From: a virus
Reading direction: 5' to 3' (one strand)
DNA length: 64,000 nucleotides
IMG/VR virus record: IMGVR_UViG_3300045988_094428
Location: 1 to 64,000 of that record
Part shown: positions 1 through 64,000 of the stretch, piece by piece
How positions within the stretch are numbered: position 1 is the first letter of the stretch
Layout of the letters: every line of letters begins with the position of its first letter
Program-made: the position numbers and the translations under genes
The notes under the pieces: model-generated
Told to the model about the DNA's origin: nothing
The model's input: only the letters and a program-made list of their open reading frames with translations
The model's database searches: none

Positions 1-8775: not shown

Positions 8776-9883
8776 GAAATGGTTGCCTGACCTTAAACAT
8801 ATCGTGAATTGCTGGAATATCCTTAGAGATTAACGTACCAACTATATGCGGTGACGTAATATAGGGCAGACAGGTTCTCTGATATGGTGAAAATCGTTAA
8901 TATTGGACAATCAGCAACCAAGCATCTAGCTTTGCTAGATGAAGGCTCAACGACTAAGTGCGATATAATATAAGTTAGATTAGAATTTATATAGAATGGA
9001 GGTGAAAATATGAGACATAAAAGTACATTAACAGAAAATGATAGCAATTTAGTAATTGAAATGTATAATAGTGGTATGTACCTAAAAGATATAGCCAGTT
9101 CTTTTCATTGCAGAGTGACTAAGATTACTGATATTTTACATGACGCTGGTATTAGAACAAACAATGAAGGGAAATATCTAAATCGGCTTGCAAATACAGC
9201 ATACTTTGACGTAATTGATAGCGAAGTAAAAGCGTATCTCCTTGGTTTTATAACCGCAGATGGTTCGGTTGGAGCAAGGACAGGGAGGAATTTTGGTAAA
9301 ACACTAAGGCTTGAACTTCAAGAGTCTGACGAGTCTATTTTGGATTTGCTCTCAAGCGAATTGAATATTAAAAGCAAGAAATATTATCACAATAAGAATG
9401 GGAAAATTACTGTTTCTGTTGGTATCAGTTCTACAGAGATAGTTGATTCTCTTGAAAAATACGGCGTGGTTGCTAATAAGACATACGTTCTCGAATCTTT
9501 ATTCATGGACTTACCAGATGATTTGTTGAGGGCATATTTACGTGGCCTTTTCGACGGTGATGGTAGTTTATATATTTCTAGCGGCATTGTTCATGGGAAC
9601 TTCACGGAAGGATTAGAGCATATCGTTGTGCAGTTCAGAGATATAATAAACTCCAAAATTGGCATCGAGAATACCACAAAGATTCAGTGCAATAATGGTG
9701 CATATCATGCTGTGTGGAATGGCTCTAATTGCGTAAAGCTATGTGAATATCTTTATAAGGACGCAAAATATTTCTTGCCGAGAAAATATGAATTTGCAAC
9801 TACAGCTATAAAGTCTAACTAATTCTAACTTATATTAAAGATATAGTCTGACCTTATTGGAAACAGTAAGATTAACAAAAATG
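8776..9883 (+). mobile_element. Putative group I intron (1108 nt) interrupting the phoH Walker A codon; carries a LAGLIDADG homing endonuclease ORF
   Basis: Exon 1 ends in U (8775), the element ends in G (9883). Joining 8775 to 9884 restores GTYGSG-KSFLSMQMGL, a canonical Walker A. The downstream ORF continues with PhoH motifs (ARGEGSAVGYLPGEFEQKV, VVDEAEDLTESQLRLVGTRLGQNSRIFFSGDYKQ). Confidence 0.5.
9010..9822 (+). CDS. LAGLIDADG homing endonuclease (intron-encoded)
   Basis: Two LAGLIDADG motifs (YLLGFITADGSV, LRGLFDGDGSL); own RBS GGAGGTGAAAAT-ATG. Confidence 0.7.
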   Translation: MRHKSTLTENDSNLVIEMYNSGMYLKDIASSFHCRVTKITDILHDAGIRTNNEGKYLNRLANTAYFDVIDSEVKAYLLGFITADGSVGARTGRNFGKTLRLELQESDESILDLLSSELNIKSKKYYHNKNGKITVSVGISSTEIVDSLEKYGVVANKTYVLESLFMDLPDDLLRAYLRGLFDGDGSLYISSGIVHGNFTEGLEHIVVQFRDIINSKIGIENTTKIQCNNGAYHAVWNGSNCVKLCEYLYKDAKYFLPRKYEFATTAIKSN

Positions 9884-10402
9884 AAATCATTTCTAAGTAT
9901 GCAGATGGGATTATATGGTGTAAATGAGAAAGGCTATCAGTCCAAGATTCTTGGTGTACGTGAAGCGCGTGGCGAAGGTAGCGCAGTTGGTTACTTGCCC
10001 GGAGAGTTTGAGCAAAAAGTTGGTGATTTCTTTAAGCCTTTGGAGCAACAGCTAAAAGGCGGTGAGTTTGAGTTGCAGAGTCTAAAGCAGCGTGGTGTAC
10101 TTGATGTTCAGATTCCTTATTATCTAAAAGGAACTACTTACGATAGCACCATTATGGTTGTTGACGAAGCAGAGGATTTGACGGAATCGCAGTTGCGTTT
10201 GGTTGGCACACGGCTTGGTCAGAACTCAAGAATTTTCTTTTCTGGTGACTATAAGCAGTCACTAATCAATAAGACTATTAGCAATCCGCTTGTTAAGATG
10301 TGTGACGAATTTAAGGGTAGCCCTAATTTTGCTTGCGTATTTCTTGACACCGATGTTCGTAGTGAAGCATCTAAGATGTTTGCTACTTTGTTTAAACAGT
10401 AA
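9884..10402 (+). CDS. phoH: PhoH-like ATPase exon 2 (remainder of Walker A and the PhoH core)
   Basis: KSFLSMQMGL... then PhoH-family DEAQ-like box VVDEAEDLT and GDYKQ motif. Confidence 0.55.
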   Translation, partial: KSFLSMQMGLYGVNEKGYQSKILGVREARGEGSAVGYLPGEFEQKVGDFFKPLEQQLKGGEFELQSLKQRGVLDVQIPYYLKGTTYDSTIMVVDEAEDLTESQLRLVGTRLGQNSRIFFSGDYKQSLINKTISNPLVKMCDEFKGSPNFACVFLDTDVRSEASKMFATLFKQ

Positions 10403-10768
10403 TTGAATTATGTATTTGCCTAATCATTTTGAAGCTATCGACAAGAGTGTTTTGAATGATAAGGCCAGATATAAAGAAGACTTTGGTGATATGTATAGTC
10501 TATTGCTGGGTCTTCTTTCTACATCTGGCATTTATCCGAAGCATTCTTTAGATTATAATAAGATAACACTGGAGTTTGACGTAGATAACCGTATGTTACA
10601 GATTATGATTTCTGACTTGTATGGTGTGTATACATACGTAAATTATAATTCCGTAAGTAACGTAGTTACGTTAAATTTAGCTAGTTGGACTACTTATGGT
10701 AAAATTTACCAGTTAGCCAATGCTATCTACGAATCATACTTTAGATTGAAGAAAAATTCAAAAACCCC

Positions 10769-10797
10769 TTGACTTTTCTGTGAAAGTATGGTATTAT
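10769..10797 (+). promoter_or_regulatory. sigma70-like promoter (family member)
   Basis: aaaaaccccTTGACTtttctgtgaaagtaTGgTATTAT. Confidence 0.55.
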
Positions 10798-11180
10798 ATA
10801 GGTGTTCCAAGAAATCTTGAATAAAAGGAGGGTTAAGAATGGTCGTTAAAGTTGATGAAGCAAAGAAAGCAAACGGAGTCGCGTATACTGAAACATGGTA
10901 TCTCGACAACATTTCATCTGTGAAATTTTATACGCTTCCGACTGATGGTGAAGTTAATATGCCCATTATGGAAGTATACAAGCGTAGCAATAACACTATT
11001 GATGGAGTTGAGCCACTCAAGTATGCTATGGGCCAGAATCAGCAGAATGTTACTCTTATGACCGACACTGGGTATATTATCGAGAAATTTGGGTACGAAG
11101 CTGTTTCTGAAGGCTGTGTTGTTCAGGATGTAAACGAAAGCCCGATTATGAAATCTAAGTAAAAATATTTTCTAAACCTC

Positions 11181-11209
11181 TTGACAAATTTACATTTTTA
11201 TGGTAAAAT
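11181..11209 (+). promoter_or_regulatory. sigma70-like promoter
   Basis: TTGACAaatttacatttttaTGgTAAAAT. Confidence 0.5.
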
Positions 11210-11467
11210 ATTAGTGTTCAAGGAGGTGCGAGAACCATAAGGAAAAGCGGCTTTTTGACCACTTTGATGAATTTTGGAGTTAGTGAAAAAGATGCAACCG
11301 ATTTTGCTAACGAGGTTATCAACAGAGGTGGCAAGATGAGTTATGAGGGTGCTTATCATATTTGGGAAACCGAAATGATTAAGGCCGGAATCGCATCTAC
11401 AAAAGATAAGATGGTTGCAAAAGATACAATCAGCAATAAATTATTTGGATAAAAGGAGTATCTAATT

Positions 11468-12967
11468 ATGGCAAATTTTGCAAATGCAGTTCGTGAATCT
11501 GCACGAATGACCACTACCGCAAATGGAGCAAAGTGCTACAATACCACTGGTAGCAAGATGCTTGACCTGTTCTCTACCGCTGGCGGTATGCGCACTCGAA
11601 TCAATGATGTTCGTGATGCGTTCTCTGCGGCATGGAACGAGAATCCTGAGCTGGCAATTAAGCTGGCTTTCTATTGTCGTGACGTGAGAGGTGGACAGGG
11701 TGAACGTGACGTTGCACGTGAGATGCTTCGCTGGGTCGCAGAATATCATCCTTCCACTATGCGTAAGAATTTGAAGTTCTTGCCTGAGTATGGTCGTTGG
11801 GACGATATTTACGTCTTTGTTGGCACTAAGGTCGAGAATGACGTATGGCAGATGGTTCGTGAGCAGTTCACCGAGGACATCAAGAACGTCAATTCCGGTA
11901 AGTCCTGTTCTCTGATGGCTAAGTGGCTGAAGTCAGTCAATACTTCCTCTAAGAAGTCTGTCGAGTTTGGTCGGTTGACCGCTCGTAAGTTGGGACTGTC
12001 TTATATGCAGTACCAGAAGACTCTGGCAAAACTGCGTAAGTACATTAACGTGACCGAGGTTAATATGTCTGCAAACAAGTGGACTGATATTAACTACGAA
12101 GCTGTCCCTTCTAAGGCTATGACTAACTATCGTAGCGCATTCGCCCGTCACGACCACGAAGGATTTACCGACTATATCAACGCTGTTAAGGCCGGAGAAA
12201 AGACTATTAAATCTAACACTTTGTATCCTTATGACCTTGTACATCAGTACATGGGCGGCGGTGGAATGGTTTCTTATCGCTCCGGTTACTACAACTGCGG
12301 TGGTTTGGCAGATAAGGAAGATGCTGTTGTTGAAGCACAGTGGAAGGCATTGCCCAACTACATTGACGGAAACCATAACGTGATGGTTATGGCAGATACG
12401 TCTGGTTCTATGCGTGGTCAGCCCATCGAATCCGCTCTTGGCCTTGCAATGTATTTTGCAGAGCGTAATAGTGGCCCTTATAAGAATCTGTTTATGACCT
12501 TTAGCTCTCATCCTTGCTATGTCACTCTGGATGAACAGAGTATGCTCGGCAACTTGAAGAAGGCCGCAAAAGCTGACTGGATGGGTTCTACCAACCTTGA
12601 AGCTGCCTTTGCTAAGATTCTCAAGACTGCGACTGACAACCACCTGACTGATGACGAGTTGCCCAAGGCACTTGTTATCATCTCGGATATGCAGTTTAAT
12701 AAGGCGTTGATTCAGGGCGACAACTACTTCGACTCTATGAAGAATATGTATGCCGCACACGGTTATACCCTTCCTCATGTTGTGTTCTGGTGCGTAAATG
12801 CTTGGGCTGGTTCTACTCACCATAATAACTACAACGACTACGTTACTACGTTTAGCGGTAATGCCGCAAGCACTTTCCGTGATGTTCTCGGAACTATCGG
12901 TTATAATGCTTACGAGGCTATGTTGAAGGTTCTGAATGGTGAGCGTTACGCGCAGATTCATGCCTAA
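11468..12967 (+). CDS. vWA-domain protein with a ~300-aa N-terminal region that may be TROVE/DUF2828-like
   Basis: MIDAS motif VMVMADTSGSMRG in the C-terminal half. The N-terminal similarity to the TROVE module of Ro60-like proteins is tentative and recalled, not computed. Confidence 0.4.
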   Translation: MANFANAVRESARMTTTANGAKCYNTTGSKMLDLFSTAGGMRTRINDVRDAFSAAWNENPELAIKLAFYCRDVRGGQGERDVAREMLRWVAEYHPSTMRKNLKFLPEYGRWDDIYVFVGTKVENDVWQMVREQFTEDIKNVNSGKSCSLMAKWLKSVNTSSKKSVEFGRLTARKLGLSYMQYQKTLAKLRKYINVTEVNMSANKWTDINYEAVPSKAMTNYRSAFARHDHEGFTDYINAVKAGEKTIKSNTLYPYDLVHQYMGGGGMVSYRSGYYNCGGLADKEDAVVEAQWKALPNYIDGNHNVMVMADTSGSMRGQPIESALGLAMYFAERNSGPYKNLFMTFSSHPCYVTLDEQSMLGNLKKAAKADWMGSTNLEAAFAKILKTATDNHLTDDELPKALVIISDMQFNKALIQGDNYFDSMKNMYAAHGYTLPHVVFWCVNAWAGSTHHNNYNDYVTTFSGNAASTFRDVLGTIGYNAYEAMLKVLNGERYAQIHA

Positions 12968-13025
12968 TGTTTGACTAAACGATGGCAACACCGCCACCGT
13001 TAATTTTTAATCTAAAGGAGAAAAT

Positions 13026-14558
13026 ATGGTTAATCTTTTCGCATTTATTCCTGTCGTCGCAATTATCGCTGTAATTGCATTGATTGTTATTGTTTTCAAG
13101 TCTTGTTATAAGAAAGCACCGCCCAATAAAGCGATGGTCATTACTGGGCCGTCTGGTAGCAAGACTGTTCACGGTAAGGCTTGCTTTGTCATTCCGCTGA
13201 TTCAGCGTGTTGATTATATGTCTTTGGAGAACATTCAGGTAGACTTTACGTCTCGTGATGAGATTCCTACCAAGGACGCTATCAATATCAATGTTGATGC
13301 GGTTGCTAATATGGCTATTGACACCGAACCGGAGCGCATGGCGGTTGCCGCATCTAAGTTTCTTGGATATTCTATCGCAGACATCCAGACGATTGTCCAG
13401 CCTATTTTGGAAGGTAACATCCGCGAAATTATCTCTCAGACTACTCTGAAGGAGTTGATTCAGGGAGACAAGAAACAGTTTGCTGAAAAGGTTATGGAGA
13501 ATGTTGCCCCTAACCTTGCAGACCTCGGTTTGAAGCTAACTACGTTTAACATCCAGAACTTCAAGGATAGAAATGGCGTGATTGAGAATCTGGGTATTGA
13601 GAATACTGTCCAGATTTCTAAGGACGCCAAGAAAGCACAGGCACAGGCAAAGGCAGAAATTGCTATTGCAGAAGCAGAAAGCGCACGTGCCGCAAATGAA
13701 GCACAGGTCGTAGCTGATGCTGAGATTGCTCAGAAGCAGAACGAACTGGCTATCAAGAAAGCACAGCTGAAGAAGGTTGCGGAAGTCGAACAGGCTCGTG
13801 CCGATGCCGCACGTGGAATTGAGGCTGAGGAACAGCGTAAGGCGCAGGAAATTGCGACCGCAAACGCAAACCTTGCTCGTCAGGAAAAGGAAATTGAACT
13901 GAAGGAGCGCGAGGTTTCCATCAAGGAAAAGTCTCTGGAAGCAGAGGTCAAAAAGACAGCAGAAGCAAAGCGCTACGCTGACCAGCAGGCCGCAGACGCA
14001 CATCTGTATACCGTCCAGCGTCAGTCTGAGGCTTCACTGTTCGACCGTCAGAAGAAGGCAGAAGCAGAGAAGGTTGAAGCTACCCAGAGGGCAGAAGCTG
14101 AAAAGATTACCTCTGAGGCAAAGCGTATTGCCGCAGAAAACGAAGCTGCTGGTATCAAGGCAAAGGGCGTTGCAGAAGCAGAAGCTATTCGTGCAAAGGC
14201 ATTGGCAGAGGCAGAGGGCACTCTGAAAAAGGCAGAAGCTATGCGTGAGTACGGTGATGCTGCAACTATGGACATGAAGTTGGCTGTTGCCAAGGCTTAT
14301 ATTGACAAGTTGCCTGAGATTGCCGCCGCAGTTGCCGCACCTATGGCAAATATTGGCAATATCACCATGTATGGCGAGGGCAACACCGCAAAGCTGACTG
14401 GTGACGTTACCAAGACCATGAAGCAGATTACCGATGGCTTTACTGATGCCACTGGTTTCAATCCTATGATGCTGTTGTCTGGTGTTCTGGGTGGTAAGCT
14501 GGCCGCGTCCAACAACGGTTCTACTGTAAACGTCCATGTTGACGGTGACAATCAGTAA
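13026..14558 (+). CDS. Flotillin-like SPFH/band-7 membrane protein
   Basis: N-terminal TM helix, SPFH-like core, long AEAEAxRA coiled-coil repeats typical of the flotillin/YqiK family. Confidence 0.55.
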   Translation: MVNLFAFIPVVAIIAVIALIVIVFKSCYKKAPPNKAMVITGPSGSKTVHGKACFVIPLIQRVDYMSLENIQVDFTSRDEIPTKDAININVDAVANMAIDTEPERMAVAASKFLGYSIADIQTIVQPILEGNIREIISQTTLKELIQGDKKQFAEKVMENVAPNLADLGLKLTTFNIQNFKDRNGVIENLGIENTVQISKDAKKAQAQAKAEIAIAEAESARAANEAQVVADAEIAQKQNELAIKKAQLKKVAEVEQARADAARGIEAEEQRKAQEIATANANLARQEKEIELKEREVSIKEKSLEAEVKKTAEAKRYADQQAADAHLYTVQRQSEASLFDRQKKAEAEKVEATQRAEAEKITSEAKRIAAENEAAGIKAKGVAEAEAIRAKALAEAEGTLKKAEAMREYGDAATMDMKLAVAKAYIDKLPEIAAAVAAPMANIGNITMYGEGNTAKLTGDVTKTMKQITDGFTDATGFNPMMLLSGVLGGKLAASNNGSTVNVHVDGDNQ

Positions 14559-14578
14559 TCATTCTCTTTTAGATTCTT

Positions 14579-14600
14579 GCAGGGCATACGCCCTGCTTTT
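14579..14600 (+). terminator. Rho-independent terminator
   Basis: GCAGGGC-atac-GCCCTGC followed by TTTTATAT. Confidence 0.8.
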
Positions 14601-14699
14601 ATATGGGGTATTAGTCTAACTGGACAAAACATCACTCTCCTAAAGTGAATTTCTCCGTTCGAGTCGGGGATGCCCCACCAAAATTTTTCTCAAAACCAC

Positions 14700-14728
14700 T
14701 TGACAAATCGCAAAAAGTATGATAGAAT
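14700..14728 (+). promoter_or_regulatory. sigma70-like promoter
   Basis: aaaaccacTTGACAaatcgcaaaaagtaTGaTAGAAT. Confidence 0.55.
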
Positions 14729-15213
14729 ATAGGTGTTCCAAGGGGAATAGAAAGAAAGGTATATTGCATGAAATATGAGACTGTAAAAATGCACGAGTCT
14801 ATTCCTATGACACCGAAACGTCTTTATGAGTGGGCTGTTGCAAACGGTGTTGAAGATTGTCAGATGTATTTTCCGGCAGACGAGCTTGAATGAGATGTTT
14901 ATTTGACTATGGATGATATGTGTAAAGAACATCGTGATTTTGATAAGAACAAGGAAATGGTAGTCAATATTCGTAGGTAATTGTATGATGGTTTTTGTCT
15001 ATGAACTGAAATATGTTGATAAACGCAAATTAGTCCCAGTCACAGAGAGTCCAAAGACGAGGACAATCGCTACGGTGATTAACAAAGTTACTGGAAACGA
15101 TGTTAAGCGTTTGTATAATCGCTTGAAGCGAAGTGGCAATATGCCACAGATGGAATATCTAAAAGATGGAAATTATCGTATTATGTATATGGCACTGCCT
15201 AATGGGTTGAAGT

Positions 15214-16056
15214 TTGACCCATTCTATAAGGACGGGATATATTACAGAGGAAGGAGCGTATTTGACCGTGATGACACTTGATGACAGAATGAAAACTTAT
15301 TATGAGGGTGCATATCGTGTTTATCTGACACGGCGTATGCCTGTCATTATCCGAATCGACTCTCGTGCTGGGCACACCTTTACAAAGAATCTGAAAAAGC
15401 CCTTTGATGTAGTTTTCACTGCAACGATGCAGGATACAATGAAGTATCTGTGTGAAAACATTCAGGGTTGTGTAATTGGTTATACGCAGTCTGACGAGAT
15501 TACTTTGTGCCTTGTTGATTATGACAAGCTGGAAACCGATGCTTGGTTTGGTTATAATCTAAACAAACTGGTAAGCCTCAGTGCATCAATGGCTACGTTG
15601 GCATTTAATAAGTGCTTTGAACGTAATGCCAATAGAACCCTCACTAAGATGGCATTGTCCTCTGGCGTGAATAAGTTTGAAATTGACGCTTACTCTGCTA
15701 CATTGGCAAAGTGTAAAGAAAAGGGTTTGTGTTTCGATTCTCGCGCCTTTAATATCCCGAAGGAAGAGGTGTGCAACTGCTTCTTATGGAGACAGCTTGA
15801 CGCTTCTCGAAACAGTATTCAGGCGGTTGGTCAGGCTAATTTTTCGCATACCGTTCTGAATGGTAAGAATACTTCCGAGATTCAGGATATGTTGATGAAC
15901 GAGAAGGGTATCAACTGGAATAATCTTGCTACAGAATTGAAGCGTGGCTCTTGTTGTGTGCGAGATGAAGGTGGCTGGACTATCGACCATGAGATTCCTA
16001 AGTTCTCTGGCGATGGTCGTGATTACATCGACAAGCTGATTTATATCGGTGAATAA
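15214..16056 (+). CDS. Thg1-like protein (tRNA-His guanylyltransferase / 3'-5' polymerase family). True start probably ATG ~15274.
   Basis: VIIRIDSRAGHTFTK matches the Thg1 RIDGRxFhkF motif; GYTQSDEITLCL matches the Thg1 GQSDE motif. Confidence 0.6.
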   Translation: MTHSIRTGYITEEGAYLTVMTLDDRMKTYYEGAYRVYLTRRMPVIIRIDSRAGHTFTKNLKKPFDVVFTATMQDTMKYLCENIQGCVIGYTQSDEITLCLVDYDKLETDAWFGYNLNKLVSLSASMATLAFNKCFERNANRTLTKMALSSGVNKFEIDAYSATLAKCKEKGLCFDSRAFNIPKEEVCNCFLWRQLDASRNSIQAVGQANFSHTVLNGKNTSEIQDMLMNEKGINWNNLATELKRGSCCVRDEGGWTIDHEIPKFSGDGRDYIDKLIYIGE

Positions 16057-16083
16057 ATTTTAAAAAATATTTTCCAAACCCCT

Positions 16084-16111
16084 TGACAAATGACAAAAAA
16101 TTTGATATAAT
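16084..16111 (+). promoter_or_regulatory. sigma70-like promoter
   Basis: ccaaaccccTTGACAaatgacaaaaaatttgaTATAAT. Confidence 0.55.
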
Positions 16112-16136
16112 AAGGGTGTCAAGAGGAGGTGGTTGA

Positions 16137-16703
16137 ATGGCTACACGATGGTATGATTAGGTCTATCTTCCAAATCATCCGAGGGCAGGAACGAACGGAA
16201 ATGTATTTGTCCATGTAATTGTTGCTGAACAAAAGATTGGAAGATACCTGAAGCCGGAAGAAGTTGTTCATCATATCAACATGGATAAGCATGATAATCG
16301 ACCAGAAAATTTATTGGTTGTCGCTACAAATAGTGACCATGCGGCAATTCATAATGGATGTAACTATGAATTGGATAGTGATGGTGTGGCACATTCAATA
16401 AAGAAAGCGTGCTTTTGTAAGGTATGTGGAAAGATTATTTCTTATGGTTCTGAAATGTGTATTGATTGCTGGCATGAATTTTTGAACAAAAATAGTGCTC
16501 CACATAAAATAGTCGATGGACATTGCATAATTATAACACGTGATGAATTAAAATATAAGATACGCCATAAGTCGTTTGTCGGTATCGGCAAAGAATTTGG
16601 TGTCTGTGACAATACGATAAGAAAATGGTGTAAAAAGTACAACCTCCCTTTTAGAACAAAAGATATAAAGAAATATACAGATGAAGAGTGGGTGAGTGTT
16701 TAA
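16137..16703 (+). CDS. HNH homing endonuclease with an in-frame TAG at codon 8 (16158-16160)
   Basis: MATRWYD-TAG-VYLPNHPRAGTNG...VHHINMDKHDNRPENL is the classic HNH N-terminus and HNH motif, continuous across the TAG. Strong RBS AAGAGGAGG. The C-terminal ~60 aa is shared with the 17348-18100 ORF. Confidence 0.6.
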
Positions 16704-16898
16704 CACCCACTAATATACGTCCTTAGTGTAACGAATAGCACGAAAATCTCCAAAATTTTTAGTAACAGTTTGACTCTGTTAGGACGCGCCAGTTAGACTT
16801 TGTTTGGTTAAGTTAAACATCAATAGCTAGTCTATGTTGGTGAGTTAAAAACCAAGTTCGTGCGCACGAATTTCTTGCGGGAGCAAGGTCGTTTATAT

Positions 16899-16973
16899 GC
16901 GCTTATCGTTCAATGGATAGGACAAAACTCTTCTAAAGTTTTTATGTGGGTTCAATTCCTACTAGGCGTACCA
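16899..16973 (+). tRNA. tRNA-Arg (anticodon TCT), CCA encoded
   Basis: Acceptor GCGCTTA/TAGGCGT, D arm GTTC/GGAC, anticodon arm AAACT-CTTCTAA-AGTTT, T arm GTGGG-TTCAATT-CCTAC. Confidence 0.7.
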
Positions 16974-16974
16974 C

Positions 16975-17060
16975 AGACGCATACAGCAATCCATAAATTT
17001 TGATGGTTTAAAAAGAATGCTTAAAACAATCTTTTACGGTTCGATTCCGTTCTGCGTCTA
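16975..17060 (+). ncRNA. tRNA-like element, identity unresolved
   Basis: Acceptor-like pairing AGACGCA/TGCGTCT; T8A9; T arm ACGG-TTCGATT-CCGT. No convincing D/anticodon arm by hand; 85 nt. Confidence 0.3.
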
Positions 17061-17137
17061 ATTTTTAGTTATTCTTTATCTTTTTCTGAATCTGATAGAT
17101 ACGAACAGCAACACTTTCTTTGTTCGCGCCACTAATT

Positions 17138-17212
17138 GCGGATATAGTTTAGATGGTTAGAACGCCACACCGAAATGTGGAGACGTGGGTTCGAGTCCCA
17201 CTTATAGTCGTG
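17138..17212 (+). ncRNA. tRNA-like element, probably a pseudo-tRNA
   Basis: Canonical D arm (GTTT-agatggtta-GAAC) and T arm (GTGGG-TTCGAGT-CCCAC). The anticodon stem CCACA/TGTGG encloses only 6 nt. The acceptor stem does not pair. Confidence 0.3.
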
Positions 17213-17220
17213 TCTAATAT

Positions 17221-17293
17221 GCCCGGTTAGTCAAGTTGGCTAAGACGAGTGATTCTCAATCACTAGGCGGCAGTTCAATCCTGCCACCGGGTA
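17221..17293 (+). tRNA. tRNA-Glu (anticodon CTC), no encoded CCA
   Basis: Acceptor GCCCGGT/ACCGGGT, anticodon arm AGTGA-TTCTCAA-TCACT, T arm GGCAG-TTCAATC-CTGCC. Confidence 0.6.
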
Positions 17294-17298
17294 CTTTA

Positions 17299-17330
17299 TG
17301 GTCGAGTAGCTCAGTTGGTTAGAGCAGTAG
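17299..17330 (+). ncRNA. Truncated tRNA 5' fragment (acceptor + D arm), directly upstream of the PD-(D/E)XK endonuclease gene
   Basis: GGTCGAG-TA-GCTC-AGTTGGTTA-GAGC-A-GTAGA... but no matching 3' half (no CTCGACC) within 1 kb. Confidence 0.4.
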
Positions 17331-17347
17331 ATAAATGGGGTATGAAT

Positions 17348-18100
17348 ATGGTAAATTCAAAGATGAAAGGCAATATTGCAGAGTCGCGTATTTTATATGA
17401 ATTTGTTTAGAGAGGAATACCAGTTTCAATACCTTACGGCGATAATGAACGCTATGATATGATAGCGGAATTTAATGGAAAGCTGAATAAGATACAGATA
17501 AAGTTCTGCAATCAACAAATAGTTGATGGTTCGATAAGCTGTCCATGTTCTAATATAGTAAATCCATTAACAAAAAGTAAGCATAGAGAATTATATGTTA
17601 ATGATGTTGATTATATGGCATTTTACATATATGTATGGGATGTTGCTGTTATAATTCCAACAAGTTACATAGGGAATAGGATTCAGATAAAGATTAGAAA
17701 AGAACGTGCAAAGAACAATCAAACTACAGCTTCTACATTTGTTGATGACTTTACTTTTGATAAAATTGTTGGAGCAGATGTTCGTAATGTGATAGAAGAA
17801 CAACAAAATGTATATGAAAAAGCATATAATAGATGTGTTGATTGCGGATGTGCCATATCGGATAGGGCTGTGAGATGTTTAAGGTGTAGAAACTTGAAGC
17901 AATATGAAGAAACGGCAAATCCGAATATGATAGATAGAGACACGCTTAAATCCATGATTAGAAATATGCCATTTAAGCATATCGCATCTATATGTGGAGT
18001 TTCAGATAACTGTATTAGAAATTGGTGTAAAAGATATAATCTTCCATATCGTACATCTGACATTAAGAAATATACAGATGACGAGTGGAGTGATGTATAA
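17348..18100 (+). CDS. PD-(D/E)XK (Hjc/archaeal-resolvase-like) endonuclease with C-terminal domain shared with the HNH protein; in-frame TAG at 17408-17410
   Basis: GNIAESRILYEFV-TAG-RGIPVSIPYGDNERYDMIAEFNGKLNKIQIK matches the E..V...L...G..V..P..D...YD.I.E..GK...IQ.K nuclease core across the TAG. C-terminus ...NCIRNWCKRYNLPYRTSDIKKYTDDEW matches the 16137-16703 ORF. Confidence 0.5.
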
Positions 18101-18239
18101 TTTTTAGCTAATTACCAAAACAATATCCCACTGACATAATAATACCCATTTTTTCGGTTTGGCTAACAGCGCATAGCTATAAAAGTCTAGGATTATTGGA
18201 TAGGCTAACAATGACTGCTGGAAAGACAGCAATTTATAT

Positions 18240-18316
18240 GCGGCAGTAGTTCAACTGGATAGAACAATCGGCTACGAACCGATAGGTTGCGAGTTCAAGT
18301 CTTGTCTGCCGTACCA
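18240..18316 (+). tRNA. tRNA-Arg (anticodon ACG), CCA encoded
   Basis: Acceptor GCGGCAG/CTGCCGT, anticodon arm ATCGG-CTACGAA-CCGAT. Confidence 0.7.
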
Positions 18317-18438
18317 GATAAATGAGTCTCAAATTACGCTGGACAAAGGGGAGCCTTTTATGGGTGACTGTTATGACAGTGACCCTGATTATCGGTGACG
18401 ATACTAACTCATGAGAGTGCGTAAGCCGACATTTATAT

Positions 18439-18524
18439 GTGCGTGTATCCGAATTGGCATAGGAGCTGCTTTGAGATGGCAGTGTCGAAAGACATTGTGG
18501 GTTCAAGTCCCACCATGCACACCA
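18439..18524 (+). tRNA. tRNA-Leu (anticodon GAG), class II with GAAA-capped variable arm, CCA encoded
   Basis: Acceptor GTGCGTG/CATGCAC, anticodon arm CTGCT-TTGAGAT-GGCAG, variable arm TGTC-GAAA-GACA, T arm GTGGG-TTCAAGT-CCCAC. Confidence 0.65.
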
Positions 18525-18527
18525 AAA

Positions 18528-18649
18528 TACAGGATGGTTTCAATGGTAAAACATCGCCAAAATAAGAATGTGTCTATGTAGACATAAGCCGCAATTATTT
18601 TTTCTTAAAAGCCAAGACGAAGATGTTGGTTCGACCCCAACTCCTGTAT
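18528..18649 (+). ncRNA. 122-nt tRNA-like RNA 'A'. Perfect acceptor, D and T arms, but ~50 extra nt (with a TGTCTA-TG-TAGACA hairpin) in place of a normal anticodon arm.
   Basis: Acceptor TACAGGA/TCCTGTA (7/7), D arm GTTT-caatggta-AAAC, T arm GTTGG-TTCGACC-CCAAC. Internal segment cannot be folded into a 5-7-5 anticodon arm by hand. Confidence 0.4.
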
Positions 18650-18656
18650 TTATTAT

Positions 18657-18732
18657 GCGAGATTAACTCAACTGGAAGAGTGCTACCCTTACAAGGTAGA
18701 AGTTACAAGTTCGAGTCTTGTATTTCGCACCA
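18657..18732 (+). tRNA. tRNA-Val (anticodon TAC), CCA encoded
   Basis: Acceptor GCGAGAT/ATTTCGC, anticodon arm CTACC-CTTACAA-GGTAG, T arm ACAAG-TTCGAGT-CTTGT. Confidence 0.7.
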
Positions 18733-18818
18733 TACGACAGTTTATAAGCTAAACAAGTCCTGCCGTGGACAAAACAAAAACTTAATTTGCGGTTGAGTGA
18801 CCTTAAACTCACCATTAT

Positions 18819-18935
18819 GGCTGTGTAGCTCAATAGGCTAGAGCGCGTAAAACCTATCTATTTTAGATAGTAACAGCTACACATTTTTCCATTATAAGGA
18901 CGAGGTTTATGGTTCGAGTCCATACGCAGCCACCA
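18819..18935 (+). ncRNA. 117-nt tRNA-like RNA 'B'. Same architecture as A, with a ~50-nt insert containing a CTATCTA-tttt-AGATAG hairpin.
   Basis: Acceptor GGCTGTG/CGCAGCC, D arm GCTC-aataggcta-GAGC, T arm TATGG-TTCGAGT-CCATA, CCA encoded. Confidence 0.4.
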
Positions 18936-19327
18936 AAAATCTAAAAAAGAAGGGAAATGAATCCGATGCAGTAGATTGATAATAATAATCCTATGGTTTT
19001 CTTTCAAATGTTGGGTGAAGTTGCCGGTGATAACATCATGAGCAAGATTTCCCGACTAAAGATTAGTGAAGAAAATGGAATTGTTACTTTATATCTAAGA
19101 GATGAACGTGAACCGTTTAACGATAGTGAACTTAGACAGCTAAGATACATCTTAGAAAGATGGTATGATATAATTTCTTTTAGGCGTGAAGATAGGCTTA
19201 CTATGTTAGATATGAAGGTAAGAAAATAACCCTCCTTTATTTTTATATATAAAAAGACACATCCAGCAAACTTTTATTAAATTTTGAGTAGCCTTATGAT
19301 TCAATTTTTAATGTGTCTTTTAGATTT

Positions 19328-19415
19328 GCCAGTGTAGTTCAGTTGGTAGAACGCGGGTTTTGTAATCCCGATGCCGAAAGGGTTCTCGCAGGTTCGAGTC
19401 CTGTCACTGGCTCCA
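19328..19415 (+). tRNA. Class II (long variable arm) tRNA with atypical anticodon region CGGGT-TTTGTAA-TCCCG (anticodon TGT by canonical numbering; contains GTA)
   Basis: Acceptor GCCAGTG/CACTGGC perfect, D arm GTTC/GAAC, 17-nt variable arm, T arm GCAGG-TTCGAGT-CCTGT, CCA. Anticodon stem has a U-U at its base, so the loop is effectively 9 nt. Confidence 0.45.
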
Positions 19416-19416
19416 T

Positions 19417-19492
19417 GCCACTTTAATTCAGTAGATAGAATGATGCGTTCGTATCGCATACGTCGTAGGTTTGATTCCTACAGGTGGCTCCA
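19417..19492 (+). tRNA. tRNA-Thr (anticodon CGT), CCA encoded
   Basis: Acceptor GCCACTT/AGGTGGC, D arm ATTC/GAAT, anticodon arm ATGCG-TTCGTAT-CGCAT, T arm GTAGG-TTTGATT-CCTAC. Confidence 0.7.
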
Positions 19493-19630
19493 ATCGCACC
19501 TATGCTGTGGTAGAATAGGTATAGGCAAGTATTTTAACTACCGTGTCCATAGAGTTAATGGACTTGGGAGGTACTGACAAGACAGAAGAGCAAGTACCAT
19601 GCACGTGGGCGGGTATTCGTGCTTTCATTT

Positions 19631-19718
19631 GCGCTCGTAGCTAAGTTGGTATAGCACCGGACTTTTAATCCGGGGTGGATTATTCCTATCGTGGGTTCAA
19701 GTCCCACCGGGCGCACCA
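19631..19718 (+). tRNA. Class II-architecture tRNA with anticodon TTT (Lys-reading anticodon on a long-variable-arm scaffold), CCA encoded
   Basis: Acceptor GCGCTCG/CGGGCGC, D arm GCTA/TAGC, anticodon arm CCGGA-CTTTTAA-TCCGG (perfect), 17-nt variable arm with GGA/TCC stem, T arm GTGGG-TTCAAGT-CCCAC. Confidence 0.5.
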
Positions 19719-19866
19719 CGCGGTAAGTAGTTTTCGAGTTGCGACTATTGTAGCTGGTATTCGTAAAAAATATAGTAAATGCGTGATATGACAGTATGCC
19801 GCGTTTGTGTCAAGGAACAAGCACATTGCGGATAAACCGATGACTGCTGGAAAGACAGCGTTTTAT

Positions 19867-19943
19867 GTTTCCATAGCTCAGTTGGTTAGAGCGCAATCCT
19901 GATAAGATTGAGGTCGAATGTTCAATTCATTCTGGAAACACCA
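19867..19943 (+). tRNA. tRNA-Ile (anticodon GAT), CCA encoded
   Basis: Acceptor GTTTCCA/TGGAAAC, D arm GCTC/GAGC, anticodon arm CAATC-CTGATAA-GATTG, T arm GAATG-TTCAATT-CATTC. Confidence 0.75.
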
Positions 19944-19955
19944 CTTATTTATTAT

Positions 19956-20046
19956 GTGGTAGTACCCAAGAGGTTGAAGGGGCTTGCTTGGAAAGCAAGT
20001 AGGCGGCGTAAGCCGTGCAGGGGTTCAAATCCCTTCTACCACGCCA
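19956..20046 (+). tRNA. tRNA-Ser (anticodon GGA), class II, CCA encoded
   Basis: Acceptor GTGGTAG/CTACCAC, anticodon arm CTTGC-TTGGAAA-GCAAG, 19-nt variable arm GGCGGC-gtaa-GCCG, T arm AGGGG-TTCAAAT-CCCTT. Confidence 0.7.
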
Positions 20047-20173
20047 CGACCGTAAAGATGAACAAAATGGAGCATACGGTGTTACAAAACCGTCTCGGAG
20101 TGATTGTATCACAAGGGGATTTAACGGAATATATGCTCGATGCGTGGTTCGCAAAACCTAAATTGCAAATATG

Positions 20174-20247
20174 CGTCATGTGCCAGACGGCTAGGCGAGA
20201 GACTGCAAATCTCTTTTAGATTGGTTCGACTCCAATATGACGCTCCA
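20174..20247 (+). tRNA. tRNA-Cys (anticodon GCA), CCA encoded
   Basis: Acceptor GCGTCAT/ATGACGC perfect, anticodon arm AGAGA-CTGCAAA-TCTCT, T arm ATTGG-TTCGACT-CCAAT. Confidence 0.7.
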
Positions 20248-20249
20248 GT

Positions 20250-20540
20250 AAATGAGAATCAAAGCGGACTGGTAAAGGGATGCCTTTAGGAGCAGACCGA
20301 ACTGTTGTAATAGAGGTACACTATTACACTTTGCGGTGCTCTGATTAGTGGTTTTGATGCCAACAATGGTGTTCGCGCCACCCCATCATTTATCCTCAAG
20401 CTGGCTTGAGAAACGATACTCGGAAGGGTATCACGCCCCACCGTGGGAGAAAGCGGCAGTCCGGGTCGGGACTAGAGAATACGACCACGCGATATTTGGT
20501 GGATGGGAACGAGTGAGTACGATTCGTTCCCAATTTTTAT
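20250..20540 (+). ncRNA. Candidate structured non-coding RNA (~290 nt) ending in an intrinsic terminator
   Basis: Dense local hairpins (GTAATAG/CTATTAC, CAAGC/GCTTG, CCCAC/GTGGG, CCGGG/CCCGG), no credible ORF. Terminator GGGAACGA-...-TCGTTCCC + AATTTTTATT at 20505-20540. Confidence 0.3.
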
Positions 20541-20564
20541 TATTTATGAATAGGAGATGGTTGC

Positions 20565-21095
20565 ATGAAGAAACTGCTAGGAGCTATCATTGCTTTGCTT
20601 ACAACATTTGTGATAATTTGCGCTGTGGCAGTTCCGTCAAAAGCGGCAGATTTTAGTGACAAGTTTGAATTATATGAATCGTGGAATAACAATCTAAAAG
20701 TATATACAAGAGAAGTGAGTGAGGAACTTGATGTTCCGTATTCTGCGTTAGTTGCTATTATCTATCACGAGTCAAGATTTAAGAACGATGTTGGCACAAG
20801 CTATATTGGCCTAATGCAAGTTGGATGTACGTCAGATATTTTGAATTTTCTTTCAAATAATGGACTAAAAACATCTAAGAAAGGTTTGTATAACCCAGAG
20901 ACAAACATTAGAGCTGGTGCATTGATTCTTAGATACGCAATGGATAAAGCCACAAATATGGAAGATGCGTTCTATATTTATACTTGCGGCGAGGGTGCTG
21001 TAAAAAAGCGAAAGGCGAACGGTCAGAAGAAAAATAAAGCTACTATTGAAATTACAGAGCTTTATTACGAATATTCTGAATACTTTGCTGAATAG
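20565..21095 (+). CDS. Lytic transglycosylase (SLT domain) with signal peptide. The TAG at 21093-21095 is followed by 60 stop-free, protein-like codons to TGA 21276-21278, so a read-through product 20565-21278 is possible.
   Basis: IIYHESRFKNDVGTSYIGLMQV (catalytic E-S, GLMQ motif); N-terminal hydrophobic leader. Extension GKSDYRQFLLDELNGVQSELDETNGLLQ... is coiled-coil-like. Confidence 0.55.
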   Translation: MKKLLGAIIALLTTFVIICAVAVPSKAADFSDKFELYESWNNNLKVYTREVSEELDVPYSALVAIIYHESRFKNDVGTSYIGLMQVGCTSDILNFLSNNGLKTSKKGLYNPETNIRAGALILRYAMDKATNMEDAFYIYTCGEGAVKKRKANGQKKNKATIEITELYYEYSEYFAE

Positions 21096-21293
21096 GGTAA
21101 ATCTGATTATCGACAGTTCCTATTAGATGAACTAAATGGGGTTCAGTCAGAACTCGACGAGACGAACGGTTTGCTTCAGTCTTGTGAAGTGTATCAGTCC
21201 GACTATTACAACCAGCAGTTGTTGTTTATAGAGCAAAAGATAGACTTCATAAATTCTGAATTAAAAAATTTAGAATGACCTCTTGACTTCTTG

Positions 21294-21347
21294 AATCCGG
21301 GATGGTATACTACTACTAGGTAGTAATCATCCCGGATTTTTCTTTAA
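21294..21347 (+). terminator. Hairpin terminator overlapping a promoter-like TTGACT/TATACT pair
   Basis: ATCCGGGATG...CATCCCGGAT followed by TTTTTC. Confidence 0.5.
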
Positions 21348-21365
21348 GAAATTTTCCAAAACCCC

Positions 21366-21394
21366 TTGACTTTGGCCGGTTTCTATGCTATAAT
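21366..21394 (+). promoter_or_regulatory. sigma70-like promoter
   Basis: ccaaaaccccTTGACTttggccggtttctaTGcTATAAT. Confidence 0.6.
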
Positions 21395-21816
21395 ATAGAC
21401 AGTCGAAAGGCAATAAAACAAAAACAAAAGAACTAAAGGAGAAAAAATTATGAAGCTGAAGGTTTATGAGAATCACAATCGCGTTATCGCTCTGGGTCAC
21501 GAGTTTGGCAAGCGTATCAAGGTGATGGCCGTGTGTCACGCAGAGGATACCTTTGACGCGGACTTCGGTAAGAAGCTGGCAGAGTTCAAGTACAAGATTG
21601 CCAAGAAGGATGCTAAGATTGCAGAGCACAAGCGTTACATTAAGGCACTGAAGGCCGCCATTGCCGAATGTGAGCATGAGATTGCGGCACAGGAGGCCGC
21701 AATCGTTCTCGTGACCGAGAACCGCGATAAGGTTGTTGCAGATAAGGACGCATTTATTGCGACCAAGTATGTACACAACGAGGGGTAATTACCCCTTATA
21801 CATAACAGGTGTTTAG

Positions 21817-22506
21817 ATGAGATATTTAGGTGGCAAGAGCAGAATCGCAAAAGATATTTCTGATTATATCAATTCAGTGATAGGAAATCGTGATTTTATC
21901 CGGTAACTGCCTTCCGGCCTGAACATCTCGCCACATGGCGATTAGATATGGATGCGCGTCATTAAGAATTTTGCGATTCGCATTGACACGCGACTCAATA
22001 GAACAGCTCCCGCAAAACAAAGATATAAAATCACGAAGTCAACATACGATTACGTGAAAGCGCACAAAGATGAAGACCCCGGATTGACTGGATATGTTGG
22101 TTTTGCGTGTAGTTATTCTGGTAAGTGGTTTGGCGGTCTTGCAAGAAATAAGCGCGGCGAAGATTTTTGTGCTGGTGCAAGTCACAGTATTTATCGTGAC
22201 CTAAACGGTTTAAAGAATGCAGAGTTCTTGTGTGGTGATTATCGAGATGTATCAATCCCGAATGGTTCGGTCGTGTATTTAGACCCACCATATAAAGGAA
22301 CTACTGGATATTCTACTGGTGATTTTGACCATGAAGCGTTTTGGGAGTATGTCAGAGAGCTTTCAAAAAGGTGCACTGTCCTTGTAAGCGAAGAGACTGC
22401 TCCTAATGATTTTGCTTGTGTTTGGTCTAAGCAGATTGCAAGACAGGTAGATGTGCGGCAAGGTCGAGTCTACAAAACTGAAAAATTATTTTCAAAAACC
22501 ACTTGA
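21817..22506 (+). pseudogene. Dam-like N6-adenine DNA methyltransferase, disrupted: N-terminal MRYLGGKSRIAKDI... stops at TAA 21904, motif-I region replaced by a short segment with TAA and TAG; C-terminal DPPY core intact
   Basis: Paralogous to the intact MTase at 38648-39403 (MKYMGSKARIAKDI..., FDIPY). VYLDPPYKG present. FxGG motif I cannot be found in any frame between 21904 and 21952. Confidence 0.4.
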
Positions 22507-22530
22507 CAAATTTCAAAAAATTTGATATAA
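22503..22530 (+). promoter_or_regulatory. sigma70-like promoter
   Basis: aaaaaccacTTGACAaatttcaaaaaatttgaTATAAT. Confidence 0.55.
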
Positions 22531-22573
22531 TATAGTTGTTCGATTTATTCTATATACATAAGAGGTAATTTAC

Positions 22574-23581
22574 ATGGCATTTAATTTTAATGTACAAGAA
22601 GCTGTACGTGAGAAGATTGCTGTCAAGATTGCGCTGATGGGGCCTAGTGGATGCGGCAAGAGTTATTCCGCATTGCGTTTGGCAACTGGTATGATTGACG
22701 AAATGCGGAAGCGTGATGTTCTTGAGGGAACTAACGGTAAAATTCTTTTTGCGAATACAGAAGGCCCTCGTGGTCGGTATTATGCCAAGGAGTTTAAGTT
22801 CGATATTGTTGACTTGAATCCCCCTTACAATCCTGAGCTGTTTATCGACCTTATCAACTTTGCTGTTCAGCAGAAGTATTCAATTCTTGTGATTGATAGT
22901 TCGTCCGCTGAATGGGAAGGACGTGGTGGTTGTCTTGATTTGCAACAGCAGTTTGGTGGAAACTATCAGGCATGGGCGAAGGTTACTCCTCGTCATGATA
23001 AGTTCATTGATACCATGGCATATTCGCCCATCCACATTATTAGTACGATGAAGGGTAAAGACCAGTATGAGGTCGATAAGGATGACCGTGGTAAGGTTAC
23101 TGTCAAGAAGCTCGGTGTTGGCGCAAAACAGCGCGAGGGCTTTGAATACTACTTTACTACGACTTTTATGATTGACCGCGATAGTCACATGGCAAAGTGC
23201 GAAAAGGATAATACCCACATTTTTGAAAATGAAGGTATTACTCGATTGGATGAAAGTCATGGTGCTAAGATTATCGACTGGGCAAACGATGGCGCTGACG
23301 ACAATTCCTACGCAAACAATTATAATCCTGTAAAGGCAGATATTTCTACCGGTAATCCTGCGGCAGTCGGCAAAGCATCTGATTCGGAAGTTGCATCCAG
23401 TATTGAATCTATTGCAAGTCTGATTGAAGCCCTCAAGACCAAGGGCGTTGACCGTATGGATATTGCAAAGGCTATTTCTAAGCATCATATCGTAAATGGC
23501 AAGCCTGTTGCAAACTATAATACGATTACAGATGGTGATGTAGCAAAGGCTGTTCTTGCAGAATTGGAGAGTTTAGCATAA
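22574..23581 (+). CDS. RecA-fold P-loop ATPase, Sak4-like recombination/annealing protein
   Basis: Walker A GPSGCGKS near the N-terminus, Walker B-like ILVIDS; located immediately upstream of SSB. Confidence 0.4.
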   Translation: MAFNFNVQEAVREKIAVKIALMGPSGCGKSYSALRLATGMIDEMRKRDVLEGTNGKILFANTEGPRGRYYAKEFKFDIVDLNPPYNPELFIDLINFAVQQKYSILVIDSSSAEWEGRGGCLDLQQQFGGNYQAWAKVTPRHDKFIDTMAYSPIHIISTMKGKDQYEVDKDDRGKVTVKKLGVGAKQREGFEYYFTTTFMIDRDSHMAKCEKDNTHIFENEGITRLDESHGAKIIDWANDGADDNSYANNYNPVKADISTGNPAAVGKASDSEVASSIESIASLIEALKTKGVDRMDIAKAISKHHIVNGKPVANYNTITDGDVAKAVLAELESLA

Positions 23582-23807
23582 TGAAAAGTGCTTATCTTTC
23601 CGGTAGACAGATTGCAAAGATTATTTTGATGGAGGCCGTAAATGGCAACATCAAGTATAGTCGTTATATCTATAGACTTAGCTCTTCTGCTGACGCAACA
23701 CAGAAAGCTATGGAGGAACTTGCAACGCACAAGTTTACCAATGCTGGTCAGTTGAAGAAATATCTTGAAACGTATGTTATTTTCTAATCTAAAGGAGAAT
23801 TTGAAAT

Positions 23808-24224
23808 ATGCTGAATCATGTTGTTATTATGGGTCGTATGGTTCGTGACCCGGAACTGCGTCAGCTTGATAACGGCACTAGCGTGACTAGCTTTAGTGTC
23901 GCAGTTGAACGCAATTATGTTGACAAGACCACCAATGAGCGTCAGGCAGATTTCCTGAATGTCGTTGCTTGGCGGCAGACCGCAGATTTTGTCTGCAAGT
24001 ATTTCCATCAGGGCGATATGATTGCCCTTGAAGGTTCTTTGCAGTCTCGGAAGTACACCGATAAGGACGGTAATAACCGTATCGCAATCGAGATTGTTGC
24101 AAGCAACATTTCTTTCTGCGGCGGTAAGAATGGCGGCAATGCAAATACCGCAACTACCAATGATGCTCCGGCAACTATGGTAGCAAATGCACCATCTGAG
24201 GACAATGACGAACTGCCATTCTAA
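23808..24224 (+). CDS. ssb: Single-stranded DNA-binding protein
   Basis: OB-fold SSB consensus (MLNHVVIMGRMVRDPELRQ..., NVVAWRQTA...) and acidic tail DNDELPF. Confidence 0.8.
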   Translation: MLNHVVIMGRMVRDPELRQLDNGTSVTSFSVAVERNYVDKTTNERQADFLNVVAWRQTADFVCKYFHQGDMIALEGSLQSRKYTDKDGNNRIAIEIVASNISFCGGKNGGNANTATTNDAPATMVANAPSEDNDELPF

Positions 24225-24242
24225 TAACTAAAGTATGATTTA

Positions 24243-24276
24243 TGGGGCGAGCGGTTGCGCTCCGCCCCATTTTTTA
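24243..24276 (+). terminator. Rho-independent terminator
   Basis: GGGGCGAGCG-gttg-CGCTCCGCCCC followed by ATTTTTTATT. Confidence 0.8.
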
Positions 24277-24395
24277 TTATAGGGATGATTGACATGGATA
24301 TGAATAAGAATGTGTAGGTAAATACCTACTCTTTTTCAAAACTAAAAAGTTTCTTTAATTGTAAATATTACTATTATCTTCATTATTTTGATGAT

Positions 24396-25085
24396 ATGAA
24401 GATGATTCCAGAGTCACACGGTACAAGCGAATTTGGGTCATATATGCACAAGATATTGGAGATGTATGGAAAAGGTGAACTTGATATATATGATATGCTT
24501 TCGTATTATGAGAAGCATTATGCAGAGAATGTAACATCTACTTTCACTTTGCAGATGGAAAAGAACTTTTCAAGGGATATGGGGTATAAATATTACAAGG
24601 ACGGCTATGATTTTCTAAGTAATTTTACAGGTTTTGATTTTAAGATTTTAGAAACTGAAAAACATTTTGAACTACCTTTCAAAGACAAATTTAGATTGCA
24701 AGGTCAAATAGACGTTATTGCAGAAAACGATGATGGCCTACTGATTATTGATTATAAATCTAAAGGAAATTGGAAGAGCAAAGCGGAACGCATCGAATAC
24801 GAGAAGCAGTTATATTCCTATGCTTGGGCAATGAAACAAATGTATGGCGAATATCCGAAAAAGATGGCGTTCTTTATGTTTAGATTAAATAAATGGACAT
24901 GGGTTGATTTCGACGAGAATAGGCTAAACGAAGTCTTAAACTGGATAGAATCAACCGTTAATGAGATAGAGGGCGAATTTGAGTTCAAACCTATCACTCA
25001 AGAGAACAATGGAAAGTTCGACTTCTATTGTAACAATTTCTGTGATTTTCGTCATCAATGTCCTTACGGACAATTAACTAACTAA
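24396..25085 (+). CDS. PD-(D/E)XK nuclease of the Cas4/RecB family with C-terminal four-cysteine cluster
   Basis: QGQIDVIAENDDGLLIIDYKSKG (D...D/ExK core) and C-terminal CNNFCDFRHQCPYG. Confidence 0.55.
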   Translation: MKMIPESHGTSEFGSYMHKILEMYGKGELDIYDMLSYYEKHYAENVTSTFTLQMEKNFSRDMGYKYYKDGYDFLSNFTGFDFKILETEKHFELPFKDKFRLQGQIDVIAENDDGLLIIDYKSKGNWKSKAERIEYEKQLYSYAWAMKQMYGEYPKKMAFFMFRLNKWTWVDFDENRLNEVLNWIESTVNEIEGEFEFKPITQENNGKFDFYCNNFCDFRHQCPYGQLTN

Positions 25086-25099
25086 GGAGAAAGATTTGC

Positions 25100-28063
25100 A
25101 TGAGTGAACTTCTGGATAAAATCATTGAAGCAAAAGGAGTTCTTGGTGATAGACAAGCAGAGATTATCGCAGAGGGTTATCCGCTTGAAGAGTGGAATCC
25201 AGAGAAAGGCTCTGCAAAATCTATCTTCAATGCTAACGACAATAATCCTTCAATGATGTGGATGAAAAAGGACTACTACTTTAAGGACTTCTCCACTGGT
25301 AAGGTGTTCGGTATCTTGGACTATTATATGTACAAGTTTGGTGAACCTTACATGAAGGCAGTTAAGCGTTTGTTAGATGAAACAAAGGTAAAATACGACC
25401 CATCTCTGTTTAGTTTTACAGCGCCAACTGAACAGAAGGATTATTTCAAGAACTTTAGATATCCTAAAATCGAAGATGATATTTCCGGTGTTGCGTTGGA
25501 GTATATGGCAAAGCGCGGTATTTCCGAAGAGACGTGTCGTTATGTCGGCCTTGGTTCTGATATGCATGGGAACGTTGCATATCAGTTTAGGGATTTGACC
25601 GGACGTGTTGTTACAGTCAAATATCGTCCTAGTCATGCAATTAAGAGTGGCGAACCAAAATATTTCTATCAGAAAAATGCTGATACTTGCCCTATTCTTT
25701 ATAACATTAACAAGATTGATATAACACAGCCGCTTTTGTTGACAGAGGGTATGAACGATACTATGGCCTGTATTGAGGCTGGCTTCAAAAACGTCGTAAG
25801 TATTCCATCTGGCGCAAATGATGATAACTGGATTAACTTTAACTATGAGTTCTTAGACCAGTTTGAAGATATTATCCTTTGGTTTGATAACGATGATGCT
25901 GGAGAAAGTGGTATGAAGAAAGCCATTCCTCGCCTTGGTGAATATCGTATTAAGATTGTCAAACCTACGGAGGATGATGAAGAAGCGGTTTATAATTACT
26001 ATCATAGCTTTAATGAGAATGTAGATATTCGTAAAACTGATGCGAATAATGTTTTGTTGGCTTGTGGTAGCGCAAGAATCCTCGCGTTGATTAACTCTGC
26101 CGAAGAAATTCCTATGGAAAGCGTTATCGACCTGATGGACGTTGAGGAATTTGATATTGAACAGACTGAATATATTCCGAGCGGTATCAATTCGCTTGAT
26201 AGACAGATTTACGGTTTCATTGACGGAACATTGAACATCTGGACTGCCTACTCGGGTTGTGTTGACTGTGACACAGAGTTCTTTGATGGTACTAAGTGGA
26301 AGCGAATTGCTGATTTCCAGAATGGCGATAAGGTGTTACAGTATAACGATGATGGAACAACGTCACTTGTTACTCCTTGGATTTATCATAAATACAAGGC
26401 AGATACGCTATGGCATTTTTCTGCCAGAGGAATTGACCAGTGCTTATCTGATGAACACAATGTATGTTATTGGGATTCTAATGGCAAAAGACGTGAGAAG
26501 ACGTTTGATGAAATTCATAAAATTCATGAGAAGAATGTAAATGGATTTAGCGGAAAATTTAAACGGTCTTTTGAGTATTCTGGCGTTGGCATTGATTTAA
26601 GTGATGCGGAAATTAAATTGATGTGCGCAGTTATTTGTGATGGTACTTTTACTCACAATAAAACTAACCTATGTAGATTCCATCTGAAGAAGGATAGAAA
26701 AAAAGTTGAGGTTCGTAAGATTTTTGACGAGTGTGGCATTAAATACACCGAGCGTGAATCCTCGGCAAATGGTTATACCGACTTTTATTTCTATGCCCCT
26801 CGCAGAGAAAAGGAATTTACAGATTATTGGTATGATTGCTCTTATGAACAACTGATGGTCATTTGTGACAACATCCTTTTTTGGGATGGCAGTATTGACA
26901 AAAAAGGTAGGCGTGTATTTTCAACGACAATCAAAAAAACGGCAGACTTTGTGCAGTTTGCCTTTAGTGCCACTGGTCGCGGTGCATCTATTGGCGTTGA
27001 TGACAGACGTGGGCAAAAATACATTACTTGTGGAAAGATATACACTAGAAAATCCGTCACATACCGTGTTGTTATTTCTGATAGGATTTTCTGTTCGATG
27101 ATTGCAAGAGAAGAATCGTCAAAAACAAAAATTGAGGAGTATAAAACTAAGGATGGATTTAAATATTGCTTTACTGTTCCGAGTCATACATGGATAATGC
27201 GCAGAAACAACTGTATTTGTGTCACAAATAACTGCGGTAAAACTACTATGATTTCTCAAACTGTAGTTCTTGAGGCGATTGATAAGGGAAATACGGTATT
27301 CTGGTTTAACGCCGAATCGACAACAAGCCAAATGTTGAACTGGGTTTTGGCTCAGGCGGCTGGTAGACAGCACTCTGTTGAGTATACTGGCGCTAACGGA
27401 TTCCAGTTCTATAAGCCGACTCCACAAGCGACGCAAGCTATTAAGCAGTATTATGCAAAGAAAATTTTCGTCTATGATAACTTGCTTTTGTCGAATCCAG
27501 ATATGGTTTTCAACAAGATGAAAGAAGTTTATAAGCGGTTTGGTACAAAAGTTTTTGTTCTTGATAACTGGCTGTGTCTGAATTTCCGTGGTATTTCTGA
27601 TACAGAGGTGACTGGTATTCAGGTTGATTTCATGAATAAATTGATTCATTTCACAAAGCAGAATGGGTTGGAAATTCATCTTGTTTGCCATCCTCGTAAA
27701 CAACAGGCCGGTATTCCTCTTTCCGAGTATGAGATTCTTGGTACATCTAACATTGTTAATATGGCTGATAGAATCTATGGACTCGAAAAGGTTTGGGACA
27801 ATGACTTGAAGGCGCTAGGTTACGACAGACAGTTTACGGTTTTTAAGGATAGAACGCTTGGAATCCATGGTGAAAGAATTGGACTCAGATATGACCGTGT
27901 AACCAGACGTTTGTATGGAGACGGTGATGATAAGTTCAAGCAGTATTCTTGGGATAAAGGTTTAATTAGATACAATACTCCTATTTTTGGTAAGAATGGC
28001 TTGCTTGTTGGCGATAGAGTTCTCGATTACGAGCAAGCCGCCGCCAACAATACTCCGTATTGA
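25100..28063 (+). CDS. DNA primase-helicase (TOPRIM primase + DnaB-like helicase) with an intein inserted in the helicase Walker A motif
   Basis: TOPRIM LLLTEGMNDTMACIE...WFDNDDAGE. Splicing 26257/27233 gives AYSG-CGKTT, i.e. GxxGxGKT. Helicase motifs downstream (IHLVCHPRKQ). Confidence 0.7.
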   Translation: MSELLDKIIEAKGVLGDRQAEIIAEGYPLEEWNPEKGSAKSIFNANDNNPSMMWMKKDYYFKDFSTGKVFGILDYYMYKFGEPYMKAVKRLLDETKVKYDPSLFSFTAPTEQKDYFKNFRYPKIEDDISGVALEYMAKRGISEETCRYVGLGSDMHGNVAYQFRDLTGRVVTVKYRPSHAIKSGEPKYFYQKNADTCPILYNINKIDITQPLLLTEGMNDTMACIEAGFKNVVSIPSGANDDNWINFNYEFLDQFEDIILWFDNDDAGESGMKKAIPRLGEYRIKIVKPTEDDEEAVYNYYHSFNENVDIRKTDANNVLLACGSARILALINSAEEIPMESVIDLMDVEEFDIEQTEYIPSGINSLDRQIYGFIDGTLNIWTAYSGCVDCDTEFFDGTKWKRIADFQNGDKVLQYNDDGTTSLVTPWIYHKYKADTLWHFSARGIDQCLSDEHNVCYWDSNGKRREKTFDEIHKIHEKNVNGFSGKFKRSFEYSGVGIDLSDAEIKLMCAVICDGTFTHNKTNLCRFHLKKDRKKVEVRKIFDECGIKYTERESSANGYTDFYFYAPRREKEFTDYWYDCSYEQLMVICDNILFWDGSIDKKGRRVFSTTIKKTADFVQFAFSATGRGASIGVDDRRGQKYITCGKIYTRKSVTYRVVISDRIFCSMIAREESSKTKIEEYKTKDGFKYCFTVPSHTWIMRRNNCICVTNNCGKTTMISQTVVLEAIDKGNTVFWFNAESTTSQMLNWVLAQAAGRQHSVEYTGANGFQFYKPTPQATQAIKQYYAKKIFVYDNLLLSNPDMVFNKMKEVYKRFGTKVFVLDNWLCLNFRGISDTEVTGIQVDFMNKLIHFTKQNGLEIHLVCHPRKQQAGIPLSEYEILGTSNIVNMADRIYGLEKVWDNDLKALGYDRQFTVFKDRTLGIHGERIGLRYDRVTRRLYGDGDDKFKQYSWDKGLIRYNTPIFGKNGLLVGDRVLDYEQAAANNTPY
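26258..27232 (+). mobile_element. Intein (~325 aa) with LAGLIDADG-type endonuclease region in the primase-helicase P-loop
   Basis: Begins CVDCDTEFFDG (Cys1), ends ...VTNN followed by Cys+1 (CGKTT); internal AVICDGT and LFWDGSI DG motifs. Confidence 0.55.
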
Positions 28064-28075
28064 TGAGGTGACGTA

Positions 28076-29734
28076 ATGGCAAATTATACAATTTACCATC
28101 TTCATACCATGCTAAGTAATGCAGTAACAAATATCGACTCAGTTACTACGTTTAAGCAATACATAAAAAGAGCACAAGAGTGCGGTATGACCGCACTTGC
28201 TTTTTCAGAGCATGGTAATATTTTTGAATGGGTTCACAAGAAAGACGCTGTTGAAGCCGCTGGTTTGAAATATATTCATGCAATGGAGGCATATCTTACA
28301 GAGCGCATTCCAGATGAGGGCGAAGAAAAAATTCGTGATAACTACCACTGTGTTTTGATTGCCAAAAACTGGGAGGGTGTTAAGGAACTTAACCGTTTAC
28401 AAGGAAAGGCATTCAATAGAACAGACGGTCATTACTACTACGCACCGAGAATTACATTTGCTGAATTATTTGCTACAAGTAATAATATCATTATTACCAC
28501 AGCTTGTGTTGCATCTGCATTATGCAAAGGAACAGAAAGCGCGAAGGCGTCATATCTTAGATTTCTGACGAGACATAAAGATAGATGCTTCTTGGAAGTT
28601 CAGCATCATAATACGCAAAAGCAGTTTGAGTATAATAGATATTTGGCAAATCTGTCTAAGGAAACTGGTCTTAGATTGATTGCTGGTACTGATACGCATT
28701 GTTTAAACGCAGAGCATGAACTTGGTCGTAGCGCACTACAGCGTGGCAAGGGCGTTTTTTTCGATGATGAAGTCGGTTGGGATTTGACATGGAAAACCTA
28801 CGATGAACTTGTCGAGGCATATAGAACGCAAGATGCTCTCAGTGAAGAAGAATATATGTCTGCAATCAATAACACAAATGTTATGGCAGATATGATTGAA
28901 ACCTTTGAACTTGATAGAAGTTTCAAGTACGCAAAGATTTACGATGATGGTGAAAAAGTCCTCCGTGAAAAGTTGTTTGCGCCAGAAACTATCGAGCCGA
29001 TTATCAAGGAGGGATTTTCAAGAGAAGAAGTAACTGCGCGTTTGGAGCAGGAAATTGACACTTTTAAGGCTTTGAACGCAACTGACTTTATTCTTCTCGA
29101 AGACCATATTGTGCGTTGGGAGCATTCGCATGATATGTGGCAAGGCCCTGCGCGTGGAAGCGCCGCTAGTTCCTTGGCTTTGTACGCTTTGGGCGTGACA
29201 GAAGTGAACCCATTGAAATATGGATTTTATTTCTGGCGATTCATGGATAAATCTAAGTACAGCTTGGCTGATGTTGATATGGATAACTCGGCAAAAGACC
29301 GTGATAAACTGAAGTTCTGGATGTTGAACGACCACCTAGACCTTCCGAATGTCAAGACTTGTGAAATTATTACGTTCAACACAATCGCATTAAAGGGCGC
29401 AATTCGTGATATTGGACGTGGATTGGATATGCCTCTCGATGAGGTTGATACGATTGCAAAAGCTGTTCATGAAGTAGCAGTCGATGAAGAAAAGATTGTT
29501 ACTATTGATGATAGCTGGCGTAAGAAATATCCAGAGTTGTTCAAGTACGTTGATATTGTTATTGGCACTATCGTTAGCATCGGTTCTCATCCGTCTGGTG
29601 TTGTTGTTTCCGACCATGACATTGAATCGGAATTTGGCCTGTGCTATCTAAAAGATGACCCCTATCCTGTCTCCTGCATCAATATGAAGGAACTTGATTC
29701 CCTTAATTTTACCAAACAGGATGCCCTTGGGTAA
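28076..29734 (+). CDS. dnaE: DNA polymerase III alpha (DnaE-like), N-terminal portion (PHP domain through the finger region); reading frame leaves the polymerase around 29711-29734
   Basis: PHP-domain start YHLHTMLSNAV...ALAFSEHGNIFEW. C-terminal end ...CINMKELDSLNF aligns to the DnaE LLKMDF box. Confidence 0.6.
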   Translation: MANYTIYHLHTMLSNAVTNIDSVTTFKQYIKRAQECGMTALAFSEHGNIFEWVHKKDAVEAAGLKYIHAMEAYLTERIPDEGEEKIRDNYHCVLIAKNWEGVKELNRLQGKAFNRTDGHYYYAPRITFAELFATSNNIIITTACVASALCKGTESAKASYLRFLTRHKDRCFLEVQHHNTQKQFEYNRYLANLSKETGLRLIAGTDTHCLNAEHELGRSALQRGKGVFFDDEVGWDLTWKTYDELVEAYRTQDALSEEEYMSAINNTNVMADMIETFELDRSFKYAKIYDDGEKVLREKLFAPETIEPIIKEGFSREEVTARLEQEIDTFKALNATDFILLEDHIVRWEHSHDMWQGPARGSAASSLALYALGVTEVNPLKYGFYFWRFMDKSKYSLADVDMDNSAKDRDKLKFWMLNDHLDLPNVKTCEIITFNTIALKGAIRDIGRGLDMPLDEVDTIAKAVHEVAVDEEKIVTIDDSWRKKYPELFKYVDIVIGTIVSIGSHPSGVVVSDHDIESEFGLCYLKDDPYPVSCINMKELDSLNFTKQDALG

Positions 29735-31088
29735 ACAATCCTGCCCAAGTAAAAGCGAGTTATATGCTGGGAAGTGCTTAGAGCCTCAGTTACCAAAGTG
29801 TGACAATACTGAGGATTGCACAATCAGCAGGCACGATAAGTTCTGCCTCAACGACTATGGGAATATCCCAACTGTCATAGAGTGATTTATGACAGTAACC
29901 TCGCTGAAATGATATAGTCTGGTCTGCATTTAATAGTGCAGAGTCAAGCAGAAATGACTTGACATTTTGTTTGCTTTCTGATATAATATATGTAAAGGTG
30001 GTGATTGTATGGCGAAAGCAAGATATACGAAAGTGTAGTTCTATAATGAAATACTCCGGTTGTATAAAGAGTATGGCGAGATAAACCAAAATATCTACGC
30101 AAAACACACAAGTCTTGATGTTAGCTTTAGACAGTATTGTAATAAGTACGGTGGATTAAAGCAGATATGTAAAGACCTTGGAATAGAGTATAGCTATTAT
30201 AATGAAGTTTCCAAAGAGCAAGCGCTTGAACGTGGGCGAATGTTGCTAGAGCAATATGGATTCTTGCGAAAGGAACTTTGTCAAAAGAACGGAATATCAT
30301 CTAGTACAGTTGCGAAACTGTTTGGAAGTTATCAAAACTTTTATAAGGAAGTTGGATATAACACAGACTTTCGTAGAGATGTTCCAGTTGAAGCTGTAAG
30401 AAAAGATATACTCGAATTTATAACCGAAACTGGTTCTAAGTCAATTACAGACTACAAGAAAGCGCATCGGTATTCACAATCTATAATTGATAGATGTGGT
30501 GGGTGGCATACAATTCTTGTTGATATTGGAGTAGAACCAAAGAAATGGCGTAATGGTAAAGACAATATAATCAAACAGACACGTGAATTGATAAACAAAT
30601 ATGGTTATCTGTCAAGTAAACTAATAGAAGATAATTGCGATTTTACTTTGCAAGCGTTGGAGTATTACTTAGGAAACGCTGATAGTATTTGCAAATATTT
30701 CGGTAATGAGCATTTATTTGACTACGGCAGAAGTAGTCAAGAACTCAGAATAGCAGAGTTACTCGAAGATATTCTAGGTGTCGGGAATTTTTCACGTGAA
30801 GTTGCATGGGATTGGTTGTTGTCAGACAGCGGCAATCATCTGTATGTGGACTTTTATATTGATTCTTTAAAAGTTGCGATAGAATATGACGGTGAGCAAC
30901 ACTACAAATACGTTGAAAGGTTTCATAGAAATTATGATGGGTTTCTTGAATATCAGCGTAGAGATAATATAAAGAGTTCGTTGCTTGCAGAACATAACAT
31001 CAAACTTATTAGAATATCATATACGCAAGAAATATCAGAAAAATATCTAAGAGATATATTAAGCAAACAAAATTAACAAAATTACGTG
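29711..31088 (+). mobile_element. ~1.35-kb intervening sequence splitting dnaE (putative group I intron, boundaries approximate), carrying an endonuclease ORF and an internal promoter
   Basis: The DnaE alignment resumes in the next ORF (xDNVGIINE... vs TLTIINW...; AIMQEPQMAFVQEFCGYDFLRADKLRKIIGKK vs the DnaE YQEQVMQIA...GADLLRRAMGKK). Internal promoter gactTGACAttttgtttgctttctgaTATAAT at 29959-29988. Confidence 0.4.
30060..31076 (+). CDS. Endonuclease with C-terminal DUF559/Vsr-like PD-(D/E)XK domain, encoded inside the dnaE intervening sequence
   Basis: VDFYIDSLKVAIEYDGEQHY...RDNIKSSLLAEHNIKLIRI matches the Vsr-like restriction-endonuclease fold common in free-standing and intron-encoded HEGs. 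Confidence 0.5.
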   Translation: MYKEYGEINQNIYAKHTSLDVSFRQYCNKYGGLKQICKDLGIEYSYYNEVSKEQALERGRMLLEQYGFLRKELCQKNGISSSTVAKLFGSYQNFYKEVGYNTDFRRDVPVEAVRKDILEFITETGSKSITDYKKAHRYSQSIIDRCGGWHTILVDIGVEPKKWRNGKDNIIKQTRELINKYGYLSSKLIEDNCDFTLQALEYYLGNADSICKYFGNEHLFDYGRSSQELRIAELLEDILGVGNFSREVAWDWLLSDSGNHLYVDFYIDSLKVAIEYDGEQHYKYVERFHRNYDGFLEYQRRDNIKSSLLAEHNIKLIRISYTQEISEKYLRDILSKQN

Positions 31089-32621
31089 GATAACGTGGGT
31101 ATTATCAATGAAACTTGTAAATTAGCTGGCATCGAGAGATTGTCACCTAAGACGATTGACTTTGAGGATGATGCAGTTTGGAATAGTATCAAGGAAGATA
31201 CATCTTTGATTTTTCAGATGAACTCCAACTATGGTCAGCGCACAGTTGATAAGATGTTGTCACCAGAGGTTTACAGCAAGATTAAGAAGCAGATTCCTAA
31301 TATGACACGTTTGGATTTGCTGACGTTCATCAATGCTCTTATTCGTCCTTGCGGCAAGGGAGTTTATGATGATGCGACGAACGGCATCGTATCTAAAACA
31401 GGAATCAGAGAGATTGATGATTTGCTTGGTTCTTCTATGGGCTATGCAATTATGCAGGAACCTCAGATGGCTTTTGTTCAGGAGTTCTGTGGTTATGATT
31501 TCTTGAGAGCTGATAAACTTCGTAAGATTATCGGCAAGAAACTTGGTACACGTGACCAGCTTCCTATTATTAAGGAAGGTTGGGAAAAGAACGCAAAGGT
31601 CAAATATCATTTAACCGATGAGCAGTCTGACAAGATTATCAATCCGTTCTTACAGTGTATTCTCGATGCTACACGATATTCATTCTCGCTGGTTCATAGT
31701 TTGAGCTATTCTTGCATCAGCTATGAATGTGCATATCTGCGTTATCATTATCCGTTACAGTATTTGACTTCTTGCCTTAACGCATGGAACGGTGACGATA
31801 ACAAGACAGCAGAAGCTATTGAATACGCAAATAGTCGCAAGGTAAAGATTCTTGCGCCTAAGTTCAGACACGCAAAGGCAGAATATTTCTATGACCTTTC
31901 TACAAACAGTATTTATAAAGGTACGAGTAGTATCAAGGGATTAAATGCAGGGTATTCTGATTTCTTGTATTCTTTGAAGGATAATTCTTACAAGACATTT
32001 ACAGACCTACTGTACGATATTCAGGCATCTGGTATGCCTCGTGACCAAGTTGAAACTTTGATTAAACTTGACTACTTTGAGGAGTTTGGCACTTGCAGAG
32101 AGTTGGCAACAATCTTTAAGCAGTTCCAGTTCTTTAAGAAGGGCGAAGCGAAAACGATTGCTAAGAGCAAGATTCCAGACGAGATTACAATGAGCATTAT
32201 TAAACGCAATGCTAACGAAACCGAAAAGCAGTTTAATAAGCTGAATTGCCATAATATCTTAAATGAGATTGAACAGTACATTATGACAATGAATCTTGGT
32301 GATGTTGACATTAAAACCAAGATTGCTAATCAGCTTGAGTATATGGGTTACATTGGCATTAAGACTGACAAACCCGAAGATAGACCTAAAATTGTCATTC
32401 TTGAAATGAAGGTTATGAAACAGCGTGAATCTGTTGAGCCTTGGGGCGTTATCATTGATGCGCAGTCTATCGGTTCTGGTAAGCGCAGTTCTTATACAGT
32501 TCCTTATAAACTGTATAAACAGTGTAAGTTCAACAAGAATGATGTAATTAAGATTCGTGATTGGTATAAGAACAAACGTGGTTATTTCTATATTACTGAT
32601 TACGAGTTCGTGTTTATGTAA
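31086..32621 (+). CDS. dnaE: DnaE-like polymerase, C-terminal portion (palm/fingers to C-terminus)
   Basis: MQEPQMAFVQEFCGYDFLRADKLRKIIGKK and downstream segments align to Pol III alpha. Confidence 0.6.
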   Translation: MDNVGIINETCKLAGIERLSPKTIDFEDDAVWNSIKEDTSLIFQMNSNYGQRTVDKMLSPEVYSKIKKQIPNMTRLDLLTFINALIRPCGKGVYDDATNGIVSKTGIREIDDLLGSSMGYAIMQEPQMAFVQEFCGYDFLRADKLRKIIGKKLGTRDQLPIIKEGWEKNAKVKYHLTDEQSDKIINPFLQCILDATRYSFSLVHSLSYSCISYECAYLRYHYPLQYLTSCLNAWNGDDNKTAEAIEYANSRKVKILAPKFRHAKAEYFYDLSTNSIYKGTSSIKGLNAGYSDFLYSLKDNSYKTFTDLLYDIQASGMPRDQVETLIKLDYFEEFGTCRELATIFKQFQFFKKGEAKTIAKSKIPDEITMSIIKRNANETEKQFNKLNCHNILNEIEQYIMTMNLGDVDIKTKIANQLEYMGYIGIKTDKPEDRPKIVILEMKVMKQRESVEPWGVIIDAQSIGSGKRSSYTVPYKLYKQCKFNKNDVIKIRDWYKNKRGYFYITDYEFVFM

Positions 32622-33130
32622 GGAGGCATTCTATGTGGCTACTTTGTAGCGTATCAGATAACGAGCTTCTTGCTCCAAGTATTTGCAGTTCGAAGGAACT
32701 CGCGTTAAGGAAAATGGATAGCAGTATCAATTTTATCCTTAATGACTTAGATAGTGATGGTATCGACTATGATACACACGTTGGCTCTGATGGATTGAGC
32801 TATCAGATTGTATGTGACGATAATATTTGGACTTGGAAGATTTTCCATTTGGAAATGAAGGTGGCGTAAAATGAAGGTAGAAATTTCTTACGATAAGATT
32901 GAGACGCTTGATGGAAAAAAGGTAAAACTTGACGTTGACAATATTTTGTCACGTAAACTATCTGTCGCAGATAGATTCAGAAAATTCTTGCTAAAGAATA
33001 AGGATGTTGTGTTTACTGCGATTGATACAAAAAAAGGCACTAAGTTCACTGGTATCGCTTATGAGTTAGCAGAGGATAATTCTCCTGTTAAGTGGTTATT
33101 TTACGCGGATGATTTAATTGCTGTTGAGGG

Positions 33131-33637
33131 GTGATTGTTATACATAAGGTTATTGTTATCAATGGTATGCCGAGAAGCGGCAAAGACACCTTCGTATCTT
33201 TCGCCAGTAAATATGCTACAACTACTAATTTCTCAAGCGTTGATTTCGTAAAAGATGTAGCGCATTTTGCTGGATGGAATGGCGAAAAAGACCTAAAGTC
33301 TCGTTTATTCCTTAGCAAGCTCAAAGAATTACTTACTGAATATGATGATATTCCATATAAGAAAATTGCTGAAGAGATTCATTGGTTTAAGAGTCAGCCA
33401 GAACAGGAACTCTTGTTTATACATATTAGAGAGCCGGGTGAAATCGCACGTATTGTAAGAGATTTCGGTGCAATAACTGTTTTGGTTAAACGTGCAAACA
33501 ATCAGCAAATTGTATCTAACGATTCTGATAAATATACGGAGTCTTATAATTATGATTTCGTTTTGAACAATGATAGTGACCTTGACGCTTTAGATGCGAA
33601 AGCGCGAGGTTTCGTAAATTATTTAAAAAGAGGTTAA
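33131..33637 (+). CDS. Deoxynucleoside monophosphate kinase-like P-loop protein
   Basis: VIVINGMPRSGKDTF Walker A of the T4 gp1-like dNMP kinase type. Confidence 0.4.
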   Translation: MIVIHKVIVINGMPRSGKDTFVSFASKYATTTNFSSVDFVKDVAHFAGWNGEKDLKSRLFLSKLKELLTEYDDIPYKKIAEEIHWFKSQPEQELLFIHIREPGEIARIVRDFGAITVLVKRANNQQIVSNDSDKYTESYNYDFVLNNDSDLDALDAKARGFVNYLKRG

Positions 33638-33648
33638 GGAGTATAACG

Positions 33649-34161
33649 ATGGTTAAGTTTGAAAAGATTAGTTATGAGCAGTTTGAAAAAGATTATGTCG
33701 CAATTTTTGGTGACGAAATTGAAAAGGGCTGTATTAAGAACATCTATGACAGTTTGAGACTTCCGAGACGTAGCACTACAGGCTCTTGCGGTTATGATTT
33801 CTTTAGTCCATTCGAGTTCATTCTTGAAGAGCCTAACGCAGAGCTTATTATTCCAACTGGTATTCGTGCGATTATGGACGATGATAAGTTTTTGATGATT
33901 GCACCTCGTAGTGGTCTTGGCACTAGGCACTATATGCGTCTTGCCAATACTATCGGTATCGTAGATAGTGATTATTCTAAGTCTGATAATGAAGGTCATA
34001 TCTTCATTAAGTATCGTCTTGAAAATCACAACTCTGATAGTGTAAATGTGAAAACTGGAATGGCTATTGCACAGGGTATCTTTATGAATTATCTAAAGAC
34101 GAATGACGATGATGCGGACGGGCTTCGTAATGGTGGATTCGGTAGCACTGACAAAAAGTGA
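33649..34161 (+). CDS. dut: dUTP diphosphatase (dUTPase)
   Basis: Motifs PRSGLG, GIVDSDY, and C-terminal RNGGFGSTD (motif V). Confidence 0.7.
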   Translation: MVKFEKISYEQFEKDYVAIFGDEIEKGCIKNIYDSLRLPRRSTTGSCGYDFFSPFEFILEEPNAELIIPTGIRAIMDDDKFLMIAPRSGLGTRHYMRLANTIGIVDSDYSKSDNEGHIFIKYRLENHNSDSVNVKTGMAIAQGIFMNYLKTNDDDADGLRNGGFGSTDKK

Positions 34162-35226
34162 GGTGTCTAAATGCAGGATGAGTTAAAAAGCATCGAGAAA
34201 CTTAAACCTTGGGAGTTTCTCAAGAAATATTGTTATCCTTGGCTTGGCGCAGAGGTAGATTATCCAGATTTATTCGGCAAGTATGGGATGACATATTGCG
34301 GAATTGGGGATAAATGGTGCTGGTATTCAGAAAAAGATGTGCGTGTTTTGAACGATACAAACTGGGATAAAGGCCGGACATACTGTAAAGTAACTGACGT
34401 TACATTCGAAGAAGCGTATAAGATGGTAGCACTTACTACTGCTTATTGGCAACCTATGCACGATAAAGAGTTCGAGGAATATAACGAATATAAGCGACTT
34501 GACATGATTCGTAGACTCTTTATGAATCATCCAAAAGAGCGCGCGAAGTATTTCAAAGATTGCCCAGACGAGAAAGATGTATATTATGAGAGATTCCCAG
34601 AGGAGAAGGCACTATATGAAACTGAGTAATTTCTTTTTGCACTTAAAGAAGATTATCGTTCATAGGTATTGGGTATTTTACTTTTGTTGCAAAGCTGGTA
34701 TCCCTTGGCAAGGGATTACCCACGACCTTAGCAAGTTTTCGCCGGTTGAGTTTTGGGAGGGTGTGAAATATTATCAAGGCAACAGAAGCCCCATTGATGC
34801 TTGCAAAGAAGAGAATGGTTACTCTATGGCGTGGCAACACCATAAAGGACGTAACCCACATCACTATGAATATTGGCAAGATAATTTTGATAATGGTGGA
34901 ATACCGCTAAAAATGCCATATAAATACGCGCTTGAAATGGTGTGTGATTATCTTGGTGCAGGACGAGCATATATGGGCAAAGCCTTCACATTAGATAAAG
35001 AATGGCAATGGTGGCTTGGCAAGTGTTCCAAGCCTATTGCAATGCACCCACAAACTAAGAAGTTTGTAAATTGTATGCTTTGGGAGATTAAAGAGGATAA
35101 TTCTTATAACGCACTGAAAGACTATTCACGTGCGATTTATGATAATGCAAATATTGATACGGGGGTGGTTTTTTGATTGATGTCAAATCTTATGTTTAGA
35201 AGCGAAAGACGGATATACAAGATTAT

Positions 35227-35961
35227 TTGTCTAAAATAAAGCCGTCGAGGGATACGCTCGTAATAATTCAGTTTGGTGACAATCCGGCAAGCAATGCTTA
35301 TGTAAATGGAAAGATGCGTGATTGCGAAGAGGTTGGATTGCGCACGATAAGATATAAACTTTCAGTAGATACTGAATATGCAGAAGCGTTGAGAGTTTTA
35401 ATAATGTCGCAAGAAAATCCAAAAGTCGCTGGTGTTATAGTTCAGTTGCCTGTTCCAGAGCATCTAAAAGGAATTGCGACACATATTAAACCAGAATTTG
35501 ACGTTGATGGATTTTTACCTGATACTAAGTTTGTCCCTGCAACTCCTAAAGGGGTAATTGAGTTATTGGATAACGAACTCAATTATAATTTTGTTGGGAA
35601 AGTTTGTACAGTAATTGGCAAAAGCCATATAGTCGGTGAACCGTGTGCAAATTTAATTAAAGGACGTGGGGCAACAGTAATTTGGTGTGATAGTCATACA
35701 GTTGATTTAAAAAAATGGTGTTTACAATCAGATTTAATTGTGACAGCCACTGGTAGACCGGGACTAATTACACCAGATATGATTAGGCCAGAAACTGTAG
35801 TGATTGATGTCGGGATTACTCGTGGTGATGATGGTAAGTTGTGCGGTGATGTTGATAAGTCTTGTTACTCTGATGATGCACTAATTACACCAGTGCCCGG
35901 TGGCGTAGGACTTCTTACACGAGTTGCACTACTTGAAAATCTAGTATATGAGGTGAAATAA
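35227..35961 (+). CDS. folD: FolD-like methylenetetrahydrofolate dehydrogenase/cyclohydrolase
   Basis: VIGKSHIVGEPCANLI...ATVIWCDSHT...VVIDVGI...PVPGGVGLLT matches the FolD NAD(P)-binding half nearly motif for motif. Confidence 0.7.
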   Translation: MSKIKPSRDTLVIIQFGDNPASNAYVNGKMRDCEEVGLRTIRYKLSVDTEYAEALRVLIMSQENPKVAGVIVQLPVPEHLKGIATHIKPEFDVDGFLPDTKFVPATPKGVIELLDNELNYNFVGKVCTVIGKSHIVGEPCANLIKGRGATVIWCDSHTVDLKKWCLQSDLIVTATGRPGLITPDMIRPETVVIDVGITRGDDGKLCGDVDKSCYSDDALITPVPGGVGLLTRVALLENLVYEVK

Positions 35962-36337
35962 TGACAGTAACACAGGAATATATAAATGAACTTTTAGATA
36001 CAGCAGAAGTAAAAGAAATTGTTGTATTTGAAAAATGCCTAATCTGTGCTTATAAGTTTACAAATGGTTTTGTGATTGTTGAATCAAGTGCATGTGTTGA
36101 CCCAAAGAATTTTGACTTAGATGTTGGTCGAAAGATTTGCCGTGAACACGCTGAGAACAAACTTTGGGAACTTGAAGGCTATGTGCTTCAGCAAAAGGCC
36201 ACTAAAGCCACCCAGAGACGCTCCCCGGAGGCTGTAAAGAAATCCATCGAGGAATTGTCCCCGGAGGCCAGAGCTGTCTATGAGACGCTATTAGGTCAGC
36301 TCAAGGAAAAGTACCCTGTGAATATCTAAAAATTTTC

Positions 36338-36374
36338 TGAAACCCCTTGACAAATCAAGGGGTTTCTGTTATAA
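36338..36374 (+). promoter_or_regulatory. Promoter whose -35 box sits in the loop of a terminator-like hairpin
   Basis: GAAACCCCTT-gacaaatc-AAGGGGTTTC hairpin with TTGACA 36346-36351 and TATAAT 36369-36374. Confidence 0.55.
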
Positions 36375-37974
36375 TATAGGTAGTAAATTTTAGGAGGTTT
36401 GACATGAAACTAACAGAGTGTCAGGCCAGCACAGACTATACGAAATACTGGCTATCACCATACACCAATTCACAATATCCAGATTTTAAGACACCTTATC
36501 TAAAGATAAAAGAGGATTCAGCGAAGGATGTAAAAGTCGATGATATTGTTTATTGGGTAGAAAGAAGTCCTAGCGCAGCGATTGAGAGAAAAATATCTGT
36601 GCAGTGTGGGATTATCGTAGACGTATATCCAGACTGTTATGTTGCTAATCATCTTGCAGTTGCCGAATATATCACGTTCAGACTATATGACGAAAAGACG
36701 GAAAAGTTGTTTACAGATACCGCATCTTGGCGTGAGTATTTTCAGAATGTATCTTGGAGAAAATATCCGTCTAAAAAGGAACTGTCCGACAGTAGACATC
36801 TGTTTACTTTCAATCGGAAACCGCTGTATGAACTTATTGGTGGTAAACCTCCGAATTTGAAAGATATTGATGCTATCAAGGCGGCGTACAAATCTGGTAT
36901 TATTTGTAAGAGAAATGATGTAGTCGGATATGCGTCTTGCCCATATAGTGAGATTGATAAGGGCAGTTGGAAGCCGATTTTGAAGAGTGATTACGAGTCT
37001 GACAACACAACTCTTTCTAAGAGTCTTACATTCGCAACGTATGACGATGCAGTAAGATTAAAAGACTGTATTGAGCATGAATATGACTGGGTTTCTGGTT
37101 TAACCGATGAACAGTACACGCTTCTTGAAATGGACAAGGCTTTAAATAAACTTGTCCGTGACGGTATGTTGGAATCTGATGCGCGTAGAATTGCCTACTT
37201 TATGTTAAAGCAAAAGAAGTTAGTAGATATTGAGTTTCGCACTCTTCACGGCAAATTCCAATGGAGGAGCTACGACAATAAAAAGTGGAACAATGTAAAT
37301 CCTGAGAATATCCCACTTATCGAAGATGAGGTGTAGTTATGACCCATGTAACCGATGCTGAACGCTATCTGGCAGAATTAAAAAGTGCAATGGATTACTA
37401 CGGTAATATGCTCGATAAGCAGCATGGCAGTAACCATGACGCATACGTTAAGTATGATGTTGCACGATGTCAGTATAACGCCGCAAAAAGAATGATGGAA
37501 CTTATGAAGAGGTAAAATATGATTGTAGAGAAGAGTTTTATTGATGCTATCAAGTATGCGAAGAAGAACAGCGTTATGATTCGGCCAGAATATTGGAGTC
37601 TTTGGATTCAGTATGTTAAGTCCAATGGTGGGTTTTTCTGGTGCGACAAGAGTGGTAGAATTACTGAAGACCATGGCCTCGATAAGAGCGTAGTGGTCTG
37701 TGATAAGATTCTCGATGTTACCAGATGGGAATTTATGTGTGATGAGCTTGTTGACGATGCGGAGGGCAGCAATGACGGAAACCGAGTATAATCAGCTTGT
37801 TTTAGATTTGGCAAACGAATCGGAAGATACGCTGTATTTTATGTTTAGAAATTCTATTCGTCAGGTTAGATTCACAAGCCCTTACGAAAATGATTATCGG
37901 TACGTTGTTGCGCGACACAACGCAATTTGTGAGGCGTTTAAGAAAAAGACTGGACATAACATTTTGGAGGACTT

Positions 37975-38643
37975 TTGCTAATGATTAACGTAGGGAATGA
38001 TTGGCAACCGTTCTTTGATATAGAACAGCAAAAACCATTTTATAAGAATCTAAAGAGATTTCTTGCACAGGAATATGCAACAAAGACGGTATATCCACCG
38101 ATGCAAGACATCTTTAAGGCGTTTGAATTAACGCCTATACATAATACAAAGGTGGTAATAATTGGACAAGACTGTTACCATGGCGATGGGCAAGCAATGG
38201 GACTGTCGTTTTCTGTTAGGAACGGCGTATATCCAACCCCGCCATCTTTAAAAAATATTCAAAAGGAACTTAATTCTGAAGCAGTTGAGCGTAGTGAGTG
38301 GTCACAGGATTTGACAAGATGGGCAGAACAGGGTGTCTTATTGTTGAACACAATTTTAACAGTAAGACAGCACGAACCACTATCACACGCAAATCAGGGT
38401 TGGGAAACATTGACCGATGACGCAATTAAAGAGTTAGAGAAATACGACCAGCCCATTATTTACTTATTATGGGGTAAGAATGCCGGGTCTAAAAAGAATC
38501 TAATTACAAATCAAAATCATAAATTCCTAGAATCTGCGCATCCGTCACCGCTAAGTGCGAATCGTGGCTTCTTTGGGAATGGTCACTTCGCAAAAGCGAA
38601 TGAGTTTTTGATTGAGAATGGCTTAGAGCCAGTGAGGTGGTAA
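37975..38643 (+). CDS. ung: Uracil-DNA glycosylase (family 1)
   Basis: GQDCYHGDGQAMGLSFSV and HPSPLSA motifs. Confidence 0.8.
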   Translation: MLMINVGNDWQPFFDIEQQKPFYKNLKRFLAQEYATKTVYPPMQDIFKAFELTPIHNTKVVIIGQDCYHGDGQAMGLSFSVRNGVYPTPPSLKNIQKELNSEAVERSEWSQDLTRWAEQGVLLLNTILTVRQHEPLSHANQGWETLTDDAIKELEKYDQPIIYLLWGKNAGSKKNLITNQNHKFLESAHPSPLSANRGFFGNGHFAKANEFLIENGLEPVRW

Positions 38644-38647
38644 TTTT

Positions 38648-39403
38648 ATGAAGTATATGGGAAGCAAGGCAAGAATCGCAAAAGACATTTGCCCGATTAT
38701 CCAGTCGTTTATTGATAAAAGTGGTGCGTATATATATGTTGAGGGTTTTGTCGGCGGTGCAAACGTAATTGATAAAATTAGTTGTGATATACGTCATGGA
38801 ATTGATAAGAACAAATACCTTATTGCGCTTTTGAAGTATGCTGCCAATGGTGGGGAGTTACTTGGTAGAGTATCTAAAGATACATATACAGATGTAAAAC
38901 TAAATAAAGATAATTACCCGGATTGGCTTGTTGGAAATGTTGGATTTCTTGCATCTTATAATGGTAAGTTCTTTGATGGTGGTTATGCGAAGACTGTAAT
39001 CGAGCATACTAAATATGGAGATAAAGTCCGTGACTATTATCAAGAAGGAAAGAGAAATCTCGAACAGCAAGCACCGAATCTAAAGGATATTATCTTTACG
39101 TCAGGTGATTTTCTCGAATTATGGAAGAGTTTTAGCGGTCAGAAGGAAGTAGTTTTTTATTTTGATATTCCTTACTTAAATACTACAAAGTATGATGTAT
39201 CAAAGGGGTTTGATTACGATAAATTCTATGATATTTGTAGGGAACTTAGCAAGGATAATATTGTCATCGTTAGCGAGCAATGGATGCCAGATGATTTTAC
39301 TTGTATTTGGGAAAAGAAAGTTGCAAGAACAATCAGTGCAACTGGCCGTGAATATCCTACCGAAAAGCTGTTTGTAGTTGGCAAGGCTTTGGAGTATATT
39401 TAA
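38648..39403 (+). CDS. Dam-like N6-adenine DNA methyltransferase
   Basis: MKYMGSKARIAKDI N-terminus, motif I FVGGANV, catalytic FDIPY. Confidence 0.7.
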   Translation: MKYMGSKARIAKDICPIIQSFIDKSGAYIYVEGFVGGANVIDKISCDIRHGIDKNKYLIALLKYAANGGELLGRVSKDTYTDVKLNKDNYPDWLVGNVGFLASYNGKFFDGGYAKTVIEHTKYGDKVRDYYQEGKRNLEQQAPNLKDIIFTSGDFLELWKSFSGQKEVVFYFDIPYLNTTKYDVSKGFDYDKFYDICRELSKDNIVIVSEQWMPDDFTCIWEKKVARTISATGREYPTEKLFVVGKALEYI

Positions 39404-40653
39404 TAAAAAACTACTATTATTAAAGGAATAAAAATGGACGATTTTGAAAAGAAAATGCTATCTAAGATTGATAGCGGCGAATCACTTACAAGTTGTGAAT
39501 TAAGTAAACTCGTGTATAATTATGATATTGATACACAGGAAGGTGACGATGGACGATGGGTTAGAGGCATGTATACGGTCGTTGAACTCGGTGGGCGATA
39601 CTTTGGAATTGATTGGTTTAAGGGATTAACAGAGTGTCAGGAGAGCGAATTTGATTTTCAGCCAGAAGAGGTTGAGAGACACGAAAAGGTGATTACCGTT
39701 ACAGAGTGGTTGCCTATTAAGAGAGGTAATTGATAATGGTAGACTTTATAAAAAAGGTAAATCTGGGTTCGGTTCAACCCGGACAGTTGTTTATTTTAAA
39801 GGGTAAATTTTATCTACGCATTACTACGCATGAATATGTCTGTAACTGTGTAGAGATGGGGACTTTTGATATTTGCGAGTTTGCTCCCGGCTTGATAGTA
39901 AGGACATCTGATATATGGCTTCTTTGTCCGAACCGCGCTTTTGCACTATGCAATGGAAATCTTGATGAACTGGAAAAAGTGTGGACAAAATATGCCGATG
40001 ACTTAGCATCAGAAGGCAAATATCATAAATTTGACTTGATTGAGACGGAGGGTTAATATGGTAAGAGTATTTATTAGCCAGCCGATGCAAGGTAAAACAA
40101 GCGAACAGATTCGCACTGAACGCAATGAATGGGCAGATAGGTTAGGCAAGCTATCTAACGAAGAAATTGAGGTAATGGATACAATCTTCGATGATTTAGA
40201 TAATGAAGACCCAGCAACACCTTTAAAATGTCTTGGAATGTCACTCTACATGATGGCAGATGCAGATATTGTAGTATTCTTGCCCGGATGGTCTGATGCT
40301 CGTTGTTGTAAAATTGAGTACGAGTGTGCAGAAAAGTACGGAAAGAAAATTATAGACTACGATAATTGGTATGATTTGGAGGCATAAATATGACGACAGA
40401 GGTAAATGTTGTTTTAGATTCAAGTGCAAAAAAAGTAAAGTTTGAAGATGTGGCAGTCGGTAGCATCTTTGAACATGAAGGCGCTTACTATATGCGAATT
40501 AAACCGCAGTTTGGCGTTAATTCTTTAAAGGTATACTCGCCAAAGTCTGAAACAGATGAAGCCACGGATAGCGATGTATTCACTACGGTTTTGTTTCCTT
40601 TTAGTAGTGAAGTTATTCCACATGATTCTACTTTAAATATTGAGGTATAATAA

Positions 40654-41412
40654 ATGGAAGTAAAACTTTTAACGTATACGCAAAATCCAGAAAAAATTGT
40701 AGCGGCGGCTGCTAAGTTGTGTTATGCAAAATCTAATATAGCAACCTTGATGGACGGTTTAACAGATGAAAAAGTTTGCTCATTCTTAAATAGGCTTTCT
40801 GATTTGGGGCATCAAAGTCCAACAGAACACGCATCTTTTACGTTTGGCATTGAGGGTGTGTCTCGTAGCTTTTTGGCACAGATTTCACGTCATCGTCTTG
40901 CATCTCTTTCAGTTCAGTCACAACGCTATGTTGACATGACGAACGCAGGGTTTGTTATGCCTGAAGAGTTTGTAGATGACGAACCGGCATCAAAAACATT
41001 TGAAGATGCTGTTGGTTATGCGCTTGAATCTTATGAGGAACTCCGCAAATATTTGACGGTAAGGTATATTCAGTCTGGGATGGATACTAAATCGGCAGAA
41101 AAGAAAGCGCAGGAAGATGCACGTTATGTATTGCCAGAGGCTTGTTGTACCAAAATGATTATCACGATGAATGCTCGTGAACTTAACCACTTTTTTAATA
41201 TGCGTTGTTGCAATCGTGCGCAGTGGGAGATTCGTGAGTGCGCTGAACAGATGTTAAGACTGGTATATCCTATCGCGCCCCATTTGTTTAAGAATGCTGG
41301 CCCATCTTGTGCTTGTGGTGCTTGTCCAGAGGGCGCTATGAGCTGTGGAAAGGCGGCAGAGATGCGGCAGAGATATACGGAGATTAAGACGCTTCATTCT
41401 ACTGAAGTGTAA
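40654..41412 (+). CDS. thyX: Flavin-dependent thymidylate synthase ThyX
   Basis: ThyX signature SRHRLASLSVQSQRY (RHRxxSxxxxSxR). Confidence 0.8.
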   Translation: MEVKLLTYTQNPEKIVAAAAKLCYAKSNIATLMDGLTDEKVCSFLNRLSDLGHQSPTEHASFTFGIEGVSRSFLAQISRHRLASLSVQSQRYVDMTNAGFVMPEEFVDDEPASKTFEDAVGYALESYEELRKYLTVRYIQSGMDTKSAEKKAQEDARYVLPEACCTKMIITMNARELNHFFNMRCCNRAQWEIRECAEQMLRLVYPIAPHLFKNAGPSCACGACPEGAMSCGKAAEMRQRYTEIKTLHSTEV

Positions 41413-41424
41413 TTAAAAATTTTA

Positions 41425-41465
41425 CCCGGAAAGCCCTTGACTTTTCCGGGTATTTTTGCTATAAT
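41425..41465 (+). promoter_or_regulatory. Terminator-like hairpin carrying a promoter -35 box in its loop, followed by TATAAT
   Basis: CCCGGAAA-gcccTTGACT-TTTCCGGG then tatttttgcTATAAT. Confidence 0.55.
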
Positions 41466-42203
41466 ATAGTTACGGAATGGAGGTTAGATTGATATGTTCG
41501 GGTTAGTGCCGTTATTACTTATACTATATCTTGGAGTTGGTTCAATGTACTTTCTCGAATGCTTTCCAGATATTTATACCGAATACGGACTATGGCAATA
41601 TGATGGGATAAAAGAGGCTGTAGTCGTTTCCTTTTTTGTTATCTTTTGGTTGCCATACCTTATTATTTCAACAGTGATTGGCTGGACTATTGATGCGACA
41701 TATAATATGATTAAGTGGTTTATATTAAGCGGTCAAGTAGACAAAGATGGTTTTGAAAAGGAAGACTTTGAATGAAATATATAATTATGTTCTTCATTAT
41801 GTTCTATCTACATCTGATTGACGACTTTCATTTGCAAGGATTTCTCGGAGACTTAAAGCAGAAGTCTTGGTGGAAGAAGAATTATCCAGACAAGTTATAT
41901 GAGCATGATTGGGTGTTCGCACTTTTTGAACATTCCTTTTCTTGGTCTTTTACAACGCATATACCGTTGTTAATAACTTCATTATATTCTTATTACGCAA
42001 ATGGATATTTTGATGCTTTATGGGTATATGTATTGTGTATAGTATTTAATACAGTGACCCACATGATTATTGATAACAGCAAAGCCAACAAACTGGAAAT
42101 TAGTTTATCAACAGACCAAATGGCCCATATAGCACAGATTGTGTTTTCACTTTCGATGTATAGTTTTTTAGACCTTGGTAATTTAATCTAAAGGAGATAA
42201 CAA

Positions 42204-42677
42204 ATGGAGAATGTAATTAACCGCTTTGATGGTGAGTATTTCTTTTTGAGCAATTTTTATCAGTGTCCGGTAACTTATGATGGAATTGCTTATGGCAGTT
42301 CTGAGGCGGCTTTTCAGGCCCAGAAAACTTTGGATATTGAAAAGCGTAAGTATTTTGCGACACTTGACCCGTCTAAATCTAAGCGCGAGGGTCGCCGTCT
42401 TGTCGATTTGCGCTCCGATTGGGACGACGTAAAAGACAAAGTGATGTACGAGATTGTTATGGCGAAGTTTATCCAGAATCCAAAGCTGGCCGATAAGCTG
42501 TTGGCAACTAATGGAATGACTTTGGTTGAGGGCAACAGTTGGAATGACCGTTATTGGGGTATGGATTACGAATGTACTGTTGGACGTAATCAGCTTGGCA
42601 AAACTCTTATGCTTGTTCGTGAGAATATTTATATGATTCGTATGATGCACGACAGCGGAAGCGAATCTATTTTGTGA
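42204..42677 (+). CDS. NADAR (YbiA/DUF1768) family protein
   Basis: GEYFFLSNFYQCPVTYDGIAYGSSEAAFQAQK matches the NADAR/YbiA N-terminal signature. Confidence 0.65.
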   Translation: MENVINRFDGEYFFLSNFYQCPVTYDGIAYGSSEAAFQAQKTLDIEKRKYFATLDPSKSKREGRRLVDLRSDWDDVKDKVMYEIVMAKFIQNPKLADKLLATNGMTLVEGNSWNDRYWGMDYECTVGRNQLGKTLMLVRENIYMIRMMHDSGSESIL

Positions 42678-42687
42678 GGAGGAAAAT

Positions 42688-43227
42688 ATGAGTTATCCTG
42701 ATTTCAAGGTAATGAGCCGTTATGTGCTAGAAGATTACCTTATGAACCCGGACAATGTTGAAACACTCGTAGTTTCTATCACTGATATTGGCGCACCTCT
42801 TGCTGGTGATGACTGCACAGCAGACAACATCCACTTTCTTAGATTACAATTCAACGATTGCGAAGTCAGTACGAAGTGGGAAACTGCAATGTCTGACGAA
42901 CAGGGTGAAGAAGTGGCGAAGTTTATCAAGGGCTGGATAAACAAGACTTACGTTGAAAAAATTATCGTTCAGTGCGAGGCTGGTTGTAGTCGTTCTGCTG
43001 GTGTATGTGCGGCAATTATGAAGTATCTTACTGGAGACGATATGCCAATTTTTCGTAGTCCTAAGTATAGTCCGAATATGAACTGTTATCGTATGGTTTA
43101 TAATGCTCTTTTTAATTCAAAACCTGATGAAATTGAGTTAAAGAAGAAAGCTAAAATTAGTGATGCAATTTATTTTGCGGATGGTTCTGAGTGGGATTAC
43201 TTTGGTGGAAAGGTTGTAAAAGAATGA
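42688..43227 (+). CDS. Cys-based (CX5R) protein phosphatase-like protein
   Basis: VQCEAGCSRSAGV matches the HCxxGxxRS P-loop of dual-specificity/tyrosine phosphatases. Confidence 0.45.
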   Translation: MSYPDFKVMSRYVLEDYLMNPDNVETLVVSITDIGAPLAGDDCTADNIHFLRLQFNDCEVSTKWETAMSDEQGEEVAKFIKGWINKTYVEKIIVQCEAGCSRSAGVCAAIMKYLTGDDMPIFRSPKYSPNMNCYRMVYNALFNSKPDEIELKKKAKISDAIYFADGSEWDYFGGKVVKE

Positions 43228-45185
43228 TTAGTTCTTGCGTATTTTGGGTCTACACAATTTTTGGTTTTTCACCGGCTGTTATCGCGTTCCTCGCGTCAAA
43301 ACCTTCGAAGTGGTACGGAGTCGCATTTATTGTCTGGTTTATTCTATTGCTGATTAGAGTATCGCCTACCGGGTCACAGATTCCTCAGTATAGAGCCTTT
43401 TGTAAATATAGATTGCATTGCCCTAATGAACTTCTCCCTAAGATGAAGTATGCACAGATTAAACAGTTGTTATCTGTCAAAGAACTTCGTGCAGATTTTG
43501 ACTATGTTAGCTGTAATTACTATGAAGATAGATTTGTGTACGATGATTATTATGACTGGTCTTGTAAAGATATGAGACATAATTTTGTAATTTGTCATAT
43601 TGCTAGTAAAAACAATAACTATGTCGTTTTAAACCCAGCGACATATTTTGATTACTTCGCAATGTGCTTGACTGTTAGTAAGGGTTTGAAAAGTCTGTGT
43701 GCAACAGAAACGGTCGATGCACAGTTAAAAAATCTAAGAGATATTAGGGAAGTTGTACGCGAAGTGCAGGATAGAGAAGTAGCAAAGATGCAAAATATTG
43801 CATCAGAAAATCTTGAAATCGAGAATCGTATTATTGGCGATAGAAAGGTTAAGATAAAACAAAAATGAGTTACGATATTGTTGTCACAAAGGTAAATGAG
43901 CTTTTGGAAAAGTTTGTTGGTGGCGAGATTTTCTTTGACCAGCTTGACGATTCTATCAGAGCGAGTAAAGAGATTCTTGCAATGCTTGACCACGATGTTA
44001 AGATAATGTATCCGCACGACAAATATAAGTATGTTGTTACCGGTAAAACCGGAATTGCATATTTCAATTATGGTTTTACTACAGACCTGATTGTTCCGGG
44101 CGGCTTGCGTAAATCTAACACAAAGTTAGACCTTTCCGAATATGTAAAGTCCGGTGAGAATTACGTACTTATTGATGATTCTTACTTTATGGGGCGCACA
44201 GAGGCAGTTATTCGGAAAGCACTCAATGAGTGCAGTGCTAATTTAGCCGGAACACTCGTTTTCTATGATGGTTGTATCGAGAAGCGTTCTTGGGTCACTT
44301 CTATGTATCGTTACTACGATAATTATGACGTTCTTGGGAACAGATTGGAGAAATAGTTATGAAGATTAAGGTTGAATTTACTGTCGAAAATAGCATGGAC
44401 GCGGCGCAGATTGACGAGAATCTGCAAAAGGCTATTGCCGCTGGGGTTACTGAAACGACTGTCGCAGGACAGATTCGTGATGAGTTTAAGCAAATGCTCA
44501 TGGGACAGATGTGGGGCAACGATATTAACGGTAAACCTGTTGTTGCAGATATTGTCGGTGTTGAGGTATTTGCAAATTCTAATGATACTTCCGTATTTTC
44601 TGAATGGCACAAGGAGGATTAAATGGGCGAGTGGTATATTGTTCGTGGTAATATGGATGATGGCTGTCGTAAGTACACCACAAAAGTTATCGTGTATGCC
44701 GAGACTGTAAACGAAGCAAAGTCTAAGGCAAAAAAGCATTTGGAGACTGATGCAGATTGCCTGTTTACTCCTGCTGACGTAAGCCGCCTTGATAAGAATA
44801 AGGTATACTAATTATGGAAGATTTTGATATTAGCAAAATCACTATGAGTAAGGTGCATCTTGATGAATATAAGGTAAATCCATATTCAGAAGAACTTACT
44901 TATACGCTCGTCAATGGTGATGGTGATGATATGGGCGGCAGTAGAGTATTGCGCTTTACCGATGATGGCACATGGTCATTATGTAATAAGGACGCGGCTA
45001 TCGTCCGTAACCATGTCTTTTTAGAGCCTTGGAATGGTGATAGGATTCTTAGTGCTATTTTTTACGATGAGCATATCGCCGCAGTAAAGATTCACGATGG
45101 CTGGATTCCTCTTAGTGAATGGGGCAATTCGTGCGTCTGCTTCAGAATGGGTGTTGAATACGCCAAAAACAACTAATAGTTGTAA

Positions 45186-45214
45186 GACTGGAGGAAATTT
45201 CCAGTCTTTTTCTT
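45186..45214 (+). terminator. Rho-independent terminator
   Basis: GACTGGA-ggaaatt-TCCAGTC followed by TTTTTCTTT. Confidence 0.8.
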
Positions 45215-45224
45215 TAGATTTCCC

Positions 45225-45253
45225 TTGACTTTCATTGTTTTCTATGGTATAAT
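45225..45253 (+). promoter_or_regulatory. sigma70-like promoter
   Basis: tcccTTGACTttcattgttttctaTGgTATAAT. Confidence 0.6.
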
Positions 45254-48078
45254 ATAGGTGTAAGAAGGATGCACGATAGCGGAGGTATTTATGGTCGGTT
45301 TAAAATTTATGATATGTGGATTTGCAATAATTCTCATTGTAGTAATGTTAGCTTGTGTACTCATTGTTGATTTATGCGAAAATACTTGGTATGACGATGC
45401 GCACGAGGACGAAGCAGAAGAAAGGTACTCGCTATATGTTACCAAAGTTGAACGCGAGATGAGCGCTAACGCAAAAGAACGCGCCAAACGAGAATCGTAT
45501 AACAAATGCGTAAATCATAGCGTCATTGTCAATAGTATCGTCAGTAGATATATGTCAAAAATTAACGACTATCTTACAAAATACGAATTAAAACAGTTTG
45601 AACGCTTCTATACGGTATACTGCAAAGAACTCGCAAATACTCTCGACTCGATTGATAAATGTGTATCAACTTCTTTATATAGCGACCTTGTATGTAAAAC
45701 CAGAGACACATACGGTAGTATCTTTTCTAAAATGCTTGCAGATATAGAGACGTTTATTAAGAATAATTCCGTTTCTGTTACAGATATTGAAGGTATTAAG
45801 AATTTTGCTAAAATCAATGGTGACTTCGACGAGAACTACAAGGCGGAAACGGCGAGTAAGTCGGTAAGTGACACAGATATAACACTTACACCTACCACTT
45901 CGGCAGTAAAGTACAAAGTAAATTATGCGGACGCTTTAAATCGTGCTTACGAGAAGGTAAGTCAGTACAAAAAAGAAAACGCACAACTTGCAAAAGAATT
46001 GGAGAACTGTAGAGCGGAAGCCAAAAAGCATATTGATACAACTAATTCAGCGGATAAGTTAAAATCTGACTTAGCGAGGATTGATGATGTTATTTCATGT
46101 CAAGAACGCGCTGGTCGTAATGACAGCACGCTTGAGTTAATGCGTAAGGTGCGGTGTCAAATTGCCGAAACCGGTATACTTCATGGCAAAGACCACTATA
46201 CGGATTATAAACTTTACTACTGGGGCATCCCCATTGATGACTATTTAAATGATTGGGAAGCAGAGTTTGATTATACGCACGACTATACGTACTATACTAA
46301 CGAATGGAGTATATAAATAATATGGACGTTTGGAAAGTTATTAAAAAGCTAGAGAAACTCGCAAAAGAGAATCCAGAACAGGAAATTACGATTGAGACTG
46401 GTAAACATCATTATTATGAATGTCCTTGTTGTGGGAAGAAATCTGTTCGAGTGCAAGAACTTGCAACGTGTAAACTTAGTGACGCAAATATCTACGAAGG
46501 ATTTGACGGAACGATTGTAATTGATTCTGAGTGAGGTTGTGTTATGCTAAGTATTTCAGACATCGCCATTATTGTATTTATTATTAGTGTTATAGCGATT
46601 GGCGTACTGTTAGAGATTTATGGTTTTATAGTGTGGGCAATCCCTAGAGGTTTATTCGCCTCTGTCTTATACTTATTGGGGTGTTTAGCGACAGACTCTT
46701 TTATCGTCGGGGTTGTAACCGCTAGAGCGGCGAGAGATGAAAATGATTAAAAAACGTATTACATTATCTGATTGGACATATATTGGTAAATATAATGTAT
46801 GCTATGATTGGGCTAGAGGTCTTTGCGACTATTATCTTCTTTTAGATGAAGATAAAGCGATGTATAGGAAACAGGATATTAAAACATGGTTCTATGTTCT
46901 TATGTTTGTTCCAATTTGTTTAGTCAATATCATTCTTTGTATTATAGATGGTGGATTAGTCGAGTTCGAGATTCCGTATAAGACACTTGACAAAACCTTT
47001 CTTGGTATGCAGAAAGATGGGGCCACAATAAGCTGTGCTATTGGTAGCGTGTCTTACGATAAAGCAAAAGAGATTTGGAATAAGTACGATAAAGGTTCAA
47101 GATGGAGATTTATAGAGAAGTAATTGATGCCGCTGTTAATATCTTTATTCTTGGTGGGCTTTTAGGAATTGGCTATATCGGTTTTAATATTGTAGTCGAT
47201 ATTTTTGAATGGATATGGCCGTTTTGAGGTAGTAATGTAAATGGAAACATACGAAAAGATGAGACAGCTTCTTTGGAGAAGAATAGATGAAATGCTCCTG
47301 AACGGTGTTTCTCTGTCCGATACCGTGAATGCGATTATCGGTGATATGACAGAAGGTATTTACCATGACCTTTATTTTGAAAAAGATATGAAAGAAATTT
47401 CACATCCGTATAAGCGAGATTACGGTCACTACTTTTTAGATAAAATTTGACTTTTGTGTAATAAAAAATAACGTAGGTACGTTAAATTTTAAGGAGAAAT
47501 TATGGAATATCGTGAAAAATCTGAACTTGTTGGTGTACACAGAGGAAAATTTGTGTGTCCGGGCTGTGGAAGTTGTGAAATGCTATTTAATAAAGATGGC
47601 GTACCGAACAACTTCTGTGGGAGATGTGGGCAGAAACTGAACTGGTTCGACAAGAACAATAAACCACTTTACGATTTAAAGCTGTAAAACTGGAATAGTT
47701 TACGCATACAAATATATTAAAGTTACTTTTACATTTGGAGGAAAAAATGTCAGTTTCTACTATAGAAAAGAAAATCTCGAAAACAATTAAACTTGATGGG
47801 CGTAGTGTCGAAGCAAAGATGTATTATGAATACGGATACGCTGATGACTACAGAGGGTACGTAAACGATGTGTACGTCTTTGTTAAGATTCATAAATATA
47901 ATACTCTCGGATATGAAGCAAGCGCATACGGTTGCAATCATAACGATGTGTATAACCGTGTAAAGAAAGATATATACGACAAGATGGATAATATAACAAC
48001 CGAATGGCTTAAAATGAAAGGATTTACCGACCCAAACAGCTGGGGATGTTAAAACTTTGTGTATGAGGTATACGTAAA

Positions 48079-49257
48079 ATGGGATATACTGCAATTATTG
48101 TAGCCGGAGATTTTGGTAATGACGGTAAAAAATCCGGTTTAGCAAACAAATGTTATAACATTTTAAAAAATGATAGTCGTATAGAAAGCGTACTGTTATT
48201 CAACGGCGGCGATTATGATGAGATTCAAAATATTTTGAATTTAATTAACAAAAAGCATTATGATTTTGTTTTTTGGTGGCCCAATATTGATAACAGCTTC
48301 GTAAAAAATAGGAGCGTAAAAGATTACGACCCATTTACAATGCTCATCACATCTAAGAGAGACGATGTTGACAAATATTCATTCCAAGAACTTTTGCAAA
48401 GAACTATTTCTGTAAAGGCAAACCTATCATTCAAGTTCAAGAGAACAGATATTGAGCTTTTTAATATTACGATATTTGACCCACTTGGTTCTGTATGGTA
48501 TGATGGAACAGATATTAAACTTGCAATGCAAACCTGTATAAATAGGTTGATTTTTCTTAAATCTATGACTCGGCAGAACACGACACAATCCGTCACAGAT
48601 AAAGGTCTTGTTTTGTCGTGGTATTTTGACCAGTTCAAACAAAATGAGTATAAATCGGATAAAGTTATTGATATTCCAGATGAGAACGATTTTGTTGATA
48701 CAGTAAAAAGATACGCTACAAAATTTCAGGAGTTTATGCCGACAGATTGCGTAACAACACGTTTTGTTGGTAATGCCAGTATACGAAAGTTACCACCACA
48801 AGTTGGACGATGCGGAAAGGGTATGCCGAGTTTTAGAAGAAATGGGTATATTTTCGTGTCTAAACGCAATATTGATAAACGATTTATCACGCTTGAGAAT
48901 TTCGTCCCGGTATATATGAATAAAGATAAACTTATGTATTGTGGCACAGACAAGCCGTCAGTTGATACGCCTGTGCAGATGCTGCTTTATAATAAGTATA
49001 GTAATATAAACTACATCCTTCATAGTCATTGCTATATTAAGAATGCGCCGTTTACGAAATTAGCAATTCCGTGCGGTGCTATAGAAGAGGCCAGAGAAGT
49101 TGAAGACATTTTAACTGATAGAACAAAGAAGTTTTATACAGTCAATCTTATTGGACACGGCTCCATTGTAATGTGGAACAATATGTCAGATTTCCACTCT
49201 ATTTATGAGAAGAATTTGGTATACTATAAACGTACATTGCCAGAGGTTATGTTTTAA
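48079..49257 (+). CDS. Hypothetical protein with C-terminal class II aldolase/adducin-like fold
   Basis: HSHCYIKNAPFTKLAIPCGAIEEA...NLIGHGSIVMWNN resembles the metal-binding His cluster of class II aldolase-type enzymes; weak. Confidence 0.3.
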   Translation: MGYTAIIVAGDFGNDGKKSGLANKCYNILKNDSRIESVLLFNGGDYDEIQNILNLINKKHYDFVFWWPNIDNSFVKNRSVKDYDPFTMLITSKRDDVDKYSFQELLQRTISVKANLSFKFKRTDIELFNITIFDPLGSVWYDGTDIKLAMQTCINRLIFLKSMTRQNTTQSVTDKGLVLSWYFDQFKQNEYKSDKVIDIPDENDFVDTVKRYATKFQEFMPTDCVTTRFVGNASIRKLPPQVGRCGKGMPSFRRNGYIFVSKRNIDKRFITLENFVPVYMNKDKLMYCGTDKPSVDTPVQMLLYNKYSNINYILHSHCYIKNAPFTKLAIPCGAIEEAREVEDILTDRTKKFYTVNLIGHGSIVMWNNMSDFHSIYEKNLVYYKRTLPEVMF

Positions 49258-51271
49258 GAGGTATCATTAAGATATGAAAAAGAGTCCTTGTGCCCTTTTA
49301 TACTATGTAGACAGAACAAAAAAGTTTACGCTTGATAGATGCTATGCAATCCACTTGCTAAAACTTGGTTATACAATTAGTGTTTATCGTCAAGCTATTC
49401 GTGGAGACAGTCTTATCGAATGGTGGAGCGAATATTTGCCAAGACGGACAAGACTATATAGAGGTCGGCAATACGAAGCAATGGATGCGAACACGATTAT
49501 CGGTTCATACTGGGATAAACACCAAAATCACTATATTCAGGGTCATATGCCAGCTACAAAAGAAGTGAAATATCTAAAGAATTATAGAGTGGAGTAATTA
49601 TGCAATACTATATTAACACAGTTCCTCTTAACACGGACGTCTGGTGTGTCGGGTTCAAATTTGGCAGAAACAAAATTACAGTAAACAGGCCACCCGTTCT
49701 TGGCAAAGTAAACAATCGCAATTGGAACGCTCGCTTTGTTCCGAATGATAAAAAGGGAAGTTTTTCTGCTAGTAATTATCTGTATTATGATAATTACAAT
49801 GAGGCTGTGACAAACTACAACTGGCTTATTAACAAATATGTACGGATGTTTAGTGGATTCATTGAAGATGTAAGTGCGCACTTTATTAAAAATGAAGATG
49901 GGGAGGTAATTTTTGGATGAATACGCCTATTATTAGCCCTTGGTTTTTCTATTTTGCTGGAATTGCAGATGGACTCGGAATTACTTTAATGGTTTTTGGG
50001 TGTATAGCAATTCTCTTTTCAGCCATTATCCTATCTGCTTCATTTAATGACGACGAGATAGATTTTGCAAAGAAATCTATCAAGGGTATCATTATCGGTG
50101 TTGTTATTGTTATACTCGGTGTTTTCTGTCCGTCAGAAGATACTTGTTATAAGATGGCACTTGCTAAATTTGCAACTCCGCAAAATATTCAAGCAGTTAC
50201 TAAGTATGCTGGTGATACCGCATCAAACGTCAGCGATAGCGTAAGCGATGCCATTAAGGATATTATGGATTATAGTGTTGACCGCATCTATGATATTCGT
50301 AATAATCAGAAGGTCGGTGACGCTAAATGAGTTATGAATTTCTTATGCACAATGTAATTCCGTTTTGTATGGGAGTATATATTGGTAACAAACTGCTTGA
50401 TGCGAAATTCATAGATGCTATATTTTGCGGTTGCGTACTTCTAGTTACTGCTGCACTTGCAGGAAAGGGAGCTATCTAATGAATATTTACACAATCTTGT
50501 GTGTAATTCTTGCATCATACAGTGGATATTTCTATTATCATAAGAAGTATGATGGTTTTGCGTTATCTTGGATTCTTGTTACGCTGATTATTTGGTTACA
50601 GGGAATTGGAGTAATCTAAATGGAAAATAATTCAGTTTGTGATTACCTTGTAAGACCCACTCAAAAACAACTTGCATTTATTGCTGACATTCAAGAATTT
50701 GTCGGTAAACAGTTTACCGGAGTAACAAAAGAGGATGCAAGAGCATATATTTCACAAAACATTGAGATGTATGAATTATTATCAATGGATAGCTGGGCAC
50801 TAGAAAATGGATACTTTTAAGGTGGTAATTTAAATGAAGTATAACTTTACAGTAAAAAGATGTAAATTGGATTTCAAATCACCATACGAAACCAAAAAGT
50901 TTTCTTCTGTTGTCAACAACTACGTGTGGACTTTTAGAGAATTTTGCGAATATGTTACATCGAATAATCTCTCGATGTATATTGTTAAAAGTTATTTTCA
51001 TCCATTCCACAAAGTTCCTTATCACGATTATCAGATTGGATTTACGGAAAAAGTTGGCGATAAGCGTTATTTCGTGCATGATATAACCGTTAATAAAATC
51101 ATTGGTGGCAAGATAGTTGACTTTAATTGGCGTAAGTTTGAAGATAAACTAATAAGTACGGAGTTCTTTAAATTATATAAGATTAAACGACAGAAACGTG
51201 GCAAAGAGGTAATCACCCACAACGTTGTCGGAATCTAAAAAATTAAAATAGAAATACATCGTTGTATACAA

Positions 51272-51305
51272 CACTATGGTAAAATTTACCATAGTGTTTT
51301 TTCGT
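51272..51305 (+). terminator. Rho-independent terminator
   Basis: CACTATGGTAAA-a-TTTACCATAGTG followed by TTTTTTCG. Confidence 0.7.
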
Positions 51306-51312
51306 AAAGTGC

Positions 51313-51341
51313 TTGACAAATCGCGGTATTTTTGGTATAAT
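51313..51341 (+). promoter_or_regulatory. sigma70-like promoter
   Basis: gtgcTTGACAaatcgcggtatttttgGTATAAT. Confidence 0.6.
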
Positions 51342-51568
51342 ATAAGCACAAAGAAACGAAAGTAGTTTAGACTTGCCCAACAGGAGGGTTTTAAGATGAA
51401 ATTTGGAATTGGTGATATTGTTGCAATCATTGTGATTGTGCTGAAAGTGTTTGGTTTGGTCACTGTGTCGTGGACAGCAATTATCAGTTGGTGGCTTGTC
51501 TATTGCCTCGCAAGCTTTGTTTTGCTTTTTGTTACGCATCAATCTAAGTAAGTAGGAGGTAATACACG

Positions 51569-53035
51569 ATGAGTTTTAAAACGCAACAACTGCCCGGTAC
51601 AATACCTGTGGGTGGCTTTACTACACAAAAGTTGAGCGATGTTAAACATGGCATACCAGAGAAGTTTGAAGAGCGTTGTCTTGCAAGAGCTGTAAAAGAT
51701 GGCCGTTTCAACACGGCTATTGGCTTGGTCGAAGCGTTGTCTAATGCAGGATACGAGGCATACCTTGTCGGAGGCTGTGTTCGTGATATGCTTCGTTGTA
51801 AGACTCCAAAAGATTACGACATCACTACATCTGCAACACCAGAGCAGATTGAATCTGTATTCAATAATGAGCAGATTATCGAAACTGGCATCAAACACGG
51901 TACTGTTACGGTTATGATTGATGGCGTAGGTTATGAAATTACCACGTTCCGCATTGATGGTGACTACTCTGATGGTCGGCATCCAGACAGTGTAAAGTTT
52001 GCTAAAACCATTGAGGAAGATTTAGGCAGACGTGATTTTACTATTAACGCTATGGCGTATAATAAAGAACGCGGCTTTGTTGACCCTTATAATGGATTTT
52101 GGCATTTGCACTGCGAGACGATTCGTTGTGTCGGCAATCCTGTTCTTAGATTTCAAGAAGATGGTTTGCGTATTCTTCGTGCTATGCGTTTCGCTTGCGT
52201 ATTTGGTTATAATATTGACGAAGATACGGCTTATGGTATGCGCGTCTGTAAAAAGAAGTTGGAATGTGTATCTAAAGAGAGAATCCGCGCTGAACTTGAT
52301 AAGATGATTTCAACATATAAGTTCGGTGATATTATGATGAAGTTCAGCGATATCCTTGTAGAAATTATCCCAGAACTTGATAATCTAACAGGAAATATCT
52401 CATATACAGAGAAGCCGAGTCGCTTTGACCTTTATACAGACATTGCTCATGAATTTATCGAGGGTGAAAATCACCGCGATAATGTTACTTCCTATGCGTT
52501 ACTGTTCCGCAATCTCACAATGTTTGAAAGCGAAATTCGCAAGCATTTGACTTTGGAAGAAATTGCAACTGCGGCGAGTGCTGTTGCACACAACGTCATG
52601 AAAGACCTGAAGTTCGATAACACTACTATGGAGTCTGTATGTCGTATTATCAAACAGTCTTTTGAACCAGTTCCGATGAACAAGTATAAGATGCGTGTTC
52701 TTATCAATAAACTTGGTAAAGAAGATGCCGAGCGTATGCTCGACTTGATGTTGATGCAGAGCAATATTCCTGCTTGCTACTCATATAGTTGGGAGCAGTG
52801 TTATGATTCCATGAGTATTTTCTATGATGTTAAAGATGAAAACACGTTCACTGTTAAAGACCTTGACATTAACGGATATGACCTTATGGAAATTGGCTTT
52901 AGAGGTATTTACATCCGCAAGACTTTAAATCACCTTTTGCATCTATATTTCTTAGATTCAATCGAGAATAAACATGATGCCTTGTATGCAAAAGCATCCG
53001 AGTTATTTAATTTAAGTGGTGGCAGTATTTTATGA
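51569..53035 (+). CDS. cca: CCA-adding enzyme / tRNA nucleotidyltransferase
   Basis: Head-domain motif EAYLVGGCVRDMLRCKTPKDYDITT (GGxVRD...DxD) of class II CCA/poly(A) polymerases. Confidence 0.7.
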   Translation: MSFKTQQLPGTIPVGGFTTQKLSDVKHGIPEKFEERCLARAVKDGRFNTAIGLVEALSNAGYEAYLVGGCVRDMLRCKTPKDYDITTSATPEQIESVFNNEQIIETGIKHGTVTVMIDGVGYEITTFRIDGDYSDGRHPDSVKFAKTIEEDLGRRDFTINAMAYNKERGFVDPYNGFWHLHCETIRCVGNPVLRFQEDGLRILRAMRFACVFGYNIDEDTAYGMRVCKKKLECVSKERIRAELDKMISTYKFGDIMMKFSDILVEIIPELDNLTGNISYTEKPSRFDLYTDIAHEFIEGENHRDNVTSYALLFRNLTMFESEIRKHLTLEEIATAASAVAHNVMKDLKFDNTTMESVCRIIKQSFEPVPMNKYKMRVLINKLGKEDAERMLDLMLMQSNIPACYSYSWEQCYDSMSIFYDVKDENTFTVKDLDINGYDLMEIGFRGIYIRKTLNHLLHLYFLDSIENKHDALYAKASELFNLSGGSIL

Positions 53036-54112
53036 ATAATATCGTAAGAGAAGTTCTTCGTTATACAGTTCCAATGGATAGTGTGATTATCGAAAATTAC
53101 TTCGACAACGAAGTATATGATGCTAATAAAGGATTCAGAAAAGGTTGGCTCCCATTTTGCGAATACGATAGCAGAGCACCCAAACACGGTAATATGTATA
53201 CAATTATTGATAAAAAAGCAATTCGTATATGTATAACCGATTCCGATGGTGACTTGTCCAAGTACGGTTTTAAAGAGCGCGAGTCTTGTTTTGGCCCAAT
53301 GTCTAATAAACGCATTTGGGTAAATACGGAGGTATAATTGTGCCTAGAAGCTCCTTTGAATACGCTGTCACTGGATATATATTTGGCGACTATCTTGTGC
53401 ATGAAATGACGCTAACTGGCGCACCAATGGGGATGAAAGATATAGCTAAATTGCTAAATAGTAAAAAAGTAACTATTAGTAGGATAACATACCGGGATGC
53501 TAATTTCCCTAGCACGAAGTATCTAACAATTGACTATGACAGAACTCTTAAATGTGATAACACGCATTATAGTACAATGAATTTCTCGCTAACGGTTAGA
53601 AATCACAATGAGTTGTCGCTTAGAACGATAGTCAACCAAATGAGTCATCATGAAGTATTTATGCGATACTTCATGACAAGACTAAAACGCAACAAGACAG
53701 AGATTGTCGTATATCATGGTATATAATCTTTTAACGGAGGTAATAATGCCAATTCCTAACGAGTTTAATAAATTTGGAATACATCTATATGAATACACGA
53801 ACGATAAACATTACAAAAATCGCAGAACATTTACGTCTAAATTTAGTGATGTATGCGATATAATCAACCATGAAAAGGGCGATATTTTAGAGATTAAGTA
53901 CGATTTCGATTACATTTATGGCACATCATTATACATCAATTACTTGGCAAGTTCTGTGGATAAGTATAATAAACCATATATTGCAAATCGGAAGATAATT
54001 GTAGAAACCGCAGACTATATCCGTGAGTGCGACTTTATTCACGAAATGTATGTAAATGAAAGATTTTTGAAGTACTTCAAAGTATGCTTAAAACATAATG
54101 AACCAGAGATAA

Positions 54113-55171
54113 TTGTGTCACGTGAGGTGCTATGATATGGGATATTATGTATATAGATATATTCATCCTCTTTATCCGTGGTTGTACGTAGGAAAATGCA
54201 ACACAAATCTAAGAGAGCGGCTGAATAAGCATGAATCTGATTCAAGCGATAACATTGATAGAGCACATCTAAAAGAACTAAAGGAATCATCTGTGTACTT
54301 TATTGAACTCGATTCGGAAGAAGAGTCCGCATTGGTCGAACGCTATTTGATTAGCGAACATTCACCTACATTAAATATAAGATATGAGAATATTACTGAG
54401 TCTCAGAAACGCAGGGCAAAAGAATTGATTCAGAGAAGGAACCAATATAAGCCCGGATGGGTCAGATTTGAACGTGCGCGAGTTTACGAAAAGAGAATTA
54501 CACTTGGCAAACGATTTGTCAGAATGTCAGAGTATAGCCTTACGACCATCGAACAACGTGCATTTATGTATATTCTGATGAAAGCAAATGAGTTCAGGTA
54601 TAACGGTGATGCTGGTATGCTGACGATTCACTTTACTTTAGATGACTATTTTGCGCACGTTATTACGTCACGCGGGGGTCAATCTAACAGAAGCGCAATT
54701 AACGCACTGTTATCACTTTGTTGCAAAAATATTCCGATTGCTACGTATGCCGATAAAATATGCGTGTTGCACGGATTTATTGATAAGCCAGTGATAGGAG
54801 CAAACCGTCTTGTCGGTGTGCAGTTGAATCCGTTGTTTGCTAGCTATTGTAATATGAATAACAACATTGAATACGATGCTAATGTCGTTATGAAGTTCAC
54901 GCATAAATACTCCGCAAGACTGTACGAAATTATGTTGGCACACAAAAAGGATGGTATGCAAAAGTGGACGTATACCGAGTACGATGGTAATGAACTTGCC
55001 AGAATGATGGATACAACTAAACGCAGTGCAAATAAATCTATCAACGAAGCAATTAAGGAAATCAATGATGTTTCTGACATCAATATTGAACTCTCGCAGA
55101 ATATCATTCCTGCAACATTTGTATGCACTATGAAAAATCGGTTTGTTTTAGATAACTCGGAGGTTAAGTGA
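54113..55171 (+). CDS. GIY-YIG domain protein with long C-terminal extension
   Basis: YVYRYIHPLYPWLYVGKCNTNLRERLNKH matches GIY...YIG with the conserved Arg. Confidence 0.4.
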   Translation: MCHVRCYDMGYYVYRYIHPLYPWLYVGKCNTNLRERLNKHESDSSDNIDRAHLKELKESSVYFIELDSEEESALVERYLISEHSPTLNIRYENITESQKRRAKELIQRRNQYKPGWVRFERARVYEKRITLGKRFVRMSEYSLTTIEQRAFMYILMKANEFRYNGDAGMLTIHFTLDDYFAHVITSRGGQSNRSAINALLSLCCKNIPIATYADKICVLHGFIDKPVIGANRLVGVQLNPLFASYCNMNNNIEYDANVVMKFTHKYSARLYEIMLAHKKDGMQKWTYTEYDGNELARMMDTTKRSANKSINEAIKEINDVSDINIELSQNIIPATFVCTMKNRFVLDNSEVK

Positions 55172-55387
55172 GAATGGGTATCAGTTTTGAGGATTTGTGT
55201 GTTGATTTGCAGGAAAAGGCGGCTGATTATGGCGATACTCTGCCGCTTGAGGATTGGCCTATTGTATTCAATTTGAGTGGTGCACGATACCATCTAAGCC
55301 GTTATAGCGGTCGTGTATACTTCGACAAGGATGCAAAGGAGGTTGTTGTTAATATTGATAATTAACAAATTGTTCATAAACAACCCC

Positions 55388-55416
55388 TTGCTTTTCTGTT
55401 TCAAATATGGTATAAT
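55388..55416 (+). promoter_or_regulatory. sigma70-like promoter (weak -35 TTGCTT)
   Basis: caaccccTTGCTTttctgtttcaaataTGgTATAAT. Confidence 0.45.
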
Positions 55417-55767
55417 ATAAGTGTTCCAAGGGAATAGAAAGAGGTAGTTTAGATGGGTGAATGGTATATTGTGTACGGTGATATGATTCGGTTTTATATG
55501 ATTAAACCCAGCACATCAACTCCGACATCTATATGTGTTTTTGCATCTAATGAAGATGAGGCAATGGAAAAATCCAAACCGCTTGTTGGTACGGAAACAT
55601 TCGTCCCTAGAGTTGTTAAAAAATTAGATAAATCTAGGAGGTATGTAGTTCGTGTTATTTATTAAACAATGGTTATTCTTATTTTTGGTAATTGCAGTAG
55701 TTGTTTACTACTTTATCGAAAATAAGTTTTGAATAGATAAATCTAAAACAACATTAAAGGAGATTGT

Positions 55768-56622
55768 ATGAAGAAAATTATTTCTGGCGTTGTTGCCGCA
55801 GTTATCGCTCTGATTATTGTGGTGACTTGTGTTGTTCGTGTTCCTGTTGGCTATGTTGGAGTTGTTTATTCAGCAAAAGGTGTTGAGCAGACTACGATTT
55901 CTCAGGGTTGGCACTTTATGAGTCCTATGAAACACGTTGCCGACTTCCCAATCAGTCAGCAGCGAATCGTGTTTTCTAATCGTGCCGAAGATTATGGCAC
56001 AAAGGAACACGCAGACTGGCATATTGACGCACCGGCAAATGGCGGCACTATTGCCATTAACCTGACTGTTAATTATAGCTTCGATGCAAACCGTGTCGTT
56101 GAACTTTACACTAAGTTTAACGGAATGAACGGCGAGAGCCTGATGGAAAGCAAGATTCAGAACGATATTATTGCTTATGTCAAGGAAGTTACTCCTAAGT
56201 TTAGCGTAATGCAGATTTATTCCGATGACCGAGCTGGCGTTAATACTGCAATCACCGAATACCTGAACGAAAAGCTGTCTAATGAATATGGCATCAATGT
56301 TGCCTCTGCTCTGATTGTTGATGCACAGCCTGACGAGACTTTGATGCAGAAGATTCGTGCAAAGGAACAGGCAAAACAGGATGCAGAAATCGCTGAACTG
56401 AATAAGCAGACTGCACTTGCACAGGCTGAAACCGATAAGGTTAAAGCACAGGCTGAGGCCGATGTCAAGGTAATTGAAGCACAAGCTGAAGCAGAATCTA
56501 ACCGAATTATTTCTGAATCTATCACTGATAATCTGATTAAGATGAAGGAAGCTGAAGCACGTCTGAAGCACGGTTGGATTACCGTACAGGGTGCCGATAC
56601 AGTCGTTACCAAGGGTGAGTAA
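55768..56622 (+). CDS. SPFH/band-7 (prohibitin/stomatin-like) membrane protein
   Basis: N-terminal TM helix, SPFH-like core, C-terminal Ala/Glu/Gln-rich coiled coil; second SPFH protein in the window. Confidence 0.55.
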   Translation: MKKIISGVVAAVIALIIVVTCVVRVPVGYVGVVYSAKGVEQTTISQGWHFMSPMKHVADFPISQQRIVFSNRAEDYGTKEHADWHIDAPANGGTIAINLTVNYSFDANRVVELYTKFNGMNGESLMESKIQNDIIAYVKEVTPKFSVMQIYSDDRAGVNTAITEYLNEKLSNEYGINVASALIVDAQPDETLMQKIRAKEQAKQDAEIAELNKQTALAQAETDKVKAQAEADVKVIEAQAEAESNRIISESITDNLIKMKEAEARLKHGWITVQGADTVVTKGE

Positions 56623-56943
56623 ATAAGAATTACGACAAAGATTGGAGCCTATAAAATGAAACGAATGTTTGGCATGATGCCCAGTAGTGAAGTTGAATTG
56701 CGTGAAAGTTACAAAGATAATTTTGGACTGACCGTAAGAATTGAAGCTGGCAAGCGTGGATGGACTATCATGTGAGCAGATGGTGGTTCTGATTATAAGG
56801 ATGTCGATGCAGAATCCGCCATTGAAAATTTTAATGAAGCATTTGAGACTGCGCAGAATAGGATTGGAAAACTCGTAAAAGTGCGTTGTTGCGGTGAATG
56901 CTAATAGGTCTTATAAAATTCTTAATAACCTAAAGCAAAAAAG

Positions 56944-56975
56944 ATAGGGATAGTAACATTGGTTACTATCCCTAT
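56944..56975. terminator. Bidirectional terminator between convergent + and - strand transcription units
   Basis: Perfect 14-bp stem ATAGGGATAGTAAC-attg-GTTACTATCCCTAT flanked by A-rich/T-rich tracts. Confidence 0.7.
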
Positions 56976-56979
56976 TATA

Positions 56980-57297
56980 TTATGCTTGTTTATTAGCAGT
57001 TATTTGTTTAATTATTGCCACAATCTTATCGTAGCCTAACTGTGAACCCATAATGACACAGATACCTTCAAAAATAATCCACATGATACTCTGTGGAGTA
57101 AATGCGATATTTGCCATTACAAAATACGCACAAGTACCAACTACACCAACAAGTCCACCAGTGCCAAGAGCAACAGCGGATGTGTTGTAGTTAATCTTTA
57201 GACCAGTAAGAATCTTCTTTAGGAACTCAACAACGATTGTAGTCAGAGTACCAAAAGCAAGAAGCAAAGTACAAAACAGTTCAATAGTCATATTCAT
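56980..57297 (-). CDS. Holin
   Basis: 105 aa, two to three TM segments, immediately upstream (in transcription order) of the endolysin. Confidence 0.55.
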   Translation of the reverse strand: MNMTIELFCTLLLAFGTLTTIVVEFLKKILTGLKINYNTSAVALGTGGLVGVVGTCAYFVMANIAFTPQSIMWIIFEGICVIMGSQLGYDKIVAIIKQITANKQA

Positions 57298-57308
57298 TTC
57301 TCCTTAGA

Positions 57309-57944
57309 TTATCTAACAAACATTGCTTTCCAAGTGTTCATACCGACGATTCCATCAGCAGTTAAACCGTGTGCTTTCTGGAACTCTTTTACCTTGTTTT
57401 CAGTATTCTTTCCGAATTGACCGTCAATAGGTAAACCGAGTTTCTTTTGAACAAACTTTACAGCAGACGTCTTGCCTACATTTGTTCCACGTTTAATTAT
57501 TGGCATTAAATCAGTTCTATAATATTCGTAACGTCCAGCTTGCGCACATAGCCAGAAAGTTCTATTCTGTCTAGTGTCTACATGAACAAAGTTGGTGTTA
57601 CCATAGTAGTAAACACCAACACCGTTAATAATAGTCTGAGCAAAATAAGCAATCTCAACTGCTGATACACCAGAAATCTGAATATCAGCGGCCATACCTT
57701 TTACGTGATATGAGCCGGAAGTACCGCCGACCCTACGATTATGCTCTGGTGTACGATATGCAGAATTTATTATAACTGGTTTGCCAAAATGGTCACGAAT
57801 TTTTTGTAAAACTTCAACAAGAGTCAAATCAATAAGAACGGAATCAGAGCCATCCTTACAAGCGAACTCTTTTACAGTAAAGTTTGTAGACAATTTGACA
57901 TTACCTTGATTTTTTACACTATAAGTTTTAACCATAATTATCAC
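57309..57944 (-). CDS. Endolysin: peptidase M15 (L-Ala-D-Glu/D-Ala-D-Ala peptidase-like) with C-terminal PG_binding_1 domain
   Basis: SAYRTPEHNRRVGGTSGSYHVKGMAADIQ (zinc peptidase M15 H..D/H motif) and C-terminal VKFVQKKLGLPIDGQFGKNTENKVKEFQKAHGLTADGIVG peptidoglycan-binding repeat. Confidence 0.75.
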   Translation of the reverse strand: MIIMVKTYSVKNQGNVKLSTNFTVKEFACKDGSDSVLIDLTLVEVLQKIRDHFGKPVIINSAYRTPEHNRRVGGTSGSYHVKGMAADIQISGVSAVEIAYFAQTIINGVGVYYYGNTNFVHVDTRQNRTFWLCAQAGRYEYYRTDLMPIIKRGTNVGKTSAVKFVQKKLGLPIDGQFGKNTENKVKEFQKAHGLTADGIVGMNTWKAMFVR

Positions 57945-58052
57945 CTTGTATTCTATTCCATTTACCTCGATAAATTGTGGTATTCACAACTTTTGCTAAA
58001 TTGTAGTATTCACTAAATTTTTGAGACCCTATCACCCAAGGCTTCCTATTGT

Positions 58053-60512
58053 TTAATAATTAAATTCTCTGTCTAAGCCTGCACCAAAACGAATGATATT
58101 TATTTTTTTTGATATTGGTCTTATTACAACAACATCCCACGCTTGTTCTGTTGCATCACCTTCTGTTCTTGACGGAGAAACAAGTCCATAAGTTGTATCA
58201 TAACCAGTAATAGCTCTGATTGAATCAGAATTAACATCTGTTTGTTCAAATTTTCCACACGTTGAAGCAATAGATAACCATGGTTCTGTAAAAGCATAGT
58301 CGCAATGACTATGACCGAATAACTGAATAAATTTACCACCACTTGAAATGAACGTAGAAATAGCATTGTTAATTGCTTCAGACCTTGCTTCTGACGGAAT
58401 CTTGTTGCTAAAATTCTGATTCTTTTGTGTAGACATATGCTCACAAAGAACCACAGTCTTATCTGTGTTCAGCGCTGTATCTATAAACCATGTCTTTGTA
58501 TCTTCTGAGATTACATAAGCATTCAAATAATTTGTATTGATAAATACTACCCTTATGTTCAACTCTTTATAATCAACATAGAAATCAGTTCCATTAGTGG
58601 CTTTGTTTACGATTGCATTTTTAGGGGTCGCAGACATAAATGCTCTGTAAGTCTGCCCTATATCGAATTTAGGACTTGGGTCATAATTCGTATCATGGTT
58701 CCCAACAGCAAACAAGTACGGGATTCCGATACTGTTGAAAGCTGATAACATATAGTCTGCTTGTGATAAAGATGTTTCAATATTACTACTTCCATTTATG
58801 TTATCACCAAGATTTGCAATGAAATCGCAATGAATTTTCTTAGCAAAATACTTTATATTTTTAATGGTTTCGTCAAAATTCTGAAATACTATTGAAGTAG
58901 GTGCATAATGAATATCTGTGATTTTCGGAAACACAAGACAAGGCTCTGTCATGCAATTTCTAACAGAAGCGATAGTTTCGTTCATTTCCGAAACAAATTT
59001 TTCTGATAAATCGTTTTCCAGCTTAGTTATTCTTTTTTCGTGGTCTGACAGCACGGAATCATATACCTTAACTGTTATGCCAAGTTCTTCAAGTGTGATA
59101 GTCGAAGATGTATCTGTTTTTGAGCAAGCGATGCAAATATAAGAATCTACAGATGGAATCCAATCCATAGGTTCTGTTTCCCATCCACCCCGCAAAACAT
59201 TCGTGTACTTTCCATCAGCAAGTGTCCATGCACTTCTTGCAAACTGTTGCCCTAAAATAGTTTCAATATGAACCTTTGTATTTGCTTTTATGAATAGCAA
59301 TTCTGAAAAAGATATTCTTGTCGTTGAACTAACTTTAATTGGTTTTGCTCCACCGGTTTGTCTTGACCATGATACTCTTGCCCAATCTGTAAAAAGCCTC
59401 GACCCATCTTCAAGAAGCATTTTTAACACATCTACATCGTTTCTTAGCGCAGATGTTTTTTCTACAGTGTCAGCAACAGTACCTTGTAAATGCGCATCCT
59501 TTGCCCAATTTGCTGAAATCTTTCTGTTACTATTTACATTAAGTGCAACATAATAACAATCTCTCTTGTTGTTAGTAACTGTTCTTTTATTACCATATGT
59601 TGAATCAAGTGCAAAGTAGTCGATGTATTTTTTGTCTGCATCATATAGTTGGTATTGGTTAGTCGGAAGTGCTTCGCCATCATCTGAATAGATAGTAAAT
59701 ATAGTTCCTTTTGGAATCTCAAATGGTACAAGCTCCGTGCTATTAATTGTACTTTTGTAAAATCCAACAATACCAGAAATTTTAGTTATATCTTCTTTTA
59801 GCTGACTTTCCGCATCGGTAGCTCTATCAATTTCACCCTACAAGTCCTTTCTAATAGAAGTAACTTTAGACGATTCTGCTTTACCAGCCAATTTATCTCC
59901 GACAGTTTTTGCATCAGCGGCATAACCAGAAATTGTAAGTGTTGTGTCTGTCTTTAACGATGCGGCACTTTTAGCGGCAGCATCAGCAGCCGCTTGAGCC
60001 GCTTTTGATGCTGCAAGTGTATCATTATAATATTTGGCAGCGATAGCATTAAAACTATCAATAGCTGCTTGAAGTGCATTTTCATCTTCGATAGGTTCGC
60101 CAGTATCAAGTAATCCTTCCTCAACCTAAAAAGTAGCTGGTTTTGTATGAAGAATATATTGTGATACGTTAGTCATATCATTTGTATCATATATTGATAC
60201 GTCATAAGTTACAGTGCCTTTAGCACTTGTGACATTAGAATCAAGAACCCAGTCGAACAGAACGAATTGCTCGTTACCTTCTGTAATAACCTCTCTGCTA
60301 TTACAGAAAAACTGGTCATAACGATTCAGAGAATTGACATATCTGACAGTAAGAATCTTATCGGTAATATCAATACCATCAATCACTGATGGAATCTTAA
60401 AGGTAATATATCTTGAATCATTATCATTTACAACAGCCAATTCTTCTGTCGCGCTTGGAACGATTGTTCTATTTACAATTTCAAAAATATAAGTTCCGTT
60501 CAAGCTATTCAA
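58053..60512 (-). CDS. Tail-fibre-like protein (~819 codons) with a C-terminal metallophosphoesterase domain, containing two in-frame TAG codons (plus 60126-60128 and 59838-59840)
   Basis: A single continuous frame. ...HTKPATF-TAG-VEEGLLDTGEPIEDENALQAAIDSFNAIAAKYYNDTLAASKAAQAAADAAAK... and ...SIRKDL-TAG-GEIDRATDAESQLKEDI... The downstream segments have no start codon of their own. C-terminal calcineurin-like motifs GDNINGSS and FAVGNHDTNYD. RBS AGGAGG + TTG start at 60512. Confidence 0.6.
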
Positions 60513-61002
60513 CCTCCTAAATTAAAAATAAGGGTGTAGCATTAAGCTACACCCAACTTATTAAATGTACTTATCGTCAGTAATATACTCGTACTCTTCT
60601 GGAGTAATCCAGCCCTTTTTGGTTACATTATAGACCATCTTTTTAGTCCAGAAACCAGAATCGTAGTAATACTCAGCTTTCTTTCCGTGTGCGGACAGTT
60701 CCATATCGTCCATATATTGTACTTCCATATCTTCCATATCTTCCATACCGCCCATACTAGCGGTTTTCTCTTCTTCGACAGGTAGTTCAATATCACTCAT
60801 AACAGCAATATACTCAATCAAAGATTGTTGATTGCTAATCTGAGCATTGCGATGTTCGACCATCTTCTCCTCGTGAGGATTCATAATCGCCTTTTGAAAA
60901 ATCATAATTCTACCTCCATAAATCATTGTAGAATTTATTCATTCGCTATATCAATCTATATGAGTTGCCATGCTCCGCATGAGCAACCCAACAGCTATAG
61001 CA

Positions 61003-61956
61003 CTAATCTATTTTTTCTTTGGTTCTACGACCTTTTACAACAAGTTTAACCATTTTACGTAATTTACGCTTTTCATTCTTAACATTATCTCCAAGGATTG
61101 ACATAACGACCTTGCCGGTTTCGGTAAGTCTGAACTTAAATCCCAAGAATGGAATACCCTTACCAACTCTATAGAGTTTAGTTTTCTTAGGATGCAATTC
61201 AAGACCAATTTTAGCTAGTTCTTCTTGAATCTCGTGCATACACTTGATTAAGTAATTTCTATCGTGATGAATAAGAATAAAGTCATCCATATAACGAATA
61301 TAATACTTAATGTGCATACGTTCTTTAATCTTATGGTCAAGTTTATCCAGAACAGAAATGCCAGCAATCTGAACAACTTGGCTACCGGGATTATACCCGG
61401 TATCACCAAGATATTGTTCATTTAATATTCTACAGACTCTATCTGCATATTCTACTGGTAATTTCTCTCTGAACAAGGCATTTGTTGTATCATGCCGCAT
61501 ATTATCATAATAGTGCTTAATGTCGCATTGCAGAACCCAAGCATCAAGACCGTTCTTTCTGTAGCATCTTTGCAGATGACATTTTAAACGGCCTCTAGCG
61601 AAATCAGTTCCTTTACCCTTTTGACAAGCACAATTATCATAAATAAAACTTCGAGTCATTAACGGATACACTAAATTATCATTAAGACTGCGTTGATATA
61701 CCCTGTCTCTGAAAGCTATGCTCACAGCAATTCTTTCTTTCGGATGAGTGATATGAACAGTCTTAGTTGGACGTGGTTGGTATGTTCCGTTTGCAAGTTG
61801 TTCTTCTAGTTTAAGAACCTATTCAATTCCATGAATATAGAAATTAGCGACAGATTCTTTCCAGCTAACATTTTTCTTGCACTTATATAAAGAATCAAGT
61901 AGGTGCTCGAAGTCTAGGACATTTACTACTTGATTCGATTCCTAATTATTATTCAT
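61003..61956 (-). CDS. Diversity-generating-retroelement reverse transcriptase with two in-frame TAG codons (plus 61942-61944 and 61819-61821)
   Basis: MNNN-TAG-ESNQVVNVLDFEHLLDSLYKCKKN...YIHGIE-TAG-VLKLEEQLANGTYQPRPTKTVHITHPKERIAVSIAFRDRVYQRSL...CACQKGKGTDFA...VLQCDIKHYYDNMRHD...GSQVVQIAGISVL...YIRYMDDFILI. All RT motifs 1-7 present, including YMDD and the DGR-type SQ motif. Frame verified across both TAGs. Confidence 0.8.
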
Positions 61957-62150
61957 TAAACTTTGACACAACAACTAAACTAAGCCGTATATAGGCGTAC
62001 TGGCTCGAAAACCAACGCCATCGGCATAGAGTGGTTTAGTTATCTTTTATAATCTTCCAAGCAAGATAACAGGGTTATAACCTCCTTGTGTTTGAAGTCG
62101 AGAACCTAGCTTGCGCTATACGTAAGATTTTTTATTAGGGACTTTCAAAT

Positions 62151-62270
62151 ACAATCGGGCGAGAACCTATTCGAGTTGCTCGCGTTGTTGTTGTTGACGT
62201 TACCGCTAGAGTTGACATTCCACGTATTATTAGCATTGCCACGATTAGCAGACCGCAAGCGCACATTCTG
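62151..62270 (-). repeat. DGR template repeat (TR)
   Basis: 120-nt near-identical copy of the 3' end of the target gene; differs from VR at 15 positions, all adenines in TR on the coding (minus) strand. Confidence 0.85.
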
Positions 62271-62301
62271 AATCAGGTTATAACCCAAATATATATAAAA
62301 A

Positions 62302-62745
62302 TTAAGTTTCGTCTTTTTCTTTAGATTCTTTAAGGAGATGTCCATACCGAGTACAATCGCTGTGATTCCACTTACGAATTAAACCTCTGACTGAAATAAC
62401 AGATTCAGACCAATACTTAATACGGCTGGCTCTTAGATGATATAACGTCTATGCCAAGTATATAAGGTTTAATAGTGTATTACACGCTTTTGCCGCATCT
62501 CTTTGGAGCTTATCGCGCTCCTGCCATCTTCCAACATTATCGTCAACTCTAATGTTGTTTGCATCCATAAGATTATTAAAGATGGTCAATGCGGAATCTT
62601 GGATTTTTAGTTTGACCGATTCATCATAATCAGGAATAAATACATTCTTGTTAGATGTGATTCTTAAAGTGTAGACTGCAAGCTCTCTGGCTTGCATAAC
62701 GACTTCTAGTCTATTTTCTTTTCTTTGACCAGCCGGAACAGACAT
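62302..62745 (-). CDS. avd: DGR accessory variability determinant (Avd-like four-helix-bundle protein), 98 codons + in-frame TAG (plus 62449-62451) + 49 codons to TAA
   Basis: Position between VR and TR typical of avd. Small basic helical protein. The annotated 98-aa ORF is short for Avd and the frame stays open for 49 more codons after the TAG. Confidence 0.5.
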
Positions 62746-62885
62746 TGTGCGGCCTCCTTAATTTAATTTTTATATATTTGCTTTTATTGTTAATATTCGG
62801 ACAACAGTATTTCTCTAAGGAAATTACTGCTTTTAATCTAAATAGAAAATCTTGCACGAAAAGTATTCGTGCAAGATTACTAGGA

Positions 62886-64000
62886 TTAGCAGATGACACA
62901 AGCGGGCGAGAACCTATGCGAGTAGCTCGCGTTGTAGCTGCCGACGTTACCGCTAGAGTAGACAATCCACGCATTACTAGCATAGCCACGAAAAGCAGAC
63001 CGCAAGCGCACATACTGTGCGCTAGAAGTGTTCTCAACAGCATAGGTAATCATCTGAGGATAAGTACCCCACTGAGCCAACGGAGTAGTAGTACCAGCAA
63101 CACGCTTCCAGTATTCCCAAGCGTCTCCCTCGCCAGATTTCTGAGGATTCACATAAATCTGCTCAAGTGCTGGCAAGAATACCTTATCGTAGGTAACGTC
63201 AGAAGTATTACCAGCAATATCGTCATTTACGGTATTTGGGTAGGTAACAATCTTAACAGGCTTGATAGCATCTAAAAGGTCGGCTGGCATACCAGTCAAG
63301 AAACCGTCATGGGATGCCAACTCGTCAGGTGCAATATCCCACTCATCCTGTGCTACCCACCAGTTACCCTTAGTAGCAGAGCTATTTAGGTACTGACGTA
63401 GCGCGGATGTTTTCCACCTGTTCCATCCATAAGCCATTTCCTGACAGGAGTTCAGGTTGCCGTTACGCTTATCATGCTTCATAGTACCAAGATTCGTACC
63501 AGATGCGGTAAATGTCGGAGTAATGTTGTCTTCAACCTTAGTCTTACCGTCTGCCGCCCAAGTATAGACACGCCAGTTAGCTTTTGGTTTGTCAGGTGCT
63601 CCATAGCAACCGGAAATACGTCCACCAGCAGGAACTGGCTTAGTAAGAGTGAAGCTGACAATATCACCAGCCGCAACATTGTTACCCCACTTAGTTTCTA
63701 TCGTAAAATAGTAAGTACCAGCGGCTAATTCGGTATCACACTTCAAAAATGCTCTCTGGTGACTAAACTGTACACCAAACGGATGCGCATAGTGTGCCTG
63801 AATAGTCATACCCGGTACGGTTTCGCCATCCTGAAGTGAGTAATTGCCGAAATGAGCAACGTGCCAATTATAGTTCGCATATTCCTTATTTGAACTAGCG
63901 GTATCAATCCACTTATCCTTAAACTGGTCGCCAAAATCATAAACATATTCTGCATAACCAGCACGAACTAGAGTAGCAACTTCTGCCCAGTTACCAGACA
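62886..64000 (-). CDS. DGR target protein (tail fibre / receptor-binding protein), partial at window edge, with C-terminal variable region
   Basis: Open frame runs from the window edge to 62886. C-terminal ...GYASNAWIVYSSGNVGSYNASYSHRFSPACVIC encoded by the VR. Confidence 0.7.
   Translation of the reverse strand, partial: SGNWAEVATLVRAGYAEYVYDFGDQFKDKWIDTASSNKEYANYNWHVAHFGNYSLQDGETVPGMTIQAHYAHPFGVQFSHQRAFLKCDTELAAGTYYFTIETKWGNNVAAGDIVSFTLTKPVPAGGRISGCYGAPDKPKANWRVYTWAADGKTKVEDNITPTFTASGTNLGTMKHDKRNGNLNSCQEMAYGWNRWKTSALRQYLNSSATKGNWWVAQDEWDIAPDELASHDGFLTGMPADLLDAIKPVKIVTYPNTVNDDIAGNTSDVTYDKVFLPALEQIYVNPQKSGEGDAWEYWKRVAGTTTPLAQWGTYPQMITYAVENTSSAQYVRLRSAFRGYASNAWIVYSSGNVGSYNASYSHRFSPACVIC
62898..63017 (-). 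repeat. DGR variable repeat (VR) at the 3' end of the target gene
   Basis: Aligns to TR 62151-62270 with 15 mismatches, every one at a TR adenine (coding strand). Confidence 0.85.

Follow-up and report, generated by a model that had tools for sequence, protein, structure and literature searches.

The segment at positions 8776-9883 of the window, that is, of the 64,000-nt stretch analysed here (positions 1 to 64,000 of IMG/VR virus record IMGVR_UViG_3300045988_094428), is very probably a mobile group I intron, which lies on the plus strand and separates the Gly codon from the Lys codon in the Walker A motif of a phage's PIN-PhoH gene. In five near-identical IMG/VR phage contigs (L003-L007), this phoH is found as an uninterrupted 1203-nt gene with 99-100% amino acid identity, and in all five GGY-AAR is contiguous at the exact insertion point. 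Because of these uninterrupted copies, the limits of the insert can be set at exactly 8776-9883, i.e., 1108 nt from G8776 to the terminal (omega) G9883. The G at its end had been pointed out in the preliminary description, and among the intron-related loci every relative ends in G directly before AAA. As judged from the alleles with and without it, the interruption of phoH by this insert is far beyond chance.

Intron-plus alleles and near-identical intron-minus alleles of phoH coexist as a presence/absence polymorphism, and a core flank haplotype is common to all three intron-bearing loci examined. Searching IMG/VR with the back-translated endonuclease found nothing, nor did exact searches of the same resource with a 26-mer of the intron core, with the 5' junction and with an intron-less allele carrying the intron-associated flank haplotype; since the intron, junction and endonuclease searches came back empty, IMG/VR is taken to hold only the intron-less form of the phage group. 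The intron-bearing form is present in ENA and Logan assemblies, and the ENA sources of the contigs, ERZ28662038 and ERZ28621762, come from gut cohorts. A megablast of the region against GenBank phages gave no match.

The host gene is, by its domain content, a phage-borne PIN-PhoH gene of the PhoH2 type. Exon 1 (8089-8775, plus strand), which is collinear with L003-L007, encodes the PIN domain, a linker and the start of Walker A, GTYGSG, whose final Gly codon is GGT with U8775 as its last base, while exon 2 (9884-10402, plus strand) opens with AAA TCA TTT CTA AGT ATG CAG ATG GGA TTA (KSFLSMQMGL), supplying the Lys-Ser of Walker A and then the remaining PhoH ATPase domain. Joining U8775 to A9884 yields GTYGSGKSFLSMQMGL, a canonical GxxxxGK[ST] Walker A motif (GTYGSG-KS). 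The predicted ligated junction reads GGGUCUGGU followed directly by AAAUCAUUUC, with ACCTACGGGTCTGGTAAATCATTTCTAAGT as the predicted junction 30-mer of the spliced phoH, and the predicted product is a 401-aa PIN and PhoH protein with a whole Walker A motif. In Pfam, residues 198-395 of this product match positions 2-200 of the 205-position PhoH profile in one stretch across the junction (E 2.3e-30), and a PIN_4 domain is found at the N-terminus; moreover, the product is collinear with the intron-less PhoH of Clostridium phage D-1873, with 41% identity in one aligned piece over residues 3-398. The split of phoH inside Walker A at 8775/9884 is thereby upheld, as joining rebuilds both GTYGSG-KS and a continuous PhoH domain. 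The upstream ORF (8089-8790), which reads at its C-terminal end AILGTYGSGEMVA and then a stop, does contain GTYGSG as first described, but the stop does not come directly after GSG as had been stated: the exon 1 frame continues for four codons into the intron (EMVA) and then meets TGA at 8788-8790.

A complete P3-P9 set of group I helices, together with P1 and P10, can be assigned to the insert, all on the plus strand. P1 (8767-8793) is formed by the exon sequence GGGUCUGGU (8767-8775) and the internal guide GCCUGACCU (8785-8793), with a splice-site wobble U8775·G8785 and one mismatch, U8772xU8788; its loop at 8776-8784, GAAAUGGUU, also pairs with the 3' exon at 9884-9893 as P10. The 5' part of the ribozyme core (8799-8966), assigned from the pair list, the minimum-energy fold and covariation, contains P3 (8799-8804/8961-8966), P4 (8809-8814/8912-8917), P5 (8820-8822/8905-8907), P5a (8829-8835/8895-8901), P5a' (8836-8840/8885-8889), P5b (8842-8850/8855-8864, closed by a GUGA loop), P5c (8867-8870/8878-8881), P6 (8918-8919/8944-8945), P6a (8923-8930/8934-8941) and the 5' strand of P7 (A8950 and G8952-A8956, with C8951 bulged). 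The 5' strand of P8 occupies 8968-8987, with 8968-8978 pairing with 9825-9835. The 3' part (9821-9883) consists of the P8 3' strand (9825-9835, a longer alternative pairing from 9821 overlapping the ORF stop codon), J8/7 (9836-9843, UAAAGAUA), the P7 3' strand UAGUCU (9844-9849), P9 (9853-9859/9864-9870, with a GAAA tetraloop) and a 13-nt tail after P9 that ends in the terminal G9883. The P3/P7 pseudoknot is present in this P3-P9 core, and when an ORF-less construct was folded to minimum free energy, P4-P6, P8 and P9 formed unaided. The G8952-C9848 pair of P7 adjoins the bulged C8951, J8/7 contains AAGAUA and the Rfam posterior probability is high there; by comparison with the P7 of Tetrahymena, this is presumably the guanosine-binding pair.

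On this structure, the pre-mRNA would fold into a ribozyme of about 275 nt, with the endonuclease ORF looped out of P8. The guide at 8785-8793 would pair with the end of exon 1 in P1 through the U8775·G8785 wobble, and an external guanosine held at G8952-C9848 in P7 would attack after U8775. The first nine bases of the intron may then pair with the start of exon 2 as P10, and the terminal G9883 would occupy the G-site, such that the exons are ligated into an mRNA for the 401-aa PhoH with a whole P-loop. We infer catalysis, splicing in vivo and endonuclease cleavage from the sequence.

The fold is supported by comparison with related introns. Among nine of them, 89.1% of the cells in the paired positions can pair, vs 31-44% when the partners are slid, and compensatory changes occur in 24 of the 44 pairs; P1, P3, P7, P8 and P9 keep their complementarity in every one of the nine though their sequences differ, including a switch from U-A to C-G in P7, and P1 covaries with the exon sequence across introns that interrupt different genes. 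A 150-sequence family alignment gave 92.0% of cells paired vs 34-45% in slid controls, with compensatory changes in 40 of 44 pairs, figures that are inflated by the covariance-model alignment having been fitted to the model. Within the clade, the 18 substitutions in the ribozyme segments comprise 13 in loops, four that keep a pair and one that breaks the terminal pair of P1. A heuristic scan of the 150 family introns for P1 and Walker A was too crude to conclude from, missing the window's own P1 because of its U·U mismatch. A P1-P9 fold, on which the intron interpretation had been made to depend, was thus detected.

In a whole-window search, the Rfam group I model RF00028 matched 8730-9001 (43.1 bits) and 9702-9870 (42.0 bits), with E about 1e-7. 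The two half-hits arise because an 833-nt ORF-bearing P8 loop splits the ribozyme, and with high posterior probability they cover the conserved AAUUGCNGG, CAAUCNGC, UCAACGACUA and AAGAUAUAGUC elements. The suggested match of 8776-9883 to Rfam group I models was therefore obtained for both halves, but each lies below the gathering score of 50; at the gathering threshold Rfam reported tRNAs only, and the intron was seen only with E-value reporting. Among eight related loci, Rfam matched just the two closest relatives, L012 and L014, with no RF00028 match at E<=0.001 in L001, L002, L017, L018, L020 and L023. As most related loci give no match, RF00028 seems to be insensitive for this intron family. 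Independently of Rfam, about 150 nt of the P3-P7 core share 70-73% identity with the intron in the endolysin gene of Staphylococcus Twortvirinae and with a Bacillus phage gyrB intron. The exact limits, the splice-site signatures, the P3-P9 core, its covariation and this kinship to known introns together sustain the original reading of the insert as a group I intron.

P2 and P7.1/P7.2 are absent from the fold of the window's intron and from its clade: the more distant relatives L017, L018, L020, L023 and L145 have hairpins (P7.1/P7.2) between P7 and P3', a stretch that is only 4 nt long in the window, L012 and L014. Since these peripheral helices were lost, a protein helper might be needed for splicing, which could be a host or phage RNA chaperone or the LAGLIDADG protein itself serving as a maturase, a second function that some LAGLIDADG proteins such as I-AniI have. 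We consider this dependence unlikely, as the P5abc-type extension and the P9 GAAA loop are, like the catalytic core, intact and highly conserved, and P2 and P7.1/P7.2 are dispensable for splicing in many compact bacterial group I introns.

The loop of P8 carries a homing endonuclease ORF (9010-9822, plus strand, 270 aa) that splits the ribozyme and is preceded by a Shine-Dalgarno sequence, GGAGGTG (8998-9004), 5 nt upstream of the ATG at 9010, which confirms the free-standing LAGLIDADG ORF with its own ribosome-binding site that had been recognized before. The protein combines an N-terminal helix-turn-helix with two LAGLIDADG motifs in one chain, GFITADG (residue 79) and GLFDGDG (residue 179), each with its conserved acidic residue. 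It matches Pfam LAGLIDADG_3 (2.2e-12, 47.5 bits vs a cut-off of 22.5) and LAGLIDADG_1 (1.7e-05, 26.1 bits vs 23.1), hits PHROG 4645 ‘endonuclease’ (2e-55) and has 471 homologues; a sequence search of the PDB found no relative of solved structure. LAGLIDADG domains also occur in inteins, for which PhoH P-loop proteins are known hosts (PMC4760082, PMC3322345). That the insert is an intein, or else a group II intron, is nevertheless extremely improbable: it is not in frame with phoH, having the stop at 8788-8790 and an ORF with its own ribosome-binding site and start, Pfam shows no Hint or intein splicing domain, and Rfam matched the group I model and no group II family. Both candidates are refuted by these sequence features.

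Selection was compared between the window and the intron-bearing L012 and L014. The exons are 82-88% identical to theirs (dN/dS 0.01-0.02, dS about 1 or more), the endonuclease ORF is 80-85% identical (dN/dS about 0.05), and the non-coding ribozyme segments are 91-98% identical, so that the sequence on either side of the ORF, though non-coding, is better conserved than synonymous sites. Exons, endonuclease and ribozyme are all under purifying selection among intron-bearing relatives, and the ORF encodes an intact double-motif LAGLIDADG enzyme. These values bear on the possibility that phoH is simply disrupted or split by a homing-endonuclease cassette without splicing, leaving a PIN-only protein and possibly a PhoH fragment lacking the P-loop. 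Public gene calls at the locus do list three separate ORFs, of 233 aa (PIN fragment), 270 aa (unnamed) and 167 aa (PhoH fragment), and the exon 1 frame stops four codons inside the insert. Yet neither phoH fragment alone would have Walker A, because the P-loop is cut in mid-motif, both exons are strongly constrained in intron-bearing lineages, and the flanks of the ORF fold as a covarying group I core with a conservation exceeding that of synonymous sites. A non-splicing split gene is thus very unlikely, and the variant in which a split phoH houses a free-standing endonuclease was rejected on the exon constraint and the covarying core.

A trace of mobility is seen around the insertion site of the intron. 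An exon patch of 42 nt (8749-8775 and 9884-9898, plus strand) travels with the intron and differs from the intron-less alleles at 10-14 positions (24-33% divergent, vs 2-6% elsewhere). The differences are all synonymous, including an AGT/TCT serine codon switch, and their enrichment in the patch is marked (L007, Fisher exact p = 5e-12). This divergent patch appears to be a co-conversion footprint of homing, and together with the presence/absence polymorphism it counts as indirect evidence for site-specific cleavage of the intron-less allele. During co-infection, the double-motif LAGLIDADG enzyme would cut an intron-less phoH at the GSG-KS coding sequence, and repair would copy the intron along with some tens of flanking exon bases.

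Group I introns with homing endonucleases are a well-known type of element, while phoH as their host is apparently unreported in the searchable literature, where no such report was found. As in T4 td (I-TevI) and the SPO1 DNA polymerase gene (I-HmuI), the element interrupts a phage gene at a codon that is highly conserved and essential for catalysis, its endonuclease ORF sits in a peripheral loop and flanking exon is co-converted on homing; the T4 td and SPO1 endonucleases are GIY-YIG or HNH enzymes, whereas that in the window is a double-motif LAGLIDADG enzyme. All helices can be aligned with those of the Staphylococcus Twortvirinae endolysin (lysK-type amidase) intron and the gyrB intron of Bacillus phage Internexus, though these lie in other host genes and at other insertion sites; the former is annotated with an AP2 domain protein and helicase ORF fragments and no LAGLIDADG ORF, and the latter has no endonuclease. 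Another counterpart is the RecA-like gene of the Silviavirus phages Romulus and Remus, which is recorded in the literature as split by a group I intron (PMC7497331). Its intron lies at the same Walker A position (GLTGSG-KSTF, with a GGT-AAA junction) and has the same core type, and the endonuclease in the intron of this ‘DNA-repair protein’ gene of Staphylococcus phages, Romulus_081, is homologous to ours (31% identity over 98% of the protein). The two differ in the host gene, RecA-like there and PhoH here, in the ribozyme, where Romulus and Remus retain the P7-P3' hairpins and the P5 extension is of another form, and in the phage, a cultured Staphylococcus phage vs an uncultured gut phage. 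The Walker A region of P-loop NTPases is likewise a landing site for inteins, in PhoH, a documented intein host (PMC4760082, PMC3322345), and in other ATPases; inteins are in-frame and spliced at the protein level, whereas the window's element, with its stop codons and ribozyme fold, is of the RNA intron type.

Related endonucleases occur at the same site in two divergent phoH clades, at GSG-KS or GSG-KT in one and at GSG-KD or GTG-KD in the other, as well as in an AAA_24 ATPase gene (L020, GCG-KT) and in the RecA-like gene of Staphylococcus phages (L145, GSG-KS). A rough neighbour-joining tree places the AAA_24 enzyme within the phoH Walker-A enzymes and sets apart, as a clade of their own, those from a second phoH insertion site (LPG motif). 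In uncultured phages, phoH introns were seen at two insertion sites or more. There is about an even chance that this lineage of introns and LAGLIDADG endonucleases homes to the Gly-Lys Walker A DNA (…GGT-AAA…) and has jumped between non-orthologous genes, such jumps being open to it because unrelated P-loop NTPases share the Gly-Lys coding sequence.

The gene phoH is a widely used phage marker; therefore, phoH counts and alignments from metagenomes will be distorted wherever such introns occur. The near-identical intron-plus and intron-minus alleles, together with the sharply bounded synonymous patch, capture homing and co-conversion as they take place naturally in phage populations of the human gut. 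A LAGLIDADG family directed at the Walker-A coding sequence of several genes would offer specificity variants as a compact natural set, of use in studying or engineering target recognition. If the lineage does home to Walker A, introns would have in the P-loop the same general landing pad that inteins already use.

The phoH gene of the window is split within its Walker A motif into two plus-strand exons (8089..8775 and 9884..10402). As the preliminary description had read from the sequence, U8775 is the third base of the GGT codon for the final Gly in GTYGSG, G9883 is the last base of the insert, and from 9884 onward the frame is AAA TCA TTT CTA AGT ATG (KSFLSM). The upstream ORF (8089..8790) was said to stop directly after GTYGSG; it does reach this motif, but four more codons (EMVA) precede the TGA at 8788-8790, and its C-terminal end is ...AILGTYGSGEMVA before the stop. 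The proposed joining of 8775 to 9884 was borne out, as it gives a 401-aa protein with one continuous PhoH domain match spanning the junction (residues 198-395, profile 2-200 of 205, E 2.3e-30), a PIN_4 domain at the N-terminus, and a match to PHROG 2765 'PhoH-like' at 2.5e-72. Uninterrupted phage PhoH proteins are collinear with this product, for example the one from Clostridium phage D-1873 (41% identity, single piece, residues 3-398). Moreover, a back-translated search of IMG/VR found five contigs (L003-L007) with phoH as a single uninterrupted 1203-nt frame, the protein being 99-100% identical to that of the spliced window gene and the junction reading ...TCTGGY/AARTC... (slash, insertion point) with no extra bases. 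Because these alleles are uninterrupted and the genes on both sides of phoH align with those of the window at 92-95% identity, the insert is exactly 8776-9883 and is polymorphic among close phages.

On sequence grounds the insert, earlier described as a probable group I intron, is a group I intron, and every sequence-level hallmark of the class that could be tested was found. The Rfam model RF00028 matched at 8730-9001 (43.1 bits) and 9702-9870 (42.0 bits), one match on each side of the 833-nt ORF-bearing P8 loop, each with E ~1e-7 for the whole window; neither reaches the gathering score of 50. They align over the classical conserved blocks AAUUGCUGG, CAAUCAGC, UCAACGACUA and AAGAUAUAGUCU, after which comes a hairpin with a GAAA cap. 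In addition, unannotated DNA splitting the endolysin gene in Staphylococcus Twortvirinae phages and gyrB in Bacillus phage Internexus shares 70-73% identity with the 5' core, and these elements are also phage group I introns. With the ORF swapped for a tetraloop, the ribozyme is ~275 nt long, and its minimum-energy fold recovers unaided P4, P5, the P5a-c extension, P6a, P8 and P9. The assigned structure begins with P1 (8767-8775/8785-8793), which has the U8775·G8785 wobble and one U·U mismatch, and continues with P3 (8799-8804/8961-8966), P4 (8809-8814/8912-8917), P5 (8820-8822/8905-8907), P5a and P5a' (8829-8840/8885-8901), P5b (8842-8850/8855-8864, GUGA loop), P5c (8867-8870/8878-8881), P6 and P6a (8918-8930/8934-8945), P7 (A8950 and G8952-A8956/U9844-U9849, C8951 bulged), P8 (8968-8978/9825-9835, its loop holding the ORF), J8/7 (9836-9843), P9 (9853-9859/9864-9870, GAAA loop) and the terminal (omega) G at 9883, while P10 pairs 9884-9893 with 8776-8784. 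P2 and P7.1/P7.2 are absent from this assignment, and their loss in the window's clade leaves room for splicing that is protein-assisted rather than autonomous.

The group I structure was also traced in homologues. With the endonuclease as a lead, further intron-bearing loci were found in ENA and Logan assemblies, and these together with the Staphylococcus and Bacillus introns made up nine homologous ribozymes. In their P3-to-P7 alignment 89.1% of cells were paired, compared with 31-44% when the 3' partners were slid, and both sides had changed in 24 of 44 pairs (P5a, 7/7 at 100% pairing). The same alignment was used to build a covariance model, which gave 162 matches in 100 sources (99 viral loci and the window); in the alignment of the best 150, 40 of the 44 pairs covary and 92.0% of cells were paired versus 34-45%, the 92.0% being somewhat inflated because that alignment was fitted to the model. 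With hand-defined strands, P1, P3, P7, P8 and P9 are complementary in all nine introns despite differing sequences; P7 switches from GACUA/UAGUC to GACCA/UGGUC, and each P1 follows its own preceding exon sequence. Six other IMG/VR loci (L046, L036, L123, L087, L093 and L108) have 4-9 separate matches to the model within a few kb, which suggests multi-intron genes or intron-dense regions.

Compared across the window and its nearest intron-bearing relatives, L012 and L014, the ribozyme segments show 18 substitutions, 13 of them in loops; of the other five, four preserve pairing (C-G to U·G, U·G to U-A, A-U to G·U) and the fifth breaks P1's second-outermost pair. Nucleotide identity to these relatives is 91-98% in the non-coding ribozyme segments (dN/dS not applicable), 82-88% in the phoH exons (dN/dS 0.01-0.02, dS ~0.8-2) and 80-85% in the endonuclease ORF (dN/dS 0.05), and the ribozyme RNA is more conserved than the adjoining synonymous sites. 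Both halves of the P-loop-cut phoH are under strong protein-level constraint, which makes sense only if they are rejoined, and this constraint provides the best, albeit indirect, evidence here that the intron may be spliced in vivo.

The free-standing LAGLIDADG ORF with its own RBS was likewise recovered at 9010-9822 (plus strand), with GGAGGTG 5 nt upstream of the ATG. The 270-aa product has a short N-terminal helix-turn-helix and two LAGLIDADG motifs (GFITADG at residue 79 and GLFDGDG at residue 179), exceeds the cut-offs of both Pfam LAGLIDADG_3 and LAGLIDADG_1, and matches PHROG 4645 at 2e-55. The enzyme is common in public metagenomes, as shown by six clusters (85-95% identity), of which two comprise 58 and 47 sequences. 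The phoH exons of the window differ from the five intron-less alleles at 2-6% of positions overall, versus 24-33% in a 42-nt patch from -27 to +15 of the insertion site; for L007 the counts are 14/42 in the patch and 26/1164 elsewhere (Fisher p = 5e-12). The patch changes are all synonymous and include an AGT/TCT serine switch, which is unreachable by single synonymous steps. Over the 27 nt preceding the site, the window and L012 agree at 26 positions, against a difference of 15% in the rest of the gene; the patch of L014 is shorter. Such an exon mosaic is the expected trace of homing in which flanking exon markers are co-converted; selection for endonuclease-resistant intron-less alleles, or for P1/P10 pairing, may also contribute to it.

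Homologous introns occupy the same Gly/Lys position in other genes. In a second phoH clade (L017) an intron with a homologous endonuclease lies at GSG/KT, and in a third, more divergent one (L018 and L021-L024) at GTG/KD and GSG/KD; the rebuilt Walker A of the latter is GxxGxGKD, with Asp in place of the expected Ser/Thr. The AAA_24 ATPase gene of metagenomic phage contig L020 carries a homologous LAGLIDADG intron (1753-2867) at GAYGCG/KTTT, its spliced product matching AAA_24 at 1.3e-29. The closest described relative is the intron of the Silviavirus RecA-like gene; in Staphylococcus phages Romulus and Remus, a RecA-like 'DNA-repair' gene, listed as intron-split (PMC7497331), has a homologous intron (~1310-2730 of the Romulus locus) at GLTGSG/KSTF. 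Both are P-loop genes non-orthologous to phoH, and all the Walker A junctions are GGT/AAA. A second phoH insertion site is the G(F/Y/A)LPG motif, where four IMG/VR loci (L082, at ~1690-3020, L039, L109 and L057) with Walker A intact have related introns, each with its LAGLIDADG ORF (29-41% identity). In a rough neighbour-joining tree the enzymes cluster by target site, not host gene, which is a lead rather than a result since the tree has no support values.

The identical endonuclease protein and the same gene order occur in human-associated metagenome assemblies (ENA ERZ28662038 and others), the nearest relative of the window DnaE is from an uncultured phage of human faeces (65%), followed by Clostridioides and large Bacillus phages (~45%), and related IMG/VR contigs reach ~150 kb; the source is therefore probably an uncultured ~150-kb gut phage infecting Firmicutes. 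The neighbours of phoH (7134-8039 and 11468-12967, plus strand) look like RNA-metabolism genes, one encoding a protein with an AAA_33 kinase and an HD domain and the other a 499-aa DUF2828/DUF7788 protein; related loci have a gene for adenylosuccinate synthase upstream. The intron-less L003 and L004 have ~255 nt that the window lacks at ~11188-11216 (L003 5992-6248), and L006 aligned straight through this point. An array of ~15 tRNA genes lies at 14605-20244 (plus strand). As well, a second group I intron (29733-31086, plus strand) splits the DNA polymerase III alpha gene, dnaE, at the K-x-D-x-L-G/L motif; it was not detected by the Rfam search of the window, and the nine-ribozyme model matched it at 29748-29857 (65.2 bits). 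Its 5' splice site follows U29732, P1 is CUUGGGU with GCCCAAG, the terminal G is 31086, and the exons join as GGG U/UG GAU to give ...DALG-L-DNVGIIN. The core is contiguous, and a 338-aa endonuclease-like ORF (30060-31076) downstream of P9 has matches to PHROG 559 and 9084 as well as a Vsr-like motif, 'IEYDGEQH'. In MT835481, dnaE appears to be uninterrupted.

PhoH is a documented intein host (PMC4760082, PMC3322345). The literature search returned only co-mentions of phoH with introns or homing endonucleases and no report of phoH as a group I intron host; phoH is also absent from a 2025 survey of introns in Bastillevirinae. Of 2283 phage records in GenBank that match PhoH, only two have the match at two separate places. 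Through inferred ribozyme catalysis, splicing in vivo and endonuclease cleavage, the phoH element would work in the manner of the classical group I introns of phages that encode homing endonucleases.

Follow-up and report, generated by a model that had tools for sequence, protein, structure and literature searches.

The window analysed here is a 64,000-nucleotide stretch of viral DNA (positions 1 to 64,000 of IMG/VR record IMGVR_UViG_3300045988_094428), in which TAG codons fall in frame inside conserved genes. The locus raises the question of whether these TAGs are read as amino acids, and which one, or whether they are simply stops. The original prediction proposed amber recoding, and this core claim is strongly supported by swaps between TAG and CAG/CAA in near-identical strains and by the near-absence of TAG as a terminator. 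It is highly probable that UAG encodes glutamine (genetic code 15) during infection by this putatively SPbeta-like gut phage of about 150 kb, and translation table 15 is suitable for annotation of the window.

In-frame TAG codons in conserved genes

Eight in-frame TAGs had been listed, and all of them lie exactly where they were placed; in the frames of all eight, as had also been noted, no TAA or TGA precedes the natural end of the gene, and there are no frameshifts. Off-frame, TAA and TGA occur at 4.5–10.6% per codon, and 594 codons remaining open past a true stop would be far beyond chance (p < 1e-11). The total now stands at 13 or more sense sites in nine conserved genes free of TAA, TGA and frameshifts. 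The same TAGs are present in at least eight independent assemblies; ENA ERZ28662038 scaffold_87 matches window positions 28649–39161 at 100% identity. Independent pipelines called TAG as sense in these genes, writing it as Q in P0087 (L123, L141). Distant homologues of the reverse transcriptase (RT), Avd, the transglycosylase and the PD-(D/E)XK domain are uninterrupted across the TAG sites. Judged from the sequence, the eight listed TAGs are real and are sense codons.

Minus-strand late genes and the DGR

The tail-fibre region of the minus strand encodes an 819-aa protein (58053–60512) with sense TAGs at 60126–60128 and 59838–59840; its frame is open for 690 codons past the first TAG. The gene had been labelled a tail fibre, but its matches are a C-terminal calcineurin-like phosphoesterase (Metallophos) domain and only a PHROG of unknown function. 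Codon 60128 is CAG in strain L001 and TAG in L015, and codon 59840 is CAG in both.

The RT of the diversity-generating retroelement (DGR; 348 aa; 60910–61956, minus strand) carries four sense TAGs, at 61942, 61819, 61003 and 60946. The phrog_1423 RT profile covers residues 12–347, and RVT_1 was also matched. The TAG at 61003 had been taken for the RT terminator; it is instead a sense codon, and the RT continues to about 60910. The conserved C-terminus of DGR RTs (..CYxxWxAHAxxGNSxKLIxRMxxFYxxLWR) extends past both 61003 and 60946, and the motif is continuous through these two sites in more than 20 distant RTs. The gene ends at or after the TAG at 60910–60912, the next TGA being at 60814, and L011 and L014 have a TAA stop exactly at the 60910 position. 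The apparent terminal TAG at 60910 is conserved in close relatives. Codon 61819–61821 is CAG or CAA in L001, L015 and L002, and at codon 61942 both L010 and L013 have Q in the alignment.

The accessory protein Avd (147 aa; 62302–62745, minus strand) has one sense TAG (62449–62451), where L002 has CAG and both L001 and L015 have TAG; Q is the commonest residue of this column in 22 relatives. The phrog_3206 Avd profile covers residues 2–144. Between Avd and the RT lies the template repeat (TR; 62151–62270, minus strand), a 120-nt repeat of the variable repeat (VR), which is located at 62898–63017 in the target gene (62886–64000, minus strand). The start of the target gene lies past the end of the window, and the homologous ORF in relatives has 402 aa. 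The features of a DGR are all present: an RT, Avd and a TR/VR pair at the 3' end of the target gene. The window, L001 and L002 share an identical TR, whereas in four strains the VR departs from the TR, and varies between strains, at TR adenines only; in the window itself, 15 of 15 TR/VR mismatches are at TR adenines. By this signature the DGR is visibly active, so that RT and Avd must be made full length and the amber-containing proteins are functionally required. The active DGR provides proof, from within the genome, that the amber-containing genes are expressed.

Affected genes of the plus strand

The HNH homing endonuclease gene (16137–16703, plus strand) has its TAG at codon 8 (16158–16160). 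A TTGACA-17-TATAAT promoter and a GAGGAGG ribosome-binding site (RBS) lie directly upstream of ATG 16137, and no start codon occurs between the TAG and Met49, which is inside the HNH_3 domain (residues 24–69). The code-11 ORF lacks positions 1–58 of the phrog_15471 profile. This TAG is conserved in L029. The PD-(D/E)XK (PDDEXK_5) endonuclease gene (17342–18100, plus strand), which takes the place of the 3'-terminal 45 nt of a gene for tRNA-Phe(GAA), has a sense TAG at 17408–17410, conserved in L026 and L029 and spanned by the Pfam PDDEXK_5 match (residues 5–139, profile positions 2–137).

In the secreted SLT lytic transglycosylase (20565–21278, plus strand), the TAG is codon 177 (21093–21095). 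Homologues of 236–257 aa with 58–65% identity are uninterrupted at this site, where they have S, E, K or Q, and the C-terminal extension of the protein is common to them. A 91% relative keeps the TAG, with both flanking codons changed.

Three genes on the same strand carry sense TAGs that were absent from the original list. The Cas4-like PD-(D/E)XK nuclease (24300–25085) has a start-proximal TAG at 24315–24317, conserved in L026–L028 and L030; the N-terminal motif YSFSKLKSFFNC (PDDEXK_1 profile positions 2–51) lies between this TAG and the first downstream start codon. In L141 the gene, which starts ATG AAT AAG TAG, was called with a length of 258 aa. The position of the TAG is kept in this strain, which is about 91% identical in the transglycosylase protein. 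FolD (methylene-THF dehydrogenase/cyclohydrolase; 35173–35961) has a TAG at codon 9 (35197–35199), conserved in L138 and L139, and an RBS (GGGGGTGG) before its TTG start at 35173. With the TAG read through, positions 1–91 of the Pfam THF_DHG_CYH profile are covered across the site; the code-11 ORF is without positions 1–26.

The third gene (30009–31076) encodes a homing endonuclease whose insertion splits DNA polymerase III alpha into two halves, with a probable sense TAG at codon 10 (30036–30038). Its ATG at 30009 is preceded by the RBS AGGTGGTG, whereas the code-11 TTG start at 30060 has no RBS. PHROG matches are to homing and intron-encoded nucleases, and in L138 the insertion is missing and the polymerase is a single 1063-aa ORF. 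Site 30036 is the weakest of those added.

When this phage family is annotated with the standard code, genes for the RT, Avd, tail-region proteins and endonucleases come out truncated or split, and DGR finders will miss the element.

Distribution of TAG codons, terminators and 3' context

Recoding had been proposed to be restricted to late and selfish genes. Late enrichment was borne out: there are seven TAGs in 2,058 late codons and six in 16,441 early codons (Fisher p = 2e-4), so that the density of TAG per codon in the late genes of the minus strand is about nine times that of the early block on the plus strand. The restriction did not hold, as FolD and the Cas4-like nuclease carry TAG. Nor are the early genes free of internal stops, as had been stated: sense TAGs are present at 24315 (Cas4-like nuclease), 30036 (homing endonuclease) and 35197 (FolD). 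Neither the endolysin nor the holin-like gene contains a TAG.

One relative has 34 TAGs in 9,770 late codons. A 2061-aa ORF with 12 TAGs was observed in a 95% relative, and in further late ORFs the TAG positions vary from strain to strain.

The first stops of 77 early ORFs are TAA in 51 cases, TGA in 22 and TAG in four. Two of these TAGs, both in TAG-TTA-TGA, are plausible terminators and the other two are not, and at most two of about 75 early genes end in TAG. These two TAGTTATGA sites on the plus strand are as originally described and are conserved in relatives. At 37334–37342 the TAG at the gene end is followed by an in-frame TGA two codons on, an arrangement conserved in L138 and L139; at 44354–44362 the next ORF starts with the ATG contained in the motif, and the site is identical in L124–L131. 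Off-frame TAG is common (448 occurrences), so its scarcity as a stop is not an effect of composition. TAG as a terminator is essentially abandoned.

The 3' context does not distinguish sense TAGs. A purine had been counted after seven of the eight internal TAGs; the actual figure is eight of eight (six G and two A). As a general rule it fails, with a purine at 10 of the 13 window sites (p = 0.3), and the sense TAGs at 30036, 61003 and 60946 are followed by T or C. The test set comprised the 13 window sites and 34 sites of a relative, and the result was not significant.

Some further TAGs were rejected as sense codons. The ORFs at 46531–46740 (three TAGs) and 51225–51551 (two TAGs), obtained by reading through TAG, are non-coding-like or have a plausible downstream start, and the TAGs at 36377 and 41467/41485 are within promoter-like ccccTTGAC sequences. 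Another candidate ORF with TAG as sense is found at 18972.

Search for the UAG decoder

The original prediction suggested a search for a tRNA with anticodon CUA. We searched with ARAGORN (default, intron and low-threshold settings), with Rfam on the window and tRNA array, and with a custom scan for CUA anticodon hairpins adjoining a T-arm, extending the scan beyond the window to the 150 kb relative IMGVR_UViG_3300045988_127389 and other contigs. The tRNA array of the window (14605–20247, plus strand) consists of 13 standard and two atypical genes, and by all three approaches none of these 15 has a CUA anticodon. Two further tRNA arrays, and most of the relatives' genome of about 150 kb, likewise yielded no tRNA(CUA), and the custom scan gave only weak AT-rich chance matches in coding DNA. 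Among the part of the window's proteins scanned with Pfam or PHROGs, no release factor or GlnRS was seen.

Two unusual tRNA genes were considered as suppressors and rejected. When 40 nt are removed from the atypical gene at 18819–18932, a perfect arm is formed with anticodon UAU (Ile), and the degenerate tRNA at 17138–17209 has the loop GAA (Phe-like). Array B of the relatives includes tRNA-Gln(CUG), and their array C includes tRNA-Gln(UUG). The second array lies at about 139.8–143 kb of IMGVR_UViG_3300045988_127389, and the anticodon of its tRNA-Gln(CUG) in relatives differs from CUA by one base. The likeliest reader of UAG would be a suppressor encoded in a stretch of the genome not sampled here, notably in the second tRNA array.

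Probable glutamine decoding and alternative explanations

Alignment of the affected proteins with homologues, suggested originally as a way to infer the inserted residue, runs across the TAG sites and points to glutamine. In relatives of about 95% identity, the same positions alternate between TAG and CAG/CAA, as seen at four of the five minus-strand sites. Over 187 codon comparisons in late genes of relatives, TAG was found 58 times, CAG 79, CAA 38 and other codons 12, that is, glutamine codons make up 117 of the 129 non-TAG codons at these positions. Tyrosine, leucine, tryptophan and serine codons number zero among those 129, and each change from TAG to CAG is a single C/T transition. Distant homologues do have other residues at some sites (E/R/L at RT codon 47, S/E/K at transglycosylase codon 177 and E/D at RT 61003), but such variable columns carry little information, and it is very improbable that UAG specifies Tyr, Leu, Trp, Ser or pyrrolysine instead. 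The same glutamine substitutions stand against the idea that the interrupted genes are pseudogenes or that the TAGs are assembly or base-calling errors. Several of the affected genes are mobile or selfish, a class that often decays, and TAGs per gene are few; yet identical TAGs recur in many independent assemblies from different samples, the affected genes are all without other stops or frameshifts, flanking codons diverge but the TAG and the frame beyond it persist, and the DGR is active. Decay or error is effectively refuted.

A different possibility is leaky termination with no reassignment, in which a near-cognate tRNA-Gln would read UAG part of the time and TAG would fix the ratio of short to long product. 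The failure to find tRNA(CUA) anywhere sampled, the two tRNA-Gln species of the relatives and the modest share of TAG among Gln-type codons of late genes (just 8–10%) are compatible with this, as is the apparent end of the RT at a TAG; complete decoding would carry the RT 31 codons past 60910, which seems awkward for recoding. At 50% read-through, however, the yield would be 0.02% for the 2061-aa protein with 12 TAGs and 6% for the RT with four, and such low yields imply that decoding must be efficient. TAG is, moreover, hardly ever a terminator, and about 10–15 kb of the relatives' genome, including the rest of array B in the window's lineage, is unsampled. We regard leaky termination as improbable. 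Under glutamine decoding, TAG is a minority glutamine codon; its share of Gln-type codons is about 8–10% among late genes and falls to about 1.4% in the early block.

Possible role of the TAG codons

Decoding of UAG would be needed for the 58053–60512 protein, the RT (four TAGs), Avd (one) and the secreted transglycosylase, as well as for three homing endonucleases, FolD and the Cas4-like nuclease. Standard decoding by the host would be expected to yield only short peptides from these genes. From the sequence we infer that TAG may act as a translational gate, delaying the genes until UAG decoding is switched on. In early-strand genes this gate would usually stand in the first 6–10 codons and allow only a short peptide before the switch. 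The start-proximal pattern holds for four of six early-strand sites, in the genes of the HNH endonuclease, the polymerase-splitting endonuclease, FolD and the Cas4-like nuclease. Two aspects of the system are notable: this clustering just past early-strand start codons, and the fact that no suppressor was detected although the window and its relatives together show more than 30 phage tRNA genes.

Two bolder accounts, which we think unlikely, are that (a) UAG is decoded efficiently without a canonical tRNA(CUA) and that (b) the start-proximal TAG is a deliberate translational gate. For (a), one of the two tRNA-Gln species or an atypical tRNA gene might serve, helped by the phage's large tRNA-processing toolkit of Thg1-like enzyme, CCA-adding enzyme, RNA ligase and Ro60-like protein. 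For (b), the gated genes would be transcribed early from host-type promoters and wanted late.

Comparison with known systems

Programmed UAG read-through by a near-cognate tRNA-Gln is known from MuLV gag-pol. There too UAG yields glutamine without a change of the cell's genetic code, but such read-through involves a single site, is low and fixed in efficiency and uses an RNA signal located downstream, whereas this phage has numerous sites across its genome, with as many as 12 in one gene of a relative, and no shared context.

No close match to the window was found among GenBank phages. SPbeta traits (structural proteins of the YonJ/YonG/YonD/YomX/YomW/YomV/YomU families and a YonO-like RNA polymerase) were recognized from precomputed Pfam matches in relatives outside the window (L123, L132–L134).

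Phage recoding of TAG is already documented (10.1101/2021.08.26.457843, PMC9523058, PMC10607447, PMC12386605), and the window adds a putatively SPbeta-like member to the code-15 gut phages, a clean example of low-density recoding. TAG-to-Gln clades include crAss-like, Lak, Agate, Garnet, Amethyst and Topaz phages (Borges et al., bioRxiv 10.1101/2021.08.26.457843), and proteomic proof of TAG-to-Gln was given by Peters et al. (PMC9523058). A suppressor tRNA was detectable in just 40% of the TAG-recoded genomes surveyed (bioRxiv 10.1101/2021.08.26.457843). Recoding of a DGR and homing endonucleases had been presented as going beyond what was known, which does not hold: the same survey (bioRxiv 10.1101/2021.08.26.457843) reports recoding of an intron homing endonuclease, and also describes recoded stops (TGA) in a homing endonuclease of an early gene.

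Like the window, code-15 gut phages have TAG at glutamine positions with a structural/late bias, avoid TAG as a stop and differ in TAG content between very close relatives. The window differs in belonging to another lineage, in its light TAG usage and in having a few early genes with one TAG just past the start codon. Phage phAss-1 (proposed Phassvirus; PMC10607447) also comes from the gut; it measures about 136 kb, and TAG lies within 41 of its ORFs, signature phage genes among them. It has no nucleotide similarity to the window, and it has three suppressor tRNA genes, whereas none was found for the window phage. TAG-interrupted DGR RT genes, and ORF-end TAGs soon backed by a second stop, are shared with known recoded phages. 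Compared with their DGRs, that of the window has a recoded Avd as well and an RT with four TAGs, and its activity is directly visible as adenine-only VR divergence between strains.

TAG as a sense codon

The recoding of TAG in this phage is real and robust, and sequence comparison indicates that the TAGs of the window are sense codons equivalent to Gln. The eight in-frame TAGs of the original prediction all lie at the positions proposed, and each frame is free of TAA and TGA up to the natural gene end. TAA and TGA occur off-frame at 4.5–10.6% per codon, so the open stretches following the TAGs (60, 95, 594 codons and others) are not due to chance.

Alignment with homologues, recommended for identifying the inserted residue, points to Gln, the codons of relatives being mostly CAG or CAA. 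Among homologous loci of close relatives, the codon at 62449–62451 (avd) is CAG in L002 and TAG in L001 and L015; that at 61819–61821 (the reverse transcriptase, RT) is CAG in L001 and L015 and CAA in L002. In the gene of the 819-aa protein, 60126–60128 corresponds to CAG in L001 and TAG in L015, and 59838–59840 to CAG in both. Surveying every in-frame TAG in the late ORFs of the window and of three loci of one relative gave 187 aligned codons (TAG 58, CAG 79, CAA 38, GAA 5, GAT 5, CCG 1 and CGA 1). The position of TAG varies by strain in late ORFs of 1311 and 538 aa in relatives, and one 2061-aa ORF contains 12 TAGs. The alignments of RT and Avd with distant homologues are uninterrupted across the TAG sites.

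The 819-aa protein has about 96% nucleotide identity to relatives only across its first ~240 codons (59787, minus strand, compared with L001 13287–16346). Past this point, L001 has a different, longer C-terminal part (1019-aa ORF), which looks like an exchange of a receptor-binding or enzymatic module.

The diversity-generating retroelement

The window, L001 and L002 share an identical template repeat (TR). Variable repeats from four strains (window, L001, L015 and L002) differ from TR and among themselves only at TR adenines, with 15 such mismatches in the window; this is the signature of continuing DGR mutagenesis. RT (60910..61956, minus strand) and Avd (62302..62745, minus strand), with five in-frame TAGs together, must therefore be made as working proteins.

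The RT had been thought to terminate at TAG 61003. This fails: a conserved RT motif is encoded beyond 61003, across a further TAG at 60946, and more than 20 distant DGR RTs carry on with ..(E/D)CYxxWxAHAxxGNSxKLIxRMDxYYxxLWR after that position. Because this C-terminal motif spans both codons, the internal TAGs of the RT number four. TAG 60910, next in frame, aligns with the TAA stop of the related loci L011 and L014 and may be the true end; with read-through there, translation would go on to TGA 60814.

Genome organization and TAGs of the early strand

The plus-strand early and replication block constitutes most of the window (1 to ~56.7 kb). It codes for a primase-helicase, an endonuclease-split DNA polymerase III alpha, dUTPase, ThyX, FolD and UDG, as well as RNA ligase, a Thg1-like enzyme and a CCA-adding enzyme, and includes a tRNA array (14.6–20.2 kb). 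The end of the late block (56.98–64 kb, minus strand) carries a holin-like ORF, an M15 endolysin, the 819-aa tail-region protein, an XkdX-like protein and the complete DGR. Relatives about 95% identical are present as IMG/VR contigs of 113–150 kb and as numerous contigs of ENA and Logan; one ENA scaffold matches at 100% identity across 10.5 kb. Outside the window region, relatives encode a YonO-like RNA polymerase and have structural genes of SPbeta-type families. No close relative was found among the GenBank phages compared.

In the PD-(D/E)XK gene, the Pfam PDDEXK_5 domain extends across the TAG at 17408. For the HNH gene, a consensus promoter and a strong RBS go with an ATG seven codons upstream of the TAG; downstream, no start codon follows before the middle of the HNH domain. 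The transglycosylase was at the outset the least certain site, since its SLT domain stops upstream of the TAG. Its homologues (236–257 aa, 58–65% identity) are uninterrupted and have the C-terminal extension in common. A 91% relative retains the TAG, both neighbouring codons being altered; its stored protein has Q at this position, so the gene-calling pipeline took TAG as Gln.

Early genes had been described as TAG-free, which proved incorrect for FolD, a Cas4-like nuclease and, probably, the polymerase-splitting homing endonuclease. FolD starts at TTG 35173 after a GGGGGTGG RBS, with TAG as codon 9; with read-through, the Pfam catalytic domain is matched across the TAG, over profile positions 1–91. 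In the Cas4-like gene, a conserved N-terminal motif lies between TAG 24315 and the first usable start codon, and the gene of the 91% relative opens ATG AAT AAG TAG. The homing endonuclease has an ATG with RBS nine codons upstream of TAG 30036. In this small sample, four of the six early-strand sites are start-proximal, at codons 6–10 (HNH 8, polymerase endonuclease 10, FolD 9, Cas4-like ~6); such placement would fit a gate giving only a short peptide until UAG decoding is available.

The polymerase (28076–32621, plus strand) consists of 552-aa and 511-aa ORFs separated by the 1.35 kb insertion with the endonuclease, and is a single 1063-aa ORF in the related locus L138; no group I intron was detected (Rfam, gathering threshold). 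Within 17299–18100 (plus strand), the PD-(D/E)XK gene takes the place of 45 nt at the 3' end of a tRNA-Phe(GAA) gene, leaving the 5' part to the anticodon stem (17299–17331). This tRNA gene is intact in three relatives (L027, L028 and L030), and a degenerate Phe-like tRNA (17138–17209) lies directly 5' of the insertion region. A promoter-like repeated early motif, aaaaatttt..aa(a)ccccTTGAC(A/T) followed by a -10 box (~16075–16115, 36325–36380 and 41415–41490, plus strand), resembles N-terminal ORF extensions once TAG is taken as sense.

Stop usage, context and distribution

The first stop of 77 early ORFs is TAA in 51, TGA in 22 and TAG in four: a spurious ORF over tRNA genes, the transglycosylase and two conserved TAG-TTA-TGA pairs. 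Off-frame, TAG is common (448 occurrences); its scarcity among stops is therefore selective. Sense TAGs number 6 in 16 441 early codons versus 7 in 2058 late codons (p = 2e-4); TAG is denser in late genes but not confined to them, as had been proposed. Of the Gln-type codons in the window, TAG makes up 1.4% in the early genes and 10% in the late ones; its share is 8% in a relative (9770 late codons).

A purine had been counted after seven of the eight original TAGs; it follows all eight. The 3'-context rule drawn from this was not borne out, neither the window nor a relative differing from expectation. The next base is a purine for 10 of the 13 sense TAGs of the window and T or C for three (30036, 61003 and 60946); in late genes of a relative, a purine follows 26 of 34 TAGs versus 66% of CAA/CAG codons.

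Decoding of UAG

The recommended search for a tRNA with a CUA anticodon found none in the window, with its 13 standard and two atypical tRNA genes, or in the sampled relatives. Two further arrays came to light in relatives, which were sampled across the late region and upstream of the window: array B (Glu, Gln-CUG, His, Tyr, Leu, Leu, Ile, Gly) and array C (Met, Asn, Gln-UUG, Pro, Asp, Ala, Leu, Ser, Ser). Neither, as sampled in relatives, has a CUA anticodon (for the lineage of the window itself, array B and its surroundings were covered in part); a custom scan gave no credible candidate. The tRNA-Gln(CUG) of array B is the prime suspect, because CUG to CUA is a single substitution. Decoding must be efficient, since at 50% read-through per codon the computed yield of the 12-TAG protein is 0.02%. 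Published surveys detected a suppressor for only 40% of the phages that recode TAG (10.1101/2021.08.26.457843).

Late-biased TAG-to-Gln recoding is already established (10.1101/2021.08.26.457843; PMC9523058; PMC10607447), and the recoding described here is of this documented kind. In Zeta crAss-like phages, the RT genes of DGRs are likewise reported to contain amber codons, and TAG to be backed up by a second stop (PMC12386605), and Borges et al. reported a recoded homing endonuclease within an early gene (10.1101/2021.08.26.457843).

Atypical tRNAs and other genes

A tRNA-like gene (18819–18932, plus strand; Rfam 44.6 bits) has a 40-nt insertion, with an internal 7-bp hairpin, in the 5' strand of the anticodon stem; its removal gives a perfect arm (CGTCC-ATTATAA-GGACG) and tRNA-Ile(UAU). 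The gene is 100% identical in four relatives, with flanks 93–95% identical, and Ile(UAU) genes of variable length (77–93 nt) also occur in array B of relatives. Bacteria are not known to remove an insertion of this type by splicing. The tRNA-Thr(UGU) and tRNA-Lys(UUU) genes (19328–19415 and 19631–19718, plus strand), of 88 nt with long variable arms, have a class II shape, unusual for these identities. Close to array B, relatives have an unusual, conserved tRNA-like gene (L116 8834–8911, L117 5434–5514, L119 8696–8775), which ARAGORN calls Asn(AUU); it has an anticodon-stem mismatch and the loop CUAUUGU.

A large tRNA/RNA maintenance toolkit (7134–8039, 11468–12967, 15214–16056 and 51569–53035) comprises a Thg1-like 3'-5' polymerase, a CCA-adding enzyme, an RNA ligase, a kinase/HD protein and a DUF2828/DUF7788 protein (phrog_850, labelled 'RNA-binding protein'), which we take to be Ro60-like. 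Array C of relatives includes a Y-RNA-like (YrlA) element (L123 2220–2324; 38.6 bits, below the gathering score). The 732-aa RNA ligase (13–2211, plus strand) has an internal LAGLIDADG endonuclease match (residues 280–467), probably an intein; the counterpart stretch in the relatives L105 and L106 is just 1119 nt.

Within 5796–8039 (plus strand), an adenylosuccinate-synthetase homologue matches a PHROG labelled '2-aminooxy adenylosuccinate synthetase' (PurZ-like), and the next gene codes for an AAA_33 and HD-domain protein. Jointly they could point to 2-aminoadenine (Z) DNA, which, if true, would be of interest beside an adenine-specific DGR. Two SPFH/Band-7 proteins (13026–14558 and 55768–56622, plus strand), one with a flotillin domain, are unusual phage cargo.

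Follow-up and report, generated by a model that had tools for sequence, protein, structure and literature searches.

A phage tRNA operon with long-arm tRNA-Thr and tRNA-Lys genes and structured tRNA-like elements

Two genes in the tRNA array of a human-gut phage (~150 kb, 39% GC) combine a long variable region with the anticodons TGT and TTT. Are they Leu-, Ser- or Tyr-type scaffolds open to recoding, or true Thr and Lys tRNAs, and what does the additional arm serve? The analysis covers a stretch of 64,000 nucleotides of this phage (the window), of which a first-pass annotation had been made. The two genes are referred to as Thr88 and Lys88.

The tRNA operon and its neighbouring genes

The interval 16899-20247 is a single tRNA operon. 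A promoter-like site (16083..16111, + strand) lies 5' of the array and consists of TTGACA, a 17-nt spacer and a TG-extended TATAAT, with a 12/12 consensus match. A paralogous copy of this site is found at 14700-14728, and a 57-nt direct repeat (14680-14736 / 16063-16119) spans both copies. A terminator-like hairpin followed by a T run (20504..20532, +) lies 3' of the array. A Thg1-like 3'-5' nucleotidyltransferase (15214..16056, +) has a predicted role in tRNA 5'-end repair or maturation. Together with an RNA ligase (13-2211), a Ro-like RNA-binding protein with DUF2828 and VWA (11468-12967) and a homologue of the CCA-adding enzyme, found where it had been placed previously (51569-53035), it would form a tRNA repair/maturation set, as judged from Pfam and PHROGs matches.

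ARAGORN called 11 tRNAs within 16899-20247 and two more upstream (13 in total). The anticodons listed by the first-pass annotation were matched by these calls, whereas its count of 12 or more clean tRNAs there was too high. Canonical tRNAs with encoded CCA, all on the + strand, are tRNA-Arg(CCT) (14605..14680), tRNA-Trp(CCA) (16717..16791), tRNA-Arg(TCT) (16899..16973), tRNA-Arg(ACG) (18240..18316), tRNA-Val(TAC) (18657..18732), tRNA-Thr(CGT) (19417..19492, 76 nt), tRNA-Ile(GAT) (19867..19943) and tRNA-Cys(GCA) (20173..20247). tRNA-Leu(GAG) (18439..18524, +; A73) and tRNA-Ser(GGA) (19956..20046, +; G73) are true class II tRNAs and likewise encode CCA. The sole canonical tRNA of the array without it is tRNA-Glu(CTC) (17221..17294, +). 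In total, CCA is encoded in 12/13 ARAGORN tRNAs and in an interrupted gene (element C), and is missing only from Glu-CTC and three aberrant elements (A, B and P). The earlier statement that several tRNAs lack CCA was wrong, and the proposed link to the phage CCA-adding enzyme falls with it.

As noted previously for the array, there is no obvious CUA suppressor: none of the 17 tRNA-like elements in the 64-kb window carries a CUA anticodon. In a tail-fibre-like gene (58053-60521, - strand), both in-frame TAGs align with Gln in close relatives, in line with the proposed use of TAG as sense codon. Judged by this alignment, late genes of the phage use TAG as a Gln codon. A CUA tRNA that inserts Gln is therefore expected, necessarily outside the window. 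The suppressor had been sought either there or in four unresolved stretches (16975-17060, 17138-17212, 18528-18649 and 18819-18935). All four do contain a tRNA-like element, none of them with CUA, and only the location outside the window is retained.

tRNA-like elements, an interrupted gene and allele swapping

Element A (16975..17061, +) begins 1 nt past the CCA of Arg-TCT. It folds into a 7-bp acceptor stem, a degenerate D-like hairpin and a 4-bp T stem with a canonical T loop, and has no variable loop. The anticodon-like stem comprises nine positions with one A.A mismatch and carries a 7-nt loop (CTTAAAA), the triplet of which is TAA, TAG, TCA or AAA among relatives. In the relative L119 the cloverleaf is kept despite 20 changed or deleted positions, and two T-stem pairs show compensatory changes (ACGG/CCGT to GTGG/CCAC). 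Element A had no Rfam match. Element B (18528..18650, +; U1-A72) begins 3 nt past the CCA of tRNA-Leu. Its acceptor, D and T arms are normal, and the 5-bp anticodon stem holds a 57-nt structured domain (18559-18615; helix AAGAA/TTCTT and hairpin GTGTCT/AGACAT) in place of the 7-nt loop. No single deletion restores a canonical loop. Three of its stems show compensatory changes. The acceptor stem has G-C, U.G or U-A, the T stem replaces U-A by C-G, and TCGCC/GGCGA in the anticodon stem becomes TCACC/GGTGA. In L119 the inner helix AAGAA/TTCTT is changed to AACAA/TTGTT. By their predicted folds, elements A and B are structured tRNA-like RNAs without a usable anticodon. RNAC and RNAD are small stable RNAs in the tRNA region of phage T4 (PMC3014915). 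Elements A and B resemble them as small structured RNAs in a phage tRNA cluster, directly after tRNA genes; this likeness concerns position and concept only, and a sequence relation is not expected.

Element P (17138..17212, +) lacks an acceptor stem (pairs 2-4 are broken), while its D, anticodon and T arms are good; its loop, CCGAAA, is 6 nt long. It reached 41.1 bits on the Rfam tRNA model, with non-standard acceptor pairs. Relatives carry other alleles with the loops CCAAAA, CTACAAA and CTTAAAA, all of them without acceptor stem, and the anticodon stem covaries (CCGCA/TGCGG vs CCGTA/TACGG). Element P is probably a pseudogene or a non-chargeable tRNA-like RNA.

Element C (18819..18935, +) contains a 40-nt insert (18849..18888, +) on the 5' side of the anticodon stem, and removing it yields a perfect 77-nt tRNA-Ile(TAT); the counterpart in a relative is Asp-GUC. 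This single-deletion solution is unique and was reached by 0.4% of shuffles, and the Rfam tRNA model (44.6 bits) reported 51 nt where 11 are expected. The insert is closed by AAAA/TTTT runs; within it are a hairpin of 7 bp (CTATCTA/TAGATAG) and 9 nt (AGCTACACA) complementary to tRNA positions 4-12. Compared to L119, 39/40 nt are identical (P ≤ 0.005 for at most one change at neutral rates), whereas nearby spacers reach 68-83% and exon 2 85%. The insert was not found outside the clade. Interruption in the anticodon arm is a feature of group I introns and archaeal bulge-helix-bulge introns as well. However, the insert is far too short for a group I intron, belongs to no Rfam family and is located in the stem, at position 29/30.

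A 5' fragment of tRNA-Phe(GAA) (17300..17331, +), comprising acceptor, D arm and 5' anticodon stem, is truncated by an endonuclease cassette. Positions 17332-18101 replace the final 45 nt of the gene, and the 3' half is absent throughout the window; L002, L003 and L005 have the intact 77-nt gene. The cassette encodes a PD-(D/E)XK homing-endonuclease-like protein with a C-terminal HTH (17342..18100, +; Pfam PF11645, E = 2.8e-21; in-frame TAG at 17408), which we take to be of the I-Ssp6803I type. Unlike intron-resident endonucleases, it is free-standing and destroys the Phe gene. It is present or absent among sister phages, and in L116 the Lys gene is split by a homologue. The 13 sister arrays together contain at least five Lys alleles. 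The locus may evolve through swapping of alleles, with homing endonucleases assisting.

The truncated Phe gene and the acceptor-less element P could indicate that the odd members of this fast-evolving array, the long-arm genes among them, are neutral insertions or pseudogenes in decay. Elements A, B and P indeed diverge at about the spacer rate. Yet the stems of A and B are maintained by compensatory changes and the element C insert is more conserved than most tRNAs. Thr88 is unchanged in 11/12 sister arrays, L120 has a compensatory change in its anticodon stem, and the extra stems covary across distant lineages. We therefore disfavour decay or neutrality as highly improbable.

Identity of the two long-arm tRNAs

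Thr88, a tRNA-Thr(TGT) (19328..19415, +), and Lys88, a tRNA-Lys(TTT) (19631..19718, +; A73), are both 88 nt long and were called by ARAGORN. They score high on the Rfam tRNA model (61.3 and 67.9 bits, respectively), and the genes are real and unusual. Both have a variable region of 17 nt with an extra hairpin, at 19371-19387 (+; ATGCCGAAAGGGTTCTC) in Thr88 and at 19674-19690 (+; GGTGGATTATTCCTATC; stem GGA/TCC, loop TTAT) in Lys88. The extra stem of Thr88 is weak (2-3 pairs). ARAGORN agreed with the TTT anticodon read previously for Lys88, and the mismatched stem base described for Thr88 was confirmed as U31.U39, which adjoins the anticodon loop TTTGTAA and shortens the anticodon stem. From the class II architecture assigned to both genes the long variable region was retained; the 4-bp D stem is of class I type and the hairpin is short (3 bp).

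Thr88 contains G1-C72, C2-G71, G35 and U36, which constitute the ThrRS set, along with G5-C68, and C2-G71 is a SerRS antideterminant (PMC9976931). It has U73 rather than G73 and T11-A24 rather than C11-G24, and it shares U73 and the acceptor ends (GCCA...TGGC) with the neighbouring canonical Thr-CGT. In Lys88, A73 and UUU form the LysRS set. Its acceptor and D arm are identical to ordinary Lys alleles of sister phages, and in its 5' half it matches tRNA-Lys genes annotated in cultured phages. Among sister phages, the Lys88 allele is restricted to the window, L004 and L005. L117 has the Lys88 gene with a 5-nt variable loop instead of the extra hairpin, and the remaining sister phages have Lys alleles of 76-78 nt. 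According to known identity rules, Thr88 and Lys88 genuinely read ACA as Thr and AAA as Lys, respectively, with class I bodies carrying ThrRS and LysRS identity elements.

The first-pass annotation had instead seen Leu/Ser/Tyr-type scaffolds whose anticodon is ignored by SerRS and LeuRS, inserting Ser or Leu at ACA/AAA or providing raw material for suppressor and recoding tRNAs. Like bacterial Leu, Ser and Tyr tRNAs, both genes have a variable region >10 nt that forms a stem-loop. A 3-bp D stem together with a class II-like D loop is seen in many of the long-arm Thr and Asn genes of other phages. The long Lys-UUU genes of the phages L100 and L096 have Leu-like D arms, and a CUA tRNA adjoins the long Lys gene in other phage clades. 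The T arm of Lys88 is identical to that of the phage tRNA-Leu(GAG), and given this arm and A73, charging by LeuRS may occur. The nematode nev-tRNAs of Hamashima et al. are reportedly Leu-type bodies charged with Leu. They are cited along with the allo-tRNAs (Mukai et al. 2017, PMC5389517), and both have a long V arm with an anticodon outside Leu, Ser and Tyr. However, allo-tRNAs have an 8/4 or 9/3 acceptor/T configuration and Ser-type discriminators, whereas Thr88 and Lys88 have 7/5 and cognate identity sets. The full ThrRS set of Thr88 with U73, T11-A24 and the antideterminant C2-G71 argues against Ser or Leu charging, and G1-C72 and C2-G71 are retained by all long Thr genes in all lineages. 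Lys88 derives its acceptor, D arm and anticodon stem from an ordinary Lys gene, and the extra arms are no copies of those in the Ser, Leu or Tyr genes of this phage. Moreover, misreading of AAA and ACA, likely common codons at 39% GC, would harm phage proteins. Such a scaffold is thus quite unlikely, and the raw-material idea was not upheld, since both tRNAs keep Thr and Lys identity on class I bodies.

The extra arm in other phages and possible nuclease evasion

The extra arm is a mini-hairpin of ~12 nt added in the variable loop, with stems of 3-5 bp. Long Thr-UGU genes were found in >20 viral contigs. In this family each of the three extra-stem pairs varies on both strands, with 95.8% of cells paired; when partners were slid by 1-3 columns as a control, ≤49% were paired over the whole structure. 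Long Lys-UUU genes contain five different Watson-Crick stems, most of them capped by GAAA loops. The arm occurs in Thr-UGU (12/19), Lys-UUU (6/20), Asn-GUU (4/12) and Ile-UAU (2/3), the frequencies of the first two being biased because long genes were gathered by sequence patterns. Gln (UUG), His (GUG) and Pro (UGG) carry it once each, and 0/155 unique sequences of the remaining class I species did (Fisher P = 4e-7). The long-arm pattern had only two real matches in 185,579 cellular genomes, both on short contigs holding tRNA arrays, and none among 50,697 GenBank phage records. At the sequence level, the arm is conserved and covaries in tRNAs of uncultured phages, for few anticodons.

The main substrates of AriB, from the PARIS system, are Lys-UUU and Thr-UGU, followed by Asn-GUU and Thr-CGU, and trace cleavage is seen for His and Pro; the cut site is 40/41, and the other monomer of the enzyme touches the D loop (PMC12409363). 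P2 OLD favours Thr-UGU, with Lys-UUU and Asn-GUU next, and phage Thr tRNAs resist it partly via a shortened anticodon stem (PMC12445682). The long-arm set overlaps with the AriB target set (P = 0.001; 0.013 without the two seed species) in a post hoc test, the AriB/OLD target lists being borrowed, as the phage host is probably not E. coli. As the arm is mainly found in tRNA species cut by defence nucleases, it may serve nuclease escape. We give a probability of about 0.5 to the reading that this is an operon of real Thr and Lys decoders with an extra arm hindering tRNA nucleases, at a locus evolving by allele swapping. The arm would sterically hinder host nucleases docking on the anticodon stem and the D/variable hinge, modelled on the OLD-family Toprim enzymes PARIS AriB and P2 OLD. 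Phage replacement tRNAs would then survive while host Thr-UGU and Lys-UUU are destroyed, and the U31.U39 mismatch of Thr88 would act likewise. To our knowledge, the variable loop is the sole site where EF-Tu and the ribosome already tolerate an additional helix. In the array, the nuclease targets Thr-CGU and Val-UAC have no long arm, and Ile-UAU and Gln-UUG carry it elsewhere though they are not main AriB targets. That a short Lys allele suffices in most sister phages counts against evasion, as does the weakness of the extra stem in Thr88.

Alternatively, the arm might act in decoding or serve phage-encoded machinery. The Thg1-like, CCA-adding, RNA ligase, Ro-like or modification proteins could use it as a handle to distinguish phage from host tRNAs, or it could make A/U-rich anticodon arms more stable or change how the wobble position is read. 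Genes for tRNA repair and RNA binding adjoin the array, the arm is concentrated in tRNAs with weak, U-rich anticodons, and 4-bp anticodon stems have been reported to alter decoding (PMC13092985). We consider such a role unlikely. The arm is present in only 2/14 functional tRNAs of the array and is therefore no general phage-tRNA tag, and Lys alleles with and without the arm replace one another freely in sister phages that share the same enzymes. We also know of no enzyme that recognises such an arm on class I tRNAs.

Known nuclease-resistant phage tRNAs are of the same species, phage copies of host tRNAs destroyed by defence nucleases, and the setting here, an array with homing endonucleases and repair enzymes, fits as well. 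Thr88 also has a shortened anticodon stem like the OLD-resistant phage Thr tRNAs. The known resistant tRNAs carry point substitutions, located in the D loop or near the cleavage site, whereas the tRNAs described here gain an entire hairpin, retain U39-C40 and would owe their resistance to this arm. By analogy, the extra arm may be a new escape route of phage tRNAs from bacterial defence nucleases.

Identity of the long-arm Thr and Lys tRNAs

The 13 tRNA genes called by ARAGORN in the window are all + strand genes and span 14605-20247; 11 of them fall within the interval flagged in the first-pass annotation (16899-20247). The Rfam tRNA model supported every ARAGORN call and added two, at 17138-17209 (41.1 bits) and 18819-18932 (44.6 bits). 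No other RNA family reached its Rfam gathering score anywhere in the window, and between 14000 and 22000 the non-tRNA families at E = 1 or better gave only chance sub-threshold matches on the reverse strand of three tRNA genes. Strong tRNA matches were obtained for tRNA-Thr(TGT) (19328-19415, here Thr88) and tRNA-Lys(TTT) (19631-19718, Lys88), which are indeed 88 nt long with 17-nt variable regions. The mismatched stem base noticed earlier in Thr88 is U31.U39.

The first-pass annotation had taken both genes for class II scaffolds. Instead, their D stems are 4 bp, as in class I, and they carry Thr and Lys identity sets. The bacterial ThrRS set comprises G1-C72, C2-G71, (G4-C69), G5-C68, G35 and U36 (PMC9976931). 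Thr88 has five of these six elements (G1-C72, C2-G71, G5-C68, G35 and U36), with A4-U69 at position 4-69, and G1-C72 and C2-G71 are invariant across all long Thr genes. The GCCA...TGGC acceptor ends and U73 are common to Thr88 and the adjoining canonical Thr-CGT gene. Class II LysRS recognizes A73 together with U34, U35 and U36; A73 and UUU are present in Lys88 and in all long Lys genes. Lys88 shares its acceptor stem and flanks with the 77-nt Lys allele found in sister phages, L117 holds essentially the same gene but with a variable loop of 5 nt, and annotated tRNA-Lys genes of cultured phages match the 5' half.

SerRS relies on G73, G2-C71, C11-G24 and a long variable arm, with C2-G71 as an antideterminant (PMC9976931). 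Thr88, with U73, C2-G71 and T11-A24, fits this set only in its long variable region, and Lys88 combines C11-G24 and the long variable region with A73 and C2-G71; a SerRS scaffold was rejected for both. Among LeuRS-type features (A73, the D/T-loop tertiary arrangement and a 3-bp D stem), Thr88 already fails at U73. Lys88 has A73 and a T arm identical to that of phage tRNA-Leu, but a 4-bp class I D stem, the tertiary determinants not being readable from sequence. Because of this T arm the Lys88 gene looks chimeric, and charging by LeuRS is conceivable. Long-arm Lys-UUU genes with Leu-like D and T arms and A73 were seen in other phages at L100:7158-7245 and in L096 (ARAGORN 'Stop-tta', 86 nt), and these would be better candidates for Leu/Lys ambiguity than Lys88. 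An allo-tRNA architecture (8/4 or 9/3 acceptor/T branch) was also rejected, both genes being 7/5.

The extra arm and its possible role

A pattern scan of IMG/VR identified Thr-UGU genes with a long variable region on 22 contigs, with ARAGORN lengths of 83-88 nt. Across eight distinct aligned sequences, each of the three extra-stem pairs varies on both of its sides, with 95.8% of cells paired; pairing over the whole structure was 96%, compared to at most 49% when partners were slid. Long Lys-UUU genes of several lineages have the stems GGA/TCC, GCC/GGC, GGGA/TCCC, GGG/CCC and GTG/CAC, with loops that are mostly GAAA. Among unique tRNAs of the examined loci, long arms were found in Thr-UGU, Lys-UUU, Asn-GUU (4/12) and Ile-UAU (2/3), and once each in Gln-UUG, His-GUG and Pro-UGG. 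Other class I species had none in 155 sequences (P = 4e-7), in a sample biased for long-arm Thr and Lys, which were gathered by sequence pattern. On the best-supported reading, which we rate as likely, Thr88 and Lys88 are cognate Thr and Lys decoders with a real, selected arm.

When the Thr pattern was searched against one genome each of 185,579 species, only two true genes were recovered, both on short tRNA-array contigs that look viral. GenBank phages contain no counterpart of the long-arm pattern, and no published description of extra-arm class I tRNAs was found in a literature search of partial coverage, which does not by itself prove novelty. The extra-arm tRNAs appear to be a phage-specific class, undescribed in the literature searched. 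A copy from the phage's own Ser, Leu or Tyr genes was rejected as the source of the arm, as those genes contain no such motif. U39 was likewise dismissed as a constant companion of the arm: the Thr and Lys trend was forced by the search patterns. For Asn the trend is real (U39 in 4/4 long versus 3/8 short genes). The U31.U39 mismatch occurs in six of eight lineages of long Thr genes.

Cleavage of tRNA is a major antiphage strategy, for which phage tRNAs are the antidote. The anticodon stem and the D arm flank the variable pocket, the one site where class II tRNAs prove that translation tolerates an extra helix. We infer that the arm would act as a steric shield against tRNases that dock at the hinge or the stem; the conserved Thr U31.U39 mismatch would have the same shielding effect. 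The tRNAs depleted or cleaved by AriB, the nuclease of the PARIS defence, are Lys-UUU, Thr-UGU, Asn-GUU and Thr-CGU, and traces were also seen for His-GUG and Pro-UGG; the cut falls in the anticodon stem between positions 40 and 41, and a second monomer was modelled on the D loop (PMC12409363). The OLD nuclease of phage P2 prefers Thr-UGU, then Lys-UUU and Asn-GUU, and makes two cuts in the anticodon stem, and resistance of phage Thr tRNAs to OLD is partly due to a shortened anticodon stem (PMC12445682). Of the seven long-arm species, five are on the AriB list (P = 0.001; P = 0.013 once the two seed species are left out), a post hoc comparison that borrows its target list from published work.

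The 13 sister arrays carry at least five Lys alleles, and one of them, a U39-to-A change, resembles the T5 resistance mutation. One sister phage has a normal 74-nt Thr gene, and an endonuclease splits one of the Lys genes. The tRNA locus behaves like an arms-race locus. Shared target species, the shortened Thr anticodon stem and allele turnover provide circumstantial support for a rescue-tRNA role, and Thr88 and Lys88 are plausibly nuclease-resistant replacement tRNAs. For the arm itself, we regard nuclease evasion as a possible role with the odds leaning slightly against it.

Array neighbourhood and TAG recoding

The array is flanked by a consensus promoter-like site (16083-16111) on one side and a terminator-like hairpin (20504-20532) on the other. 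Its neighbours encode an intein-bearing RNA ligase, a DUF2828+VWA protein, an SPFH protein, a Thg1-like enzyme and two homing-endonuclease-type ORFs, and a CCA-adding enzyme is encoded farther along, which places the array in a neighbourhood of tRNA maturation and repair. Several tRNAs had been thought to lack an encoded CCA; in fact, all ARAGORN tRNAs except Glu-CTC end in CCA, as does the tRNA-like element C. The flagged finding is real and of more interest than the search for a hidden suppressor, and the mechanism first attached to it (class II scaffolds, missing CCA) is largely wrong. No close relative of the window DNA was found among GenBank phages; sister contigs of ~150 kb come from IMG/VR and human-gut metagenomes.

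The RNA ligase gene (13-2211, +) encodes a PHA02142 OB fold and an RNA_ligase domain, split by an intein with a LAGLIDADG endonuclease. Just 5' of the array lie the genes of the DUF2828+VWA protein (PHROG 'RNA-binding protein') and the SPFH/flotillin-like protein (11468-12967 and 13026-14558, +). The former is possibly related to Ro/TROVE proteins, and a PDB sequence search of solved structures gave nothing informative for it; both are candidate partners for the tRNA-like RNAs A and B. A 97-nt 3' segment, 72% identical, is common to the HNH-like ORF at 16281-16703 and a PD-(D/E)XK endonuclease gene (16595-16691 and 17992-18088) and represents the same C-terminal HTH module. Directly 5' of Arg-ACG and Ile-GAT a 27-nt repeat (ATGACTGCTGGAAAGACAGC...TTTAT) forms a small hairpin (18211-18237 and 19840-19866), and a TTAT(A)T leader precedes most tRNAs of the array; repeat and leaders are possibly processing or promoter signals. 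A small ORF of ~78 codons (18993-19229, +) is located within the tRNA operon between element C and Thr88, and the stretch it occupies is 83% identical in the sister phage contig L119.

In-frame TAG is absent from most of the + strand genes of the window, which are the early genes. A tail-fibre-like gene (58053-60521, -) contains two in-frame TAG codons, at 60128 and 59840. In two sister contigs the first site is TAG or Gln and the second is Gln in both. This alignment with Gln is direct evidence that late genes read TAG as Gln, and a Gln-inserting CUA tRNA must lie outside the 64-kb window. The array had been described as lacking an obvious CUA suppressor, and indeed none of its 17 tRNA-like elements has a CUA anticodon; a search for an amber suppressor (CUA in a 7-nt loop, U33, purine 37) was negative in all 17, with or without removal of modelled inserts. 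Of the two places proposed for it in the first-pass annotation, the unresolved elements hold no CUA, and a location outside the window is what reading TAG as Gln implies. A CUA tRNA adjoins the long-arm Lys gene in other phage clades. In five contigs of another clade (L083:6627-6707, L084, L085, L093 and L094) this suppressor tRNA is 81 nt long, has an 8-position anticodon stem with two mismatches and lies directly 5' of the long-arm Lys-UUU gene. Beside the tail-fibre-like genes a reverse transcriptase with a YMDD-type motif (~60950-61980, -) looks like that of a diversity-generating retroelement.

tRNA-like elements and inserts

A fragment at 17300-17331 retains the 5' part of a tRNA-Phe(GAA) gene; three sister contigs (L002, L003 and L005) carry the gene intact. 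In the window its last 45 nt are replaced by a PD-(D/E)XK endonuclease cassette (17332-18101). A group I intron with an endonuclease was rejected here, since the 3' half of the tRNA is absent, the sisters indicate replacement and not insertion, and no Rfam intron match was obtained. In a sister phage a second such endonuclease gene is located within the Lys tRNA gene (L116:11183-11944), of which only the first 13 nt are left. Genes for tRNAs are the targets of the PD-(D/E)XK endonucleases, which probably promote the exchange of alleles within the array.

In element B (18528-18650), which has U1-A72, the acceptor, D and T arms are normal, and both an anticodon and CCA are missing. Covariation is seen in its anticodon stem (TCGCC/GGCGA, TCACC/GGTGA), which encloses a 57-nt domain whose inner helix covaries as well (AAGAA/TTCTT, AACAA/TTGTT). 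The proposal of ARAGORN in intron mode, Leu-TAA with a 45-nt intron (18527-18650), was rejected for its mismatched stems, and a search for single-deletion solutions returned none. A Gln-type suppressor body was rejected, as element B resembles Gln tRNAs no more closely than those for Trp, Gly, Glu or Asp, and none of its loops can accommodate a CUA. The pairing of the insert with its own D-arm strand proposed by RNAalifold is not supported by the L119 sequence. Element A (16975-17061) forms a cloverleaf with a 9-position anticodon-like stem, a covarying T stem and a loop triplet that varies among sisters. Element P (17138-17212) lacks an acceptor stem in every allele. Thg1-type 5' editing was rejected for it, since the window allele is mismatched at positions 2-4 and other alleles at 1, 4, 5 and 6, which deviates from a 1-3 editing pattern. 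A YrlA (Y RNA-like) tRNA mimic was rejected too, and the sole match (16.9 bits versus a gathering score of 69) is a chance one over Glu and the Phe fragment. Elements A and B have free ends at the acceptor stem, unlike YrlA, in which the acceptor-like stem is loop-closed and a Ro-binding stem forms the end of the RNA. They begin 1-3 nt after tRNA 3' ends and in position recall RNAC and RNAD, small RNAs of the T4 tRNA region (PMC3014915).

Removal of 40 nt (18849-18888) from element C (18819-18935) leaves a perfect 77-nt tRNA-Ile(TAT). An exhaustive search yielded no other single-deletion solution, and shuffled sequences reach one in 0.4% of cases. The ARAGORN intron-mode alternative for 18819-18935, Glu-TTC with a 34-nt intron, was rejected for its mismatched stems. 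In L119 the element has the loop CTGTCAC, C38, G73 and the conserved G10, a complete bacterial Asp identity set, and shows a compensatory T-stem change. Its insert is identical to that of the window at 39 of 40 positions, compared to 68-83% for nearby spacers, which shows strong constraint on the insert. Element C seems to function under two identities while retaining its insert. There are complications in the sisters: position 33 is C in L120, and the loop of L119 calls for a 41-nt excision or a loop of 8 nt. A mobile element was rejected for the insert; scans gave only the same five contigs, and no intron-less allele was found. A group I intron is likewise rejected, as 40 nt is far from the ~200 nt or more of such introns, which have a group I core in the anticodon loop, and no Rfam intron match exists. 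In an unrelated phage a tRNA-like gene (L096:523-635, -) is interrupted by 43 nt inserted between its D arm and anticodon stem. Removing these leaves a perfect anticodon arm with the loop TCCATAA (anticodon CAT, C33), so that short inserts in phage tRNA genes are represented by two cases.

The broadest reading, to which we assign roughly one chance in three, is that uncultured phages have tRNAs with add-on modules: an arm on Thr-UGU, Lys-UUU, Asn-GUU, Ile-UAU and others as anti-tRNase armour, and the element C insert, kept through the Ile/Asp switch, as the mark of tRNA processing or splicing by a route of neither group I nor archaeal type. The only resistance route known to us so far is point mutation near the cut site, as in T5 and T4, whereas the counter-defence proposed here is an added hairpin. 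If true, the extra arm of Thr, Lys and Asn tRNAs would open a second route to tRNase resistance, a structural one. It would explain why gene finders make 'class II' calls for such genes in gut phage assemblies, and would provide tRNA engineering with natural 7/5 scaffolds in which a variable-arm hairpin is tolerated and identity stays anticodon-based. Undescribed RNA biology of phage tRNA operons is suggested by the 40-nt insert of element C and by RNAs A and B, which lack an anticodon.

Follow-up and report, generated by a model that had tools for sequence, protein, structure and literature searches.

A putative intron-less homing endonuclease of the I-Ssp6803I type, with an early in-frame TAG, in place of the 3' part of tRNA-Phe in a phage tRNA operon

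I-Ssp6803I, the founder of its family, is the product of a group I intron that interrupts tRNA-fMet in a cyanobacterium and recognises a 23-bp pseudo-palindrome, and its family has been described as 'generally encoded in cyanobacteria' (PMC3384342). In phage T4, the free-standing GIY-YIG endonuclease SegB homes in the tRNA cluster (PMC2330249). A third precedent comes from Agate phages, in which a group I intron endonuclease carries in-frame recoded stops and stop-codon gating has been put forward (Borges et al., bioRxiv 10.1101/2021.08.26.457843). Reading of TAG as glutamine is known for several gut phage groups (bioRxiv 10.1101/2021.08.26.457843; PMC9523058; PMC10607447), and a suppressor tRNA is missing from some recoded phages (PMC10607447). 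Here we analysed a 64,000-nucleotide stretch of phage DNA, hereafter the window, in which a free-standing, intron-less and presumably amber-gated endonuclease of the I-Ssp6803I type with an added module most probably overwrote the 3' part of a tRNA-Phe gene in a phage tRNA operon. Every ingredient has precedent in SegB, I-Ssp6803I or stop-codon gating; only the combination is new.

Compared with I-Ssp6803I (PDB 2OST, from Synechocystis), the phage enzyme falls in the same Pfam family, PF11645, has that structure as its best fold match and shares the P...D...QxK positions, and both are tied to the anticodon region of a tRNA gene, a pseudo-palindromic target (PMC3384342; PMC3984707). In contrast, the phage enzyme lies outside any intron and its tRNA is destroyed rather than spliced; it resides in a phage genome instead of a cyanobacterial chromosome, its inferred target is tRNA-Phe, its gene contains an apparently recoded TAG, and it adds a Zn-ribbon/helix-turn-helix module of about 95 aa that I-Ssp6803I and most family members lack. 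Like SegB, it is encoded by a free-standing gene within a phage tRNA cluster, a gene that some related phages carry and others lack; we also count among the likenesses that the SegB recognition site includes a conserved tRNA motif and that SegB spread comes with loss of the recipient's tRNA markers (PMC2330249). The nuclease folds differ, and SegB has no stop-codon gating. On the T4 map, segB sits between tRNA genes and does not overwrite part of one. With the Agate-phage endonuclease our gene shares an early-transcribed context, translation being proposed to await the phage code switch. There, TGA encodes Trp and the endonuclease lies in a protein-coding gene, within a self-splicing intron, whereas here TAG would encode Gln in intron-less genes of a tRNA operon, with two unrelated nucleases (HNH and PD-(D/E)XK) gated alike.

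To place the locus among its relatives, we searched IMG/VR with the neighbouring Thg1-like protein, which yielded 70 loci from phages of about 100-220 kb. Five of these (L001 to L005) are close relatives with 93-96% protein identity, and two ENA assemblies (L072, L073) and L071, a contig of 1.4 kb in which the array context is the same, were included as well. Megablast and blastn against a phage collection returned tRNA-sized matches only and no annotated close relative; the closest cultured relatives are Enterocloster phages, with 45-50% identity over part of one replication protein. The features of the site are the following:

17221-17294, plus strand: intact tRNA-Glu(CTC), left neighbour and putative left homology arm (ARAGORN and Rfam, 61.4 bits).
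17300-17331, plus strand: 5' remnant of tRNA-Phe(GAA), tRNA positions 1-31, equal to the first 32 nt of the intact gene in L002, L003 and L005.
17332-18100, plus strand: endonuclease cassette, replacing tRNA-Phe positions 32-76, from the alignment of alleles with and without the endonuclease.
17354-17758, plus strand: PD-(D/E)XK nuclease domain of the I-Ssp6803I family (PF11645, E=5e-21; 2OST by sequence and fold).
17408-17410, plus strand: in-frame TAG, codon 23 of the endonuclease, inside the first helix of the nuclease domain, read as Gln.
17834-18097, plus strand: predicted DNA-binding module, Zn-ribbon (CxxC...CxxC) plus helix-turn-helix, common to the HNH ORF (16416-16700).
18101-18239, plus strand: spacer and putative right homology arm, collinear with the spacer past the CCA end of the intact tRNA-Phe.
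18240-18316, plus strand: intact tRNA-Arg(ACG), right neighbour (ARAGORN and Rfam, 61.6 bits).

The 32-nt sequence GGTCGAGTAGCTCAGTTGGTTAGAGCAGTAGA at 17300-17331 consists of the acceptor 5' strand, the D arm and the 5' strand of the anticodon stem (GTAGA), and folds so on paper. It is the sole copy in the window and appeared in none of 100 shuffles. Base for base, it equals the first 32 nt of an intact 77-nt tRNA-Phe(GAA) that ARAGORN identifies in the three relatives without the endonuclease (L002, L003, L005), where the gene occupies the same position, 5 nt past tRNA-Glu(CTC); the spacing from tRNA-Glu(CTC) to the remnant in the window is likewise 5 nt, in an array that spans about 16717 to 20247. 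The intact allele in these relatives reads GGTCGAGTAGCTCAGTTGGTTAGAGCAGTAGA / CTGAAAATCTACGTGTCGCCCGTTCGATTCGGGCCTCGACCACCA / TTTTAGCTAATTAC..., the middle 45 nt being the part replaced in the window, and the comparison thereby defines the insertion site. The truncated 5' tRNA fragment reported in the initial annotation is thus real and identical to the start of tRNA-Phe in the relatives, except that it ends at 17331 rather than 17330, with GTAGA included. The same annotation proposed an insertion into a tRNA gene. The endonuclease gene does occupy tRNA-Phe positions 32-76, but by replacement rather than by simple insertion: 769 nt came in and 45 nt went out, the lost part starting with the first base of the anticodon loop and extending through the CCA end, which is exactly where the right junction lies. 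The deletion may be secondary, as the junction here falls at 31/32 compared with 36/37 in the cases from other phages in which both tRNA halves are present (see below), and the original insertion point is then uncertain.

The 769-nt cassette is made of a 10-nt leader, TAAATGGGGT, which is its only noncoding sequence, and an ORF at 17342-18100 that ends in TAA, so that it is a minimal unit of ribosome-binding site and ORF. The ORF starts at ATG 17342, with an alternative ATG at 17348, and is in frame with the tRNA fragment; tblastn places it at 17342-18097. Folding of the remnant together with the leader gave z = -0.5 for the window and -1.8 for L071, with differing structures and no sign of a regulatory RNA.

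The ORF directly after the fragment, previously taken for a PD-(D/E)XK endonuclease, indeed matches PF11645 (PDDEXK_5) with 75.6 bits against a cut-off of 26.1 (E=5e-21, profile positions 2-137 of 138), and the match runs uninterrupted across the TAG at 17408-17410. Searching with the endonuclease, phmmer found 2OST at E=5e-4. Consistent with this, the four best Foldseek PDB matches of the AlphaFold model (mean pLDDT 79.8) are the four chains of 2OST, with E-values of 3e-9 to 2e-7 and target-normalised TM-scores of 0.66-0.72, the top one being 2ost_A (E=3e-9, TM-score 0.72). Residues P31, D39, Q52 and K54 are invariant in a 17-sequence alignment and align with the P, D and QxK of 2OST. By Pfam, phmmer and the predicted model, the N-terminal 140 aa belongs to the I-Ssp6803I family of PD-(D/E)XK homing endonucleases. 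Most of 250 homologues are 140-150 aa long and comprise the nuclease only, and just a handful carry a C-terminal extension. Between the window and the L071 allele dN/dS is 0.30/1.27, a substitution pattern indicative of an intact gene under purifying selection.

The distribution of the cassette bears directly on whether it moves. The endonuclease is found in six assemblies (the window, L001, L004, L071, L072 and L073) and is missing from three (L002, L003 and L005), always at one fixed site with identical junctions. The cassette is 99.9% identical between the window and L001, L072 and L073, and only 1-2 bases of the 769 differ among these four and L004, whereas identity is no more than 90-95% in the flanks, which comprise the left region, the Thg1 gene and the flanking array. 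Moreover, the 139-nt right spacer occurs as three haplotypes in three endonuclease-bearing genomes, the window and L001 differing at about 9/139 positions. The L071 allele is 61% identical and sits at the same junction behind a different tRNA-Phe remnant; since this diverged allele lies in flanks that are 97-99% identical to those of the window, two endonuclease lineages would appear to compete for one site. The contrast in identity between cassette and flanks is what recent horizontal spread predicts, and the cassette is probably still homing. Part of the near-identity of the copies could stem from ordinary recombination and not from homing driven by the endonuclease.

We also considered that the gene might serve as a phage weapon, that is, an active nuclease directed at tRNA-Phe genes in the host or in rival phages, with the phage's own tRNA-Phe deleted against self-cleavage. 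In line with this idea, the 23-mer that forms the anticodon arm in the target allele is present in 12 further IMG/VR contigs, whose kinship to this phage is not established, the cassette would be cotranscribed with an operon that the phage otherwise keeps, and a benefit to the phage has been reported for SegB-type enzymes (PMC13096335). Yet the pattern is the classic signature of homing: the gene is present or absent at one fixed site, its copies are nearly identical on diverged backbones, and a second, diverged allele occupies that junction as well. Cutting of the host is shown by nothing here, and we regard the weapon as unlikely.

The endonuclease gene lies within a tRNA operon that contains a second endonuclease cassette. 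The relevant features are:

16083-16111, plus strand: promoter of the tRNA operon, TTGACA, 17 nt, TATAAT, with an extended -10 TG (12/12 consensus positions).
16128-16716, plus strand: HNH endonuclease cassette between the operon promoter and tRNA-Trp (boundaries from L001 and L002).
20504-20532, plus strand: terminator-like hairpin closing the operon, an 11-bp stem followed by a T-run, past the last tRNA.

L001, L002 and L004 all retain the sigma-70-type promoter, whether or not they carry the HNH gene. The HNH ORF (16137-16703) matches PF13392 HNH_3 (E=1.6e-11) and has an in-frame TAG at 16158-16160 (codon 8). Its cassette, present in the window and L004, replaces 19 nt found in L001 and L002, in which tRNA-Trp follows the promoter directly, and completes an AGGAGG ribosome-binding site. 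The L004 copy shows 95% DNA identity and a dN/dS of 0.038/0.297. Lying between the operon promoter and the terminator, both endonuclease genes would therefore ride as passengers on the tRNA transcript, and their positions in one tRNA operon make it plausible that both target the tRNA locus.

Modular homing endonucleases share DNA-binding modules, such as those of the NUMOD type or the Zn finger and helix-turn-helix of I-TevI. The two endonucleases of this operon follow that pattern. The C-terminal domain that the initial annotation saw in both of them is real and longer than the ~60 aa given there: the two copies show 44% identity over 95 aa (BLASTP, E=3e-21). A profile search with the module collected 6732 cluster representatives, and the module is almost always C-terminal. 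Scanning 122 of the best profile matches for N-terminal partners gave the following counts:

GIY-YIG: 40 of 122.
HNH_3: 24 of 122.
PDDEXK_5: 14 of 122.
HNH: 12 of 122.
SegE-type GIY-YIG: 6 of 122.
LAGLIDADG_3: 2 of 122.

The proposed domain shuffling is thus right, but general: the module is fused to GIY-YIG, HNH, PD-(D/E)XK and LAGLIDADG nucleases, and its sharing here is one instance of general homing-endonuclease modularity. As in the NUMOD-type enzymes, a single DNA-binding module is joined to a variety of catalytic domains. In contrast to them, only 1/122 of the module proteins matched any NUMOD model (NUMOD1), and the best Pfam matches of the module, HTH_28 and HTH_Tnp_ISL3, are weak.

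The in-frame TAG noted earlier in the endonuclease ORF is present at 17408-17410, and we examined whether it is damage or a sense codon. The 61%-identical L071 allele has TAG at this codon too, and across the first 50 codons, which span it, the window and L071 differ by 16 synonymous and 3 non-synonymous changes. The HNH gene behaves similarly: its TAG is retained in the L004 copy, and codons 9-48, a stretch that precedes any usable restart codon, differ by 5 synonymous changes and no non-synonymous one. A tail-fibre-like gene on the minus strand (60503 to 58053, with a TTG start and an AGGAGG ribosome-binding site) has two in-frame TAGs and no restart codons downstream; among its orthologues, codon 126 is TAG or CAG, and codon 222, TAG in the window, is CAG. 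Furthermore, the ENA gene calls, which come from the source pipeline, give Q at the TAG, and the gene is not translatable under table 11. The TAG/CAG exchange in the tail-fibre orthologues, the conserved TAGs in both endonucleases and the Q in the ENA calls therefore indicate that the lineage uses TAG as Gln. On this comparative evidence, the TAG of the endonuclease reads as a recoded Gln codon of a code 15 lineage, a sense codon rather than damage. As a separate observation, an SLT-like gene at 20565-21095 ends in TAG with a 62-codon in-frame extension; this case is ambiguous and was kept out of the TAG evidence.

Were the TAG instead a nonsense mutation, the endonuclease would be a pseudogene, left over from an ancient insertion and deletion. 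The ORF is indeed broken at codon 23 under table 11, and an anticodon stem-loop scan together with ARAGORN detected no CUA-anticodon tRNA in the 64-kb window, part of a genome of about 150 kb, or in 79 fetched loci; in addition, the only two differences among the near-identical cassette copies are both non-synonymous (V/A and D/G). However, a dead relic would hardly keep its TAG at the same codon in an allele at a dS of about 1.3, with strong constraint on either side, and the same TAG pattern in the HNH gene and the tail-fibre exchange speak against it too. No further stops or frameshifts occur across the six endonuclease copies, and conservation of the cassette far exceeds that of its flanks. 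We consider a dead gene very unlikely.

An intron could in principle have preserved the tRNA, and both halves of that expectation, a 3' exon and an intron RNA, were searched for. ARAGORN and Rfam found no tRNA between 17295 and 18239, and a 24-mer from the 3' T-arm and acceptor is not found in the 64-kb window even when 3 mismatches are allowed. Within IMG/VR, only the three endonuclease-less contigs contain the exact 3' 20-mer, and a 149.8-kb endonuclease-bearing contig lacks it, so that the missing 3' half reported for this locus is borne out; neither an in-phase 3' half downstream nor a larger non-tRNA structure turned up. Rfam found no intron or ribozyme around the cassette (14000-21500, no Intron_gpI match at E<1). 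This negative is meaningful because the same model detects another group I intron in the window, with a LAGLIDADG ORF, in a PIN-PhoH gene at about 8730-9870 (43 bits). Several candidates were rejected along the way. Allowing introns of up to 3000 nt, ARAGORN produced low-scoring chimeras joining halves of different complete tRNAs, none of which credibly uses the fragment at 17300, and an 87-point 'tRNA-Gln i(34,171)' from the long-intron runs was discarded as well; a search for the acceptor 3' strand (CTCGACC or G-U variants) returned T-loops of other tRNAs and one coding-region site at 59398. The cassette lies in no intron, and tRNA-Phe is destroyed, not spliced.

PDDEXK_5 genes also occur in the tRNA arrays of phage contigs unrelated to the window phage (L074, L076, L077). 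In L074, such a gene lies in the anticodon loop of tRNA-Lys(UUU) with both halves present, and a sub-threshold group I match (28.8 bits, E=3e-5) starts at the anticodon arm. In L077, the gene directly follows the anticodon of tRNA-Asn, again with both halves present, about 60 nt of noncoding sequence and no ribozyme match. L076 has the uninterrupted version of that tRNA-Asn gene and itself carries a PDDEXK_5 gene after the anticodon of tRNA-Asp in the same arrangement. At a further site in L077 (4001-4420), an isolated 3' tRNA fragment lies downstream of the endonuclease gene, which mirrors the situation in the window. Members of this family thus seem to specialise in the anticodon regions of tRNA genes, ranging from intron-borne genes through naked insertions to one-sided remnants. 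In the window itself, two neighbouring tRNAs, one at 18527-18650 and tRNA-Ile(UAU) at 18819-18935, carry intervening sequences of 40-55 nt in the anticodon arm, and their stems still covary among relatives; for the interrupted tRNA-Ile(UAU), no insert-less allele was found in IMG/VR, the insert being carried only by the same close relatives. The same 16 kb of phage DNA contains genes for an RNA ligase, a kinase-HD protein, an RlaP nucleotidyltransferase and a Thg1-like 3'-5' polymerase.

A genuine intron or split tRNA, in which the remnant is an exon spliced in cis or trans to a distant 3' half and tRNA-Phe is still made, would fit these both-halves cases, the interrupted neighbouring tRNAs and the encoded ligase, kinase-HD and Thg1-like proteins, but it is largely refuted and extremely improbable given that the sequence right after the ORF stop is collinear with the spacer past the CCA end of the intact allele, that the 3' half is unmatched in the window and the 149.8-kb contig, that the cassette gives no intron RNA signal, and that it has only 10 nt of noncoding sequence.

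Replacement of tRNA-Phe by a homing endonuclease suggests the following course. The enzyme would cut the intact tRNA-Phe allele of co-infecting relatives, a target proposed from the position of the gene and its family, and the double-strand cut would be expected in or near GTAGACTGAAAATCTAC of the L002-type allele. Repair of the break from an endonuclease-bearing genome would then copy the cassette, with tRNA-Glu plus the 32-nt remnant as the left homology arm and the spacer as the right one. The carrier genome would be immune because its target site is gone, and no intron would be needed, presumably because loss of the phage tRNA-Phe is tolerated. The endonuclease appears to have no promoter of its own and would be transcribed with the tRNA operon; the early TAG should therefore delay its translation until the switch from TAG stop to TAG Gln is on. 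The HNH gene at the operon head seems to be built and gated alike.

A wider reading can be built on PDDEXK_5 genes in tRNAs without a ribozyme, on the intervening sequences and on the 'healing and sealing' kit, which fit together: in these recoded gut phages, interrupted tRNAs would be spliced or repaired through a pathway that depends on proteins, their tRNA genes would be permissive landing sites for intron-less endonucleases, and the truncated tRNA-Phe would be the case in which rescue is impossible. We hold this to be improbable. If true, it would amount to protein-dependent tRNA splicing or repair, which is not known in bacteria or phages, and the cassette would be the tip of an undescribed biology of tRNA interruption.

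Under the standard code both endonuclease genes look like pseudogenes, and the tRNA remnant escapes tRNA finders. The I-Ssp6803I family is common in gut-phage tRNA arrays and can invade a tRNA gene without an intron, at the cost of that gene's function. It would follow that tRNA genes of phages serve as landing pads that can be spared, and this helps account for the strong variation of tRNA arrays between close phage relatives. In addition, two unrelated endonucleases with an early TAG in one operon offer a comparative case for recoded stops timing the production of dangerous proteins.

PDDEXK_5 genes, which belong to the same family (PF11645) as the PD-(D/E)XK homing endonuclease whose gene overwrites tRNA-Phe in the window, also interrupt tRNA genes in phage contigs unrelated to it. 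The genes interrupted are those for tRNA-Lys(UUU), tRNA-Asn(GUU) and tRNA-Asp(GUC), each in or just after the anticodon, as follows.

PDDEXK_5 genes associated with tRNA genes in other phage contigs
L074, 3880-4620: PDDEXK_5 in a tRNA-Lys(UUU) gene, with a weak match to group I introns (28.8 bits, E=3e-5)
L077, 6960-7600: PDDEXK_5 in a tRNA-Asn(GUU) gene, with only ~60 nt of non-coding sequence
L076, 7940-8420: PDDEXK_5 in a tRNA-Asp(GUC) gene
L077, 4001-4460: PDDEXK_5 gene with an isolated 3' tRNA fragment after it

No match to a ribozyme was found in the tRNA-Asn(GUU) interruption of L077. A 2014 review placed all phage introns then known in protein-coding genes (PMC3984707).

The tRNA operon of the window itself contains a tRNA whose anticodon stem is interrupted in its 5' strand by a 40-nt intervening sequence.

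18819-18935, plus strand: tRNA with the intervening sequence (Rfam 44.6 bits, insert included)

Removal of 18848-18887 yields a tRNA-Ile(UAU) with an ARAGORN score of 120.5, exceeding those of 12 of the 13 ordinary tRNAs in the array. Within the insert we found a CTATC/GATAG hairpin, together with 9 nt complementary to positions 4-12 of the tRNA. The insert is identical in four close relatives (L002-L005) and slightly variant in a fifth (L001), and a search of IMG/VR found no insert-less allele. It is similar to the tRNA introns, termed 'enigmatic', that have been reported from Lak phages (PMC6784885).

Three further genes in the operon are tRNA-like yet depart from the usual form.

16975-17060, plus strand: perfect 7-bp acceptor stem and T arm, without a normal D arm; kept in relatives
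17138-17209, plus strand: 6-nt anticodon loop (Rfam 41 bits); kept in relatives
18527-18650, plus strand: anticodon stem TCGCC/GGCGA around ~55 nt, versus the usual 7-nt loop

The last of these shows covariation, its anticodon stem reading TCGCC/GGCGA in the window as against TCACC/GGTGA in L002, while L001 carries compensatory changes in the acceptor and T stems (G-C to T-A and T-A to C-G). In addition, variation among relatives in a hairpin of its insert is confined to the loop. These comparisons suggest that the RNA is functional, since selection appears to act on its structure. The gene at 17138-17209 has mismatched acceptor pairs at 2-71, 3-70 and 4-69, and a gene for a Thg1-like 3'-5' polymerase lies 1 kb from this tRNA-like gene with its 5' acceptor mismatches. 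Enzymes of the Thg1 type carry out tRNA 5'-end repair in mitochondrial tRNA editing.

The Thg1-like gene is one of a cluster of RNA-repair-type genes that occupies 13-16056 on the plus strand, directly upstream of the tRNA operon.

13-2211, plus strand: RNA ligase (PF09414), split by an intein that carries a LAGLIDADG endonuclease
2862-3668, plus strand: RlaP nucleotidyltransferase
7134-8039, plus strand: AAA_33 kinase with an HD domain
8089-10402, plus strand: PIN-PhoH
8730-9870, plus strand: group I intron (Rfam RF00028) splitting the PIN-PhoH gene
9010-9822, plus strand: LAGLIDADG ORF within this intron
11468-12967, plus strand: DUF2828/DUF7788 protein
15214-16056, plus strand: Thg1-like protein (PF04446, E=1e-24)

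The intron scores 43.1 and 42.0 bits against RF00028 (E ~1e-9), slightly under the gathering score, and in L072, an ENA assembly with the same PD-(D/E)XK cassette, PIN-PhoH is one undivided 401-aa gene. Homing-type endonucleases thus number four in 18 kb, namely those of the intein and the group I intron, the HNH and the PD-(D/E)XK.

Among the tRNAs of the operon, tRNA-Trp(CCA) comes first and adjoins the HNH insertion site. Its sequence is almost wholly different among the window, L001 and L002, within surrounding DNA that is 90-97% identical, and each of the three versions retains the cloverleaf fold. Allele replacement driven by an endonuclease is a possible cause of this divergence.

16717-16791, plus strand (10935-11009 in L001; 11403-11477 in L002): tRNA-Trp(CCA)
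16792-16898, plus strand: spacer between tRNA-Trp and tRNA-Arg(TCT)
16873-16888, 18216-18231 and 19845-19860: short GC hairpins, each with the motif (A/T)TTTAT(A/G)T

The spacer measures ~100 nt in the window, compared with only 6 nt in L002 and L003. The hairpin-and-motif repeats lie 8-10 nt upstream of three tRNAs and could be processing signals. In recoded gut phages theta ribozymes are known beside tRNAs (PMC10879173); an Rfam scan of 14000-21500 at E<1 gave no ribozyme match at the spacer or hairpin motifs of the operon.

On the plus strand up to 56 kb, nearly every gene is free of internal TAG, the clear exceptions being the two endonuclease genes of the operon. Two in-frame TAGs, at 60128-60126 and 59840-59838, occur in a tail-fibre-like gene.

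58053-60503, minus strand: tail-fibre-like gene, metallophosphoesterase domain at its C-terminus

At both positions orthologues carry CAG, which indicates that TAG is recoded as Gln in this phage's late genes.

Follow-up and report, generated by a model that had tools for sequence, protein, structure and literature searches.

Two oversized tRNA-like genes (elements A and B) in the window, i.e. the whole 64,000-nt stretch of viral DNA analysed here, are complete tRNA genes with anticodon loops, each of which incorporates a small RNA module on the 5' side of its anticodon. Sequence comparisons suggest that they are probably Y-RNA-like partners of a Ro60-like protein encoded in the same window, built into complete tRNAs, and tRNA/Y-RNA hybrids of this type occur in dozens of other phages. 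Among the three readings put forward in a preliminary description of the region, namely tRNAs with a novel small intron, tRNA-mimicking regulatory RNAs and Y-RNA-like partners of the protein encoded at 11,468-12,967, the last is the best supported, through the modelled Ro60 fold of this protein, the coupling of module and protein across phages and a YrlA-like RNA in a mycobacteriophage, while the second overlaps with it. The features are listed in Table 1.

Table 1. Elements A and B, the free-standing units and the Ro60-like protein gene in the window
Feature	Position	Strand	Sequence or description	Basis
Free-standing module, 5'UTR of Ro60-like gene	11,422-11,463	+	AGATAC-AA-TCAGCAA-(21 nt)-GTATCT; Shine-Dalgarno AAAGGAG within the 21 nt; ends 4 nt before ATG	
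Ro60-like protein, 499 aa	11,468-12,967	+		DUF2828 + DUF7788/vWA, MIDAS motif DxSGS
Element C, free-standing Y-like unit	16,975-17,059	+	Helix AGACGCA/TGCGTCT; bulge TACAGCAA immediately after helix 5' strand; internal hairpin; T-arm-like hairpin ACGG-TTCGATT-CCGT adjoining helix 3' strand; no D arm or anticodon arm	
Element A, tRNA-Gly(GCC)-like gene, 122 nt	18,528-18,649	+		Coordinate check, covariation, ARAGORN after insert removal
A acceptor stem	18,528-34/18,642-48		TACAGGA/TCCTGTA, 7 Watson-Crick pairs	
A D arm	18,537-52		GTTT-CAATGGTA-AAAC	
A anticodon stem	18,554-58/18,616-20		TCGCC/GACGA	
Module in A, 50 nt, just 5' of anticodon	18,559-18,608	+		Covariance model R1
A module P1a/P1b	18,559-65/18,595-601		AAAATAA/TTATTTT	
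A module helix	18,569-75/18,580-86		TGTGTCT/AGACATA; loop ATGT	
A module bulge	18,587-94		AGCCGCAA	
A residual loop	18,609-15		AAGCCAA; A33, not U33	
A T arm	18,625-41		GTTGG-TTCGACC-CCAAC; variable loop of 4 nt	
A 3' end	18,649		Discriminator T; CCA not encoded	
Element B, tRNA-Ile(UAU) gene, 117 nt, CCA included	18,819-18,935	+		Rfam tRNA, ARAGORN after insert removal
B anticodon stem, split	18,846-47 and 18,888-90/18,898-902		CG + TCC paired with GGACG	
Module in B, 40 nt, inside 5' strand of anticodon stem	18,848-18,887	+		
B module linker and helix	18,854-60/18,864-70 (helix)		Linker TAAAAC; helix CTATCTA/TAGATAG	
B module bulge and tail	18,871-79 (bulge)		Bulge TAACAGCTA; tail CACATTTT	
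B anticodon loop	18,891-97		ATTATAA	
Element D, free-standing Y-like unit	19,254-19,319	+	AAGACAC-ATCCAGCAA-(about 43 nt)-GTGTCTT; between a 78-aa ORF and tRNA-Thr	

On rechecking of the coordinates, A and B were located where they had first been placed, with canonical D and T arms in both, an encoded ACCA end in B and, in each insert, the hairpin as originally described. The acceptor stems had been called perfect, which is true of A, while B pairs at all seven positions with one of these pairs being G-U. The suggestion that the insert replaces the anticodon arm was not borne out: the 5-bp anticodon stem of A is intact and covarying, with the insert lying between this stem and the AAGCCAA loop, and the stem-loop of B is present but split by the insert (CG, 40-nt insert, TCC-ATTATAA-GGACG). 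Neither element was detected with default ARAGORN and Rfam at the gathering score. Against the Rfam tRNA family B scores 44.6 bits (gathering score 29) with a 51-nt insertion, and A, with its insert in place, has no Rfam tRNA match even at E ≤ 10. When the insert was deleted in silico, default ARAGORN called B as a 77-nt tRNA-Ile(UAU) and A as a tRNA-Gly(GCC), the sole Ile(UAU) and the sole Gly tRNA, respectively, of the tRNA cluster. The anticodon loop of B (A-U-UAU-A-A) has U33 and a purine at position 37, and that of A (A-A-GCC-A-A) has A33. The intron mode of ARAGORN was set aside, as it misread the two elements as Glu(UUC) and Leu(UAA), and most of its 'intron' calls elsewhere spanned two adjacent tRNAs. 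Across six related genomes, compensatory changes occur in the acceptor stem (G-C/U-A/U-G), the T stem (U-A to C-G) and the anticodon stem TCGCC/GGCGA of A (G-C to A-U, and a C-A mismatch restored to C-G). A strict scan of the window and 76 loci showed cloverleaf lengths to be bimodal, at 70-89 nt and 110-129 nt, with none at 90-109 nt. The tRNA-Phe of the cluster is truncated by an endonuclease gene, and homing-endonuclease traffic is evident there.

The inserts belong to a family of modules with, as consensus, a covarying helix of 6-9 bp and, 3' of it, a conserved (W)WACAGCAA bulge. On the fetched phage and MAG contigs, 75 distinct tRNA-like genes carry the module, with at least 15 anticodons, including those for Val, Pro and Thr and an apparent amber suppressor; Asn and Asp (GUN) anticodons account for 11 of the 75. 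The inserts range from 37 to 71 nt, and the insertion point varies, falling after nt 27-31. Their removal restores a 5-bp anticodon stem, and ARAGORN then calls a standard tRNA in 46/46 tested. All seven helix pairs show double compensatory changes (covariation score 0.895, versus 0.277 for shuffles and ≤ 0.19 for slid controls), and in the relatives of A the hairpin is conserved, with an unchanged stem and a varying loop. Helix P1 was discarded as a firm structural element, being barely better than its mismatched-partner control (3.95 versus 3.62 bp). Covariance model R1, built solely from 38 modules of other phages with the window clade excluded, found its best match within the window in the insert of A (23.8 bits, E = 7e-4). 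The insert of B scores only 9.1 bits with this model (E = 9), and it has the same architecture and position class as the module family. Its strand and bulge (AGATAG-TA-ACAGCTA) parallel those of this genome's 5'UTR unit (AGATAC-AA-TCAGCAA) and of the 5'UTR unit of locus L345 (AGATAC-AAA-ACAGCTAC), where the DUF2828 gene is 52 % identical, and AGAYRY-NN-NCNGCWA is common to five modules of this genome.

Among cultured phages, blastn identified the module in a 110-nt tRNA-Asn of Vibrio phage D482, while almost all other matches of A, B and further members were ordinary tRNAs or concatenated-query artefacts. The exact D-arm word of A retrieved from IMG/VR the contigs of five close relatives and otherwise chance matches, and the pattern TACAGCAA..GGTTCGA was abandoned as a family probe, its matches being mostly due to chance. 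When relatives were collected via the Thg1-like gene, the tRNA cluster was found in these five close ones alone of 70 loci. The notion that the 3' part of the insert mimics tRNA 5' leaders and so acts as an RNase P signal was likewise dropped, as CAGCAA shows no general enrichment upstream of tRNAs beyond this clade. No description of the module was found in the literature on phage tRNA introns, decoys and DUF2828 as searched. These module-bearing genes could alternatively represent tRNA pseudogenes, put out of action by the insertion of a small, selfish DNA palindrome (MITE- or REP-like) that has no function as RNA. The inserts are indeed short, hairpin-forming and present in many tRNA genes, and the truncated tRNA-Phe attests to homing-endonuclease traffic in the cluster, but this explanation is strongly disfavoured and highly improbable, considering that all tRNA stems of A are kept intact by compensatory substitutions, that the anticodon stem is precisely restorable in every tested case (46/46), that covariation in the hairpins is at the RNA level and their orientation relative to the tRNA is constant, and that the module is strictly linked to one protein family and present in its 5'UTR.

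The protein encoded at 11,468-12,967 had been described as TROVE/vWA-like. Pfam distinguishes DUF2828, DUF7788 and a weak vWA domain but no TROVE match, and PDB sequence searches returned no Ro60 chain. The protein matches PHROG 850 ('RNA-binding protein'; E = 1e-129) and its MIDAS motif, DxSGS, is invariant. The TROVE affiliation is recovered at the level of predicted structure: the top full-length Foldseek matches of the AlphaFold (AF2) model (pLDDT 90.9) are Ro60/TROVE structures (E = 1e-8 to 1e-10; 9kop at E = 3.5e-10), with 1yvr, 1yvp and 2i91 at a TM of about 0.55. As modelled, the protein thus has a Ro60 fold. Homologs are encoded in 709 cultured-phage records, including those of Felixounavirus, KVP40-like, Listeria, Staphylococcus and Enterococcus phages and mycobacteriophages, and Lak-A1 carries a distant DUF2828 homolog (23 % identity).

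The module and this protein family are genetically linked. Of the loci retrieved with a DNA pattern for tRNA alone, DUF2828 homologs are encoded in 30/46 with the module and 0/74 without it (Fisher p = 6e-17); many of the 16/46 module-bearing loci without a DUF2828 gene are incomplete. In most loci with both, the DUF2828 gene follows the module on the same strand at a distance of 100-500 nt, and this also holds for most MAG-contig loci; both are present in 10/12 MAG loci. In the reverse search, an upstream hairpin and motif followed by a T-loop was observed in 37/80 DUF2828 loci, in 33 of which the hairpin and motif lie within about 500 nt of the gene. In the window, the protein gene is located upstream of A and B on the same strand, 5.6 kb away and not adjacent. 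The module further occurs outside tRNAs. The 5'UTR arrangement is found in 44/49 distinct DUF2828 5'UTRs, versus 77/882 control windows (Fisher p = 4e-37), and Vibrio phage KVP40 carries such a unit. Element C, for which no Rfam family was found at E ≤ 10, is kept at 98-99 % in L001-L005, while D has an invariant helix and motif and a variable interior in these loci and near-identical counterparts of its helix and motif in the 5'UTRs of L374 and L392. Other free-standing units incorporate tRNA pieces, namely an Asn-like anticodon stem-loop (L362) and T arms (L366 and L379). The stem is closed by the RNA's own ends in C, D and the 5'UTR unit but not in A and B, where the ends form the acceptor stem and the module helix is a capped hairpin.

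It is proposed that a Y-RNA-type protein-binding module was acquired just 5' of the anticodon in phage tRNA genes and that, as genetic linkage and homology suggest, it is a candidate recognition site of the ring protein encoded at 11,468-12,967; the partnership is argued from synteny, motif sharing and homology. The embedded form would be a circular permutation of the free form: the RNA ends close the helix of the free form, and that of the embedded form is loop-capped, its open side leading into the anticodon stem. The 5'UTR module, situated over the ribosome-binding site, most likely serves in translational autoregulation. In the tRNA/Y-RNA chimeras the Ro60-like ring would be anchored beside the anticodon arm, and the canonical tRNA features make it plausible that the tRNA body is recognised by RNase P, CCA-adding enzyme and synthetases. 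By analogy with Rsr-YrlA, and in view of the adjacent RNA-repair genes, the RNP would most likely serve, during infection, to survey, protect or repair tRNAs. Among the products encoded in the window are an RlaP nucleotidyltransferase, a Thg1-like enzyme, a CCA-adding enzyme, a PNK-like kinase+HD protein and an Rnl5-type nick-sealing RNA ligase, which has Naegleria RNA ligase as a relative (E = 9e-25) and contains an intein; the phage also has a PIN-domain nuclease. The genome also bears bacterial hallmarks, e.g. an SLT lytic transglycosylase.

The module could instead be a new small, protein-assisted tRNA intron, cut by a phage or host endonuclease to yield ordinary decoding tRNAs, with the Ro60-like protein acting as maturase or exon-holding chaperone and the Rnl5-type ligase sealing the nick in the anticodon stem, where necessary once PNK has healed the ends. 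The intron explanation has some overlap with that of Y-RNA partners, in that the protein binds the module in both, but is considered somewhat unlikely. The perfect 5-bp anticodon stem and standard ARAGORN call upon removal (46/46), the retention of U33 and purine 37 in 49/60 non-Gly members, the status of B and A as the only Ile(UAU) and Gly tRNAs of the cluster, the ligase, kinase+HD protein and CCA-adding enzyme encoded in the window, and the variable insertion point, expected if intron structure defines the sites, are all in its favour, as is the precedent of the unexplained, 'enigmatic' tRNA introns of Lak megaphages (Devoto et al. 2019, PMC6784885). However, clean excision would leave A or G in place of U33 in 12/15 distinct Gly-type members, A included. 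The same departure is seen again in unrelated phages, and the missing U33 speaks against simple splicing. Conserved splice-site nucleotides and a bulge-helix-bulge (BHB) motif are lacking and, as was recognised at the outset, inserts of 40 and 50 nt are far too small for group I introns; no Intron_gpI match, and no other intron or ribozyme, was found in the A/B region with Rfam at E ≤ 10. The occurrence of the module in 5'UTRs and free-standing units indicates that it is not intrinsically an intron, and Ro60 proteins are known as binders of stable Y RNAs and not as splicing factors. Furthermore, exact-junction scans of JGI metagenome contigs revealed no module-less alleles or spliced junctions of B (predicted exon-exon junction GAGCGCG followed by TCCATTATAAGGACG) or of the abundant Val(UAC) type.

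The mostly canonical anticodon loops of the non-Gly members, the range of anticodons (at least 15) and the clusters in which every tRNA carries the module (L337) fit decoding tRNAs and count against a permanent chimera, while decoding by a module-bearing tRNA would require removal of the bulky RNP. Tentatively, the chimeras may be working tRNAs governed by the Ro60-like ring, either via protein-dependent splicing or as aminoacylatable, anticodon-bearing Y RNAs, although this is judged unlikely. In the former version the module would be excised and the nick sealed by the Rnl5-type ligase, in phages of bacteria, while in the latter the Ro60-like protein would be carried to synthetases, EF-Tu or the ribosome. 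More doubtful still is a role as anticodon-bearing decoys, where non-decoding tRNA imitations would lure host anticodon nucleases, or other defences directed at tRNAs, and the bound ring would sequester the attacker or recruit nucleases or repair enzymes. GUN-anticodon tRNAs are the classic colicin E5-type targets and are well represented (11/75), the Gly types without U33 are still conserved with compensatory changes, mere tRNA pieces are held by the free-standing units (the L362 anticodon stem-loop; T arms in C, L366 and L379), and RNA-repair genes are located nearby. Anticodons of at least 15 types, including Val, Pro, Thr and suppressor, nevertheless exceed known nuclease specificities, and clusters consisting solely of module-bearing tRNAs, such as that of L337, also speak against decoys.

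The role of the tRNA-like half of bacterial Y RNAs has been a question since 2014, when its interactors were stated to be unknown (Chen et al. 2014, PMC4201824). In the module-bearing genes this half, rather than mimicking a tRNA, is one in full, with anticodon and CCA end; it comes in at least 15 specificities and is abundant in gut phages. If true, the governance of working tRNAs by the ring, in either version, would assign a function to this half. The homologs in cultured phages, the 5'UTR unit of KVP40 and the module-bearing tRNA of D482 make these proposals testable in tractable phage-host pairs. Given that default ARAGORN and the Rfam gathering score miss A and B, phage tRNA repertoires may be undercounted, possibly including the suppressor tRNAs of recoded phages. 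The large DUF2828 family gains a functional context, as Ro60-like proteins that have a defined RNA motif and are probably autoregulated.

Archaeal tRNA introns also occur at non-canonical positions, e.g. within the anticodon stem. As with BHB and group I tRNA introns, the inserts are located in or near the anticodon arm and their removal restores the cloverleaf. BHB introns have two 3-nt bulges at the splice sites, on opposite strands and with a 4-bp helix between them; in A, B and some 30 inspected relatives, the insert ends instead abut at a three-way junction in the anticodon stem or loop, and no staggered bulges are present. Group I introns measure roughly 200 nt or more with a P3-P9 core, far above the 37-71 nt of the inserts, and the genuine group I intron detected at L392 indicates that the Rfam search was able to recognise them. 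The module is furthermore linked to a Ro60-like protein, unlike introns linked to a splicing endonuclease. The Lak megaphages similarly have oversized tRNA genes with conserved inserts without Rfam match, but these are 79-93 nt long, are predicted at the canonical 37/38 site and include a T-arm or minihelix-like element. They were rejected as members of the same family, as the sequences differ and no helix+ACAGCAA module is evident in the two inspected.

Ro60/Y-RNA particles are conserved from bacteria to humans. Like YrlA with Rsr/Ro60 (PMC4201824; RF02553), the RNAs described here include non-coding RNA beside a same-strand gene for a Ro60-type ring protein, a stem with a short conserved motif on its 5' strand or bulge that is thought to contact the protein and, in A and B, a tRNA-like domain with D and T arms. 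The Rsr-contacting motif, GNCGAAN0-1G, lies on the 5' strand of the YrlA terminal stem (Chen et al. 2014, PMC4201824), whereas the motif here is ACAGCAA, which sits at the corresponding position, immediately 3' of the helix strand, and the partner is a DUF2828 protein without Pfam TROVE match. YrlA builds its Ro-binding stem from the RNA ends, has a loop-capped 'acceptor' stem and lacks an anticodon loop, while A and B have true acceptor ends (with CCA in B), an anticodon stem-loop and a capped module 5' of the anticodon. The Rfam models YrlA and Y_RNA gave no match at E ≤ 10 for A or B, nor did they for C, D or the other stretches searched, and none was found in 16 further loci at the gathering score. 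Mycobacterium phage Appletree2 has three helix+(A/G)CAGCAA units after the gene for a 'Ro-like RNA binding protein' that is 38 % identical to the window protein. The middle one, a helix+GCAGCAA unit, directly encloses a tRNA-like domain, which matches Rfam YrlA below the gathering score (39.8 bits, E = 2e-6), and forms the stem end of this RNA.

Thermus phage phiLo (PMC12135203, 2025; PDB 9kop, 9l5y) likewise encodes a Ro60 homolog, with Y-like RNAs immediately upstream, and 9kop is the structure that the window protein model matches best. These RNAs, Yrl1 and Yrl2, share the stem-bulge-stem architecture and a short conserved bulge motif (CGAA in phiLo), but are free-standing and not tRNAs; term searches of that paper found neither embedding in tRNA genes nor a 5'UTR copy. 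The YrlA of M. smegmatis (PMC4201824) is matured by RNase P and CCA-adding enzyme to an open acceptor stem with CCA, and its processed topology is that of a tRNA in which the anticodon-side helix is the Ro-binding stem. Its capped stem is, however, cleaved to give a two-piece RNA without anticodon, whereas A and B are directly encoded as one-piece tRNAs with anticodons.

Elements A and B, a tRNA-Gly(GCC)-like and a tRNA-Ile(UAU) gene with an insert 5' of the anticodon, are real genes under selection and shaped as tRNA genes, since their coordinates and features as given in the preliminary description were confirmed on re-checking, B matches the Rfam tRNA family (44.6 bits, with a 51-nt insertion), compensatory substitutions occur in the acceptor stem, the T stem and the 5-bp stem TCGCC/GGCGA bracketing the insert of A in a six-genome alignment, and the lengths returned by a strict cloverleaf scan are bimodal (70-89 and 110-129 nt). 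With its insert in place, A gave no match in Rfam or default ARAGORN. Contrary to the initial proposal, the anticodon arm is not replaced. In B the insert splits its stem on the 5' side (CG-40 nt-TCC-ATTATAA-GGACG); the stem is unbroken in A, where the insert lies between it and AAGCCAA, as in other Gly(GCC/UCC) members. When the insert was removed in silico, default ARAGORN predicted standard tRNAs in 46/46 tested genes, reading A as a Gly(GCC) and B as an Ile(UAU) tRNA.

An IMG/VR scan for a common D arm followed 50-80 nt on by a T loop returned more than 120 hits, and in 51 of the 80 loci examined both the acceptor stem (7 bp) and the T stem (5 bp) were perfect. The insert common to A, B and many of these loci, here termed the module, consists of a hairpin of 6-9 bp, variable in sequence, with an A-rich linker before it and a conserved (T)TACAGCAA, then TTT, after it; in the scanned genes it breaks the anticodon stem on its 5' side and a canonical 7-nt anticodon loop comes next. 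Seventy-five distinct module-bearing genes with at least fifteen anticodons were distinguished over all fetched loci, the insert (37-71 nt) being positioned after nt 27-31. Such genes occur in the cultured Vibrio phage D482, where one is annotated as a 110-nt tRNA, and on MAG contigs whose bins include Lachnospiraceae, Clostridia and Prevotella, among others. For example, a Lachnospiraceae-binned contig (L337, 6428-7222) carries a tandem row of four or five module-bearing tRNAs immediately before a DUF2828 gene. The anticodon of one of them is CUA; this tRNA is apparently an amber suppressor and suggests a connection with gut phages that recode stop codons.

The module helix covaries. Among 38 ungapped cores, all from phages outside the clade of the window, double compensatory changes occur at 7/7 hairpin pairs, with 25 extra pair types (16.3 in shuffles) and a covariation score of 0.895 (0.277 in shuffles; at most 0.19 in slid registers); the percent-paired figure is inflated, as the sequences were chosen for pairing. 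The first base of the hairpin loop (G) and the T before it are (nearly) invariant, though neither was selected for. With a covariance model of these cores, the insert of A is the best match of the whole 64 kb, at 23.8 bits (E=7e-4), and that of B (ACAGCTA, 3-nt loop) scores only 9.1 bits.

DUF2828 homologs were identified in 54 fetched loci (tblastn with window proteins), and in most of those that also hold the module, the gene follows the module-bearing tRNA(s) at a distance of 100-500 nt, in the same orientation. Considering only loci retrieved with the tRNA pattern, which is blind to the protein, DUF2828 is present in 30 and absent from 16 loci with the module, versus 0 and 74 without it (Fisher p=6e-17). 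In the reverse search, a hairpin and motif followed by a T-loop occur upstream in 37/80 DUF2828 loci (33 within ~500 nt of the gene), and the remaining loci revealed a free-standing form of the helix+ACAGCAA unit: helix 5' strand (AGACAC, GGACGC, AGATAC...), 2-3 nt, ACAGCAA, 12-80 nt, helix 3' strand, TG, Shine-Dalgarno sequence and ATG. It is present in 44/49 distinct DUF2828 5'UTRs versus 77/882 control windows (p=4e-37). The embedded module is a circular permutation of this unit; its hairpin ...CTT-GNNN-AAG... corresponds to the ...CTTG 3' end and AAAG... 5' end of the free form, and the consensus sequences match.

Five modules of this genome share AGAYRY-NN-NCNGCWA. The interior of free unit D drifts among relatives and its helix and motif are invariant, and a 52% identical DUF2828 gene (L345) has the ACAGCTAC variant of B again in its 5'UTR unit. 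In KVP40 the unit lies over the start codon of the DUF2828 gene. Free-standing units in tandem also flank Ro-like genes, with four upstream in L362 (2650-3005), one of which is tRNA-like solely in an anticodon stem-loop resembling that of tRNA-Asn (AAGC-CTGTTAA-GCTT), and three downstream in Mycobacterium phage Appletree2 (L422, 2955-3215).

The DUF2828 protein, which has more than 7,300 homologs and is represented by homologs in 709 cultured-phage records, matches DUF2828, DUF7788 and, weakly, vWA in Pfam, and is labelled RNA-binding protein in PHROGs; mycobacteriophage homologs are annotated as Ro-like RNA binding protein. Its earlier labelling as TROVE/vWA-like is not reproduced by Pfam, where TROVE gave no match, but holds at the level of fold, since the best full-length Foldseek matches of the AlphaFold model (38 sequences; pLDDT 90.9, pTM 0.90) are Ro60 structures, led by Thermus phage phiLo (9kop, E=3.5e-10), and the MIDAS motif is invariant. 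Further matches include Xenopus 1yvr, 1yvp and 2i91 (TM about 0.55) and human Ro60.

A and B are thus probably partners of this Ro60-like protein, which would bind the helix+ACAGCAA unit and, through the 5'UTR copy, may regulate its own expression. As tRNA/Y-RNA chimeras, A and B would place the ring beside the anticodon arm, and the analogy with Rsr-YrlA, together with the repair genes nearby, favours a part in the surveillance, protection or repair of tRNAs. That the modules are also introns and are excised is rather doubtful. Excision would perfectly restore the anticodon stems, and most non-Gly members have canonical loops, but U33 would be missing in 12/15 Gly types, A included; a nick-sealing ligase and PNK are encoded in the genome, yet conserved splice sites, a BHB motif or a ribozyme are absent. 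The many anticodons, a suppressor among them, and the clusters consisting of module-bearing tRNAs alone would fit excision, against which stand the functioning of the module outside tRNAs and a search for module-less alleles that found none.

The window forms part of a ~150-kb phage genome, its closest relatives being five IMG/VR contigs (L001-L005), and its genes run on the + strand, with several RNA-handling genes upstream (the ligase, RlaP, PNK-like, PIN and PhoH, DUF2828/vWA, SPFH and Thg1-like genes listed below).

Coordinates of features in the window
Feature	Position	Strand	Remark
Rnl5-type RNA ligase	13-2211	+	LAGLIDADG intein within; Naegleria RNA ligase match, E=9e-25
RlaP nucleotidyltransferase			upstream RNA-handling set
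PNK-like kinase+HD protein	7134-8039
PIN and PhoH pieces			upstream RNA-handling set
LAGLIDADG gene	9010-9822		separates PIN and PhoH parts
5'UTR unit of DUF2828 gene	11422-11463		encloses Shine-Dalgarno sequence
DUF2828/vWA protein	11468-12967	+
SPFH protein			upstream RNA-handling set
tRNA cluster	14605-20247		13 tRNAs by ARAGORN, one more by Rfam only
Thg1-like enzyme	15214-16056
Free unit C	16975-17059		carries T arm
Rfam-only tRNA	17138-17209		41 bits
tRNA-Phe(GAA), 5' half	17300-17331
Endonuclease ORF	17459-18100		PD-(D/E)XK+HTH
Leader, first copy	18206-18239		directly 5' of tRNA-Arg(ACG)
Element A	18528-18649
Element B	18819-18935
Free unit D	19254-19319
tRNA-Thr(UGU)	19328-19415		88 nt
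tRNA-Lys(UUU)	19631-19718		88 nt
Leader, second copy	19838-19866		directly 5' of tRNA-Ile(GAU)
DNA polymerase III alpha	28076-32621		split
ORF with homing-endonuclease-associated repeat	30060-31076		splits DNA polymerase III alpha
CCA-adding enzyme	51569-53035

Mobile elements break up several genes (the ligase, region 8089-10402 and the polymerase). The tRNA-Phe gene is whole in L002, L003 and L005; its 3' half is replaced in the window (region 17300-18100) by ~780 bp with the endonuclease ORF, which looks like a free-standing homing-endonuclease insertion. The Rfam-only tRNA has several acceptor-stem mismatches, C33 and the anticodon GAA (AAA in L002), and could be a pseudo-tRNA or a substrate of the Thg1-like 5'-end repair enzyme. 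The tRNA-Thr and tRNA-Lys carry a ~13-nt extra arm in the variable region, unusual for these class I tRNAs; tRNA-Lys is 77 nt in L001-L003 and as long as in the window in L004 and L005, and is therefore an indel polymorphism. The repeated leader, GACTGCTGGAAAGACAGC(A/G)(A/T)TTTAT, includes ACAGCAA (one copy), though not arranged with a helix as in the Y-like unit. Most cluster tRNAs have ...TTTATAT-G in front of them, and for some a hairpin precedes as well.

Further insert families, unrelated to the module, are present in tRNA-like phage genes whose acceptor and T stems are perfect (L093, L098, L109 and others, 108 nt; L099, L121, L153 and L163, 108-120 nt; L108 and L164, 118 nt), for example ACCCAAG...GAGACCAAAGTCCGTCACATGAAATCCAGTTGGTCTTTAAAATGCTGGTTGAAAGAC... 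in many ~50 kb contigs; their loci contain no DUF2828 gene. In a distant Thg1-carrying phage, a tRNA-like gene of 112 nt holds yet another insert, which contains a palindrome (GACGCGTC...; L058, 14623-14734). The tRNA cluster that closely precedes another DUF2828 gene includes a genuine group I intron (62 bits in Rfam; L392, 2471-2659). The 'enigmatic introns' of Lak megaphages were rejected as the same family, their inserts being of a different one.

The A/B system belongs, functionally and evolutionarily, with the Ro60/Y-RNA (YrlA) systems. YrlA RNAs adjoin Ro60 in 22 phages and in bacteria numbering more than 250, their 5'-strand motif GNCGAAN0-1G is thought to contact Rsr, the function of their tRNA-like domain is described as unknown, and the M. 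smegmatis YrlA is cut by RNase P and receives CCA (Chen et al. 2014, PMC4201824). The Ro60 of phiLo binds two Y-like RNAs, the genes of which immediately precede its own (PMC12135203). Full-text literature searches yielded nothing on DUF2828 function or tRNA-embedded Y modules, and no Rfam 15 family matches the helix+ACAGCAA units themselves. The middle one of the three Appletree2 helix+(A/G)CAGCAA units encloses a tRNA-like domain matching Rfam YrlA at 39.8 bits (E=2e-6), short of the gathering threshold, 69. A and B differ from YrlA in their motif, in lacking a covariance-model match, in RNA ends that do not form the binding stem and in a partner not called TROVE by Pfam, while the real acceptor end and anticodon loop they retain constitute a difference in kind.
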